Positions 1 through 64,000 of a stretch of DNA of 64,000 bases are shown one piece after another (positions within the stretch are counted from its first letter, which is position 1; each line of letters begins with the position of its first letter). Location of the stretch: the NCBI RefSeq assembly GCF_963853765.1, contig NC_088858.1, forward strand, positions 35,340,001 through 35,404,000, in the 5' to 3' direction. Source of the stretch: Magallana gigas. Lineage: Eukaryota. The translations under genes were made by a program, and so were the position numbers. The notes beneath the pieces are model-generated. The model worked only from the letters and a program-made list of their open reading frames with translations, searched no databases and was not told where the DNA came from.

Positions 1-14353: not shown

Positions 14354-15057
14354 CACAGCATATTGTTACACAATTTCGTCATGCAAACAAAATTTTGTTC
14401 CATGGAAGATATCGGGATGATGGCTTTATTATATTCAATGGCACCACAGAGGAAATAGAGGATTTTTTTCAAATTGGCAATCATTGTCACAAGCATCTTC
14501 AATTTACGTTTGAAGTCTCACCATCTTCTGTGAACTTTCTTGATACTACAGTTTACAAAGGCCCCAGATTTCAAACCTTTAACAAGCTTGACATCAAGTC
14601 ATTTATCAAACCTACAAACAACTTTCAATATCTACACAGACAGAGCGCTCATAGCCCATCTGTGTTTAAAGGTTTCATTAAAGGAGAATGCATTAGACAT
14701 GCACGAAATACTACCGACCCTACAATTTTGAATGCTACACTCAATGATTTTAAGGCGCATCTGTCAAAGCGGGGCTACTCTCCCCAAGAAATCGACCCAA
14801 TTATCAAAGAAACAACAAACACAAATCGAACAAAACTCATCCTCAATAAGACTCCAAAGCAAGCACTACGTAACCCTACGGTATTGGTTACTAAATTCAA
14901 TCCTTGCCTTAAAGGACTCAAAAAGCGAATTTTAAAGTATTGGGATATTGTACTTAGGAATTCTGAATGCAAATCTTCTTTTGATGCTCGACCTATTATA
15001 GCTTTCAGCAAGCACAAAAACATTAGCGACGAGATAATCAGGTCTCACTTAAAATAA
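14351..15057 (+). pseudogene. 5'-truncated PLE RT (C-terminal part)
   Basis: Starts at the inversion junction within ITQHIV. Includes GRYRDDGF and ends IIRSHLK*. Confidence 0.9.
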
Positions 15058-15075
15058 ACATCAGCTATTCTTGCA

Positions 15076-15197
15076 GACCCCTGATGAGGCTCATAACTGC
15101 CGAAACACTCTACAACTATTAGTACTTGCATATTTTAAATTGCAATTTGCTTTTTTGCAAAACATTACACTATCTTTGTGGTTTGGAGTGTCGGGTC
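15076..15197 (+). ncRNA. Type I hammerhead ribozyme with large stem III insertion
   Basis: Stem I GACCC (15076-80)/GGGTC (15193-97). Core CTGATGA (15081-87). Stem II GGC/GCC with 8-nt loop. GAAA (15102-05). Stem III ACACTC/GAGTGT. GUC cleavage triplet at 15190-92. Confidence 0.88.
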
Positions 15198-15495
15198 CTA
15201 ATAAATCCCTTACAAGTCTGGTTGATTGATGTCGCTAATTTTCACACTTTGACTAGGGACAATGTCCCACCGGCATCATCCCGTGCATCGCCCTCCCTTG
15301 GACAGCGATCGACTTGTGTGGTTTATTTGGTCTTCCAACATCTCCAACCACACCTGTTTCTATTGTCTTCTGAGACATTTTACTACCATCACTTCCTTTA
15401 CCAAATTAACTTGAATATGTAAAGGACTGGATTGCTACTTCAAAGTTGGTTTATTATACTTCTCTTATAAATCAAACACATTGGTTTATTCAAAT

Positions 15496-16263
15496 ATGCA
15501 CAACCCCAGCATCAGCCTTCATTCTGTTACTATGTACCAGCACTTTAACAAGCTCTCCCTCAAGAAATCCTCTACACAAATGTCAGAAGTTGACTACATG
15601 GACATCATGAAAGACCAAGTTCCTTCAAACCAAGAAGCAGCTATACAGGACTTGGACATGTCTATCAATCTACCAGATATTGATAGAGCATCGGCATTGA
15701 CAAAATCAAAAGTCTTGGAGTCTACTGAAGCCATTTTGTCTACCCGCCTACTTTACGCCAAACGTAAAGAGAGTATTTCTCATGGATTAAGGACGGGCCG
15801 CTTCCCATCGTGGTTCGGAAGCAAACTCCATTGTGAGTTAAACCTCCCTAGAGAGGATAACGACAACTTTGGCACTTTTCTCCTTGGATTACAAAAAGAA
15901 ACTACCTCGGCGTTCGGAAACTCTATCCTAAGCTACCTAGAGCGCTTGATCAGTGAAAAAGAAAGTGAAAGTAACAAATTAAGGGCAGAACATTTAAAAA
16001 GTCTGCAAGCTGAAACCGACGGCTATACCTTTGCCACTGAAAAAAGAAAGTTAGACGATGCCATCACAGCCATAACGGCCAAGCACACGACTGAACTACA
16101 AGAACATCGTCAAAAACTTCTCTCGTTATATAATCAACCGACAAGACCGGGCCACGCATCGTACACGTCCACAAACCACAAAAGCCATTCCAAACAACAA
16201 AGGAATGTGGGACATTACCGATACAGAGGACATAGCTATGTTCAGAGAAACAAACCATATTAA
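15496..16263 (+). CDS. PLE ORF1, ~255 aa, helical/coiled-coil with basic C-terminal tail (monomer 1)
   Basis: Open frame (ATG at 15496) repeated in every monomer. Charged helical central region and His/Arg-rich tail ending RNKPY. Function unknown. Confidence 0.7.
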   Translation: MHNPSISLHSVTMYQHFNKLSLKKSSTQMSEVDYMDIMKDQVPSNQEAAIQDLDMSINLPDIDRASALTKSKVLESTEAILSTRLLYAKRKESISHGLRTGRFPSWFGSKLHCELNLPREDNDNFGTFLLGLQKETTSAFGNSILSYLERLISEKESESNKLRAEHLKSLQAETDGYTFATEKRKLDDAITAITAKHTTELQEHRQKLLSLYNQPTRPGHASYTSTNHKSHSKQQRNVGHYRYRGHSYVQRNKPY

Positions 16264-16803
16264 CTTTCATATATTCTGTGCTATTTGTATAACGCCTGCT
16301 TGCACCATTAATAGTGCACCTATTGCTTTGGCACTAAGAGCCTAAGTATTAAACCATATCATTTGAGACCAAGTTTCTGTCTCATTGCTTCAATATAGTT
16401 CATGACTTTTGATTCACTTTTATGTTTTTGTTTTATCTTTTTCATCCACTTGCATTGTTAATCCACTCAGGATCAACAATTGAAACTAAGACGGGTTCTC
16501 ATTTTTACCTCTAATATTACGACATAGCGTATATTAGACGGTAGGTGCTTTATTAAGAACCAATTACTACAATTCATAACCCATTAAGCACACACTGGGT
16601 TTGACTAACGCGATCGCACACAGCAGCCTCCACGTGACCGCAATTAATCTATAAATTGGGCTATCAGTTCTCACTGCGTTACATTACCAGTATCCTCTAA
16701 TCTACCAACACACATTGGTAATTAGACGGATTCCTACCTAACCTACACAATAATTGTTGTTATTGTACACACGCAGCTCCTCTATTTAAATGGCTCGACG
16801 ACC

Positions 16804-18693
16804 GTGAAACGCACGTGTAATTATTTACGGGCTTATCAGGCTCACTGTAAAAAATCTACGGCCATAGGAGACAAGCTCGTGTTAAACCTATCACGACACA
16901 CGCTATCCAAAGACGAGCTCTGACTTCTGAGCAAAGGCTTAAAATTCATTCCTACGCCAAAAAATAACAACGCTAAGCGTTTACTTCTCAAAGACTTTGA
17001 CGAATTTGCAAGAAAACTCAGATGCAAATTCCACTTTGATACCGGGGACAACTCGCCGATTCACCCCTTTAAAACAAAGTCTGGGTTTATGCCGCCTTTG
17101 GCTTGCCGAGAACTCGAGGATTACATAGATAAAACAAAACTTGAACTTTCCTCAATGGAAATTGTAAACACGAGATCGAATATCTCTAAATCTGAGAGAG
17201 CGGCTATTTTATCGCTTAAAAATAACAACGACATCGTTATAAAAAAAGCAGATAAAAGTAATACCATTGTCATTATGAACAGAGATCAGTATGTCTCAGA
17301 AGCACATCGACAATTGTTATCCAAACACTATATGCAAGTACCTGAACCGAACATGCTCAAGCTGCATAATGATATTCAAAATATACTTTCGGAAATGCAT
17401 ATAAATGGGTCACTAGACAAAGAAACTTACAAGTTTCTGAATGACAATAAACCGTCATTAAAATGTGGTCATCTTTATCTTCTACCAAAAACCCACAAAA
17501 TTCCTGAACACATTTACAACGCTTTAATGAACGGTCATTGCAGCATCAGAAAATTACCACCTGGTAGACCAATTATCGCGCAATGCAACACGCCGACAAG
17601 GAAAATAGGACAGTACTGCGATCACTTTCTCGTCCTTATCGTACAAAAACAATCAACGTATATTAAAGATACTGCGGACTTTATCAACAAAATTGAAAGC
17701 CTCACGCCGCCACCTAACGCATTATTAATTACTTATGACGTGACAAGCATGTACACAAACATGGAATTCAATGAACTTCTTTCATCGGTGCACGAGGCTT
17801 ACACGCAGGCTAATAAAATTAAATCAGACATTCCTTATCCCACACCCAAGGAGCTAACGCTATTATTGAAATGCGTTTTAGAAAACAATTACTTTGAATT
17901 TGACGGAAAATTCTACAAGCAAATCATTGGAGCAAGCATGGGTGCAATTCCAAGTCCAGAAATTTGTGACATTCGAATGTATCAAATCACACAGCATATT
18001 GTTACACAATTTCGTCATGCAAACAAAATTTTGTTCCATGGAAGATATCGGGATGATGGCTTTATTATATTCAATGGCACCACAGAGGAAATAGAGGATT
18101 TTTTTCAAATTGGCAATCATTGTCACAAGCATCTTCAATTTACGTTTGAAGTCTCACCATCTTCTGTGAACTTTCTTGATACTACAGTTTACAAAGGCCC
18201 CAGATTTCAAACCTTTAACAAGCTTGACATCAAGTCATTTATCAAACCTACAAACAACTTTCAATATCTACACAGACAGAGCGCTCATAGCCCATCTGTG
18301 TTTAAAGGTTTCATTAAAGGAGAATGCATTAGACATGCACGAAATACTACCGACCCTACAATTTTGAATGCTACACTCAATGATTTTAAGGCGCATCTGT
18401 CAAAGCGGGGCTACTCTCCCCAAGAAATCGACCCAATTATCAAAGAAACAACAAACACAAATCGAACAAAACTCATCCTCAATAAGACTCCAAAGCAAGC
18501 ACTACGTAACCCTACGGTATTGGTTACTAAATTCAATCCTTGCCTTAAAGGACTCAAAAAGCGAATTTTAAAGTATTGGGATATTGTACTTAGGAATTCT
18601 GAATGCAAATCTTCTTTTGATGCTCGACCTATTATAGCTTTCAGCAAGCACAAAAACATTAGCGACGAGATAATCAGGTCTCACTTAAAATAA
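16804..18693 (+). pseudogene. PLE RT, monomer 1, with in-frame nonsense codon
   Basis: TGA at 16921-16923 where the other copies have TCA. Otherwise nearly identical to the intact copies. Confidence 0.88.
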
Positions 18694-18711
18694 ACATCAG
18701 CTATTCTTGCA

Positions 18712-18833
18712 GACCCCTGATGAGGCTCATAACTGCCGAAACACTCTACAACTATTAGTACTTGCATATTTTAAATTGCAATTTGCTTTTTTGCAAAACA
18801 TTACACTATCTTTGTGGTTTGGAGTGTCGGGTC
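18712..18833 (+). ncRNA. Type I hammerhead ribozyme
   Basis: Same motif as 15076-15197 (+3636). Confidence 0.88.
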
Positions 18834-19131
18834 CTAATAAATCCCTTACAAGTCTGGTTGATTGATGTCGCTAATTTTCACACTTTGACTAGGGACAATG
18901 TCCCACCGGCATCATCCCGTGCATCGCCCTCCCTTGGACAGCGATCGACTTGTGTGGTTTATTTGGTCTTCCAACATCTCCAACCACACCTGTTTCTATT
19001 GTCTTCTGAGACATTTTACTACCATCACTTCCTTTACCAAATTAACTTGAATATGTAAAGGACTGGATTGCTACTTCAAAGTTGGTTTATTATACTTCTC
19101 TTATAAATCAAACACATTGGTTTATTCAAAT

Positions 19132-19899
19132 ATGCACAACCCCAGCATCAGCCTTCATTCTGTTACTATGTACCAGCACTTTAACAAGCTCTCCCTCAAG
19201 AAATCCTCTACACAAAGGTCAGAAGTTGACTACATGGACATCATGAAAGACCAAGTTCCTTCAAACCAAGAAGCAGCTATACAGGACTTGGACATGTCTA
19301 TCAATCTACCAGATATTGATAGAGCATCGGCATTGACAAAATCAAAAGTCTTGGAGTCTACTGAAGCCATTTTGTCTACCCGCCTACTTTACGCCAAACG
19401 TAAAGAGAGTATTTCTCATGGATTAAGGACGGGCCGCTTCCCATCGTGGTTCGGAAGCAAACTCCATTGTGAGTTAAACCTCCCTAGAGAGGATAACGAC
19501 AACTTTGGCACTTTTCTCCTTGGATTACAAAAAGAAACTACCTCGGCGTTCGGAAACTCTATCCTAAGCTACCTAGAGCGCTTGATCAGTGAAAAAGAAA
19601 GTGAAAGTAACAAATTAAGGGCAGAACATTTAAAAAGTCTGCAAGCTGAAACCGACGGCTATACCTTTGCCACTGAAAAAAGAAAGTTAGACGATGCCAT
19701 CACAGCCATAACGGCCAAGCACACGACTGAACTACAAGAACATCGTCAAAAACTTCTCTCGTTATATAATCAACCGACAAGACCGGGCCACGCATCGTAC
19801 ACGTCCACAAACCACAAAAGCCATTCCAAACAACAAAGGAATGTGGGACATTACCGATACAGAGGACATAGCTATGTTCAGAGAAACAAACCATATTAA
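19132..19899 (+). CDS. PLE ORF1 (monomer 2)
   Basis: Copy of 15496-16263 with one M>R change (19217). Confidence 0.7.
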   Translation: MHNPSISLHSVTMYQHFNKLSLKKSSTQRSEVDYMDIMKDQVPSNQEAAIQDLDMSINLPDIDRASALTKSKVLESTEAILSTRLLYAKRKESISHGLRTGRFPSWFGSKLHCELNLPREDNDNFGTFLLGLQKETTSAFGNSILSYLERLISEKESESNKLRAEHLKSLQAETDGYTFATEKRKLDDAITAITAKHTTELQEHRQKLLSLYNQPTRPGHASYTSTNHKSHSKQQRNVGHYRYRGHSYVQRNKPY

Positions 19900-20439
19900 C
19901 TTTCATATATTCTGTGCTATTTGTATAACGCCTGCTTGCACCATTAATAGTGCACCTATTGCTTTGGCACTAAGAGCCTAAGTATTAAACCATATCATTT
20001 GAGACCAAGTTTCTGTCTCATTGCTTCAATATAGTTCATGACTTTTGATTCACTTTTATGTTTTTGTTTTATCTTTTTCATCCACTTGCATTGTTAATCC
20101 ACTCAGGATCAACAATTGAAACTAAGACGGGTTCTCATTTTTACCTCTAATATTACGACATAGCGTATATTAGACGGTAGGTGCTTTATTAAGAACCAAT
20201 TACTACAATTCATAACCCATTAAGCACACACTGGGTTTGACTAACGCGATCGCACACAGCAGCCTCCACGTGACCGCAATTAATCTATAAATTGGGCTAT
20301 CAGTTCTCACTGCGTTACATTACCAGTATCCTCTAATCTACCAACACACATTGGTAATTAGACGGATTCCTACCTAACCTACACAATAATTGTTGTTATT
20401 GTACACACGCAGCTCCTCTATTTAAATGGCTCGACGACC

Positions 20440-22329
20440 GTGAAACGCACGTGTAATTATTTACGGGCTTATCAGGCTCACTGTAAAAAATCTACGGCCA
20501 TAGGAGACAAGCTCGTGTTAAACCTATCACGACACACGCTATCCAAAGACGAGCTCTCACTTTTGAGCAAAGGCTTAAAATTCATTCCTACGCCAAAAAA
20601 TAACAACGCTAAGCGTTTACTTCTCAAAGACTTTGACGAATTTGCAAGAAAACTCAGATGCAAATTCCACTTTGATACCGGGGACAACTCGCCGATTCAC
20701 CCCTTTAAAACAAAGTCTGGGTTTATGCCGCCTTTGGCTTGCCGAGAACTCGAGGATTACATAGATAAAACAAAACTTGAACTTTCCTCAATGGAAATTG
20801 TAAACACGAGATCGAATATCTCTAAATCTGAGAGAGCGGCTATTTTATCGCTTAAAAATAACAACGACATCGTTATAAAAAAAGCAGATAAAAGTAATAC
20901 CATTGTCATTATGAACAGAGATCAGTATGTCTCAGAAGCACATCGACAATTGTTATCCAAACACTATATGCAAGTACCTGAACCGAACATGCTCAAGCTG
21001 CATAATGATATTCAAAATATACTTTCGGAAATGCATATAAATGGGTCACTAGACAAAGAAACTTACAAGTTTCTGAATGACAATAAACCGTCATTAAAAT
21101 GTGGTCATCTTTATCTTCTACCAAAAACCCACAAAATTCCTGAACACATTTACAACGCTTTAATGAACGGTCATTGCAGCATCAGAAAATTACCACCTGG
21201 TAGACCAATTATCGCGCAATGCAACACGCCGACAAGGAAAATAGGACAGTACTGCGATCACTTTCTCGTCCCTATCGTACAAAAACAATCAACGTATATT
21301 AAAGATACTGCGGACTTTATCAACAAAATTGAAAGCCTCACGCCGCCACCTAACGCATTATTAATTACTTATGACGTGACAAGCATGTACACAAACATGG
21401 AATTCAATGAACTTCTTTCATCGGTGCACGAGGCTTACACGCAGGCTAATAAAATTAAATCAGACATTCCTTATCCCACACCCAAGGAGCTAACGCTATT
21501 ATTGAAATGCGTTTTAGAAAACAATTACTTTGAATTTGACGGAAAATTCTACAAGCAAATCATTGGAGCAAGCATGGGTGCAATTCCAAGTCCAGAAATT
21601 TGTGACATTCGAATGTATCAAATCACACAGCATATTGTTACACAATTTCGTCATGCAAACAAAATTTTGTTCCATGGAAGATATCGGGATGATGGCTTTA
21701 TTATATTCAATGGCACCACAGAGGAAATAGAGGATTTTTTTCAAATTGGCAATCATTGTCACAAGCATCTTCAATTTACGTTTGAAGTCTCACCATCTTC
21801 TGTGAACTTTCTTGATACTACAGTTTACAAAGGCCCCAGATTTCAAACCTTTAACAAGCTTGACATCAAGTCATTTATCAAACCTACAAACAACTTTCAA
21901 TATCTACACAGACAGAGCGCTCATAGCCCATCTGTGTTTAAAGGTTTCATTAAAGGAGAATGCATTAGACATGCACGAAATACTACCGACCCTACAATTT
22001 TGAATGCTACACTCAATGATTTTAAGGCGCATCTGTCAAAGCGGGGCTACTCTCCCCAAGAAATCGACCCAATTATCAAAGAAACAACAAACACAAATCG
22101 AACAAAACTCATCCTCAATAAGACTCCAAAGCAAGCACTACGTAACCCTACGGTATTGGTTACTAAATTCAATCCTTGCCTTAAAGGACTCAAAAAGCGA
22201 ATTTTAAAGTATTGGGATATTGTACTTAGGAATTCTGAATGCAAATCTTCTTTTGATGCTCGACCTATTATAGCTTTCAGCAAGCACAAAAACATTAGCG
22301 ACGAGATAATCAGGTCTCACTTAAAATAA
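20440..22329 (+). CDS. PLE reverse transcriptase without GIY-YIG endonuclease (monomer 2, intact; true start uncertain)
   Basis: VLNLS..LS..E..LLSKGLKFIPTP, HLYLLPKTHK, PGRPII, YIKDT.DFI, TYDVTSMYTN, NYFEFDGKFYKQ..G.SMG, GRYRDDGF, VNFLD, KPTN..QYLH..S.H, KGE.IR. Ends PIIAFSKHKNISDEIIRSHLK*. Confidence 0.93.
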   Translation: MKRTCNYLRAYQAHCKKSTAIGDKLVLNLSRHTLSKDELSLLSKGLKFIPTPKNNNAKRLLLKDFDEFARKLRCKFHFDTGDNSPIHPFKTKSGFMPPLACRELEDYIDKTKLELSSMEIVNTRSNISKSERAAILSLKNNNDIVIKKADKSNTIVIMNRDQYVSEAHRQLLSKHYMQVPEPNMLKLHNDIQNILSEMHINGSLDKETYKFLNDNKPSLKCGHLYLLPKTHKIPEHIYNALMNGHCSIRKLPPGRPIIAQCNTPTRKIGQYCDHFLVPIVQKQSTYIKDTADFINKIESLTPPPNALLITYDVTSMYTNMEFNELLSSVHEAYTQANKIKSDIPYPTPKELTLLLKCVLENNYFEFDGKFYKQIIGASMGAIPSPEICDIRMYQITQHIVTQFRHANKILFHGRYRDDGFIIFNGTTEEIEDFFQIGNHCHKHLQFTFEVSPSSVNFLDTTVYKGPRFQTFNKLDIKSFIKPTNNFQYLHRQSAHSPSVFKGFIKGECIRHARNTTDPTILNATLNDFKAHLSKRGYSPQEIDPIIKETTNTNRTKLILNKTPKQALRNPTVLVTKFNPCLKGLKKRILKYWDIVLRNSECKSSFDARPIIAFSKHKNISDEIIRSHLK

Positions 22330-22347
22330 ACATCAGCTATTCTTGCA

Positions 22348-22469
22348 GACCCCTGATGAGGCTCATAACTGCCGAAACACTCTACAACTATTAGTACTTG
22401 CATATTTTAAATTGCAATTTGCTTTTTTGCAAAACATTACACTATCTTTGTGGTTTGGAGTGTCGGGTC
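22348..22469 (+). ncRNA. Type I hammerhead ribozyme
   Basis: Same motif as 15076-15197. Confidence 0.88.
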
Positions 22470-22767
22470 CTAATAAATCCCTTACAAGTCTGGTTGATTG
22501 ATGTCGCTAATTTTCACACTTTGACTAGGGACAATGTCCCACCGGCATCATCCCGTGCATCGCCCTCCCTTGGACAGCGATCGACTTGTGTGGTTTATTT
22601 GGTCTTCCAACATCTCCAACCACACCTGTTTCTATTGTCTTCTGAGACATTTTACTACCATCACTTCCTTTACCAAATTAACTTGAATATGTAAAGGACT
22701 GGATTGCTACTTCAAAGTTGGTTTATTATACTTCTCTTATAAATCAAACACATTGGTTTATTCAAAT

Positions 22768-23535
22768 ATGCACAACCCCAGCATCAGCCTTCATTCTGTT
22801 ACTATGTACCAGCACTTTAACAAGCTCTCCCTCAAGAAATCCTCTACACAAATGTCAGAAGTTGACTACATGGACATCATGAAAGACCAAGTTCCTTCAA
22901 ACCAAGAAGCAGCTATACAGGACTTGGACATGTCTATCAATCTACCAGATATTGATAGAGCATCGGCATTGACAAAATCAAAAGTCTTGGAGTCTACTGA
23001 AGCCATTTTGTCTACCCGCCTACTTTACGCCAAACGTAAAGAGAGTATTTCTCATGGATTAAGGACGGGCCGCTTCCCATCGTGGTTCGGAAGCAAACTC
23101 CATTGTGAGTTAAACCTCCCTAGAGAGGATAACGACAACTTTGGCACTTTTCTCCTTGGATTACAAAAAGAAACTACCTCGGCGTTCGGAAACTCTATCC
23201 TAAGCTACCTAGAGCGCTTGATCAGTGAAAAAGAAAGTGAAAGTAACAAATTAAGGGCAGAACATTTAAAAAGTCTGCAAGCTGAAACCGACGGCTATAC
23301 CTTTGCCACTGAAAAAAGAAAGTTAGACGATGCCATCACAGCCATAACGGCCAAGCACACGACTGAACTACAAGAACATCGTCAAAAACTTCTCTCGTTA
23401 TATAATCAACCGACAAGACCGGGCCACGCATCGTACACGTCCACAAACCACAAAAGCCATTCCAAACAACAAAGGAATGTGGGACATTACCGATACAGAG
23501 GACATAGCTATGTTCAGAGAAACAAACCATATTAA
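22768..23535 (+). CDS. PLE ORF1 (monomer 3)
   Basis: Same protein as monomer 1 ORF1. Confidence 0.7.
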   Translation: MHNPSISLHSVTMYQHFNKLSLKKSSTQMSEVDYMDIMKDQVPSNQEAAIQDLDMSINLPDIDRASALTKSKVLESTEAILSTRLLYAKRKESISHGLRTGRFPSWFGSKLHCELNLPREDNDNFGTFLLGLQKETTSAFGNSILSYLERLISEKESESNKLRAEHLKSLQAETDGYTFATEKRKLDDAITAITAKHTTELQEHRQKLLSLYNQPTRPGHASYTSTNHKSHSKQQRNVGHYRYRGHSYVQRNKPY

Positions 23536-24075
23536 CTTTCATATATTCTGTGCTATTTGTATAACGCCTGCTTGCACCATTAATAGTGCACCTATTGCTT
23601 TGGCACTAAGAGCCTAAGTATTAAACCATATCATTTGAGACCAAGTTTCTGTCTCATTGCTTCAATATAGTTCATGACTTTTGATTCACTTTTATGTTTT
23701 TGTTTTATCTTTTTCATCCACTTGCATTGTTAATCCACTCAGGATCAACAATTGAAACTAAGACGGGTTCTCATTTTTACCTCTAATATTACGACATAGC
23801 GTATATTAGACGGTAGGTGCTTTATTAAGAACCAATTACTACAATTCATAACCCATTAAGCACACACTGGGTTTGACTAACGCGATCGCACACAGCAGCC
23901 TCCACGTGACCGCAATTAATCTATAAATTGGGCTATCAGTTCTCACTGCGTTACATTACCAGTATCCTCTAATCTACCAACACACATTGGTAATTAGACG
24001 GATTCCTACCTAACCTACACAATAATTGTTGTTATTGTACACACGCAGCTCCTCTATTTAAATGGCTCGACGACC

Positions 24076-25920
24076 GTGAAACGCACGTGTAATTATTTAC
24101 GGGCTTATCAGGCTCACTGTAAAAAATCTACGGCCATAGGAGACAAGCTCGTGTTAAACCTATCACGACACACGCTATCCAAAGACGAGCTCTCACTTTT
24201 GAGCAAAGGCTTAAAATTCATTCCTACGCCAAAAAATAACAACGCTAAGCGTTTACTTCTCAAAGACTTTGACGAATTTGCAAGAAAACTCAGATGCAAA
24301 TTCCACTTTGATACCGGGGACAACTCGCCGATTCACCCCTTTAAAACAAAGTCTGGGTTTATGCCGCCTTTGGCTTGCCGAGAACTCGAGGATTACATAG
24401 ATAAAACAAAACTTGAACTTTCCTCAATGGAAATTGTAAACACGAGATCGAATATCTCTAAATCTGAGAGAGCGGCTATTTTATCGCTTAAAAATAACAA
24501 CGACATCGTTATAAAAAAAGCAGATAAAAGTAATACCATTGTCATTATGAACAGAGATCAGTATGTCTCAGAAGCACATCGACAATTGTTATCCAAACAC
24601 TATATGCAAGTACCTGAACCGAACATGCTCAAGCTGCATAATGATATTCAAAATATACTTTCGGAAATGCATATAAATGGGTCACTAGACAAAGAAACTT
24701 ACAAGTTTCTGAATGACAATAAACCGTCATTAAAATGTGGTCATCTTTATCTTCTACCAAAAACCCACAAAATTCCTGAACACATTTACAACGCTTTAAT
24801 GAACGGTCATTGCAGCATCAGAAAATTACCACCTGGTAGACCAATTATCGCGCAATGCAACACGCCGACAAGGAAAATAGGACAGTACTGCGATCACTTT
24901 CTCGTCCCTATCGTACAAAAACAATCAACGTATATTAAAGATACTGCGGACTTTATCAACAAAATTGAAAGCCTCACGCCGCCACCTAACGCATTATTAA
25001 TTACTTATGACGTGACAAGCATGTACACAAACATGGAATTCAATGAACTTCTTTCATCGGTGCACGAGGCTTACACGCAGGCTAATAAAATTAAATCAGA
25101 CATTCCTTATCCCACACCCAAGGAGCTAACGCTATTATTGAAATGCGTTTTAGAAAACAATTACTTTGAATTTGACGGAAAATTCTACAAGCAAATCATT
25201 GGAGCAAGCATGGGTGCAATTCCAAGTCCAGAAATTTGTGACATTCGAATGTATCAAATCACACAGCATATTGTTACACAATTTCGTCATGCAAACAAAA
25301 TTTTGTTCCATGGAAGATATCGGGATGATGGCTTTATTATATTCAATGGCACCACAGAGGAAATAGAGGATTTTTTTCAAATTGGCAATCATTGTCACAA
25401 GCATCTTCAATTTACGTTTGAAGTCTCACCATCTTCTGTGAACTTTCTTGATACTACAGTTTACAAAGGCCCCAGATTTCAAACCTTTAACAAGCTTGAC
25501 ATCAAGTCATTTATCAAACCTACAAACAACTTTCAATATCTACACAGACAGAGCGCTCATAGCCCATCTGTGTTTAAAGGTTTCATTAAAGGAGAATGCA
25601 TTAGACATGCACGAAATACTACCGACCCTACAATTTTGAATGCTACACTCAATGATTTTAAGGCGCATCTGTCAAAGCGGGGCTACTCTCCCCAAGAAAT
25701 CGACCCAATTATCAAAGAAACAACAAACACAAATCGAACAAAACTCATCCTCAATAAGACTCCAAAGCAAGCACTACGTAACCCTACGGTATTGGTTACT
25801 AAATTCAATCCTTGCCTTAAAGGACTCAAAAAGCGAATTTTAAAGTATTGGGATATTGTACTTAGGAATTCTGAATGCAAATCTTCTTTTGATGCTCGAC
25901 CTATTATAGCTTTCAGCTAA
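24076..25920 (+). CDS. PLE RT (monomer 3), last 15 aa lost by deletion
   Basis: Ends PIIAFS* at a junction that deletes ~364 bp, including the hammerhead, with filler TAACATTT (25918-25925). Confidence 0.88.
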   Translation: MKRTCNYLRAYQAHCKKSTAIGDKLVLNLSRHTLSKDELSLLSKGLKFIPTPKNNNAKRLLLKDFDEFARKLRCKFHFDTGDNSPIHPFKTKSGFMPPLACRELEDYIDKTKLELSSMEIVNTRSNISKSERAAILSLKNNNDIVIKKADKSNTIVIMNRDQYVSEAHRQLLSKHYMQVPEPNMLKLHNDIQNILSEMHINGSLDKETYKFLNDNKPSLKCGHLYLLPKTHKIPEHIYNALMNGHCSIRKLPPGRPIIAQCNTPTRKIGQYCDHFLVPIVQKQSTYIKDTADFINKIESLTPPPNALLITYDVTSMYTNMEFNELLSSVHEAYTQANKIKSDIPYPTPKELTLLLKCVLENNYFEFDGKFYKQIIGASMGAIPSPEICDIRMYQITQHIVTQFRHANKILFHGRYRDDGFIIFNGTTEEIEDFFQIGNHCHKHLQFTFEVSPSSVNFLDTTVYKGPRFQTFNKLDIKSFIKPTNNFQYLHRQSAHSPSVFKGFIKGECIRHARNTTDPTILNATLNDFKAHLSKRGYSPQEIDPIIKETTNTNRTKLILNKTPKQALRNPTVLVTKFNPCLKGLKKRILKYWDIVLRNSECKSSFDARPIIAFS

Positions 25921-26047
25921 CATTTGACATTTTACTACCATCACTTCCTTTACCAAATTAACTTGAATATGTAAAGGACTGGATTGCTACTTCAAAGTTG
26001 GTTTATTATACTTCTCTTATAAATCAAACACATTGGTTTATTCAAAT

Positions 26048-26731
26048 ATGCACAACCCCAGCATCAGCCTTCATTCTGTTACTATGTACCAGCACTTTAA
26101 CAAGCTCTCCCTCAAGAAATCCTCTACACAAATGTCAGAAGTTGACTACATGGACATCATGAAAGACCAAGTTCCTTCAAACCAAGAAGCAGCTATACAG
26201 GACTTGGACATGTCTATCAATCTACCAGATATTGATAGAGCATCGGCATTGACAAAATCAAAAGTCTTGGAGTCTACTGAAGCCATTTTGTCTACCCGCC
26301 TACTTTACGCCAAACGTGGAGAGGATAACGACAACTTTGGCACTTTTCTCCTTGGATTACAAAAAGAAACTACCTCGGCGTTCGGAAACTCTATCCTAAG
26401 CTACCTAGAGCGCTTGATCAGTGAAAAAGAAAGTGAAAGTAACAAATTAAGGGCAGAACATTTAAAAAGTCTGCAAGCTGAAACCGACGGCTATACCTTT
26501 GCCACTGAAAAAAGAAAGTTAGACGATGCCATCACAGCCATAACGGCCAAGCACACGACTGAACTACAAGAACATCGTCAAAAACTTCTCTCGTTATATA
26601 ATCAACCGACAAGACCGGGCCACGCATCGTACACGTCCACAAACCACAAAAGCCATTCCAAACAACAAAGGAATGTGGGACATTACCGATACAGAGGACA
26701 TAGCTATGTTCAGAGAAACAAACCATATTAA
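26048..26731 (+). CDS. PLE ORF1 (monomer 4) with net 84-bp in-frame deletion
   Basis: YAKR-G-EDND junction at ~26317; 28 aa shorter than the other copies. Confidence 0.65.
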   Translation: MHNPSISLHSVTMYQHFNKLSLKKSSTQMSEVDYMDIMKDQVPSNQEAAIQDLDMSINLPDIDRASALTKSKVLESTEAILSTRLLYAKRGEDNDNFGTFLLGLQKETTSAFGNSILSYLERLISEKESESNKLRAEHLKSLQAETDGYTFATEKRKLDDAITAITAKHTTELQEHRQKLLSLYNQPTRPGHASYTSTNHKSHSKQQRNVGHYRYRGHSYVQRNKPY

Positions 26732-27271
26732 CTTTCATATATTCTGTGCTATTTGTATAACGCCTGCTTGCACCATTAATAGTGCACCTATTGCTTTGGC
26801 ACTAAGAGCCTAAGTATTAAACCATATCATTTGAGACCAAGTTTCTGTCTCATTGCTTCAATATAGTTCATGACTTTTGATTCACTTTTATGTTTTTGTT
26901 TTATCTTTTTCATCCACTTGCATTGTTAATCCACTCAGGATCAACAATTGAAACTAAGACGGGTTCTCATTTTTACCTCTAATATTACGACATAGCGTAT
27001 ATTAGACGGTAGGTGCTTTATTAAGAACCAATTACTACAATTCATAACCCATTAAGCACACACTGGGTTTGACTAACGCGATCGCACACAGCAGCCTCCA
27101 CGTGACCGCAATTAATCTATAAATTGGGCTATCAGTTCTCACTGCGTTACATTACCAGTATCCTCTAATCTACCAACACACATTGGTAATTAGACGGATT
27201 CCTACCTAACCTACACAATAATTGTTGTTATTGTACACACGCAGCTCCTCTATTTAAATGGCTCGACGACC

Positions 27272-29161
27272 GTGAAACGCACGTGTAATTATTTACGGGC
27301 TTATCAGGCTCACTGTAAAAAATCTACGGCCATAGGAGACAAGCTCGTGTTAAACCTATCACGACACACGCTATCCAAAGACGAGCTCTCACTTTTGAGC
27401 AAAGGCTTAAAATTCATTCCTACGCCAAAAAATAACAACGCTAAGCGTTTACTTCTCAAAGACTTTGACGAATTTGCAAGAAAACTCAGATGCAAATTCC
27501 ACTTTGATACCGGGGACAACTCGCCGATTCACCCCTTTAAAACAAAGTCTGGGTTTATGCCGCCTTTGGCTTGCCGAGAACTCGAGGATTACATAGATAA
27601 AACAAAACTTGAACTTTCCTCAATGGAAATTGTAAACACGAGATCGAATATCTCTAAATCTGAGAGAGCGGCTATTTTATCGCTTAAAAATAACAACGAC
27701 ATCGTTATAAAAAAAGCAGATAAAAGTAATACCATTGTCATTATGAACAGAGATCAGTATGTCTCAGAAGCACATCGACAATTGTTATCCAAACACTATA
27801 TGCAAGTACCTGAACCGAACATGCTCAAGCTGCATAATGATATTCAAAATATACTTTCGGAAATGCATATAAATGGGTCACTAGACAAAGAAACTTACAA
27901 GTTTCTGAATGACAATAAACCGTCATTAAAATGTGGTCATCTTTATCTTCTACCAAAAACCCACAAAATTCCTGAACACATTTACAACGCTTTAATGAAC
28001 GGTCATTGCAGCATCAGAAAATTACCACCTGGTAGACCAATTATCGCGCAATGCAACACGCCGACAAGGAAAATAGGACAGTACTGCGATCACTTTCTCG
28101 TCCCTATCGTACAAAAACAATCAACGTATATTAAAGATACTGCGGACTTTATCAACAAAATTGAAAGCCTCACGCCGCCACCTAACGCATTATTAATTAC
28201 TTATGACGTGACAAGCATGTACACAAACATGGAATTCAATGAACTTCTTTCATCGGTGCACGAGGCTTACACGCAGGCTAATAAAATTAAATCAGACATT
28301 CCTTATCCCACACCCAAGGAGCTAACGCTATTATTGAAATGCGTTTTAGAAAACAATTACTTTGAATTTGACGGAAAATTCTACAAGCAAATCATTGGAG
28401 CAAGCATGGGTGCAATTCCAAGTCCAGAAATTTGTGACATTCGAATGTATCAAATCACACAGCATATTGTTACACAATTTCGTCATGCAAACAAAATTTT
28501 GTTCCATGGAAGATATCGGGATGATGGCTTTATTATATTCAATGGCACCACAGAGGAAATAGAGGATTTTTTTCAAATTGGCAATCATTGTCACAAGCAT
28601 CTTCAATTTACGTTTGAAGTCTCACCATCTTCTGTGAACTTTCTTGATACTACAGTTTACAAAGGCCCCAGATTTCAAACCTTTAACAAGCTTGACATCA
28701 AGTCATTTATCAAACCTACAAACAACTTTCAATATCTACACAGACAGAGCGCTCATAGCCCATCTGTGTTTAAAGGTTTCATTAAAGGAGAATGCATTAG
28801 ACATGCACGAAATACTACCGACCCTACAATTTTGAATGCTACACTCAATGATTTTAAGGCGCATCTGTCAAAGCGGGGCTACTCTCCCCAAGAAATCGAC
28901 CCAATTATCAAAGAAACAACAAACACAAATCGAACAAAACTCATCCTCAATAAGACTCCAAAGCAAGCACTACGTAACCCTACGGTATTGGTTACTAAAT
29001 TCAATCCTTGCCTTAAAGGACTCAAAAAGCGAATTTTAAAGTATTGGGATATTGTACTTAGGAATTCTGAATGCAAATCTTCTTTTGATGCTCGACCTAT
29101 TATAGCTTTCAGCAAGCACAAAAACATTAGCGACGAGATAATCAGGTCTCACTTAAAATAA
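27272..29161 (+). CDS. PLE RT without endonuclease (monomer 4, intact)
   Basis: Same protein as 20440-22329. Confidence 0.93.
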   Translation: MKRTCNYLRAYQAHCKKSTAIGDKLVLNLSRHTLSKDELSLLSKGLKFIPTPKNNNAKRLLLKDFDEFARKLRCKFHFDTGDNSPIHPFKTKSGFMPPLACRELEDYIDKTKLELSSMEIVNTRSNISKSERAAILSLKNNNDIVIKKADKSNTIVIMNRDQYVSEAHRQLLSKHYMQVPEPNMLKLHNDIQNILSEMHINGSLDKETYKFLNDNKPSLKCGHLYLLPKTHKIPEHIYNALMNGHCSIRKLPPGRPIIAQCNTPTRKIGQYCDHFLVPIVQKQSTYIKDTADFINKIESLTPPPNALLITYDVTSMYTNMEFNELLSSVHEAYTQANKIKSDIPYPTPKELTLLLKCVLENNYFEFDGKFYKQIIGASMGAIPSPEICDIRMYQITQHIVTQFRHANKILFHGRYRDDGFIIFNGTTEEIEDFFQIGNHCHKHLQFTFEVSPSSVNFLDTTVYKGPRFQTFNKLDIKSFIKPTNNFQYLHRQSAHSPSVFKGFIKGECIRHARNTTDPTILNATLNDFKAHLSKRGYSPQEIDPIIKETTNTNRTKLILNKTPKQALRNPTVLVTKFNPCLKGLKKRILKYWDIVLRNSECKSSFDARPIIAFSKHKNISDEIIRSHLK

Positions 29162-29179
29162 ACATCAGCTATTCTTGCA

Positions 29180-29301
29180 GACCCCTGATGAGGCTCATAA
29201 CTGCCGAAACACTCTACAACTATTAGTACTTGCATATTTTAAATTGCAATTTGCTTTTTTGCAAAACATTACACTATCTTTGTGGTTTGGAGTGTCGGGT
29301 C
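29180..29301 (+). ncRNA. Type I hammerhead ribozyme
   Basis: Same motif as 15076-15197. Confidence 0.88.
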
Positions 29302-29599
29302 CTAATAAATCCCTTACAAGTCTGGTTGATTGATGTCGCTAATTTTCACACTTTGACTAGGGACAATGTCCCACCGGCATCATCCCGTGCATCGCCCTCC
29401 CTTGGACAGCGATCGACTTGTGTGGTTTATTTGGTCTTCCAACATCTCCAACCACACCTGTTTCTATTGTCTTCTGAGACATTTTACTACCATCATTTCC
29501 TTTACCAAATTAACTTGAATATGTAAAGGACTGGATTGCTACTTCAAAGTTGGTTTATTATACTTCTCTTATAAATCAAACACATTGGTTTATTCAAAT

Positions 29600-30367
29600 A
29601 TGCACAACCCCAGCATCAGCCTTCATTCTGTTACTATGTACCAGCACTTTAACAAGCTCTCCCTCAAGAAATCCTCTACACAAATGTCAGAAGTTGACTA
29701 CATGGACATCATGAAAGACCAAGTTCCTTCAAACCAAGAAGCAGCTATACAGGACTTGGACATGTCTATCAATCTACCAGATATTGATAGAGCATCGGCA
29801 TTGACAAAATCAAAAGTCTTGGAGTCTACTGAAGCCATTTTGTCTACCCGCCTACTTTACGCCAAACGTAAAGAGAGTATTTCTCATGGATTAAGGACGG
29901 GCCGCTTCCCATCGTGGTTCGGAAGCAAACTCCATTGTGAGTTAAACCTCCCTAGAGAGGATAACGACAACTTTGGCACTTTTCTCCTTGGATTACAAAA
30001 AGAAACTACCTCGGCGTTCGGAAACTCTATCCTAAGCTACCTAGAGCGCTTGATCAGTGAAAAAGAAAGTGAAAGTAACAAATTAAGGGCAGAACATTTA
30101 AAAAGTCTGCAAGCTGAAACCGACGGCTATACCTTTGCCACTGAAAAAAGAAAGTTAGACGATGCCATCACAGCCATAACGGCCAAGCACACGACTGAAC
30201 TACAAGAACATCGTCAAAAACTTCTCTCGTTATATAATCAACCGACAAGACCGGGCCACGCATCGTACACGTCCACAAACCACAAAAGCCATTCCAAACA
30301 ACAAAGGAATGTGGGACATTACCGATACAGAGGACATAGCTATGTTCAGAGAAACAAACCATATTAA
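29600..30367 (+). CDS. PLE ORF1 (monomer 5)
   Basis: Same protein as monomer 1 ORF1. Confidence 0.7.
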   Translation: MHNPSISLHSVTMYQHFNKLSLKKSSTQMSEVDYMDIMKDQVPSNQEAAIQDLDMSINLPDIDRASALTKSKVLESTEAILSTRLLYAKRKESISHGLRTGRFPSWFGSKLHCELNLPREDNDNFGTFLLGLQKETTSAFGNSILSYLERLISEKESESNKLRAEHLKSLQAETDGYTFATEKRKLDDAITAITAKHTTELQEHRQKLLSLYNQPTRPGHASYTSTNHKSHSKQQRNVGHYRYRGHSYVQRNKPY

Positions 30368-30907
30368 CTTTCATATATTCTGTGCTATTTGTATAACGCC
30401 TGCTTGCACCATTAATAGTGCACCTATTGCTTTGGCACTAAGAGCCTAAGTATTAAACCATATCATTTGAGACCAAGTTTCTGTCTCATTGCTTCAATAT
30501 AGTTCATGACTTTTGATTCACTTTTATGTTTTTGTTTTATCTTTTTCATCCACTTGCATTGTTAATCCACTCAGGATCAACAATTGAAACTAAGACGGGT
30601 TCTCATTTTTACCTCTAATATTACGACATAGCGTATATTAGACGGTAGGTGCTTTATTAAGAACCAATTACTACAATTCATAACCCATTAAGCACACACT
30701 GGGTTTGACTAACGCGATCGCACACAGCAGCCTCCACGTGACCGCAATTAATCTATAAATTGGGCTATCAGTTCTCACTGCGTTACATTACCAGTATCCT
30801 CTAATCTACCAACACACATTGGTAATTAGACGGATTCCTACCTAACCTACACAATAATTGTTGTTATTGTACACACGCAGCTCCTCTATTTAAATGGCTC
30901 GACGACC

Positions 30908-32797
30908 GTGAAACGCACGTGTAATTATTTACGGGCTTATCAGGCTCACTGTAAAAAATCTACGGCCATAGGAGACAAGCTCGTGTTAAACCTATCACGA
31001 CACACGCTATCCAAAGACGAGCTCTCACTTTTGAGCAAAGGCTTAAAATTCATTCCTACGCCAAAAAATAACAACGCTAAGCGTTTACTTCTCAAAGACT
31101 TTGACGAATTTGCAAGAAAACTCAGATGCAAATTCCACTTTGATACCGGGGACAACTCGCCGATTCACCCCTTTAAAACAAAGTCTGGGTTTATGCCGCC
31201 TTTGGCTTGCCGAGAACTCGAGGATTACATAGATAAAACAAAACTTGAACTTTCCTCAATGGAAATTGTAAACACGAGATCGAATATCTCTAAATCTGAG
31301 AGAGCGGCTATTTTATCGCTTAAAAATAACAACGACATCGTTATAAAAAAAGCAGATAAAAGTAATACCATTGTCATTATGAACAGAGATCAGTATGTCT
31401 CAGAAGCACATCGACAATTGTTATCCAAACACTATATGCAAGTACCTGAACCGAACATGCTCAAGCTGCATAATGATATTCAAAATATACTTTCGGAAAT
31501 GCATATAAATGGGTCACTAGACAAAGAAACTTACAAGTTTCTGAATGACAATAAACCGTCATTAAAATGTGGTCATCTTTATCTTCTACCAAAAACCCAC
31601 AAAATTCCTGAACACATTTACAACGCTTTAATGAACGGTCATTGCAGCATCAGAAAATTACCACCTGGTAGACCAATTATCGCGCAATGCAACACGCCGA
31701 CAAGGAAAATAGGACAGTACTGCGATCACTTTCTCGTCCCTATCGTACAAAAACAATCAACGTATATTAAAGATACTGCGGACTTTATCAACAAAATTGA
31801 AAGCCTCACGCCGCCACCTAACGCATTATTAATTACTTATGACGTGACAAGCATGTACACAAACATGGAATTCAATGAACTTCTTTCATCGGTGCACGAG
31901 GCTTACACGCAGGCTAATAAAATTAAATCAGACATTCCTTATCCCACACCCAAGGAGCTAACGCTATTATTGAAATGCGTTTTAGAAAACAATTACTTTG
32001 AATTTGACGGAAAATTCTACAAGCAAATCATTGGAGCAAGCATGGGTGCAATTCCAAGTCCAGAAATTTGTGACATTCGAATGTATCAAATCACACAGCA
32101 TATTGTTACACAATTTCGTCATGCAAACAAAATTTTGTTCCATGGAAGATATCGGGATGATGGCTTTATTATATTCAATGGCACCACAGAGGAAATAGAG
32201 GATTTTTTTCAAATTGGCAATCATTGTCACAAGCATCTTCAATTTACGTTTGAAGTCTCACCATCTTCTGTGAACTTTCTTGATACTACAGTTTACAAAG
32301 GCCCCAGATTTCAAACCTTTAACAAGCTTGACATCAAGTCATTTATCAAACCTACAAACAACTTTCAATATCTACACAGACAGAGCGCTCATAGCCCATC
32401 TGTGTTTAAAGGTTTCATTAAAGGAGAATGCATTAGACATGCACGAAATACTACCGACCCTACAATTTTGAATGCTACACTCAATGATTTTAAGGCGCAT
32501 CTGTCAAAGCGGGGCTACTCTCCCCAAGAAATCGACCCAATTATCAAAGAAACAACAAACACAAATCGAACAAAACTCATCCTCAATAAGACTCCAAAGC
32601 AAGCACTACGTAACCCTACGGTATTGGTTACTAAATTCAATCCTTGCCTTAAAGGACTCAAAAAGCGAATTTTAAAGTATTGGGATATTGTACTTAGGAA
32701 TTCTGAATGCAAATCTTCTTTTGATGCTCGACCTATTATAGCTTTCAGCAAGCACAAAAACATTAGCGACGAGATAATCAGGTCTCACTTAAAATAA
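30908..32797 (+). CDS. PLE RT without endonuclease (monomer 5, intact)
   Basis: Same protein as 20440-22329. Only 190 nt separate its stop from the end of the insertion. Confidence 0.93.
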   Translation: MKRTCNYLRAYQAHCKKSTAIGDKLVLNLSRHTLSKDELSLLSKGLKFIPTPKNNNAKRLLLKDFDEFARKLRCKFHFDTGDNSPIHPFKTKSGFMPPLACRELEDYIDKTKLELSSMEIVNTRSNISKSERAAILSLKNNNDIVIKKADKSNTIVIMNRDQYVSEAHRQLLSKHYMQVPEPNMLKLHNDIQNILSEMHINGSLDKETYKFLNDNKPSLKCGHLYLLPKTHKIPEHIYNALMNGHCSIRKLPPGRPIIAQCNTPTRKIGQYCDHFLVPIVQKQSTYIKDTADFINKIESLTPPPNALLITYDVTSMYTNMEFNELLSSVHEAYTQANKIKSDIPYPTPKELTLLLKCVLENNYFEFDGKFYKQIIGASMGAIPSPEICDIRMYQITQHIVTQFRHANKILFHGRYRDDGFIIFNGTTEEIEDFFQIGNHCHKHLQFTFEVSPSSVNFLDTTVYKGPRFQTFNKLDIKSFIKPTNNFQYLHRQSAHSPSVFKGFIKGECIRHARNTTDPTILNATLNDFKAHLSKRGYSPQEIDPIIKETTNTNRTKLILNKTPKQALRNPTVLVTKFNPCLKGLKKRILKYWDIVLRNSECKSSFDARPIIAFSKHKNISDEIIRSHLK

Positions 32798-32815
32798 ACA
32801 TCAGCTATTCTTGCA

Positions 32816-32937
32816 GACCCCTGATGAGGCTCATAACTGCCGAAACACTCTACAACTATTAGTACTTGCATATTTTAAATTGCAATTTGCTTTTTTGCAA
32901 AACATTACACTATCTTTGTGGTTTGGAGTGTCGGGTC
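32816..32937 (+). ncRNA. Type I hammerhead ribozyme (terminal copy)
   Basis: Same motif as 15076-15197; predicted cleavage after 32932. Confidence 0.88.
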
Positions 32938-33470
32938 CTAATAAATCCCTTACAAGTCTGGTTGATTGATGTCGCTAATTTTCACACTTCAACGTTGAAT
33001 CAACGTTGAATAATGGTTGAACAACGTTGTAACTTGATTTCAACCTTTCCTCAACGTTGAAACAACGTTGCGTGCCCACTGGGTTATAGGTCCCCATCTT
33101 TATATCCAAGTGATTTTCGGATGAATGACATTACTATTACTGTGGTTTCATTAATATTCAAGGGTATCAATTTTCGTGGATATAGGGAAAATCATAGTTT
33201 CGAGGATACGAAAATTCGTGGCCAGTGACCCTATCAATACAAAATGTTAATAGAAATTGCACTTTAATGAACATTTAATTTCGTTGATCAACTTAACAAC
33301 GAAATCCACGAAAATTAGTATTCAATGAATATTGATGAAACCACAGTATTTAAGGTGCCTACCTCCTTGAACTAGATGGTATCACGCTGCGTGGAAATTA
33401 ACACTTTCAACATTACTATGATTTATACAACGCTCAATATGATGGACACTATTTTTTGTTCACTTTTAGT

Positions 33471-33501
<31 letters not shown>

Positions 33502-33817
33502 CGGATTGGGTAGGGATGAATAATCTGAATTGAAACGGATGATGTATACATGAATGTGACTTTAATTCTGTTTGTTGCTGCTAACTGACAAAAACAAACT
33601 GTTTTGTATTATTGCAAACCAGTGATAGTTAAATCAATTTTTATCACTGTCCCAAAACAGAATATCAGATAAAAAAAATGTTTTGTAAAAAAGCAATCCC
33701 CATTCAACTTCCCAGTTGATGCATACATAATTTCTATATATACTGTTCATAGTTTACAAACTAATGTATAAGGTTTATTACTCTGTCAATATGACGTGGT
33801 ATAAAATATATAAAATT

Positions 33818-33930
33818 AAACAAGAAGCCCACAGGCACTGACAGTCACCTGAGTACCAAAGCCCTAAGATTGACATGTCAAAGAGTCTCATGTTTGTATT
33901 TTAAGCTTTATATTGTAGTCTAAACCTTTT
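33818..33930 (+). repeat. 5' end of a HINE-like Helentron element
   Basis: AAACAAGAAGCCCACAGG...GTCACCTGAG resembles the 5' end at 4889-4925. No 3' end identified. Confidence 0.45.
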
Positions 33931-34979
33931 CTGAGAATCCTCTGACTGTAACCACGCTTTTATTCTTTGATGTTTGAAAAACATTTAATCATGAACAGAT
34001 GGAAAGGGAAGGGTTCAAAAGTCGGAATCTCAGATTATCTATACCATGGCTCCAGGGGCCAAAATAGTAATCCTTAAGTAATAAGAGATCAGTAGACTTT
34101 TAATAGTCAATCTTTTATAATATTCACAGTTTTATTTATTATGCACACAACATGCATACAGCTTATTTCTACAAGAATGCAATTCCTGAAATAAAACACA
34201 TCCTATACACTTTATTTACTTCTAGTTGCCTTGCTTACTGAGACCTGCAAAGAGATTTTCTTATACCTGTAATATCTGGATAACCAAACAAGATAGACCA
34301 ATTTGTGTATATCAGTTTCAATAATATTGCAAACTGTAAGGGGGTTTAATGTCAAAATGGTATTTGAGATGTAGCCACAAATGGCATTATAAATATTCTA
34401 GCTTGCATTTTGTAGATTTTCAATGAATAACGAAATCCTTAAAAAGCTGCGCTAGCTGTTCGGTTTTAATTTCATAGCTTACTCTTATGATGTTCTGTTA
34501 TATCATAAACGATGTTTTATATTTACAATAAATCATACTCTAAGCGTTAAAAAAAAGGTCAAATGCTGCTTAAGTTCAAGTTTTTGAATGATGTTTAAGA
34601 CTCATATCAAGCAATATTTACACATAGGAGAGTTACAGAGTTTAACAGCGTCAAATACAATATGCCTTCTGTCATAAAGTATTGTTTCATTAACTTAAAA
34701 ACATCAACATTGTTTGTGCTGGTGAAACAGATGTAAAATATAGTTTTGAATATTCGAATTATATGTGATTTTATAAAAGGCAAAATGCAAGTCTTTTAAA
34801 CTAAATTAGATTTTTAACCAGTCTCTACTTTCATGCATTTATTTCCGTTTTCCTTTAATGTTTGAGCTTAACATAATCATCCTTTCTTATGTCATCCTCT
34901 TGGAATATCTTGGCTTTTTCTTTTTTTTTCTCTTGCGTTTGTCCATCATATAAGTGTAAACTTGGCTTTGAAAATCATC

Positions 34980-35391
34980 TGTAATGGGCGGTTGCCCAAT
35001 GTTATACAGTACTGTATAAGTCCCGAATTAAGCACAGGAATCGATTCTAGTTTTATAACCGTTTATTAAGATATTACAACAATACTTGCACAGCGTAACA
35101 ATAACAGTGCTTACTGTTCAAATGTTTTCCACCCCACTCTCTCAAATCCTGCTTCTGCACAATATATGGACATACAAACACCGTCGGGCTACCCCGGGCC
35201 GGGACGTACTGTGACGTCATACTTAATAAATGACGTTAATTATACAACGAATGCGACAACTTGATAAACGTGAACAATATTACTATAATAACAATATGCA
35301 CACTAATACACATAAACATATGCTTATTAGATACAATTCAATTACTGAAATATTAATTAATACACATAAAATAAACAAGTCTACCGCCACA
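34980..35391 (-). repeat. 3' LTR of Gypsy element 2
   Basis: 412 bp; about 7 substitutions seen versus 42482-42893. PPT (ctcccccc ttccc on +) at 35392-35404. Confidence 0.97.
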
Positions 35392-35658
35392 CTCCCCCCT
35401 TCCCAAGACCTAATGTACTATGTACATTAGTCTCAATTATCAAACATCAAATGTGCATACGATAAAGAACTGAACAAGTATCAATAATACATACATAAGA
35501 GTACAATTAAGAATACTTACATATCATAATAAGCAACACTACATTTTCAAATATAATAACATATAGGATGTGAATGGATACAAACATGTCAAATCACAAA
35601 GTAAACAATATGAAAATTATCAAAGTTCACAAATTAAAGTTAATGAAATTAAGCACAT

Positions 35659-35981
35659 TTATAAATTTATTGTCTCACGTCCACGGTTCGGGGAAGAGTT
35701 TCTTACGCTCAAGTAATTCAATTTCCTCTTCAGTGCGCGGTTTTTGCTCTCTAGTTCGCGGAGGGACGATTCAAGTCGCTGTAGTCTGGTTGCCTTAGCG
35801 ATAGTCAAACCGAGGATGGAAGGATTCGTCTCTTTATGTGTAAACTTAAGGTGGCTCTTCATGTTCGATTTCCTCCTGACCAGTGCCTTACATCCTTGGT
35901 GAGGGCACGTCCACTTCTGTACCCCACGAACATGACGCTCTTCCCAATGGCGCTGGAATTTCGCCCTCGATGGGAAGGTCC
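35659..35981 (-). CDS. Extra C2H2 zinc-finger plus coiled-coil coding exon in the Gypsy 3' region
   Basis: F..RAKFQRHWEERH, WTCPHQGC...RKSNMKSHLKFTH, then heptad-like RLQRLESSLRELESKNRALKRKL. Polypyrimidine/AG acceptor at 35982. Confidence 0.6.
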
Positions 35982-36131
35982 CTTGAAAGTTGAAGAAAAA
36001 AAATAAACTGTTAAGTTCATAAACTCTACAAAACACCAACCTATATCCTCAAGAACAAAACCTTTCTCTAGTCTTTAGTTCAAGTGAATGTAATTCACTA
36101 AGTTTCTCACAACAAATAAAATCAAGCTTAA

Positions 36132-36579
36132 GGTCAGACGACACGTTCCTCGAGAATCTTTTTTGTATCTCCTCGTAATAAAGAGTTCCAATAAAAAATA
36201 TTAATTTTATAATTACTTTTAAAATGATCAAAATTTACTTGGATTTGATTAAATGTCTAGATGGTCGAGTGGTTAGAACCGTGGACGCTGACTGCCAGTA
36301 GCGTATAGGTTCTAGAGGTCTTGAGTTCAAAGCCCCGCCCTGGTGGAGATATAGTTCAAATATAGTGAATTTTGCTTTGCTGTAGATGTATTTATCTTAT
36401 ATCAGCAATTCAAGTGTATTTTCAAGAAGATTGTATACGAAATTGCATACTCTAGTATTTTGCAGAAATGCCTGGTAAGGTACCCTAATTTTTTGCAAGA
36501 GAGCTTGTCAAAGTAGTAGTAAACCATTAACAAATTCCTGGAAAAAGTTATCTAAAATTGAGGAACGTGTCGTCTGACC
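36132..36579. mobile_element. 448-bp MITE with TTAA TSD (Kolobok-like) nested in Gypsy element 2
   Basis: Perfect 20-bp TIR GGTCAGACGACACGTTCCTC. TTAA at 36128-31 and 36580-83. Confidence 0.88.
36255..36373 (+). ncRNA. tRNA-like / Pol III-type cassette (A box, hairpin, B box, T-run)
   Basis: A box TGGTCGAGTGG (36262-72), hairpin TAGAACC...GGTTCTA, B-box-like GAGTTCAAAGCC (36323-34), TTTT at 36370-73. Not a canonical cloverleaf. Confidence 0.45.
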
Positions 36580-36934
36580 TTAAACATAATCACTCAATGA
36601 ATATCAACATTCGCAAACATGTACAGATACAGTCGATACACAACCGAAAGCACTAGCCCATGGTTTTAAACTATATATATGTATGCATGTATCATGTACG
36701 AATAATATCCACCATAACTCTCTTCATATGAGTGTAAAAACAATATATTAAAACAATGTATGTCACAGAGTTCACACGTCTTATTCATGTACCTACATGT
36801 ATGTTCACGGAACTTTATATAAATGAATATTCATTACACTCTAATTCTCTCGATGGAAATTACAACACCAACAACAAGACTAATTTCTTTACTGAATCGC
36901 TTTAAATTTCAATATGTAACGTAGTTTATTATAT

Positions 36935-39900
36935 TTATGGACTGAAAATAACTTTGGGTTTGAGGCGTCTGCCTCTTCTACTGAATTGCGGTGATTTGGG
37001 TCTGGGTTCAACCCTATCATCACTTTCCTCCTCATACTCATTTCTATCATCATTAAAATCCACCCCCTGTCCCTCACCTGACTCTAATTTCTGATTGAGT
37101 AACTTTAAATGGTCAACATGTACTATTTTTAGTTTCCCGTCACTGCATCTTTTTATTTCATAAGTTATATCTGATAATTTTCTGACAATCTCGTAAGGCC
37201 CTGTCCATCCTAAACCAAGTTTTTGGTTTGCTTCAGGTGGATACCAGCGAAGCACTAATGTTTTTGGTTCGAATGACCTAATCTTTAATTTAGTGTCGTA
37301 GTAACGCTTTTGTTTCTGGAAACTACTCTGTAAATTTTCATGCGCGAAGTCAAATGCATTTTACATTGCTTCTTTTAACCATTCGACGTATTTTACGGGA
37401 CATTCTATAGGGGCGTCATTAGGGTGAGTCGGTGACCCTGTGATAATGTCGATAGGGGGTGAAGTCTCTCTTCCTAGCATTAGAATATTTGGGGTACATT
37501 TAGTACTTTCATGTACTGAGGCTCGGTATGCCATAGTTAATAACGGTAAATGCTCATCCCAATCATCTTTATAATCATTGACGAACATCGCCAACATTTG
37601 TTGTAAAGTTCTGTTAAAGCGCTCTATCATCCCGTCTGATTGGGGATGAAAGGGCGTTGTCCTGGATTTTTCAATTTCAAAAATGTCACACATTCGTTTA
37701 AAAAGATTTGACTCGAATTCGCGCCCTTGGTCTGTATGAATTCTTAAAGGCGAGCCATATCGGCATATAAATTCACATACTAATTTGTCAGCGACAGTCT
37801 GTGCCGTGTGGTCTGGAAGAGGATAGGCCTCTGTCCATTTCGTAAAATAATCTCCGACCACCATAATATATTGATTGCCCTTATCAGTTATAGGGAGAGG
37901 ACCCATTATATCTATTGCGACGCATTGTAAGGGTCGGAACACTGGTTCGCGTTTCATGGGCGACTTGCCCAACCCTGGACCGGGTTTCCTACGCTGACAT
38001 GGAACGCAGGTCTGACACCAGCGAGATACATCGCTTGTCATCCCTGGCCAATAGTACCTAGCCCTAACTTTACCTAAGGTCTTCTCTCGACCTAAATGTC
38101 CGGCTGACTTTGCATCGTGAAATTGATTTAAAATTTCTGTTCTAAGGACTTTAGGCACAACTGTTTGTAAATATGTCAAACCGTTCTCGTTTTTCCATAC
38201 TCTACTTAAAATGTCATTTTCCAGTTTTAACAGCTGTCGTTCTCGTATAAGCGCTGTCATTTCAATGCTAGTACTTTTAAGGTTTGATATATCTGTACCA
38301 TTTTTCAGACACTCTCGAATTTCACATATAGATTTGTCATTAGTCTGGGCTTCTATCATACTTTGATTACTCCAGTGAGGTAATCAATTTGGTTCATGTT
38401 GATTTATTAGACTGTGTTCTGTAGAGTGAGCATCTTGTGCTGATGTCTCTTTGTTCGAACTATCTTGCGAATCTACGGCAGTAACGATCGCAGAGCAAAC
38501 TTGCTCTTTCCCACATTGATTGCACTCGGCACGTAAACATCTGCGTCGCGGTCTACGCGACAACGCATCCGCATTACCATGCGAAACTCCTTTGCGGTGT
38601 TCGATACGAAAATCATAAGTATCGAGTAATGAGAGCCATCTTGCTACTATACCTTCCGGTTCTTTGAAATTTTTGAGCCAAATTAAAGACGAATGATCTG
38701 TCCGGATAAGAAAGTTTTTACCGCTAAGATAGTATCTGAAATACTTTACAAACGTTATAACTGCAAGCAGTTCTCTGTAAGTTGTGCAAAAACTCCGTTG
38801 AGAACGAGAAAGAGTCTTGCTAGCATAAGCGATGACTCGTTCCTCGCCATCTTGAATTTGTGACAAGACCGCGCCGATTCCGAAATTACTCGCGTCTGTG
38901 TCTAGCACAAATTGACCGACACGTGTGGGATAAGACAAGATGGGTGCGGAAATTAAAGCTTCTTTCAGCCTTTGAAATGCTACATCGCATTCATCGGTCC
39001 AGGAAAATTTTCTGTTTTTCTGAGTAAGTTGCGTTAATGGAAAGGCTATAGTTGAAAAGTTTTGAATAAATTTTCTATAGTATGACGCAAGACCCAGAAA
39101 ACTGCGAACGTCGGTAACAGATTCGGGCTGCGGCCAGTCGTCGACTGCCTTGATTTTCTCTTCATCACATTTTATTCCGTCGACTGACACAATGTGTCCC
39201 AAATATCGAACTTCATCTTGAAAAAATGTACACTTTTTGGGTTTTAATTTTAACTTAACACTTTTGAATCTGTCAAAAACTAGTTTCAAGTTGTCTAAAG
39301 TTTCTGTAAATGTTTTACCAAATACAATCACGTCGTCAAGATAAACGAGACAACGTTCCCATTGTAACCCGTTTAGAACAAGTTCCATTAGCCGTTCGAA
39401 CGTTTTAGGACTGTTGGCCAATCCGAAGGGCATAACGCGAAATTGGTACAGCCCACGGTGAGTCGCGAAAGCCGTTTTAGGCTTATCCTCCTCGGACATT
39501 TTCACTTGGAAAAACCCTTGAGCGAGGTCTAAAGTACAGTAGTATTGGGCACCTGAAAGTGAATCTAAAGAATCATCGATTCTCGGTAAAGGATAGCTAT
39601 CTTTAATTGTTTTTAAATTCAATTTTCTATAGTCGACGCAAAATCGAGTGCTATTATCCTTTTTCTTAACCAATACAATGGACGCTGCCCATGGTGATTC
39701 ACTTGGCTCAATGATGCCTTGATTAAGCATTTTGTCTATTTCTTCATTAGCTATCTCTCGTTGGTGTATTGGCAATCGCCTATACACCATGTTGACAATC
39801 TGTCTGAAACATTAGACATGAGAGGACTTAAGTGGTCTGGTAAGTCTGTCGTTAACAGTCCGTGGTTGTCTTGTCTAACGTCTGTAGACGCTTGAGTTTC

Positions 39901-40656
39901 TTGCTGATAAATTTCTGTTATAGGCTCAAGAGAAGCTACATAAGCGTTTTTCTTTAATATAACTGTTTCTGGTGTAGGGTTCAAAACAGAAAATACCACT
40001 TCTGAGTTGTTTGATTTTATTATTGACTTTGGTATAATGACGTGTTTTTCACCCATATAACCTTCAATTGGTTCTAAAATACTGTCTATTTCGGGTAATT
40101 TCCCTATGATTTTCCCTTTCAGAAATATTTCTGACTCTCCGGAAATTTTACATGTCTGAATTAATTGTACGCGAGCGCACGAATTTTCCGATTCTAACTC
40201 ATTGGTTAAGGCCAAGTCAAAATTTTTGAACTTCAAAACACCTTTGCCGGTATCAAAAGTAACATGATTACGAGCTAAAAAGTCTAATCCGAGAATTCCT
40301 TCAAGATTTCCTAAATCAGCTACCATAACCGCTTGACTGAATTCTTCATTCTCGATACATAAATTCATAGTACAGCGACCTAACACGGTCATAGGTTCTC
40401 CGTCAGCGGTCGTCAAAATTGACGATTCATTCTCCAGTTCAACATTTCTCAAGGAATCAAACATTTGCTTCGACAGCAAAGTAACCGCGGAACCCGTATC
40501 TACGAGCATTTTAATATCTGAGTTTCCTATTGAAACTTTTATAAACCAGCAGTGTTGAGAAATAGCAGCTAATCTGAAACTATTGGTATTTGGCCTTATA
40601 TTTTTATCAAAATTTGCAACACATTTGTTTGTCTGAGCTGAGCCTGTGGCCTCCAT
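36935..40656 (-). pseudogene. pol: Gypsy pol: protease, RT/RNase H, integrase (interrupted)
   Basis: LVDTGSAVT; SPWAASIVLVKKKD, FCVDYRKLN, MPFGLANSP, YLDDVIV, DTDAS, RTDHSSL; H..REKT..WPGM..C..C, IDIMGPL, HTDQGREF, GMIERFNRT; C-terminal GPYEI motif. Confidence 0.95.
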
Positions 40657-40679
40657 CTCAGCCCGTTCTAGTTTAAATT

Positions 40680-42430
40680 GGCATGCTCCTTTGACTGTTG
40701 TGTCCTTGGAGTCCTAACTGACTCTTTTCTCGCGTAATTTGAATTTTTCTTAGGACAATTACGGCTGATATGACCTTCTTCATTGCAATTAAAACAAATA
40801 AACTTTTAAGAGTCTCTAGTTTTAATTTGCGAACGCGTGTGATTTCTCTGTTCGGTTTTCTCTACCTGACGGGGTCTTTCCGGTTTATTTGATAAATTCT
40901 TTAGAGATTCTTTGACATCTCTCAACGAATCCTCTAACCTATCAAGTCTAGATGTCTCGAGGTTTGAATGACATGGGGTTTTCTGAATATCCTTTTCAGA
41001 ATTTCCTGTGTTTGTCAAGGCCATAACATTTGAATGTACGGGCTCATTCGGTTTACGTAGTACATTGTACGAACCTTCAAAAGCTTCAAATTCTACAGCT
41101 AACGATATAGCTCGATCCAGCGTGCTCGGATGTGCAAACTGAATGTGTCTCTTGATATCTTGATTTCCTAACCCAGAAATATACTGCTCAACGATCAAAC
41201 TCTCTCTCATTTCTATAGGTATAGACGGAAATGCGCGACTCGCTAAACGCTTAAGCGCATATCCATATTCAACTACCGATTCTTCGCGGTTGCGACGTCA
41301 ATTTCTAAATTCACAGCGATATGCTGTAACCCGTTCAGGTGGACAGAATCTCTGCATTAATACGGACTTTAATGTCTCGTACTGACATAAAATTTCTCTG
41401 GGTAATTCTCCTAACTCGCGCTGAGCTACGCCTCGTAGACTCATAGCAAGCTGAAGCGCTTTTTCATGATCATTCCATTCATTCCACTGAGCCACTTGCT
41501 CAAAATGACATACATAATCATTCCATTCAACTTTATTTCTATCAAAAGTGTCCGGTTCTTTCGGTTTCCTATTTATAAGCTTTGTACTTTTCTGTACATT
41601 TGTAGCTTTTTCTCCAAAGTTTGTACCTTCTAAGTCATTGTAAAAAGCATGCATGTCAAAATCAGCATTTGCCCCATTTGGGCCTCTCTGAGTCACGTGA
41701 TTTGTTAAAGTTGACGGCGCGACATGTTTAGAATCGAGGGGAGGATTTATGTTTTTTCCAAGATATTTTGGATTATGTGTGAATGTTTCAACTATATCAG
41801 GAGTATTCATTCTCCTATTTGATACACGTTGTCTTGAATCACACACGATAATTCTTCATTCCTATCGAAACAGTGGAGAGGACTTTGTTGTGAACGTGAA
41901 AACAAACCTGATTCAACATGTACTTGTGTATCTGGAAAGGGGTACGGATCGTGTTTCTGTGATGAATGATCAGCGACCGACCTACAATTTCTGTGTCGCG
42001 GACACGTACAAGTGATAAATCCACTTTCTGATTTTGAAAGACACTGATCATTGTTTTGATAAGATTTAGGTCTAACGACTGAGTTATCGTTCTTTCCAAG
42101 ACTGTCAAGAGGCGGATCAAACGTTCCATTTAATAAGCGCTCTGACTCGTATTCGGTCTCTGAACAGTCAATGTCTAGGGGTAAGTTCTGAGCTTTCTTA
42201 CTAACTGCTTTGTTACATATATGTCTACATTCGCCGTTATTCTCGAAAGATCTGTTCTGATCTAAGGGAGCGGATTTATCGTCTGTTGTCAATAATGGCG
42301 GAGATCCGCGCATCAAGAAACTTGGTGTGAAAAATTTCACAAACCCATTAAAACCACTGGACAAGTTATGTAAAAATGATTCATTCGAAGCCATTGGCTT
42401 TAGTTTTTTCCTTTGTAACAAACTATACAA
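40680..42430 (-). pseudogene. gag: Gypsy gag (split into three ORFs) with CCHC knuckle
   Basis: KEPDTFD...WNDY..HFEQVAQWN.W, YRCEFRN* (stop at 41298), EQYISGL, and CFNCNEEGHISRNC at 40755-40796. Confidence 0.88.
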
Positions 42431-42456
42431 AACAAACAGTTAAAACCAGAATCGAT

Positions 42457-42477
42457 ATCCCGCGGACGAAGCCCCCA
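42457..42477 (-). other. Primer binding site, tRNA-Pro-like
   Basis: TGGGGGCTTCGTCCGCGGGAT versus the tRNA-Pro complement TGGGGGCTCGTCCGGGAT (small insertions), just inside the 5' LTR. Confidence 0.8.
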
Positions 42478-42481
42478 AAAA

Positions 42482-42893
42482 TGTAACGGGCGGTTGCCCA
42501 ATGTTATACAGTACTGTATAAGTCCCGAATTAAGCACAGGAATCGATTCTAGTTTTATAACCGTTTATTAAGATATTACAACAATACTTGCACAGCGTAA
42601 CAATAACAGTGCTTACTGTTCAAATGTTTTCCACCCCACTCTCTCAAATCCTGCTTCTACACAATATATGGACATACAAACACCGTCGGGCTACCCCGGG
42701 CCGGGACGTACTGTGACGTCATACTTAATAAATGACGTTAATTAAACAACGAATGCGACAACTTGATTAACGTGAACAATATTACTATAATAACAATATG
42801 CACACTAATACACATAAACATATGCTGATTAAATACAATTCAATTACTGAAATATTAATTAATACACATAAAATAAACAAGTCTACCACCACA
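42482..42893 (-). repeat. 5' LTR of Gypsy element 2
   Basis: Direct repeat of 34980-35391. Confidence 0.97.
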
Positions 42894-42913
42894 CATCCAT
42901 GAGATTATTGGTT

Positions 42914-44625
42914 GGCATAAATTCTTGATTTTCTTGAATCAAGCATATTGCAGAACCTGTTAAATGAATTTCATCAAATAGATAAGAATATTAATATTTT
43001 AATCTGAAACATTAAAAAAAAAACCATTAAGCTACTTACTATGTTCTGCTATTTCGGGTATTTCTTTTGATGAAAAGTTGATTTCCCTCACACGTTTTTC
43101 AACCTTTTCTTGTTCATCTTTTGGTAAATTGCAGCATAATTCTTCAAAGAAATCTTTTGTTCTCTCCCATCTGTTTTCAACTGTCCCCAACTCTGTCATA
43201 CAAGTCAAACAATGGTGAAATTTACTATTTGTAATTTAAGATCTTGGTTCTATTTCGTCAGGGCATAAATTCTTGATTTTCTTGAATCAAGCATATTGCT
43301 GAACCTATTAAATGAATTTCATCAAATACGTAAGAATAATAATATTTTAATCTGAAACATTAAAAAAAAACATAAAGCTACTTACTTTGTTCTGCGATTT
43401 CGGGTATTTCTTTTGATGAAAAGTTGATTTCCCTCACACGTTTTTCAACCTTTTCTTGTTCATCTTTTAAATTGCAGCATAATTCTTCAAAGAAGTCTTT
43501 TGTTCTCTCCCATCTGTTTTCAACTGTCCCCAACTCTGTCATACAAGTCAAACAATGGTGAAATTTACTATTTGTAATTTAAGATCTTGGTTCTATTTCG
43601 TCAGGGCATAAATTCTTGATTTTCTTGAATCAAGCATATTGCTGAACCTATTAAATGAATTTCATCAAATACGTAAGAATAATAATATTTTAATCTGAAA
43701 CATTAAAAAAAACATAAAGCTTCTTACTTTGTTCTGCGATTTCGGGTATTTCTTTTGATGAAAAGTTGATTTCCCTCACACGTTTTTCAACCTTTTCTTG
43801 TTCATCTTTTGGTAAATTGCAGCATAATTCTTCAAAGAAATCTTTTGTTCTCTCCCATCTGTTTTCAACTGTCCCCAACTCTGTCATACAAGTCAAACAA
43901 TGGTGAAATTTACTATTTGTAATTTAAGATCTTGGTTCTATTTCGTCAGGGCATAAATTCTTGATTTTCTTGAATCAAGCATATTGCTGAACCTATTAAA
44001 TGAATTTCATCAAATACGTAAGAATAATAATATTTTAATCTGAAACATTAAAAAAAAACATAAAGCTACTTACTTTGTTCTGCGATTTCGGGTATTTCTT
44101 TTGATGAAACGTTGATTTCCCTCACACGTTTTTCAACCTTTTCTTGTTCATCTTTTAAATTGCAGCATAATTCTTCAAAGAAGTCTTTTGTTCTCTCCCA
44201 TCTGTTTTCAACTGTCCCCAACTCTGTCATACAAGTCAAACAATGGTGAAATTTACTATTTGTAATTTAAGATCTTGGTTCTATTTCGTCAGGGCATAAA
44301 TTCTTGATTTTCTTGAATCAAGCATATTGCTGAACTTATTAAATGAATTTCATCAAATACGTAAGAATAATAATATTTTAATCTGAAACATTAAAAAAAA
44401 CATAAAGCTACTTACTTTGTTCTGCGATTTCGGGTATTTCTTTTGATGAAAAGTTGATTTCCCTCACACGTTTTTCAACCTTTTCTTGTTCATCTTTTAA
44501 ATTGCAGCATAATTCTTCAAAGAAGTCTTTTGTTCTCTCCCATCTGTTTTCAACTGTCCCCAACTCTGTCATACAAGTCAAACAATGGTGAAATTTTACT
44601 ATTTGTAATTAAAGATCTTGGTTCA
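42914..44625. repeat. Five tandem copies of a ~345-bp exon-intron-exon segment
   Basis: ggcataaattcttg starts at 42914, 43262, 43605, 43950 and 44293. Copies differ by a 3-bp indel and A-run lengths. Confidence 0.92.
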
Positions 44626-46127
44626 AGATTATCGAGCAAAATTTTTTTATTTCTCTGCATAAAGTTTTCAAAGTTAGAATTTTTCCTTGCAGCTCAAACG
44701 AAAACAAATATTGCTTATTAATAAAGGATGCTTTCCTTCTTACCATTCAACTGATTATCAAGTTAAATATACTTGTATTTGAGTTATATATCAATTTGTT
44801 TTCATATTTTGTAAATTAGATAAAAGTTTTTGAATAATGTTTAAGACTAATATCATGCGATATTTATACAAAGGCAAGTTACAGAGTTAAACAGCGTTTA
44901 TATCAGTTTTGATATAGTTTAGAAAGGTTTCTTTATATGCTCGTTTTATCATGAATGTTACAAAAATCCGTCCACTTTGCATAGCCGTCATTATGATTTG
45001 ACCAGGGTGCACATTTATTGATGTTGCTAGCCAATCTCTGAGTTCTTGCACATTTGTCGTGCCATTTACGTTACTCTTAAAATGATAAAAATAATTAAAT
45101 AAAATTTATTAAGTTAATTAAATAAATTAATTTAAATGATTAATAATTGAAACATATGGCTTTCATGCCATGAAATTGATTAAATGTATGTCCATCTTAA
45201 AACTGATTATATTTTTCAACTAGCTGATGATCTTCGCATTTCTCAAAGATCCATTTAAAAAAAACTCATGTTATATTGGAGTTTAAACGTATCCGAAAAT
45301 ATATTCAGCATTCTAGATGTATCAGTTCTCGAAACACACTCCTGGTCCATGAGGTCTTGAAAGAGAAAGAGGCCCATAGGTCAATTCGATCAACATTTAC
45401 TATACTCTTAAGTCCTTTAAAAACATCATCGCATATTCCTGACTAAAAGAGAGAGATCATGTTGTGGAAATGATCTAATCCTAATAGCTAGCTTCAATAT
45501 TTCAAAACAAATCATAGCTTTTATTCATTCCAAAAGTTTTGATTATTTATATTTTCTTCAAAAGTGGCCTTTTGGCCCTCAGAGTAAATGCATGTTAATC
45601 CAGTAAAATAATTCTTATAAAAAAGTTCAAATTTTAACCCCCCCTTGAAAGTGATCGTGACCTTTCTTTTTACTAAAGATAGGTTTGGTTTTGCCAAATG
45701 GTGTTAGGGAAGCTAGAGATTTACCAGGTAATTTGAAATAGCGTCGCAAAAAAACTTCATCAATTAATTTAACAATTTCTGATCAGAAATGTTCCCCTGT
45801 GAACTACGCCCAGCATGATGTAATTTGTAATATCAATTTTAAGAAAACCATGTGAATAAATATTTGGCTATCAATGATATAATGGTCAAGTACTTTCCAA
45901 ATGGGTCATACCCTAAAAAACAGTTTTCATTGCGTGTAAAGTGTCGTCGGTAATACAGCTTCCAGTTCTATCTAAGAAAGCTTGAAGTTAAAGGCTTTCT
46001 TTCCACTATATCTTTAACATTAAAAAAAACATTTAATGTGAAAAAAATGATTGATGTTCATGAATATCTGTATCAAGAAACAAATGCCATTTCAAATATA
46101 CCTGTAGTAAAGTCCCTTTTCTGGAGA

Positions 46128-46319
46128 TTCGACGTTGTGTTGTCATTGCATTCTAAAATGTTGCCAACATTGACATTCGATGGTGCGTTGTCATTGCATT
46201 CTAAAATGTTGCCAACCTTGACATTCGATGTTGTGTTGTCATTGCATTCCAAAATGTTGCCAACCTTGACATTCGATGTTGCGTTGTAATTGCATTCCAA
46301 AATGTTGTCAACGTTGTCT
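46128..46319 (-). repeat. Four 48-bp coding repeats (NILECNDNTTSNVKVG)
   Basis: 48-bp period inside exon 46324-46102. Confidence 0.9.
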
Positions 46320-58463: not shown

Positions 58464-61400
58464 TTTCATTCATTCAATCTTTATTTCCCACTTGCGGAGA
58501 TTTCATGTTGTAAATTACAATATATAAAGAAAATCAGTCAATCGTACAAAATAGGAAATAATTGTGAAGACAACGTATATACATATATAGTAAGGAAAAT
58601 ATTTATAAATTGTTACATTTGCTCTAAGAATAATAGAGCTCTATTGTAGCATGCTGCAGCACTACATACAAATTTGCGCAACTGCAGATAATTTTTTTTT
58701 CATTTTCTTTATCTAATAATGTTGTGGGTTCAAATCCCCCGAGCAAAATATAGTATAAATCTTCATCTCTTAGCTGTGAAAGCTCTACATATAAATGGAC
58801 ATCGAAATTATTGATTAAACTGTTGTAAAACGAATCCCTAACAAAAGCTGTGGATGGACACCCCAAAACAGCATGCTGAAATTGGTTGCTGTAAGTGCAT
58901 TGACATATTCTGCAGTTTTGGTCTATATACACGGGTGGAATGGTCCAGAGTTTCGCTAGTAATCTAATAAATGGAACTTCATCAAATGAAAATTCAAATT
59001 TACAGAGTCTGATAGGAGAGACTGTATTGTGAAAAACTTAAAACATTCGGAAGTCTGGATCATTTTCCGTGCGACTTCTCCAATCCTCAGTATGGTGATT
59101 ATGAATCGACTTTTTAACTATAATTTTCCAATCCTTTTTTTTCAGGGAATTTGCCAGCTTCAAGGAATAAATGTAAATATTGAAGTAAATTATATTTGGC
59201 TAGAATTTCGTAAATATCCTTTAGGAATCCGGAAAATGGTTTGATGCCGTCCTGTAAAAGGTCACATAATCTAAGTAAGAAAATGTTTTTCGTCAGACAG
59301 CTAATATCAAGCTTGCACAGTTTTCCAAAAAAGGCTAATTTTCTTTTATCTATTTCCGAAACGATGGGATGTAGTCCAAGCATACTCTCACACATATCTG
59401 ATCTTGTTGAGATTTTCAGACCTTGGATGTCTTTTATCACGAAATGTTGAAATTTATTTAAACCTTGTAAATCTGTTTGCTTTAAATTGTTCCACAGTTC
59501 ACATCCATACAATACAGTAGGTAATACTATTTTTTGGTAGAGTCCAACAAGAGTTAGAGGGTTCGTATTATGAGACAGGTCGTTCCGTATTGCGAAGTAT
59601 GCTTTCCTGCCTTTGTTACAGCTTTCCGTTGTTCGCTCACCAGACTTGAATTGAGAGTGTTGGATAATACCTAAATGTTTGTAGCTATCGTTGATTGAGA
59701 TGTCATCCTCTCCTAATTTCCAGGCATGCTGCGTTAGGGGCCTTCCCTTCCCAAACCTAACAACGCTAGATTTTTGCGCATTAAAGGAAAAGCGCTATAA
59801 ACATGAATATCTATATGCAACGTTTAGCATCTTTTGTAAGCCCGTCGGACTTAAACTTAAACATGCAATATCGTCGGCTAATGCTGGGTTTGTTGATTTT
59901 ACATTGTACACACCAAAGTTACTACTTACATTTTCTAAACAATTCAATAAATCATTGATAAACACACAATATAAAAATACAGACAATACACCTCCTTGGC
60001 GAACACCTTGTCCAATTTTAAACCATTCAGAAATTGTGCCATTCACAGCTACTGTGCTTTCATTATTGATATGACAATCATCTATTATTTTCCATATCTT
60101 GCCCTTTAATCCCAATTTGTGAAGTTTAAACATGAGCGCTTTTCTCCAAACTGTGTCATAAGCTTTTTTACAATCTAAAAATGCCACATATACAAAACTA
60201 CCGTGGTCATTGTTATGACATATAGTCTCTTGTAAATTAAAACCTGCGGTAATGCAACTCAAATCCTTCTGAAACCCTTGCTGCTGGGGATTTGGGAACC
60301 TAATTTCGCTAGTTATTACGTCCGAAATTCTATTATGCAGCATTTTTTCAAAAACCTTTAACAGACACGACAACAATGATACTGGTCGGTAGCTATCAGG
60401 AGAGCTTTTTGTTTTATTGTCCCCTTTATATATTGGGACAACAATACCTTTTTTCCACTCACTGGGTATCGGCCCGCATTTGATAATCCCATTGAACAAT
60501 TTGCATAAGTAAAAGATTACTTTATTGCCCCCATATTTTAGATGCTCTGCTTGAATACCATCAATTCCCGGCGCTTTACGCAGTTTAAGTGATTTAACGG
60601 CTTGGTCTACTTCCGATTCGGAAACTTCGTATTCGAGACGTTTGTCACATTCGTTTTAAGATTTAACGTCATCATATAATTTATTTATGTTCAGAAAATT
60701 TTCTTCGTCATAGATACTATTGTTTTGAGGGGTATATACATTTTCAAAGTAGGTTCCAAATAAATCGGACACACTTTGGGGGGTATTTGCAGTGATACCA
60801 CCGTACTGAATTTCCGGATACACCCTGCTTTTGCGGGGTCGTTGTTTGCTAATCAGTTTCCAAAACAGTCGAGTGTCGCAGCCGGCTGCGTTATCTATGT
60901 CGGTATAGGTTTTCTTGATATACTGCTCCAATGCTAGTGACTGGCATTTACGAAAACGCCTTTTAGCACGCTTATAGTTAAAGCACGATGTGTGATGCAT
61001 CCCGCGGGGTCTCCCTTCCCTAACCCAAATGCCGTCATTCTCCGTTCTTGGGCATGAGCTTCCTTGACCTCCCCTGTCCAGTAGGGCTTACAGTGGGGGT
61101 TAAATTTAGACCTGGGAACGACAGTATTCGCACTTGCTGTTATACATTTAACGAATGCCATACAAAATTCGTTAATTTCGGGGTGGGTCTCTGGTACATT
61201 ATTCCCCATTATATTATCTAACTGGTGAGTGACCTCTCTTTCATAGGTTTGCTTGGATTCATTTGATATGTTGTGCCATGCTGGAGTTTTGCTAGTAAAT
61301 TCAATGAGATGATGATGACTGCTTTGTATATTGTACACAGCCAAAACGGGAAGGTGGTCAGACGTGCTTGAGAACGTCCCTTCGGCAAGGATTTCATAAG

Positions 61401-64000
61401 AACTGAGTGACATGTATATATGCGCATCTGAGAATACATAAACTAACATAGTTTCTGTACTCGTAAATGTGTGATTACATTTGGGCGCTTTATCATTCCT
61501 TAACATATGATTAAGATGGTTTTCTTTTACAACATTTTAAGCTCACTTGATTTGTACAATTTGCATCTTCCGATGTCTACCTCCAAACAACTTGCATCAA
61601 AGTCACCAGCTACTACAATATGACCATATCGTGAATAATAATTATTAAAATCTTGTAATATCGACAATTGATCTTTATATGCTTCAATATTGTTTTCTGG
61701 GGGAAGGTAAGCCCCTACTATGTACAAGAGTTCGTTGGTGTTAACTTTACATTCTATTGCAACAATTCTAGGAGAATTAACTTCTACATGTATTTCTTTA
61801 ACACTAAACAAGAATGACTTTTTTATCATAATTGATACACAAGATTTCCCATGCAATTCATTACTGATTTGGGATTCACACTTTGTGAATGAAAAACACC
61901 TGTTGTCTACACTGTCTAAGTAGTTAGAATACATTTGAGGAAGTTTGTGCTCGCTTAGGATAACAAAATCACAGTCTGTATCACGTAATAGGTTCGCTAA
62001 GCACATAGTTGAGGACATTAGCCCTCGCACATTCCATGTCATTAATTTTAGTTGCATAGACAATAATACAAATAATAGGAAAGAAATCATTGCAATTTCA
62101 GCAGCTTTTGCTCTAGTTTGGGCTTTATATTTTCTAATAGTTTTCATTGTCATCATCATGTTCGTCATCGAGTTCTTGTTTGTTACCATCTTCCCGCTCG
62201 TTATCGCCTTTCTTCTGGTTTTCGCTATCGATCTTCTCCTTCCATGTTCTTTGATTTAGCCATTTTCGACAGCTCACTCCTTCAGGCCAGAAGTCTCCCG
62301 ATTCCAGTAACTTCGAGTCCTTAGGCGATACGTTGATTTTGGCCGTCAGGCGTGCCCCCGGGTATCTTGCTCTAAATAGGATAAAGTGAGTTATCTTAAC
62401 CCCTTTCTTTGATACGTAATTCATAAGCCCTGTTCGCGTGGATCGAGAGCTAATTCCCGCAATATAGTAACGAGCCTTACGCTTGTAGGTCACACCCTAA
62501 AAAATATCGGGTTCCGTCTCGTCCCCTGTATGCTCCCCATTGTCACGTCGACGTAAAACACCTTCGTTATTGCTGCACGCCTCTGTTCTTGCTTCGCCCC
62601 TGTATTGGGTTTTACTCGACTTGTTCGTGTTTGGGTAGAATACTTGTTCGGTACGGTTATGATCATTTTCTGGAATCATAGGTCCAAACAGCGACTTCTC
62701 GGGTTCTGTGGATGTCTGCATGCCACTGTCTTTTTGGGTTGATCTCTGTGCCCATCGTCCTGGTCTGATTGTTTTTTCGATTTTACCATGATCATTTCAG
62801 TAGTATTTGGTTTGTCATTTCGCTTGCTATTGATATGTGTGCCCTCTAACTTAGCATTTACACTCTCACCGTCGCGAGTGTGATTGTTTGTATGATTAGG
62901 CGCAGCGAGGTGGTCCCGACTTATGGGCCTGTCGTCCGTTTTGTTTACGCTTGGTTGGGCACTTGTAGCTTTGTAAGATAACGGTTCTTGCGTACAATCA
63001 CTCGCCTGGGACATTCTGCTGTCTGCTTTCTGTGTATTATTTTCCAAGGGAGAGGGACTTTGGGGGTTTAGAATTTTTAACTTTGTTTTTGTGTCGTTTA
63101 TTTGTTTCTGGAGACTAGTACATAGTTTTGACACTCTAGATAATTCAATTTTAGACTTTTCATAGTTCACCTGATACTCTGTGTAATCAAGACCCTCAAG
63201 ATGCTTAATGGTCGAGTTGGTATTTTTGCGTGCCGTTGCATGTGCATTAAACCTGTCCCTTAATTGATCATTTTCAGTTTGTAGCGAGTTGTTTTTTCTT
63301 TGTAAATCTGCTATTGTTTTTTTTAAAGATCTGAATAGTTTTAGCGCTTTTTGATTGATTGTCTTCACGTTTTGATACTCTCTCAAGTAAACCCTGAATG
63401 GTAGATCGTATTTGAATTATGGTACTCTTTGGGAACTCCAGGAGTTTATTTCTGCATTTATCAAGGACATCCGCTAGGATAGCAGGGGTCTCTCCATTAC
63501 AGAACATAGTGAGTGCAAAGCAATCTCTGGCATACTTGATAATGCTAGAACAGTTTTTGGTCGTTTTTCGGACAGTCAAATTTCCAGGGGGCAGTTGTCG
63601 ATTGATTTAGCTTTACTGCACAGAGAGGTTCGGTAATCAATAATAAATTTTTCATTGCTAGATGCTAGTTCAATAAGCTTTTCAACGTACAACTCCTTTG
63701 GTAGATTTTGCAAATTGTGATCTAAATCAGAGTAATCGTTATAACAGATAATACCTGTAGATGTATGGTCGTCGGTGGGTAACGCTCCTTCATTGTCGTA
63801 AGAACTACTCACTTGTTGTATAGGGTCCGAGGTAAAAAGCTGTACAAATTCCTTCCCTTCGTCAAAATTATCACAACAAAGTAAGTCAGTACAAAGTAAG
63901 TCAGTAAGAAGACCATCAGAAGTTACACTAGGAACACTATTGCAATCGGGCCCAAAGTTAACACGGCTCAGAATATTGGACAGATTGTCCCCACCACCCG
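58464..64000 (-). mobile_element. Degenerate APE-type non-LTR retrotransposon (CR1/L2/RTE-X-like)
   Basis: ORF1 fragments (coiled coil; FWPEGVSCRKW). APE TWNVRGL and AGDFDA. RT YRPVSLLS, QQGFQK, AFLDCKKAYDTV, GVRQGGVLS, ALADD. C-terminal CRICQC...H...C. AATAAA (58480-85) and (TGAA)3 tail. Many frameshifts. Confidence 0.9.

What the first reader, a model, noticed from the sequence alone, without database searches (positions are those of the whole stretch)
15193..15247. Fixed 3' end 55 nt beyond the ribozyme cut: circular or multimeric RNA template
Seen: three independent termini (12519, 12912, 32987) end within 1-2 nt of ...GCTAATTTTCACAC, 55 nt downstream of the predicted GUC cleavage site. 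Cleavage at consecutive hammerheads would release an exact 3636-nt monomer. In a linear cleaved monomer those 55 nt would be the 5' end, so cDNA starting there could not continue into RT. Inference: the template is a ligated circle or an uncleaved read-through RNA. Rolling-circle reverse transcription would directly give five head-to-tail monomers plus a partial one. Known parallel: hammerhead-bearing retrozymes make circular RNAs.
Basis: partly seen in the sequence, partly recalled or inferred. Interest (0 to 1): 0.78.

Follow-up and report, generated by a model that had tools for sequence, protein, structure and literature searches.

The report
Fixed "tail" end of oyster Penelope-like retroelement
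The 55 bases are the known "tail" of a Penelope-like jumping gene: its enzyme always starts DNA copying 55 bases past the RNA's self-cutting site, a known trait well preserved in this oyster genome; an RNA circle as template stays untested.

Summary
In the window, three element ends stop at unit nt 54-57, which is 55 nt after the hammerhead (HHR) GUC. At least 15 further loci on other chromosomes stop at the same place, as does a 72-82%-identical sister family.

This is the published "tail" signature of Penelope-like elements (PLEs). Frangieh et al. 2024 explain it by reverse transcription starting at a fixed internal site of unprocessed RNA. The circular-RNA, more-than-unit template idea was already proposed for PLE tandems by Cervera & de la Peña 2014. 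So this is a new member of a known kind.

- Eight junctions at six loci restart at exactly nt 1 after a tail. They read as run-off on HHR-cleaved RNA followed by re-entry at nt ~55.
- The start site lies in an A/C-rich internal loop of a conserved stem-loop.
- Every array derives from one unit sequence. The window's five units share a private 28-nt deletion.

The template must be continuous across the cut. Earlier notes of this scan on other copies in this genome report RNA reads ending at the predicted cut; I did not test that.

The parts
15193..15247 (+). The 'tail' segment (unit nt 1-55), from the base after the HHR scissile bond to the cDNA start site. It carries HHR stem I 3' strand GGGUC (15193-15197), AAUAAA (15200-15205) and the A/C-rich start site CACAC (15243-15247).
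15076..15197 (+). Type I hammerhead. Stem I is 15076-15080 with 15193-15197. CUGAUGA is 15081-15087. Stem II is 15088-15090 with 15099-15101. GAAA is 15102-15105. Stem III is 15105-15111 with 15185-15191, with a ~73-nt insert between the strands. C17 is 15192, and the cut lies between 15192 and 15193.
   Evidence: The MFE fold is the three-way junction. The core is conserved in 7 diverged families. Helices are 95.5% paired in register against 22-41% when slid. Rfam gives only 19.4 bits against a gathering score of 52.
15227..15278 (+). Conserved stem-loop round the start site. The basal 8-bp stem is 15227-15234 with 15271-15278. The apical hairpin is 15256-15260 with 15264-15268. The start site lies in the 5' internal loop. 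I read this as the probable RT entry element; that is inference.
   Evidence: There is one compensatory G:C to A:U pair, two half-compensatory changes and no broken pair in 6 families. This region is the best-conserved non-coding part.
12518..12913 (-). Fragment A: unit 3295-3636 plus tail nt 1-54. Its 3' end at 12518 abuts the left flank.
12911..14353 (-). Fragment B: unit 2250-3636 plus tail nt 1-55/56. The tail is joined to the 5' end of A by a 3-nt overlap. The 5' end of B is joined head-to-head to the plus-strand array at 14351-14353.
14351..15192 (+). 5'-truncated first unit of the array (unit 2795-3636), the pseudo-LTR.
15193..25917 (+). Units 1-3 of the array: 15193-18828, 18829-22464, and 22465-25917 (unit nt 1-3453).
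25918..25925 (+). 8-nt filler at a junction where unit 3454-3636 plus nt 1-181 are deleted, so one hammerhead and one tail segment are missing.
25926..32932 (+). Units 4-5. Unit 4 is 25926-29296 and also lacks unit nt 574-658. Unit 5 is 29297-32932.
32933..32989 (+). Terminal tail of the array (unit nt 1-55). Two further bases also match the flank.

Best explanation
The array is an endonuclease-less, two-ORF Penelope-like element (PLE) of a bivalve, and the 55 nt are its 'tail'. The tail is the stretch between two fixed points of the element's RNA.

- Point 1 is the hammerhead scissile bond (15192|15193). Cleavage there makes the 5' end of processed RNA.
- Point 2 is an internal cDNA start site in an A/C-rich loop (CACAC, nt 51-55) of a conserved stem-loop (nt 35-86). 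The element's RT most likely binds this stem-loop.

From a free DNA 3' end the RT starts at nt ~55 and copies towards the RNA 5' end.

- If the hammerhead 55 nt ahead is uncut, or has been religated, synthesis runs on into the RT gene. It gives the usual 5'-truncated copies, pseudo-LTR copies and multi-unit arrays.
- If the hammerhead is cut, the RT runs off at nt 1, adds 0-3 untemplated bases and often re-enters another RNA at nt ~55. This leaves bare 55-nt tails.

Both sides of one break can be extended, which gives the tail-out inverted architecture.

Shown:
- fixed 3' ends genome-wide;
- 5' ends exactly at the predicted cut;
- re-entry at nt ~55;
- one template sequence per complex.

Inferred:
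- the stem-loop is the RT entry element;
- the tail-to-nt-1 junctions are single-event template switches;
- multi-unit arrays form at insertion.

I commit to a template continuous across the cut. The topology is left open, with the odds given under the rival explanations.
For: Fixed ends:
- In the window and at 15 or more other loci the element ends at unit nt 54-58, next to unrelated flanks.
- The sister family u2 ends at nt 49 or 55-57.
- Two more families (loci L054, L055) lose similarity at the aligned position.

Run-off at the cut:
- The junction 'tail + 1 nt + nt 1' occurs at C9:9283283, C3:55539786 and C3:40095383.
- A pattern search that did not fix the junction position found six tail-to-tail junctions, and every one restarts at GGGTC. 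Three of them lie in a row at C10:24.87 Mb.
- The extra bases are A, C, AA(A), G or none, so they do not look like a cap-derived G.
- C9:9.27 Mb holds an exact monomer, nt 1-3664 plus tail.

Re-entry at nt ~55:
- Tails are joined directly to 5'-truncated copies in the window (B to A) and at C4:54.18 Mb and C7:14.28 Mb.
- At C3:55.53 Mb four pieces from two families are chained.

Stem-loop.

Literature:
- The PLE tail is described in PMC8557442.
- Internal RT initiation in an AC-rich stem-loop downstream of the HHR cut, on unprocessed RNA, with both strands extended, is shown in PMC11167929.
Against: - No RNA data could be obtained.
- Support for the stem-loop is modest. There is one independent compensatory change, and z-scores are about -2.
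- Serial precise insertions next to older tails could mimic template switching.
- PLE membership of the RT rests on architecture and motifs. It was not tested by a tree with named PLE references.
- Rfam does not call the hammerhead at its gathering score.
Confidence: 0.8

Rival explanations
1. Rolling-circle reverse transcription. A unit-length RNA is released by two hammerhead cuts and ligated into a circle by a host RtcB-type ligase. The RT enters at nt ~55 and goes round several times, giving n units plus a tail.
For: - Every array descends from one unit sequence. In the window all differences between units are singletons.
- All 5 window units share a 28-nt deletion found nowhere else in the assembly.
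- In the sister family, the 11 differences between the C3 and C7 arrays are each fixed in all units of an array.
- All 11 or so internal junctions are exact, whereas most of the 8 run-off junctions (5-6) carry extra bases.
- Terminal tails lack the 3' half of the entry stem-loop. With linear templates an array should therefore lose a unit per generation. A circle restores a complete entry site to any single unit, and the tail completes the last hammerhead.
- Bivalves ligate HHR-cut RNAs efficiently. Mussel retrozyme circRNAs reach up to 1% of total RNA (PMC7229834).
- The model was proposed for PLEs in PMC4209133.
Against: - No RNA evidence was obtained here.
- In Anolis, HHR-dead mutants insert equally well in vitro, and no reads begin or end at the cut.
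- A parent copy carrying the 28-nt deletion is also missing under this model.
- Naiad PLEs form tandems without canonical hammerheads.
Confidence: 0.33
2. Linear read-through multimer. A long transcript of a pre-existing tandem array, uncut at several hammerheads, is copied from an internal entry site.
For: - This is the published model for Poseidon of Anolis.
- Cleavage looks inefficient. There are 20 exact crossings of the cut against a handful of run-offs.
- The 5' ends of four arrays or long copies cluster at unit 2771-2846. That could mark a transcription start in the pseudo-LTR. This reading is post hoc.
Against: - No other multi-unit array of this family exists in the assembly. The only other internal unit junction, at C9:34.44 Mb, is 1-1.5% diverged.
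- A parent array would need the 28-nt deletion in every unit.
- Arrays should shrink each generation, yet daughter arrays are homogeneous and have as many units as their putative parents.
Confidence: 0.3
3. Growth after insertion. A partial tandem (pseudo-LTR plus one unit plus tail) was inserted, the 28-nt deletion arose in place, and unequal sister-chromatid exchange then expanded that unit to five.
For: - The deletion is private to this locus, and this model needs no missing parent.
- The 842-nt pseudo-LTR gives the homology needed for a first unequal exchange.
- This is the standard model for satellite growth.
Against: - None of the 5 SNPs or 2 deletions is shared by two units. All units therefore existed before any variant arose.
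- Arrays recur at four independent loci in two families. Three of them have near-equal lengths of 8.1-8.8 kb.
- Inverted and extra fragments at each locus match that locus's units.
Confidence: 0.2
4. End-to-end template jumping. The RT runs off nt 1 of a cleaved monomer and jumps to the 3' end (nt 3636) of another, stitching monomers into an array.
For: - Run-off at nt 1 followed by continued synthesis on another RNA is documented here.
- From my own knowledge, R2-type RTs are known to jump between template ends.
Against: - Every observed jump from nt 1 lands at the internal site nt ~55, never at nt 3636, and most carry extra bases.
- Array junctions are all exact.
Confidence: 0.1
5. The tail is made by the element's endonuclease when it resolves the insertion, or by nested insertion into its own tail. 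This is the older suggestion for PLEs.
For: Craig et al. 2021 attributed tails to endonuclease-mediated resolution. The Penelope endonuclease recognises the tail region.
Against: - This family encodes no GIY-YIG domain in any frame, yet it has constant tails.
- Flanks share no motif.
Confidence: 0.04
6. Assembly artefact: the array of near-identical units is a mis-assembly.
For: Units are 99.9-100% identical. PLE structures are known to trouble assemblies.
Against: - Units carry distinct singletons and one carries unique deletions.
- The same architecture recurs at other loci.
- The fixed end does not depend on unit number.
Confidence: 0.03

Closest known systems
PLE 'tail' and internal initiation of reverse transcription (Poseidon of Anolis carolinensis, Frangieh et al. 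2024, PMC11167929; tail described in Craig et al. 2021, PMC8557442)
   Same: - The 3' ends are fixed and lie inside the repeating unit, a few tens of nt downstream of the hammerhead cut.
- The start lies in an A/C-rich part of a stem-loop and has no homology to the target.
- The template crosses an uncut hammerhead.
- Both sides of a break are extended, giving inverted 5'-truncated partners.
   Different: - This family has no GIY-YIG endonuclease, so the tail cannot be a product of endonuclease action.
- The tail is constitutive and 55 nt long measured from the cut. It is not an optional 30-40 bp between two start sites.
- Run-off products that begin exactly at the cut are preserved in this genome. 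In Anolis no reads began or ended at the cut.
Circular-RNA, more-than-unit template model for PLE tandems (Cervera & de la Peña 2014, PMC4209133)
   Different: That paper dealt with minimal, dimer-dependent metazoan PLE hammerheads of low activity. This element has a complete monomeric three-helix hammerhead with a long helix III. The model remains untested in both cases.
Metazoan non-LTR retrozymes (Cervera & de la Peña 2020, PMC7229834; Li et al. 2026 preprint 10.64898/2026.07.22.740005)
   Same: - Tandem units each carry a type I hammerhead, and they occur in bivalves.
- They are thought to derive from PLE pseudo-LTRs and to move by rolling-circle copying of circRNA.
   Different: - Retrozymes are 170-400 nt, non-coding and non-autonomous, and their circRNAs have been demonstrated.
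- This unit is 3.6 kb and coding (two ORFs), and no circle has been shown.
Endonuclease-deficient PLEs (Athena, Coprina; EN- offshoots such as Neptune-like MjPLE01)
   Same: - The RT has no endonuclease.
- A hammerhead lies next to the 3' end region.
- Priming must come from free DNA 3' ends.
   Different: - Athena and Coprina sit at telomeres and carry reverse-complement telomeric repeats beside the hammerhead.
- This family is chromosome-internal. The window has no telomeric repeats, and the family has an ORF1.
R2 5' processing by an HDV-like ribozyme (my own knowledge; cited in PMC4209133)
   Same: A self-cleaving ribozyme defines the 5' end of the element RNA, and full-length cDNAs end there.
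   Different: In R2 the ribozyme lies only at the 5' end of a co-transcript. Here the same ribozyme also lies just upstream of the cDNA start site, so cleavage there aborts copying.

Membership tests
Penelope-like elements (PLE) | RT of the PLE/TERT-related clade with N-terminal motifs including the DKG-type motif | tested here: inconclusive
   There is a weak RVT_1 hit, E = 7e-6. An ADKS motif is visible in the translation. The 643-646-aa homologues in oysters, pearl oysters, mussels and scallops share the DUF8422 + RVT_1 + HTH_animal architecture. No tree with named PLE references could be built.
Penelope-like elements (PLE) | Partial tandems (pseudo-LTRs), frequent 5' truncation and adjacent inverted 5'-truncated copies | tested here: met
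Penelope-like elements (PLE) | Hammerhead motif within the pseudo-LTR | tested here: met
Penelope-like elements (PLE) | Short 'tail' extension at the end of the insertion | tested here: met
   The element ends at unit nt 54-58 at 15 or more loci. The sister family does the same.
Canonical EN+ PLE (Penelope/Poseidon, Neptune, Nematis, Naiad) | GIY-YIG endonuclease domain, C- or N-terminal | tested here: not met
   No GIY-YIG hit in ORF1, in ORF2 or in longer homologues. The unit has no other ORF of 100 aa or more.
EN- PLE of the Athena/Coprina type | Telomeric location with reverse-complement telomeric repeats beside the hammerhead | tested here: not met
   The window lies 35.3 Mb into contig C6. 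It has no (TTAGGG)n, and the flanks of other copies are unrelated.
Hammerhead ribozyme, type I | Conserved core CUGAUGA...GAAA...UH and three helices, with helix I open | tested here: met
   sequence, MFE fold, conservation and in-register pairing
Hammerhead ribozyme, type I | Rfam gathering score | tested here: not met
   The best match is Hammerhead_HH9, 19.4 bits against a gathering score of 52. The ~73-nt helix III insert is outside the models.
Hammerhead ribozyme, type I | Self-cleavage at the predicted bond | tested here: inconclusive
   The support is indirect. Eight genomic junctions at six loci begin exactly at the base after C17, and one monomer starts there. No RNA or biochemical test was possible.
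Retrozymes (circRNA-forming HHR retroelements) | Small, non-coding, non-autonomous unit | tested here: not met
   The unit is 3636-3664 nt with two ORFs.
Retrozymes (circRNA-forming HHR retroelements) | Accumulation of unit-length circular RNA | not testable with these tools
Junction reads could not separate a circle from a tandem transcript in any case.

The most novel reading that the evidence does not exclude
A full-length, protein-coding 3.6-kb PLE RNA is cut out by its own hammerheads, ligated into a circle, and copied by rolling-circle reverse transcription from a structured entry site placed just 3' of the cut. The ribozyme plus the tail would then be what makes a single unit self-sufficient, and what regenerates multi-unit arrays at every transposition. 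The RT, a sister of telomerase, would also perform telomerase-like repeated copying of the 55-nt leader on cleaved RNAs.
Probability: 0.3. Interest if true: 0.8.

Novelty: new member of a known kind. Interest (0 to 1): 0.5.

Why it matters
How PLEs build their tandem and inverted structures, and what their conserved hammerheads are for, are open questions in the PLE literature (PMC8557442, PMC11167929).

This young oyster family gives an unusually clean genomic record:
- constant cDNA start sites without any endonuclease;
- run-off products that map ribozyme cleavage in vivo to the base;
- chained re-entries at one RNA site;
- arrays that each trace back to a single unit.

Together these sharpen the question into a testable one. 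If the entry site needs sequence beyond nt 55, arrays copied from linear RNA must shrink each generation. A unit-multiplying step must then exist, either an RNA circle or DNA-level expansion.

For genome annotation, the result also explains short 55-nt tail repeats and complex palindromic PLE scars in bivalve assemblies.

Tried and rejected
- Rfam at gathering threshold found nothing in the window. A permissive scan gave only a weak HH9 match.
- The first look-up of encoding contigs failed. The repeat gave one 3.5-kb contig of an 82%-identical relative. It runs straight through hammerhead and tail and says nothing about topology.
- The covariance-model search of the genome found more instances. 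Weaker hits such as C9:28.18 Mb and C1:63.29 Mb were not examined.
- A tail-to-nt-1 pattern for the sister family with an exact tail sequence found nothing. A looser pattern did.
- A PDB sequence search gave no meaningful hit.
- Target-site duplications: an 8-bp TTCAACGT flanks the window complex, but it lies inside a local TCAACGTTGAA repeat. Other loci show no duplication. I therefore did not use it as evidence.
- Hammerhead covariation: the helices are conserved rather than covarying, so no covariation claim is made.

Full report
**What is there**

Window 12518-32989 holds one complex insertion of a retroelement. I counted its unit from the base after the hammerhead GUC (window 15193); the unit is 3636 nt. 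BLAST of one unit against the window and the repeat scan give this layout.

- Fragment A, minus strand, 12518-12913: unit 3295-3636 plus nt 1-54.
- Fragment B, minus strand, 12911-14353: unit 2250-3636 plus nt 1-55/56.
- B is joined head-to-head, by a 3-nt overlap at 14351-14353, to a plus-strand array.
- The array starts 5'-truncated at unit 2795 and runs through five units. It ends with nt 1-55(57) at 32987-32989.
- One unit junction is deleted: unit 3454-3636 plus nt 1-181 are replaced by 8 nt at 25918-25925. The same unit also lacks nt 574-658.

They all read ...GCTAATTTTCACA(C).

**The element**

Each unit has an ORF1 of about 260 aa and an RT ORF.
- No GIY-YIG endonuclease is encoded in any frame.
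- The RT has 491 homologues at E <= 0.001. The named ones come from oysters, pearl oysters, mussels and scallops, and most are 640-650 aa.
- The RT carries an ADKS version of the PLE DKG motif (motif described in PMC8557442).

Four features match the structural definition of Penelope-like elements (PMC8557442): the hammerhead, the pseudo-LTR partial tandems, the inverted 5'-truncated partners and the tail. The element belongs to the endonuclease-less sort but is not telomeric. EN- offshoots inside chromosomes are known. I could not place the RT on a tree with named references.

**The hammerhead**

The sequence has the full CUGAUGA / GAAA / GUC core, and the minimum-free-energy fold is the three-way junction. 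Stem I is 5 bp and open, stem II is 3 bp, and stem III is long with a ~73-nt insert.

The core and the helix bases are conserved in seven families of this genome whose helix III inserts are unalignable. The helices are 95.5% paired in register, against 22-41% when slid. Rfam does not reach its gathering score.

**The fixed 3' end is genome-wide**

An 800-nt probe centred on the terminus found at least 15 further loci where similarity stops at unit nt 54-58. They lie on contigs C1, C2, C3, C4, C5, C9 and C10, next to unrelated flanks.

A sister family (u2; 3625-nt unit, 72-82% identical) ends at nt 49 or 55-57 after its own hammerhead at five loci. Two more families lose similarity at the aligned position.

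The start-site bases vary but stay A/C-rich: CACAC, AAACA, AAAAC, ACAAT.

**This is the known PLE tail**

Craig et al. 2021 describe a 30-40-bp tail at the ends of PLE insertions.

Frangieh et al. 2024 worked with purified Poseidon protein from Anolis. They showed that:
- reverse transcription starts at internal sites in an AC-rich stem-loop downstream of the hammerhead cut;
- the start site has no homology to the target;
- both DNA strands are extended;
- hammerhead-dead mutants insert equally well;

The geometry here is the same. Because this family has no endonuclease, the tail cannot be a product of endonuclease resolution. That favours the internal-initiation explanation.

**New: scars of ribozyme cleavage**

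Three loci of the window's family carry the junction 'tail end + one base + unit nt 1'. They are C9:9283283 (extra C), C3:55539786 (extra A) and C3:40095383 (extra A).

I then ran a pattern that required only two copies of a 14-mer inside the tail, 30-55 nt apart, so it did not fix where the junction lies. It returned six junctions at four loci in at least three families. Every one restarts exactly at GGGTC, the base after C17, with 0-3 extra bases. At C10:24.87 Mb at least four bare tails stand in tandem.

C9:9.27 Mb holds an exact monomer, nt 1 through the whole unit plus a 55-nt tail. It is preceded by a 183-nt fragment plus tail.

The simplest reading has three steps.
1. RNAs cleaved at the predicted bond exist in vivo.
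2. cDNA begun at nt ~55 runs off their 5' end.
3. The RT then re-enters another RNA at the same internal site.

The variable extra bases argue against a capped transcription start. Two earlier notes of this scan (s1-388627, s1-388582) report RNA reads ending at the predicted cut in sister copies. I could not test that.

**Re-entry at nt ~55**

Tails are also joined directly to 5'-truncated copies. This is seen in the window (B to A), at C4:54.18 Mb and at C7:14.28 Mb.

At C3:55.53 Mb four pieces from two different families are chained, each beginning at its own nt ~55. This marks nt ~55 as an RNA-defined entry site.

**A conserved stem-loop holds the start site**

Unit nt 1-125 is the best-conserved non-coding part between families.

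RNAalifold and single-sequence folds agree on the structure:
- an 8-bp basal stem, window 15227-15234 with 15271-15278;
- an apical hairpin, 15256-15260 with 15264-15268;
- the start site in the 5' internal loop.

There is one compensatory pair, two half-compensatory changes and no broken pair. Single-sequence z-scores are about -2, so support is modest.

Terminal tails stop inside this structure and lack its 3' half. If the RT needs the whole structure, the entry site at the end of an insertion is dead. The Anolis 3'-truncation data suggest by analogy that it does. An array copied from linear RNA would then lose at least one unit per generation.

**Every array comes from one unit sequence**

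- In the window, the differences between units are five singleton SNPs and the deletions in one unit. None is shared, and fragments A and B match the units.
- All five units share a 28-nt deletion at unit nt 1609. It occurs nowhere else in the assembly, while six other loci have the intact allele.
- In the sister family, the arrays on C3 and C7 differ by 11 substitutions per unit. Each substitution is fixed in all units and side fragments of its array, and units within an array differ by 0-3.

So a step that multiplies a single unit is required.

**What that step is remains open**

The candidates are:
- rolling-circle copying of a ligated monomer;
- read-through of a homogeneous parent array;
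- in-situ unequal crossover;
- end-to-end template jumping.

*For the circle:*
- Array junctions are exact, whereas most run-off junctions carry extra bases.
- The shrinkage argument above applies.
- The tail completes the last hammerhead.
- HHR-cut RNAs are ligated efficiently in mussels (PMC7229834).

*Against the circle:*
- No RNA data were obtained.
- In Anolis the hammerhead is dispensable in vitro.
- Hammerhead-less Naiads also form tandems.

*For in-situ growth:* the private deletion fits it as well as it fits a circle.

*Against in-situ growth:*
- No variant is shared between units.
- Arrays recur at four loci.
- Three sister-family arrays have similar lengths of 8.1-8.8 kb.

The circle model itself was published in 2014 for PLEs (PMC4209133).

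**Limits**

**Verdict**

The circle is unproven. The phenomenon is a well-preserved new example of a known PLE signature, with some new and testable detail.

Noticed in passing
window 16801 (unit nt 1609) and the same place in each of the five units: All five array units lack 28 nt that intact copies carry at C9:9.27 Mb, C4:54.18 Mb, C9:34.44 Mb, C1:27.28 Mb and C10:8.07 Mb. In intact copies an ATG opens a 643-aa RT ORF. In the window the ATG frame stops after 5 codons (MARRP*) and overlaps a GTG. This explains the other note that the RT frame has no AUG for 121 codons. The array is probably a translation-impaired variant moved in trans.
   Followed up: yes
window 16922, 16927 and 17636 (unit nt 1730, 1735, 2444 of unit 1): Unit 1 has three private substitutions. 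Its open RT frame is shorter, 589 against 655 codons stop-to-stop, so this copy carries an extra stop.
   Followed up: partly
window 25918-25925 and 26318: Unit 3/4 has two deletions with short filler or microhomology. The first removes 364 nt across the junction, including a hammerhead. The second removes 85 nt at unit 574-658. They look like template-switch or repair scars.
   Followed up: partly
window 15200-15205 (unit nt 8-13): An AATAAA lies directly after the ribozyme cut. It is kept as AATAAA, AATAAT or AGTAAA in sister families. The terminal tail would give the last unit a polyadenylation signal, and polyadenylated mRNA would end upstream of the cDNA start site.
   Followed up: no
window 12440-12517 and 32988-33080; also 11441-11502: Both flanks of the complex lie in a local palindromic TCAACGTTGAA repeat. 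An 8-bp TTCAACGT occurs on both sides. It could be a target duplication or just the repeat. Other loci show no duplication.
   Followed up: partly
G000 C10:24869744-24869986: At least four bare 55-nt tails of a sister family stand in tandem. Each starts at the hammerhead cut. This makes a short satellite that looks like repeated run-off and re-entry.
   Followed up: partly
G000 C1:34.32 Mb, C3:21.45 Mb, C7:14.28 Mb (L035-L037, L044-L046): There are three independent arrays of the sister family. Each has two full units plus a 5' partial unit and a tail, and total lengths are 8.1-8.8 kb. The 5' ends of arrays and long copies cluster at unit 2749-2917. This may mark a transcription start in the pseudo-LTR or an RT stop.
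   Followed up: partly
L045:1152-1290 (C1:34.32 Mb array): One hammerhead of this otherwise identical array has GUAUC instead of GUGUC, which gives an A-C mismatch at pair 15.2-16.2.
   Followed up: no
window 42914-44624 and 56341-57078: Other tandem repeats occur in the window: 343 bp x 5 at 97% identity, and 134-bp and 164-bp units. They are unrelated to the element.
   Followed up: no

What the first reader, a model, noticed from the sequence alone, without database searches (positions are those of the whole stretch)
15248..32987. Endonuclease-less, two-ORF Penelope-like element amplified at a non-telomeric site
Seen: three intact, identical RT ORFs stop right after PIIAFSKHKNISDEIIRSHLK, the motif that precedes the Cys linker and GIY-YIG nuclease in EN+ PLEs. 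Only 190 nt remain to the element end, and no GIY-YIG/CCHH-like ORF occurs anywhere in the monomer, including upstream of RT. A separate ORF1 precedes RT. No TTAGGG arrays flank or interrupt the insertion. Known: EN- PLEs (Athena, Coprina, Terminons) are mostly terminal and prime on telomere ends; interstitial clades (Penelope/Poseidon, Neptune, Nematis, Hydra, Naiad/Chlamys) carry a GIY-YIG domain. Inference: this could be a recently active EN- lineage that integrates internally by another route. I cannot confirm that it is undescribed.
Basis: partly seen in the sequence, partly recalled or inferred. Interest (0 to 1): 0.92.

Follow-up and report, generated by a model that had tools for sequence, protein, structure and literature searches.

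The report
Nuclease-less Penelope-like retroelement array in oyster
This oyster chromosome carries a 20-kb tandem and inverted cluster of a Penelope-like retrotransposon from a large, old bivalve lineage that has no DNA-cutting enzyme yet inserts in chromosome interiors, so how it integrates is an open and testable question.

Summary
Window 12518-32986 is one composite insertion of a 3636-nt Penelope-like element (PLE): two inverted tail fragments, one 5'-truncated direct copy and five direct units, 99.9-100% identical. Each unit has a helical ORF1, a reverse transcriptase (RT) ORF and a 189-nt tail with a hammerhead ribozyme.

The RT ends exactly where related PLEs in this genome begin their zinc-finger linker and GIY-YIG endonuclease (EN). 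A six-frame profile search finds no linker or EN in the array; the positive control scored E=7.6e-104.

This is not a recent deletion derivative. Families at 67% and 49% RT identity in this genome, and about 645-aa relatives in Saccostrea, Pinctada, Mytilus and Argopecten, stop at the same residue. They form one EN-less clade next to EN+ clades.

Copies are dispersed in chromosome interiors, without telomeric repeats and without the (TA)n tracts that flank the resident EN+ PLEs.

Two corrections apply. The insertion starts at 12518, not 15248. All five units carry a 28-nt deletion that puts the native ATG out of frame with the RT.

EN loss inside EN+ PLE clades is already reported as occasional (Craig et al. 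2021). I therefore rate this a new variant of a known kind. The integration route is inferred, not shown. The scan held no followed-up report of this lineage.

The parts
12518..12913 (-). Outermost left piece: inverted tail fragment (unit positions 3241-3636). It ends outward in ...TTTTCACA.
12913..14353 (-). Inverted 5'-truncated copy (unit positions 2196-3636) with a 466-aa partial RT frame at 13102-14502.
14351..15246 (+). 5'-truncated direct copy (unit positions 2741-3636). It acts as the upstream pseudo-LTR.
15247..18882 (+). Unit 1, full length. ORF1 is at 15481-16263. The RT frame is interrupted by one TGA.
18883..22518 (+). Unit 2, full length. ORF1 is at 19117-19899 and the RT frame at 20440-22329.
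22519..25917 (+). Unit 3, cut at unit position 3399. The RT frame at 24076-25920 lacks its last residues.
25926..29350 (+). Unit 4 with internal losses (unit positions 128-519, then 605-3636). ORF1 is shortened (26033-26731). The RT frame is at 27272-29161.
29351..32986 (+). Unit 5, full length. This is the reference unit for this report.
29636..30367 (+). ORF1, 243 aa counted from the conserved Met (MYQHFNKLSLKK...). It is all-helical with a disordered basic tail ending in RNKPY.
30894..30911 (+). Remnant of the native RT start: ATG GCT CGA CGA CCG TGA (MARRP-stop). A 28-nt deletion relative to the copies on C9 and C10 puts this ATG out of frame with the RT.
30908..32797 (+). RT frame (629 codons as listed, 655 open). 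It has the GLKF and DKS N-terminal motifs, the RT core and RYRDDG. It ends at ...IIRSHLK, where EN+ relatives begin their linker.
32816..32938 (+). Type I hammerhead ribozyme motif: GACCC, CUGAUGAG, a GGC/GCC helix II, CGAAAC, and a long helix III insert. The predicted cut is after GUC at 32932.
32933..32986 (+). 3'-terminal 54 nt, ending in the precise terminus ...GCTAATTTTCACA that all copies share.

Best explanation
SHOWN. Window 12518-32986 is one composite insertion of a Penelope-like retroelement with a 3636-nt unit: ORF1, RT, and a tail carrying a hammerhead ribozyme. The pieces point tail-outward, inverted on the left and in tandem on the right. The element belongs to a large, deeply diverged clade that encodes no endonuclease at all. 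Every named relative comes from a bivalve. The RT stops at the residue where the nearest EN+ relatives continue into a CX4CxxC linker and a CCHH-type GIY-YIG domain. ORF1 is a helical protein with a basic tail, not a nuclease. Copies lie in chromosome interiors, at unrelated target sequences, with a precise 3' end.

INFERRED (about 45% for this step). The RT starts cDNA synthesis on DNA 3'-OH ends that it does not make itself, such as nicks, breaks or replication intermediates. The template is a multimeric or circularised ribozyme-processed RNA, because several 3' junctions run on into the first bases of the next unit. Continued copying round or along that template, plus template switching, yields identical tandem units and inverted truncated copies in a single event.

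INFERRED (more likely than not). The clade arose by a single loss of linker plus EN from a C-terminal EN+ ancestor of the Neptune/Nematis type.

The units of this particular array have lost the in-frame start codon of the RT. They probably depend on RT made by sister copies.
For: Anatomy and identity of the pieces.

Absence of EN: with a positive control at E=7.6e-104.

Boundary with EN: the own-genome EN+ ORF in L043 reads ...AAFKRPRNLKDMVVRTKLK and then NPLPNGGFRTCSDTRCLLC... into GIY-YIG. Our RT ends at the aligned ...RSHLK.

EN-lessness is clade-wide:
- In this genome, families at 66-68% and 48-50% identity end at query residues 626-629, with open frames of 630-680 aa, in tandem spacings of 3.4-3.6 kb.
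- Homologues of about 645 aa occur in Saccostrea, Pinctada, Mytilus and Argopecten.
- Among 137 near-full-length relatives the C-terminal extension is bimodal: about 0 aa, or 134-186 aa.
- In the quick tree the query sits in a clade of 66 rows, 65 of them EN- (SH-aLRT 98).
- In the careful tree EN- and EN+ rows separate with one change (UFBoot 85, and 88% of bootstrap trees).
- The EN+ neighbours carry a CX4CxxC linker.

ORF1: conserved, all-helical in the model and without a fold match.

Interstitial location: the window lies at C6:35.34 Mb and C6 reaches at least 55.7 Mb. Copies are spread over all ten large contigs. There are no telomeric repeats. The Mytilus array lies at 63.8 Mb of a 90.6-Mb record.

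The 3' end is precise and 13 host junctions are unrelated in sequence.

Evidence for a multimeric or circular template:
- 9 of 13 host junctions start with C (binomial p=1.3e-4).
- 3 start with CTT, matching the unit's first bases CTTTG.

Not the resident EN: 11 of 12 EN+ PLE loci carry (TA)n tracts, against 1 of 60 EN- loci.

Weak or absent target-site duplications: only 2-3 of 12 insertions exceed the mismatched-flank control.

The hammerhead is conserved, with compensatory changes in helices II and III across families and in Mytilus.

The start-codon lesion.
Against: - No empty sites were recovered, so target-site duplications, deletions and microhomology at the 5' junctions are not established.
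- One insertion has a 15/16 direct repeat, and the window insertion has an 8/8 repeat. Either could mark staggered nicks made by some nuclease.
- The tree is unrooted, so loss cannot be told from gain.
- Eight EN- rows that sat inside EN+ clades were left out of the careful tree.
- No named reference PLEs (Athena, Coprina, Neptune, Nematis, Penelope) could be included.
- RNA reads are sparse, lie on both strands, and show no back-joint from unit end to unit start. They give no direct evidence for a circular or multimeric RNA.
- The identical units could also have arisen by DNA-level unequal exchange.
Confidence: 0.6

Rival explanations
1. The lineage borrows an endonuclease in trans. The donor would be a co-resident EN+ PLE, a LINE, or a host nuclease recruited by the RT or ORF1. 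Insertion is then ordinary target-primed reverse transcription at an enzymatic nick.
For: - The genome holds at least 150 GIY-YIG matches over the Pfam cut-off, many in open frames of 700-1000 aa.
- Flank repeats of 15/16 nt (C1:63.0 Mb) and 8/8 nt (this window) could be target-site duplications.
- The 3' ends are precise, as in target-primed reverse transcription.
Against: - The EN+ PLEs sampled here sit next to (TA)n in 11 of 12 loci, against 1 of 60 EN- loci.
- 9-10 of 12 insertions show no flank repeat above the control.
- In PLEs the EN is fused to its own RT. No trans use is documented in the papers read (PMC8557442).
Confidence: 0.2
2. This array is a dead end that grew at the DNA level. 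A single defective insertion, with the RT start out of frame, was multiplied by unequal crossing-over or replication slippage. The five units would then say nothing about retrotransposition.
For: - All five units share the 28-nt deletion and are 99.9-100% identical.
- Units 3 and 4 carry rearrangements.
- RNA contigs from another sample carry the undeleted form at this site.
Against: - Tandem plus inverted 5'-truncated arrangements are the standard product of PLE insertion (PMC8557442).
- They recur at independent loci of this family (C4:54.18 Mb, C9:9.28 Mb, C1:27.2 Mb), in other families and in Mytilus.
- The outward-facing tails at both ends are hard to obtain by unequal exchange alone.
Confidence: 0.15
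3. ORF1 supplies the missing nuclease or integrase function.
For: ORF1 is conserved across diverged oyster families. 46 columns are invariant among 7 sequences at about 38% identity.
Against: - The model is all-helical, with no strands.
- There is no PDB fold match at E<=0.001 and no Pfam match.
- There are no Cys/His clusters or acidic catalytic motifs.
- The Mytilus relative has no ORF1 at all, yet forms the same arrays.
Confidence: 0.03

Closest known systems
C-terminal EN+ PLEs with a CX2-5CxxC linker (Neptune/Nematis type), as present in this same genome
   Same: - The RT is homologous over about 600 aa (37% identity to the ORF at C4:41.59 Mb).
- The N-terminal GxKF motif and the thumb are shared, as is the ...NL.D.LVRA.L motif that closes the RT.
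- Both form tandem and inverted arrays.
   Different: - There is no linker and no GIY-YIG.
- There is no (TA)n targeting.
- The motif is DKS instead of DKG.
- A separate ORF1 is present.
- Membership of a named clade could not be tested, because no reference sequences were available.
Neptune-like EN- element MjPLE01 of the kuruma shrimp, and Chlamys PLE-X (EN- families inside EN+ clades; Craig et al. 2021, PMC8557442)
   Same: EN is lost within an otherwise EN+ part of the PLE tree. The authors likewise infer some alternative way of using accessible 3'-OH ends.
   Different: - Those are reported as occasional single families.
- Here the EN- state defines a clade with dozens of 50%-identity clusters, several co-resident families per genome, at least four bivalve genera and near-identical dispersed copies.
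- The sequence relationship to MjPLE01 was not tested.
Athena and Coprina (EN- PLEs) and Terminons
   Same: There is no endonuclease, a hammerhead sits near the 3' end, and an upstream ORF1 with long helices is optional.
   Different: - Those elements sit at or near telomeres and end in short reverse-complement telomeric repeats.
- This element has neither and is dispersed in chromosome interiors.
- Its nearest relatives found here are EN+ elements.
Animal non-LTR retrozymes (Cervera and de la Pena 2020, PMC7229834; Li et al. 2026 preprint, 10.64898/2026.07.22.740005)
   Same: Both are tandem units carrying a type I hammerhead. A circular or multimeric RNA has been proposed as the template that gives tandem cDNA.
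   Different: Retrozymes are 170-400 nt and non-coding. This unit is 3.6 kb and encodes its own RT.

Membership tests
Penelope-like elements (order) | RT of the PLE type, with the N-terminal GxKF/Y and DKG-type motifs, RT core and thumb | tested here: met
   RVT_1 match at 26 bits, which is below the Pfam cut-off of 29.6. 37% identity over residues 26-629 to an own-genome ORF that carries a PLE-type linker and a CCHH GIY-YIG. GLKF is present. DKS stands in place of DKG.
Penelope-like elements (order) | Pseudo-LTR organisation: tandem and/or inverted 5'-truncated copies | tested here: met
   The same arrangement occurs at other loci and in Mytilus.
Penelope-like elements (order) | Hammerhead ribozyme motif near the 3' end | tested here: met
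   The CUGAUGAG and CGAAAC boxes are conserved. Helix II varies as GGC/GCC versus GGCGG/CCGCC. Helix III changes on both sides in Mytilus. The Rfam HH9 match is only 19.4 bits against a gathering score of 52. Cleavage was not assayed.
EN+ PLE clades (Penelope/Poseidon, Neptune, Nematis, Hydra) | C-terminal GIY-YIG endonuclease, with or without a Zn-finger linker | tested here: not met
   The six-frame profile and tblastn searches of 12400-33100 find only the RT end. The positive control scored E=7.6e-104.
Neptune/Nematis type | Insertion into (TA)n associated with the linker domain | tested here: not met
   1 of 60 EN- loci has (TA)n of 6 or more repeats, against 11 of 12 EN+ loci.
Neptune/Nematis type | RT groups with named reference members | not testable with these tools
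   No reference sequences were obtainable, and the supplement of PMC8557442 is not held. The only indirect evidence is that the nearest EN+ rows carry CX4CxxC.
Naiad/Chlamys | N-terminal GIY-YIG joined to the RT by a CxC motif; canonical hammerhead absent in Naiads | tested here: not met
   There is no EN in any frame. The RT frame opens only 26 codons above the listed start. A hammerhead is present.
Hydra | DKT in place of DKG, no GxKF/Y, an RWK motif, and a CxCX5C linker | tested here: not met
   GLKF is present, the motif is DKS, and there is no linker. RWK was not looked for.
Athena/Coprina (telomeric EN- PLEs) | Terminal or subtelomeric location, with reverse-complement telomeric repeats at the 3' end | tested here: not met
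   Searches find no telomeric repeats. Copies are dispersed. The 3' end is ...TTTTCACA.
Athena/Coprina (telomeric EN- PLEs) | RT groups with Athena or Coprina references | not testable with these tools
   No reference sequences were available.

The most novel reading that the evidence does not exclude
This is a superfamily-level PLE clade, so far unnamed, that is interstitial and has no endonuclease. It has thrived for a long time in bivalves, and perhaps beyond, by priming on DNA ends it does not cut. It copies a ribozyme-processed circular or multimeric RNA, so that a single event lays down a whole tandem array. If so, endonuclease-independent retrotransposition is a normal lifestyle here rather than a telomere-bound exception.
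Probability: 0.3. Interest if true: 0.8.

Novelty: new variant of a known kind. Interest (0 to 1): 0.6.

Why it matters
The accepted view is that a PLE without its GIY-YIG nuclease is confined to chromosome ends. EN loss inside EN+ clades has been noted only as an occasional event.

Here the EN-less state is shared by a whole diversified clade. That clade has several young families in one oyster genome and relatives in at least four bivalve genera, and it is dispersed in chromosome interiors. It avoids the (TA)n sites used by the nuclease-bearing PLEs living in the same genome.

This gives a natural system, with internal EN+ controls, for asking how a reverse transcriptase finds a primer in the middle of a chromosome. 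It also lets one test whether tandem PLE and retrozyme arrays arise by copying circular or multimeric RNA.

There is a practical side. These RTs are currently annotated only as DUF8422/HTH_animal 'uncharacterized proteins'. Repeat libraries for bivalves would benefit from recognising them.

Tried and rejected
- **Rfam at gathering threshold over 11000-34500:** nothing. Only a sub-threshold hammerhead match appeared at the permissive threshold.
- **PDB sequence search with the RT:** nothing meaningful.
- **ORF1:** no Pfam family, only 8 word-based homologues, and no fold match in the PDB. The idea that ORF1 is a nuclease was dropped.
- **A stand-alone EN ORF next to a deep clade member** (L075, ORFs of 590 and 195 aa): no GIY-YIG and no other informative family.
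- **An intron joining ORF1 to the RT:** no joints in the RNA reads, but depth was too low to exclude one.
- **Reference PLE sequences for a named-clade phylogeny:** the supplement of PMC8557442 is not held, and Gladyshev and Arkhipova 2007 is not held.
Contig lengths are therefore lower bounds taken from hit coordinates.
- **Pfam PF28514 in the local library:** absent.
- **Scan notes by words:** no hits.
Full report
**What is in the window**

Comparing the window with the unit 29351-32986 (3636 nt) shows one composite insertion from 12518 to 32986. Its pieces, from left to right, are:
- an inverted tail fragment at 12518-12913 (unit positions 3241-3636);
- an inverted 5'-truncated copy at 12913-14353 (unit 2196-3636);
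- a direct 5'-truncated copy at 14351-15246 (unit 2741-3636);
- five direct units.

Three of the units are full length. One is cut at unit position 3399. One lacks unit positions 1-127 and 520-604. Identity is 99.7-100% throughout.

Both outer ends are element 3' ends (...GCTAATTTTCACA), so the tails point outward. Tandem plus inverted 5'-truncated copies are the organisation described for Penelope-like elements (PLEs) (PMC8557442).

**The unit**

Each unit holds three parts.
- ORF1 is 243 aa counted from the conserved Met (29636-30367 in unit 5).
- The RT frame has 655 open codons and is listed as 30908-32797.
- The tail is 189 nt long.

The RT has a weak RVT_1 match. It is 37% identical over about 600 residues to an 828-aa ORF elsewhere in this genome (C4:41.59 Mb). 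That ORF continues into a CX4CxxC linker and a GIY-YIG domain with the PLE-specific Cys and His residues, and it is embedded in (TA)n.

The tail carries a type I hammerhead: GACCC, CUGAUGAG, helix II GGC/GCC, CGAAAC, and a long helix III insert, with GUC at 32930-32932. Rfam scores it below threshold. The boxes are nevertheless conserved in diverged families and in Mytilus, with changes on both sides of helices II and III.

**Is the endonuclease really absent?**

Yes. I built a profile from the linker and EN parts of six EN+ PLE ORFs of this same genome. Run without filters on all six frames of 12400-33100, it aligned only its first 25 positions, which are the end of the RT. The same profile scored E=7.6e-104 on a control locus.

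The RT stops at ...IIRSHLK. This aligns with ...VVRTKLK of the EN+ relative, immediately before its linker.

Pfam's GIY-YIG model finds at least 150 matches over its cut-off elsewhere in the genome, so such domains are detectable in this genome when present.

**Deletion derivative or lineage trait?**

It is a lineage trait.
- In this genome, families at 66-68% and 48-50% RT identity all end at query residues 626-629. Their open frames are 630-680 aa, and they lie in tandem spacings of 3.4-3.6 kb.
- Public proteins of about 645 aa from Saccostrea, Pinctada, Mytilus and Argopecten end at the same place.
- Among 137 near-full-length relatives the C-terminal extension is bimodal: about 0 aa, or 134-186 aa.
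- In a 108-row tree of the RT region alone, the query lies in a clade of 66 rows, 65 EN- and one unclear (SH-aLRT 98). The EN+ rows form clades outside it.
- In a careful 59-row tree, EN- and EN+ rows fall on either side of one branch (UFBoot 85, SH-aLRT 55; 88% of bootstrap trees need one change).

For the careful tree I left out eight EN- rows that sat inside EN+ clades (P0166, P0213, P0187, P0183, P0161, P0206, P0179, P0207). They may be truncated gene models or secondary losses. I also thinned other rows.

The EN+ neighbours carry the CX4CxxC linker. The trees are unrooted. A single loss from a linker-type C-terminal EN+ ancestor is the simpler reading, but it is not shown.

**ORF1**

ORF1 is conserved at 36-42% identity between oyster families whose RTs are 66-68% identical. 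46 columns are invariant among seven sequences.

The AlphaFold model (mean pLDDT 63) has four long helices, no strands, and disordered ends that include an Arg-rich tail ending in PY. Foldseek finds nothing in the PDB at E<=0.001, and Pfam finds nothing.

ORF1 is not universal in the clade. A Mytilus edulis relative (46% RT identity) has a 2566-nt unit with the RT only, in a 100% identical tandem array beside inverted truncated copies. Other relatives carry a roughly 250-aa N-terminal extension fused to the RT.

ORF1 is therefore an accessory protein, probably RNA-binding, and not the missing nuclease.

**Where the copies are**

The window is at C6:35.34 Mb, and hits on C6 reach 55.7 Mb. Copies of the family and its relatives are spread over all ten large contigs. 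The Mytilus array lies at 63.8 Mb of a 90.6-Mb record. No telomeric repeats occur in the window or in 288 kb of fetched loci.

**Activity**

The family has about a dozen loci at 93-100% identity. They include simple 5'-truncated solo copies of 89, 143, 340 and 779 nt. All end at the same nucleotide, next to 13 unrelated host sequences.

Runs from 13 studies hold the unit, six of them RNA libraries. In raw poly(A) RNA reads the depth is low and lies on both strands. A contig in one RNA library shows a different 3' flank, which indicates an insertion site not present in this assembly.

Relatives start with MARR(F/L)NRR.... Copies of this same family on C9 (9.28 Mb) and C10 (8.07 Mb) do too, giving a frame of 643 codons from the ATG on C9.

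All five units in the window have a 28-nt deletion directly after ATG GCT CGA CGA. The ATG now opens a five-codon mini-ORF, and the RT frame has no AUG for about 120 codons. Contigs from an RNA library continue with the undeleted sequence at this point (loose ends at 30905).

The array is thus built from a variant that probably cannot make RT efficiently by itself.

**How it may integrate**

Three observations bear on this.

1. The resident EN+ PLEs are flanked by (TA)n in 11 of 12 loci, as expected for linker-bearing ENs (PMC8557442). The same holds for only 1 of 60 EN- loci. Borrowing that EN is therefore unlikely.
2. Flank repeats that could be target-site duplications exceed a mismatched-flank control in only 2-3 of 12 insertions: 15/16 nt at C1:63.0 Mb, 8/8 nt at this window in a repeat-rich target, and 6/6 nt with slack.
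3. The base after ...CACA is C in 9 of 13 host junctions (p=1.3e-4). Three junctions read CTT, matching the unit's first bases CTTTG. The template seems to continue from unit end into unit start, as in a multimeric or circular RNA, and priming seems to start at slightly variable positions.

The hammerhead cut lies 54 nt upstream of the DNA 3' end, so a ribozyme-processed unit RNA would be a circular permutation of the DNA unit.

I therefore favour priming on pre-existing DNA 3' ends from such an RNA. Continued copying and template switching would then give identical tandem units and inverted truncated copies. None of this is demonstrated. Empty sites and RNA-form data are needed.

**Comparison with what is known**

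Craig et al. [quoted passage not shown] Searches of the held literature found no description of a diversified interstitial EN- clade in bivalves. Repbase and subscription journals could not be checked. Precomputed Pfam annotations label these RTs only as DUF8422 plus HTH_animal.

**Verdict**

The finding is a new variant of a known kind: EN loss as the stable state of a large, currently active, interstitial PLE clade. Its integration mechanism remains open.

Noticed in passing
window 16790, 20426, 24062, 27258, 30894 (ATG of each unit): All five units share a 28-nt deletion just after the native RT start codon. It leaves a five-codon mini-ORF (MARRP-stop) whose TGA overlaps a GTG in the RT frame. 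Copies on C9 and C10, and contigs from an RNA library, have the undeleted form.
   Followed up: yes
window 11441-11502, 12440-12517 and 32987-33070: The insertion sits in a host repeat full of the palindromic motif CAACGTTGA. An 8-nt TTCAACGT occurs on both sides of the insertion, but the repeats make a target-site duplication ambiguous.
   Followed up: partly
window 33047-33178: RNA depth jumps here: 18-34 in raw reads against 0-6 over the element, and 8319 summed word depth in contigs. Many reads break at 33138 and 33170. This looks like a short, very abundant repeat or small RNA just right of the insertion.
   Followed up: no
L043 (G000:C4:41590000-41599000) and L032-L042: EN+ PLEs of this genome have a CX4CxxC linker and a CCHH GIY-YIG. 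11 of 12 sampled loci carry long (TA)n tracts. The L043 ORF even starts inside (TA)n, which translates as a run of YI repeats.
   Followed up: partly
L074 (Mytilus edulis record OY782963.1, 63.78 Mb): A 2566-nt RT-only relative forms a 100% identical tandem array with inverted truncated copies and a hammerhead. There is no ORF1 and no EN.
   Followed up: partly
L075/L076 (ENA contig ctg4356, 27.9 kb): A deep EN- clade member recurs at a spacing of about 10.5 kb. Each copy has an upstream 590-aa ORF and a downstream 195-aa Arg-rich ORF, both without informative Pfam matches. This may be a larger element.
   Followed up: partly
window 32987 (RNA-library contig of run X15): One contig continues past the element's 3' end into sequence unlike this window's flank. 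The same family has an insertion at another site in another oyster sample.
   Followed up: no
P0189 (EukProt, Lapot gusevi transcriptome): A long-branch EN- relative is recorded from a protist transcriptome. This could be contamination from prey, or a genuinely wider host range.
   Followed up: no

What the first reader, a model, noticed from the sequence alone, without database searches (positions are those of the whole stretch)
15496..16263. ORF1: unrecognised ~255-aa helical protein ending in an R-x2-PY motif
Seen: open in all five monomers, and the one deletion in it keeps the frame. It has an acidic N-terminal part, an amphipathic/coiled-coil middle (LERLISEKESESNKLRAEHLKSLQ) and a His/Arg/Tyr-rich tail ending RNKPY. 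Inference: a Gag-like RNA chaperone or RNP scaffold. The tail fits a PY-type nuclear localisation signal. The YAKRKESISHGLRTGRFPSWF segment weakly recalls the helical N-terminal region of long single-ORF PLEs, suggesting a split of an ancestral ORF. It could instead supply the missing targeting function.
Basis: inference. Interest (0 to 1): 0.7.

Follow-up and report, generated by a model that had tools for sequence, protein, structure and literature searches.

The report
Accessory protein of oyster Penelope-like retroelement
This is a real, selected but unnamed first gene of an endonuclease-less "jumping gene" family of bivalves: a small helical protein whose basic tail ends in a conserved proline-tyrosine signal that most likely carries it into the nucleus.

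Summary
The monomers differ by at most 2 nt, so that adds no evidence of selection. The evidence comes from elsewhere. Diverged intact copies in the same genome (37-44% identity) and 83 clusters in public data form one family of about 220-250 aa. Every copy examined lies 5' of a ~640-aa Penelope-like RT that lacks the GIY-YIG nuclease. dN/dS is 0.10-0.15 where dS is unsaturated.

The conserved start is probably Met13 (15532), giving 243 aa. AlphaFold2 gives a disordered acidic N-terminus with conserved short motifs, a confident three-helix bundle rather than an extended coiled coil, and a disordered basic tail. The tail meets all sequence rules of a basic PY-NLS, and the terminal PY is kept down to about 20% identity.

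No Pfam, PDB-sequence or specific fold match was found. A sister clade of single-ORF, also nuclease-less elements carries an N-terminal domain that aligns weakly to ORF1 (hhalign P 8.5e-4) with the same helix/18-residue-loop/helix layout.

RNA binding, nuclear import and any targeting role are inferred, not shown. I class it as a new protein family of a known kind (retrotransposon ORF1).

The parts
15496..16263 (+). ORF1, monomer 1, from the first ATG to the stop (255 codons plus TAA)
15532..15534 (+). Probable true start codon (Met13 of the 255-aa frame), giving a 243-aa protein. It is the Met of the conserved N-terminal motif M-x3-F-N-[KR]-L-S-L-[KN]-K.
   Evidence: Start conserved in all 11 aligned subfamily members; upstream codons are not conserved
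15532..15681 (+). Residues 1-50: acidic, predicted disordered N-terminal region. It holds conserved short motifs: KLSLKK, PSNQEA and DLD-x-S/T-x-N-L.
   Evidence: pLDDT about 50; N33, Q34, E35 and D42 conserved in at least 90% of 31 sequences; pI 4.65
15682..16131 (+). Residues 51-200: three-helix bundle core. Helix 51-88, an 18-residue loop 89-106, helix 107-161, helix 164-200.
   Evidence: AlphaFold2 on a 31-sequence alignment: pLDDT 86-98 across residues 61-200 (65 for 51-60), pTM 0.60; only generic helical-bundle matches
15760..15846 (+). Most conserved block, residues 77-105: KRKES..G..tGrFPsWF.....C...L. It contains the invariant E80 and P92 and near-invariant C101. This is also the block that aligns to the N-terminal domain of sister single-ORF elements.
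16132..16260 (+). Residues 201-243: disordered basic tail rich in His, Arg, Tyr, Gln and Asn (net +8, no Asp or Glu). Candidate RNA-binding and import-signal region.
   Evidence: pLDDT 44-58; composition; equivalent tails in relatives are basic and RG-rich in six of them
16246..16260 (+). C-terminal R-N-K-P-Y, followed directly by the stop at 16261-16263. It matches the R/K/H-x2-5-PY core of a PY-NLS.
   Evidence: Y243 conserved in at least 90% of A3; 22 of 31 A3 members and 27 of 54 tail-bearing hits keep R/K/H-x2-5-PY within the last 6 residues, and 19 of the 54 end exactly in PY; rules from PMC7930572
19132..19899 (+). ORF1, monomer 2 (one substitution, M29R)
22768..23535 (+). ORF1, monomer 3 (identical to monomer 1)
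26048..26731 (+). ORF1, monomer 4. It has an 84-nt in-frame deletion (junction 26316/26317) that removes the 28 most conserved residues, so it is probably non-functional.
29600..30367 (+). ORF1, monomer 5 (identical to monomer 1)
19900..20425 (+). ORF1-ORF2 spacer of about 526 nt, closed in frame (9 stops in one frame). Relatives have an equivalent spacer of about 450-600 nt.
   Evidence: (the error message counts the stops)
20426..22329 (+). ORF2 of monomer 2, the Penelope-like reverse transcriptase without GIY-YIG. In every window monomer a 28-nt deletion after codon 4 shifts the frame, so the RT frame lacks its own ATG here.

Best explanation
ORF1 encodes the stand-alone, non-enzymatic accessory protein (ORF1p) of a two-ORF, endonuclease-less Penelope-like retroelement lineage of bivalves.

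Shown:
- It is a conserved family under purifying selection.
- In every copy examined it lies 5' of the RT gene, from which a closed spacer separates it.
- The RT gene starts at its own conserved AUG.

Inferred mechanism:
- ORF1p is translated separately from the RT.
- Its three-helix bundle and conserved acidic N-terminal motifs make protein contacts, with the RT or with host factors.
- Its disordered Arg/His/Tyr-rich tail (RG-rich in some relatives) binds the element RNA.
- The terminal basic stretch plus R-x2-PY acts as a basic PY-type nuclear localisation signal read by transportin (Kap-beta2). ORF1p, probably with bound RNA, would thereby reach the nucleus where reverse transcription at DNA 3' ends takes place.

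ORF1 probably shares ancestry with the N-terminal domain that sister single-ORF elements carry fused to their RT. A separately made protein needs its own import signal, which would explain the PY tail. The RT keeps a KR-rich N-terminus.
For: Family and linkage:
- There are 36 matches in the own genome. Intact subfamilies at 37-44% identity each lie upstream of an RT ORF of about 640-670 aa, in tandem arrays of about 3.6 kb.
- A profile search of 1.84 billion representative proteins gave 83 hits, 50 of them below 1e-10. Full-length hits are 205-298 aa.
- All five outside contigs examined carry ORF1 next to an RT of 571-659 aa, on either side as expected in tandem arrays. One of them is a tandem array of period 3622.

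Selection:
- dN/dS is 0.10-0.15 (dN 0.046, dS 0.31-0.44) for one pair and 0.12 for another.
- Window versus P0002 gives dN 0.28 with saturated dS. Differences by codon position are 64/50/135.
- ORF1 diverges faster than the RT: 37-44% against 65-68% identity between the same subfamilies.

Structure: AlphaFold2 pLDDT is 86-98 for residues 61-200, modelled as a three-helix bundle. Residues 1-50 and 201-243 are predicted disordered.

PY-NLS rules (PMC7930572) are a disordered segment, overall basic character, and a basic patch followed by R/K/H-x2-5-PY. All three are met. Y243 is at least 90% conserved. PY is terminal or near-terminal in 22 of 31 aligned members, and 6 more end in Tyr.

Separate translation:
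- The stop follows PY directly.
- The spacer has 9 stops in one frame.
- The ORF2 N-terminus MARRF[NK][RK], followed by a KR-rich stretch, is conserved across the clade.

No nuclease: ORF2 residues 40-594 and 587-643 align to residues 24-565 and 702-756 of an EN+ relative. The GIY-YIG block of that relative (Pfam 595-683) has no counterpart in ORF2.

Shared ancestry with the fused domain:
- hhalign P 0.0097, improving to 8.5e-4 with a more diverse core alignment, in the same register.
- 0 of 200 shuffled and 0 of 2 reversed controls reach the real score.
- Both models show helix, an 18-residue Pro-containing loop, then a long helix.
- The two forms are sister RT clades with 99-100 support.
Against: - There is no experimental or sequence-family evidence for RNA binding: no CCHC, RRM or other nucleic-acid-binding domain, and no Pfam, PDB-sequence or specific fold match.
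- The homodimer prediction gave no verdict.
- PY-NLSs are loosely defined, so matching the rules does not show transportin binding.
- Nine of 31 aligned members lack PY.
- Homology to the fused N-terminal domain is below conventional significance (hhalign probability 24%; HMMER finds nothing).
- All window monomers carry a frameshifted ORF2 and one carries a crippled ORF1. This particular array may therefore be inert.
Confidence: 0.5

Rival explanations
1. ORF1p replaces the lost endonuclease functionally. It would act as an adaptor that brings the RT-RNA complex to free DNA 3' ends such as breaks, replication forks or particular repeats. The tail and N-terminal motifs would bind DNA or host repair and replication factors rather than serve packaging or import.
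For: - Both EN-less clades, A and B, carry this domain. The three EN+ outgroup proteins have no N-terminal extension, as their RT lies at the same offset as in ORF2; DNA upstream of them was not examined.
- The elements are interstitial, not telomeric, so some alternative way of finding 3'-OH ends is needed (Craig et al. 2021, PMC8557442).
- The N-terminal linear motifs are conserved and have no known partner.
Against: - No DNA-binding or repair-factor-like domain or fold was found.
- The CAACGTTG repeats that flank this array are absent from the other copies examined, so no common target is visible.
- Only three EN+ relatives were sampled, and the DNA upstream of them was not examined.
Confidence: 0.12
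2. The conserved C-terminal basic-PY end is not a nuclear import signal. It would be a different C-terminal motif, for example a docking site for the RT or another host protein, or a Tyr-dependent contact with RNA. The rest of the ORF1p reading stands.
For: - Tyr is better conserved than Pro. Six aligned members end in RY, KY or YY rather than PY.
- PY-NLS rules are permissive (PMC7930572).
- The protein also has a KRKES patch, and ORF2 has a KR-rich N-terminus, either of which could mediate classical import.
Against: The combination of predicted disorder, net charge +8, R/K/H-x2-5-PY and a position at the very C-terminus is that of FUS and EWS, whose C-terminal tyrosine forms the PY of their PY-NLS. 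Sister-clade fused forms lack the PY tail, which fits a signal needed only by the free protein.
Confidence: 0.25
3. ORF1 is not a stand-alone gene. It would be the first exon or part of an ORF1-RT fusion made by splicing, readthrough or frameshifting, as in the sister clade.
For: - Sister-clade elements have the domain fused to the RT. In other copies it is separated only by a 35-nt overlap or by a single stop.
- PLEs are known to keep introns, and ORF1 can be joined by frameshift (Fig. 1 legend of PMC8557442).
Against: - The spacer is 450-600 nt in all clade-B members and has many stops.
- The stop position is conserved right after PY.
- The tail up to the stop is under constraint.
- ORF2 begins with its own conserved Met-Ala-Arg-Arg-Phe N-terminus.
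Confidence: 0.06
4. The frame is a non-functional open frame kept by chance or by recent amplification.
For: The five window monomers are near-identical, so their openness alone proves nothing.
Against: - The frame is intact at 37-44% identity in six other loci and in many outside contigs.
- dN/dS is 0.10-0.15.
- Third-position differences are in excess.
- There are 83 clusters in public data.
Confidence: 0.02

Closest known systems
ORF1 or 'structural' coiled-coil ORFs of endonuclease-deficient Athena PLEs and Terminons (bdelloid rotifers)
   Same: An extra, non-enzymatic, helical ORF 5' of a Penelope-like RT that lacks GIY-YIG. The Fig. 1 legend of PMC8557442 shows ORF1 and coiled-coil labels for some PLE types. 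[quoted passage not shown]
   Different: Athena elements are telomeric, carry reverse-complement telomeric repeats and are rotifer-specific. The present elements are interstitial in a bivalve genome, and no telomeric repeats were found. No Athena ORF1 sequence was available here, so homology is untested.
N-terminal ~270-aa domain of sister single-ORF, endonuclease-less PLEs
   Same: - Same position 5' of the RT N-motifs, in the sister RT clade.
- Acidic disordered start, helix, 18-residue loop with an invariant Pro, then a long helix.
- Collinear hhalign match, P 8.5e-4.
- Some copies are split from the RT by a frameshift or a stop.
   Different: It is fused to the RT, has no basic PY tail and continues into a KR-rich linker. 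Sequence similarity is too weak for HMMER and hhalign probability is only 24%.
C-terminal PY-NLS of FET proteins (FUS, EWS)
   Same: A disordered, basic C-terminal stretch ending in PY, with the final tyrosine being the PY tyrosine (PMC7930572). Six ORF1 relatives have RG-rich tails just upstream of the end; four of them end in PY or near it and two end RYH or RYY. That FET proteins have an RGG region next to their PY-NLS is from my own knowledge.
   Different: There is no homology outside the motif. Binding to transportin is untested. The window copy's tail is rich in His, Tyr and Gln rather than RGG.
LINE-1 ORF1p and other non-LTR ORF1 proteins
   Same: A small protein encoded 5' of the RT, faster-evolving than the RT, helical, with basic nucleic-acid-binding potential and a presumed RNP role. 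PMC3905857 describes such ORF1ps as multi-domain and presumed to act in RNP formation.
   Different: There is no Pfam match of any kind, so no Transposase_22, RRM, CCHC or esterase domain. The model is an intramolecular three-helix bundle, not a trimeric coiled coil.
Upstream gag-like zf-CCHC ORF of Chlamys-2_cBra (a PLE of green algae)
   Same: A separate upstream ORF in a PLE (PMC8557442).
   Different: That ORF has a zinc knuckle. ORF1 here has a single conserved Cys and no knuckle.

Membership tests
PY-NLS (transportin/Kap-beta2 cargo signal) | Signal lies in a structurally disordered segment of about 15-30 residues | tested here: met
   Residues 208-213 and 222-243 have pLDDT below 50, with no secondary structure after residue 200. 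Rule taken from PMC7930572.
PY-NLS (transportin/Kap-beta2 cargo signal) | Overall basic character, with an N-terminal basic (or hydrophobic) patch | tested here: met
   The 201-243 tail has 8 K+R, 5 H, no D or E, and net charge +8.2 at pH 7. Tails of relatives have net +4 to +12.
PY-NLS (transportin/Kap-beta2 cargo signal) | C-terminal R/K/H-x2-5-P-Y motif | tested here: met
   R239-N-K-P-Y243. The motif is kept in 22 of 31 aligned members and in 27 of 54 tail-bearing hits.
PY-NLS (transportin/Kap-beta2 cargo signal) | Binds transportin and drives Ran-dependent nuclear import | not testable with these tools
   Needs a binding or localisation assay. Complex prediction references cover only bacteria, archaea and phages.
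Retrotransposon ORF1 / Gag-like RNP protein | Encoded 5' of the RT in the same element and co-inherited with it | tested here: met
   Same layout in six own-genome loci and five outside contigs.
Retrotransposon ORF1 / Gag-like RNP protein | Under purifying selection as a protein | tested here: met
   dN/dS 0.10-0.15, with an excess of third-position differences.
Retrotransposon ORF1 / Gag-like RNP protein | Recognisable nucleic-acid-binding module (CCHC knuckle, RRM, Transposase_22 CTD) | tested here: not met
   No Pfam family for the window protein at E up to 10, and only scattered sub-threshold hits in 8 members. Only a basic tail, RG-rich in some members.
Retrotransposon ORF1 / Gag-like RNP protein | Self-association (coiled-coil multimer) | tested here: inconclusive
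   The AlphaFold2 monomer folds the helices into an intramolecular bundle. The homodimer job returned no verdict.
Endonuclease-deficient PLEs of the Athena/Coprina type (context of ORF1) | RT of Penelope type without the GIY-YIG domain | tested here: met
   RVT_1 is the only enzymatic hit. The GIY-YIG block of EN+ relative P0208 has no counterpart in ORF2.
Endonuclease-deficient PLEs of the Athena/Coprina type (context of ORF1) | Telomeric or subtelomeric location, with reverse-complement telomeric repeats at the 3' end | tested here: not met
   Copies lie at internal positions of 50-76 Mb contigs. There is one 1-mismatch hit to (TTAGGG)2 in the window, far from the array and at chance level. 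The array ends abut CAACGTTG repeats.
Endonuclease-deficient PLEs of the Athena/Coprina type (context of ORF1) | RT groups with Athena or Coprina reference sequences in a phylogeny | not testable with these tools
   No reference PLE clade sequences (Repbase) were available. The tree contains only session hits.

The most novel reading that the evidence does not exclude
ORF1p and its fused counterpart in the sister clade would be the hallmark domain of a large, so far unnamed lineage of endonuclease-less Penelope-like elements. These elements spread interstitially as tandem arrays in bivalves and perhaps other marine invertebrates. The domain would be the innovation that let them dispense with the GIY-YIG nuclease, by escorting the RT-RNA complex into the nucleus and to usable DNA 3' ends. 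Transportin-dependent import through a terminal PY signal would be a new entry route for a retroelement RNP.
Probability: 0.12. Interest if true: 0.75.

Novelty: new variant of a known kind. Interest (0 to 1): 0.5.

Why it matters
Penelope-like elements are usually described as single-ORF elements. Their nuclease-less forms are described as telomere-bound (PMC8557442; a 2026 preprint, 10.64898/2026.07.22.740005, still lists only Athena and Coprina as EN-minus).

Here a diverse nuclease-less lineage sits inside bivalve chromosomes and has kept a second protein under selection. No source that holds the ORF1 proteins gives them a name.

A defined 243-aa protein with a confident core model and a short, mutable terminal motif gives a direct handle on two open questions. 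One is how such elements assemble and enter the nucleus. The other is how they prime without a nuclease.

The likely split or fusion relation with the sister clade also shows how retroelement gene architecture changes. For genome annotation, the ORF1 family can serve as a marker for this lineage. Its RT proteins are currently labelled 'uncharacterized protein' in oyster, mussel, scallop and pearl-oyster records.

Tried and rejected
- Pfam on ORF1 and on 8 family members gave nothing at or near threshold.
- A PDB sequence profile search gave only a RecF coiled-coil region at E 0.07.
- ESM Atlas feature search: best score 0.86, uninformative.
- Complex prediction on two copies of residues 45-205 returned 'no answer'. 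This is neither support nor evidence against self-association.
- P0088, a 615-aa secreted repeat protein with a 'GSFPSWYGLGT' motif, hit the ORF1 profile at E 7e-4. hhalign gives 6.7% probability over 32 columns and Pfam shows nothing related, so I treat it as a chance motif match.
- The ORF1 HMM against 120 RT proteins and the six-frame translations of three sister-clade loci gave no hit below E 0.4. The fused-domain relationship is therefore visible only at profile-profile level.
- An Rfam scan of the array at E up to 1 gave no family. A CUGAUGA...GAAAC hammerhead core is nevertheless visible by eye near 32820-32846.
- Telomeric repeats: none at the element ends.
- CAACGTTG as a common target: rejected, because it is absent from the other loci.
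- Gladyshev and Arkhipova 2007 (PMC1890498) is not held, and the supplements of PMC8557442 are not held. Athena ORF1 could therefore not be compared.
These include the 834-aa RT frame at C4:41.59 Mb and the EN+ element with a frameshifted ORF1 noted in s1-375641.
Full report
**1. What is in the window**

Positions 12.5-33 kb hold a head-to-tail array of a 3636-bp unit. It has five ORF1-bearing monomers, one of them shortened to 3196 bp. An inverted partial copy sits at the left end. Each unit has four parts:
- ORF1, 768 nt.
- A closed spacer of about 526 nt.
- An RT frame of about 629 codons. Its only enzymatic Pfam hit is a weak RVT_1 match.
- About 420 nt of non-coding 3' sequence.

The window is G000:C6:35.34-35.40 Mb of a 564-Mb, 29-contig assembly. 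RT relatives are annotated in Saccostrea, Pinctada, Mytilus and Argopecten.

**2. The observation**

ORF1 at 15496-16263 is 255 codons plus a stop. The four full copies differ by one nucleotide. Monomer 4 has an 84-nt in-frame deletion, so the description is correct.

Two qualifications apply:
- Five near-identical duplicates are one observation, not five.
- The in-frame deletion removes exactly the block that is most conserved in the family, so that copy is probably dead despite its open frame.

The start that all subfamilies share is the Met of MYQHFNKLSLKK (15532), which gives 243 aa. The 12 upstream codons are not conserved. I number from that Met.

**3. Is it a real gene?**

Yes.

*Copies elsewhere in the genome.* A six-frame search of the whole genome found 36 matches. 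They include intact copies on four other chromosome-scale contigs at 37-44% amino-acid identity. Each has the same layout: ORF1, a spacer, then an RT ORF of about 640-670 aa. Several are in tandem arrays of about 3.6 kb.

*Selection.*
- Pairs with unsaturated synonymous divergence give dN/dS of 0.10-0.15 and 0.12.
- The window copy against a 63%-identical metagenomic relative has dN 0.28 with saturated dS. Differences at codon positions 1, 2 and 3 number 64, 50 and 135.

*Public data.*
- A profile of eight members, searched against 1.84 billion representative proteins, found 83 clusters. Fifty are below 1e-10, and full-length ones are 205-298 aa.
- None of the ten looked up carries a name, and neither do the eight word-search hits.
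- Five outside contigs that I opened show ORF1 next to an RT of 571-659 aa. One is a tandem array with period 3622.

*Relative rate.* Between the same subfamilies ORF1 is 37-44% identical while the RT is 65-68% identical. A faster-evolving ORF1 is the usual pattern for retrotransposon ORF1/Gag proteins (my own knowledge).

**4. Anatomy of the protein**

A 31-sequence alignment, reaching down to 18% identity with the window copy, has these conserved positions:
- Invariant: E80 and P92.
- Conserved in at least 90%: N33, Q34, E35, D42, R72, C101 and Y243.

AlphaFold2 on that alignment gives pTM 0.60 and three regions:

| Residues | Prediction | Features |
|---|---|---|
| 1-50 | disordered | acidic, pI 4.65; carries the conserved KLSLKK, PSNQEA and DLD-x-S/T-x-N-L motifs |
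| 51-200 | three helices (51-88, 107-161, 164-200) | pLDDT 86-98 over 61-200; 18-residue loop at 89-106 holds GrFPsWF...C..NL |
| 201-243 | disordered | net +8, no acidic residue, ends RNKPY |

The 'coiled-coil middle' is therefore modelled as an intramolecular up-down-up bundle. AlphaFold2 can fold true intermolecular coiled coils this way, and the homodimer job gave no verdict, so the oligomeric state stays open.

No Pfam, PDB-sequence or specific structural relative was found. Structural hits are generic three-helix bundles at scores the tool itself flags as common for helical proteins.

**5. The PY end**

The review PMC7930572 defines a PY-NLS by three rules:
- A disordered stretch of 15-30 residues.
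- Overall basic character.
- A basic or hydrophobic patch followed by R/K/H-x2-5-PY.

It also notes that in FUS and EWS the PY tyrosine is the C-terminal residue. The ORF1 tail meets all three rules.

The stronger argument is conservation. The tail is otherwise hardly alignable, yet R/K/H-x2-5-PY sits at or within four residues of the C-terminus in 22 of 31 aligned members, and six more end in Tyr. Among 54 database hits that keep a tail, 27 have the motif and 19 end exactly in PY. Most of the remainder are evidently truncated or frameshifted gene calls. Six relatives have RG-rich tails. An RGG stretch next to a terminal PY resembles the FET-protein arrangement; that comparison is from my own knowledge.

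The sequence evidence for a PY-type signal is as good as sequence alone can give. Function remains untested.

**6. Context: no nuclease, not telomeric, separate translation**

*No nuclease.* ORF2 aligns to an EN+ relative, P0208, in two blocks:

| ORF2 residues | P0208 residues |
|---|---|
| 40-594 | 24-565 |
| 587-643 | 702-756 |

The GIY-YIG block of P0208 (Pfam 595-683) lies between the two aligned blocks and has no counterpart in ORF2.

*Not telomeric.* Copies are interstitial on 50-76 Mb contigs. No telomeric repeats lie at the element ends.

*Separate translation.* ORF2 in intact copies and across the clade begins MARRF[NK][RK], followed by about 40 KR-rich residues. The spacer is closed, and the ORF1 stop follows PY directly. 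Together these argue that ORF1p and the RT are made separately.

*State of the window array.* All window monomers carry a 28-nt deletion after ORF2 codon 4, relative to two copies on contig 9. This shifts the frame and removes the RT's own AUG. Some monomers also have internal stops. This array therefore looks like an amplified defective copy.

**7. Relation to single-ORF elements**

The RT search also found proteins of 797-878 aa (plus a 947-aa variant carrying an internal duplication) at 32-36% identity. Their extra ~270 residues are N-terminal and they also lack a nuclease. Their loci show no separate ORF1.

A FastTree of 84 RT proteins, rooted on the C-terminal EN+ relatives, puts all nuclease-less sequences on one long branch (support 100). 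That group splits into two parts:
- Clade A: 17 rows, the N-extended forms, support 99.
- Clade B: 63 rows, all of about 640 aa and of the two-ORF type, including the window family, support 99.

The evidence that ORF1 and the clade A extension are related is as follows:
- HMMER sees no similarity.
- hhalign aligns ORF1 residues 74-162 with residues 76-163 of the extension, at P 0.0097.
- None of 100 column shuffles (12.0 ± 1.9, maximum 18.0), 100 block shuffles (14.8 ± 2.0, maximum 24.8) or two reversed controls (15.6 and 17.4) reaches the real score of 25.2.
- A more diverse, core-only alignment raises the match to P 8.5e-4 and probability 24%, in the same register.
- AlphaFold2 of the extension gives the same sequence of elements as ORF1: an acidic disordered start, a helix, an 18-residue loop with the invariant Pro, then a long helix.
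- In clade A some abundant copies have the domain split from the RT by a 35-nt overlap or by a single stop.

I put shared ancestry at roughly two in three. The direction, split or fusion, cannot be decided from these data. The EN+ outgroup proteins show no such N-terminal extension, because their RT lies at the same offset as in ORF2. The DNA upstream of them was not examined.

The fused and near-fused forms lack the PY tail. This fits the idea that the signal serves the free protein.

**8. Mechanism**

*Shown:*
- A conserved, selected protein.
- Its linkage to a nuclease-less RT.
- The domain layout.
- A motif that matches the PY-NLS rules.

*Inferred:*
- ORF1p binds the element RNA through its basic tail.
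- It contacts the RT or host factors through the bundle and the acidic motifs.
- It is imported by transportin.

*Not supported by any result here:* a role in choosing the integration site.

**9. Novelty**

Extra ORFs are known in some PLEs:
- ORF1 and coiled-coil labels in the Fig. 1 legend of PMC8557442.
- Structural coiled-coil ORFs in Terminons (PMC6431247).
- A zinc-knuckle ORF in one Chlamys family.

The kind is therefore known. This family is unnamed in every source that returned it. It has no detectable relatives outside its elements. It carries a conserved terminal PY signal that I did not find described for a retroelement ORF1 in the papers searched. It belongs to an interstitial nuclease-less lineage that the literature I could read does not list. 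It may exist in Repbase, which I could not consult.

Noticed in passing
window 20426-20440 (and the same point in every monomer); compared with L037:4620-4780 and L038:4660-4820: All window monomers have a 28-nt deletion after ORF2 codon 4, relative to two copies on contig 9. Those copies start MARRLNRRSKQNKTVKR. Here the ATG runs into a TGA after five codons, and the RT frame continues from a GTG without its own AUG. This explains the 'no AUG for 121 codons / mini-ORF' note made on this window.
   Followed up: yes
window 16795-18690 and 24067-25926: The RT frames of monomer 1 and monomer 3 each carry an internal stop, TGA and TAA respectively. With the frameshift above, the array looks like an amplified defective copy.
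   Followed up: partly
window 12439-12519 and 32990-33070: Both outer ends of the array are element 3' ends that abut short runs of the palindrome CAACGTTG. The motif occurs 12 times in the window and not at all in 13 other loci of the family, so it is a local host repeat rather than a family-wide target.
   Followed up: partly
window 32820-32846 (repeated in each unit): A CUGAUGA-GGC-loop-GCC-GAAAC hammerhead-like core with a 3-bp stem II is visible by eye downstream of ORF2. The Rfam scan at E up to 1 reported nothing for the array.
   Followed up: partly
L023:1501-2628(-), L028:433-1995(+), L029:1501-2043(-); protein P0009: Fragments of an ORF1 of another subfamily are joined in frame to what looks, by eye, like an LTR-retrotransposon integrase fragment (HHIHDKMGHQGRDRT...; not scanned). 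The same junction (…AEIFYQNFIVYDSLPEDTSVNSHCNPPQEF…) recurs at two loci (L023, L028) and in P0009, so a chimeric unit has been copied.
   Followed up: no
L037:2768-4696(-) versus P0208: In the EN+ relative the GIY-YIG block lies between two segments that are contiguous in the nuclease-less RT. Both proteins share the last ~55 residues (…AFSK.KN..D.…S.LK). The nuclease-less state thus looks like a clean excision of the nuclease block, or the EN+ state like an insertion.
   Followed up: partly
window 15532-15567 and L037 ORF2 start; P0096-P0171 N-termini: ORF1 (M-x-x-[RH]-F-N-[KR]-L-S-L-K-K) and ORF2 (M-A-R-R-F-[NK]-[RK]) both open with a similar R-F-N-K/R motif that is conserved in each family. 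I have no explanation for this.
   Followed up: no
L048:484-1191 / 1157-3103 and L049:548-1150 / 1163-3094: In the sister clade, abundant copies (clusters of 32 and 62 members) have the N-terminal domain separated from the RT by a 35-nt overlap in another frame, or by a single stop. This could be programmed frameshifting or readthrough, or decay.
   Followed up: partly
L024:523-978(-) and L028:433-1400(+): Next to PLE fragments lies a tandem repeat that reads as an open frame with a unit of about 60 aa (…KSWYFFDKLSEIKILAICTPLIYVQLICKRTTSYLENCRRSYPYNEGTLYAIFCQKMTKF…). It is probably a satellite.
   Followed up: no
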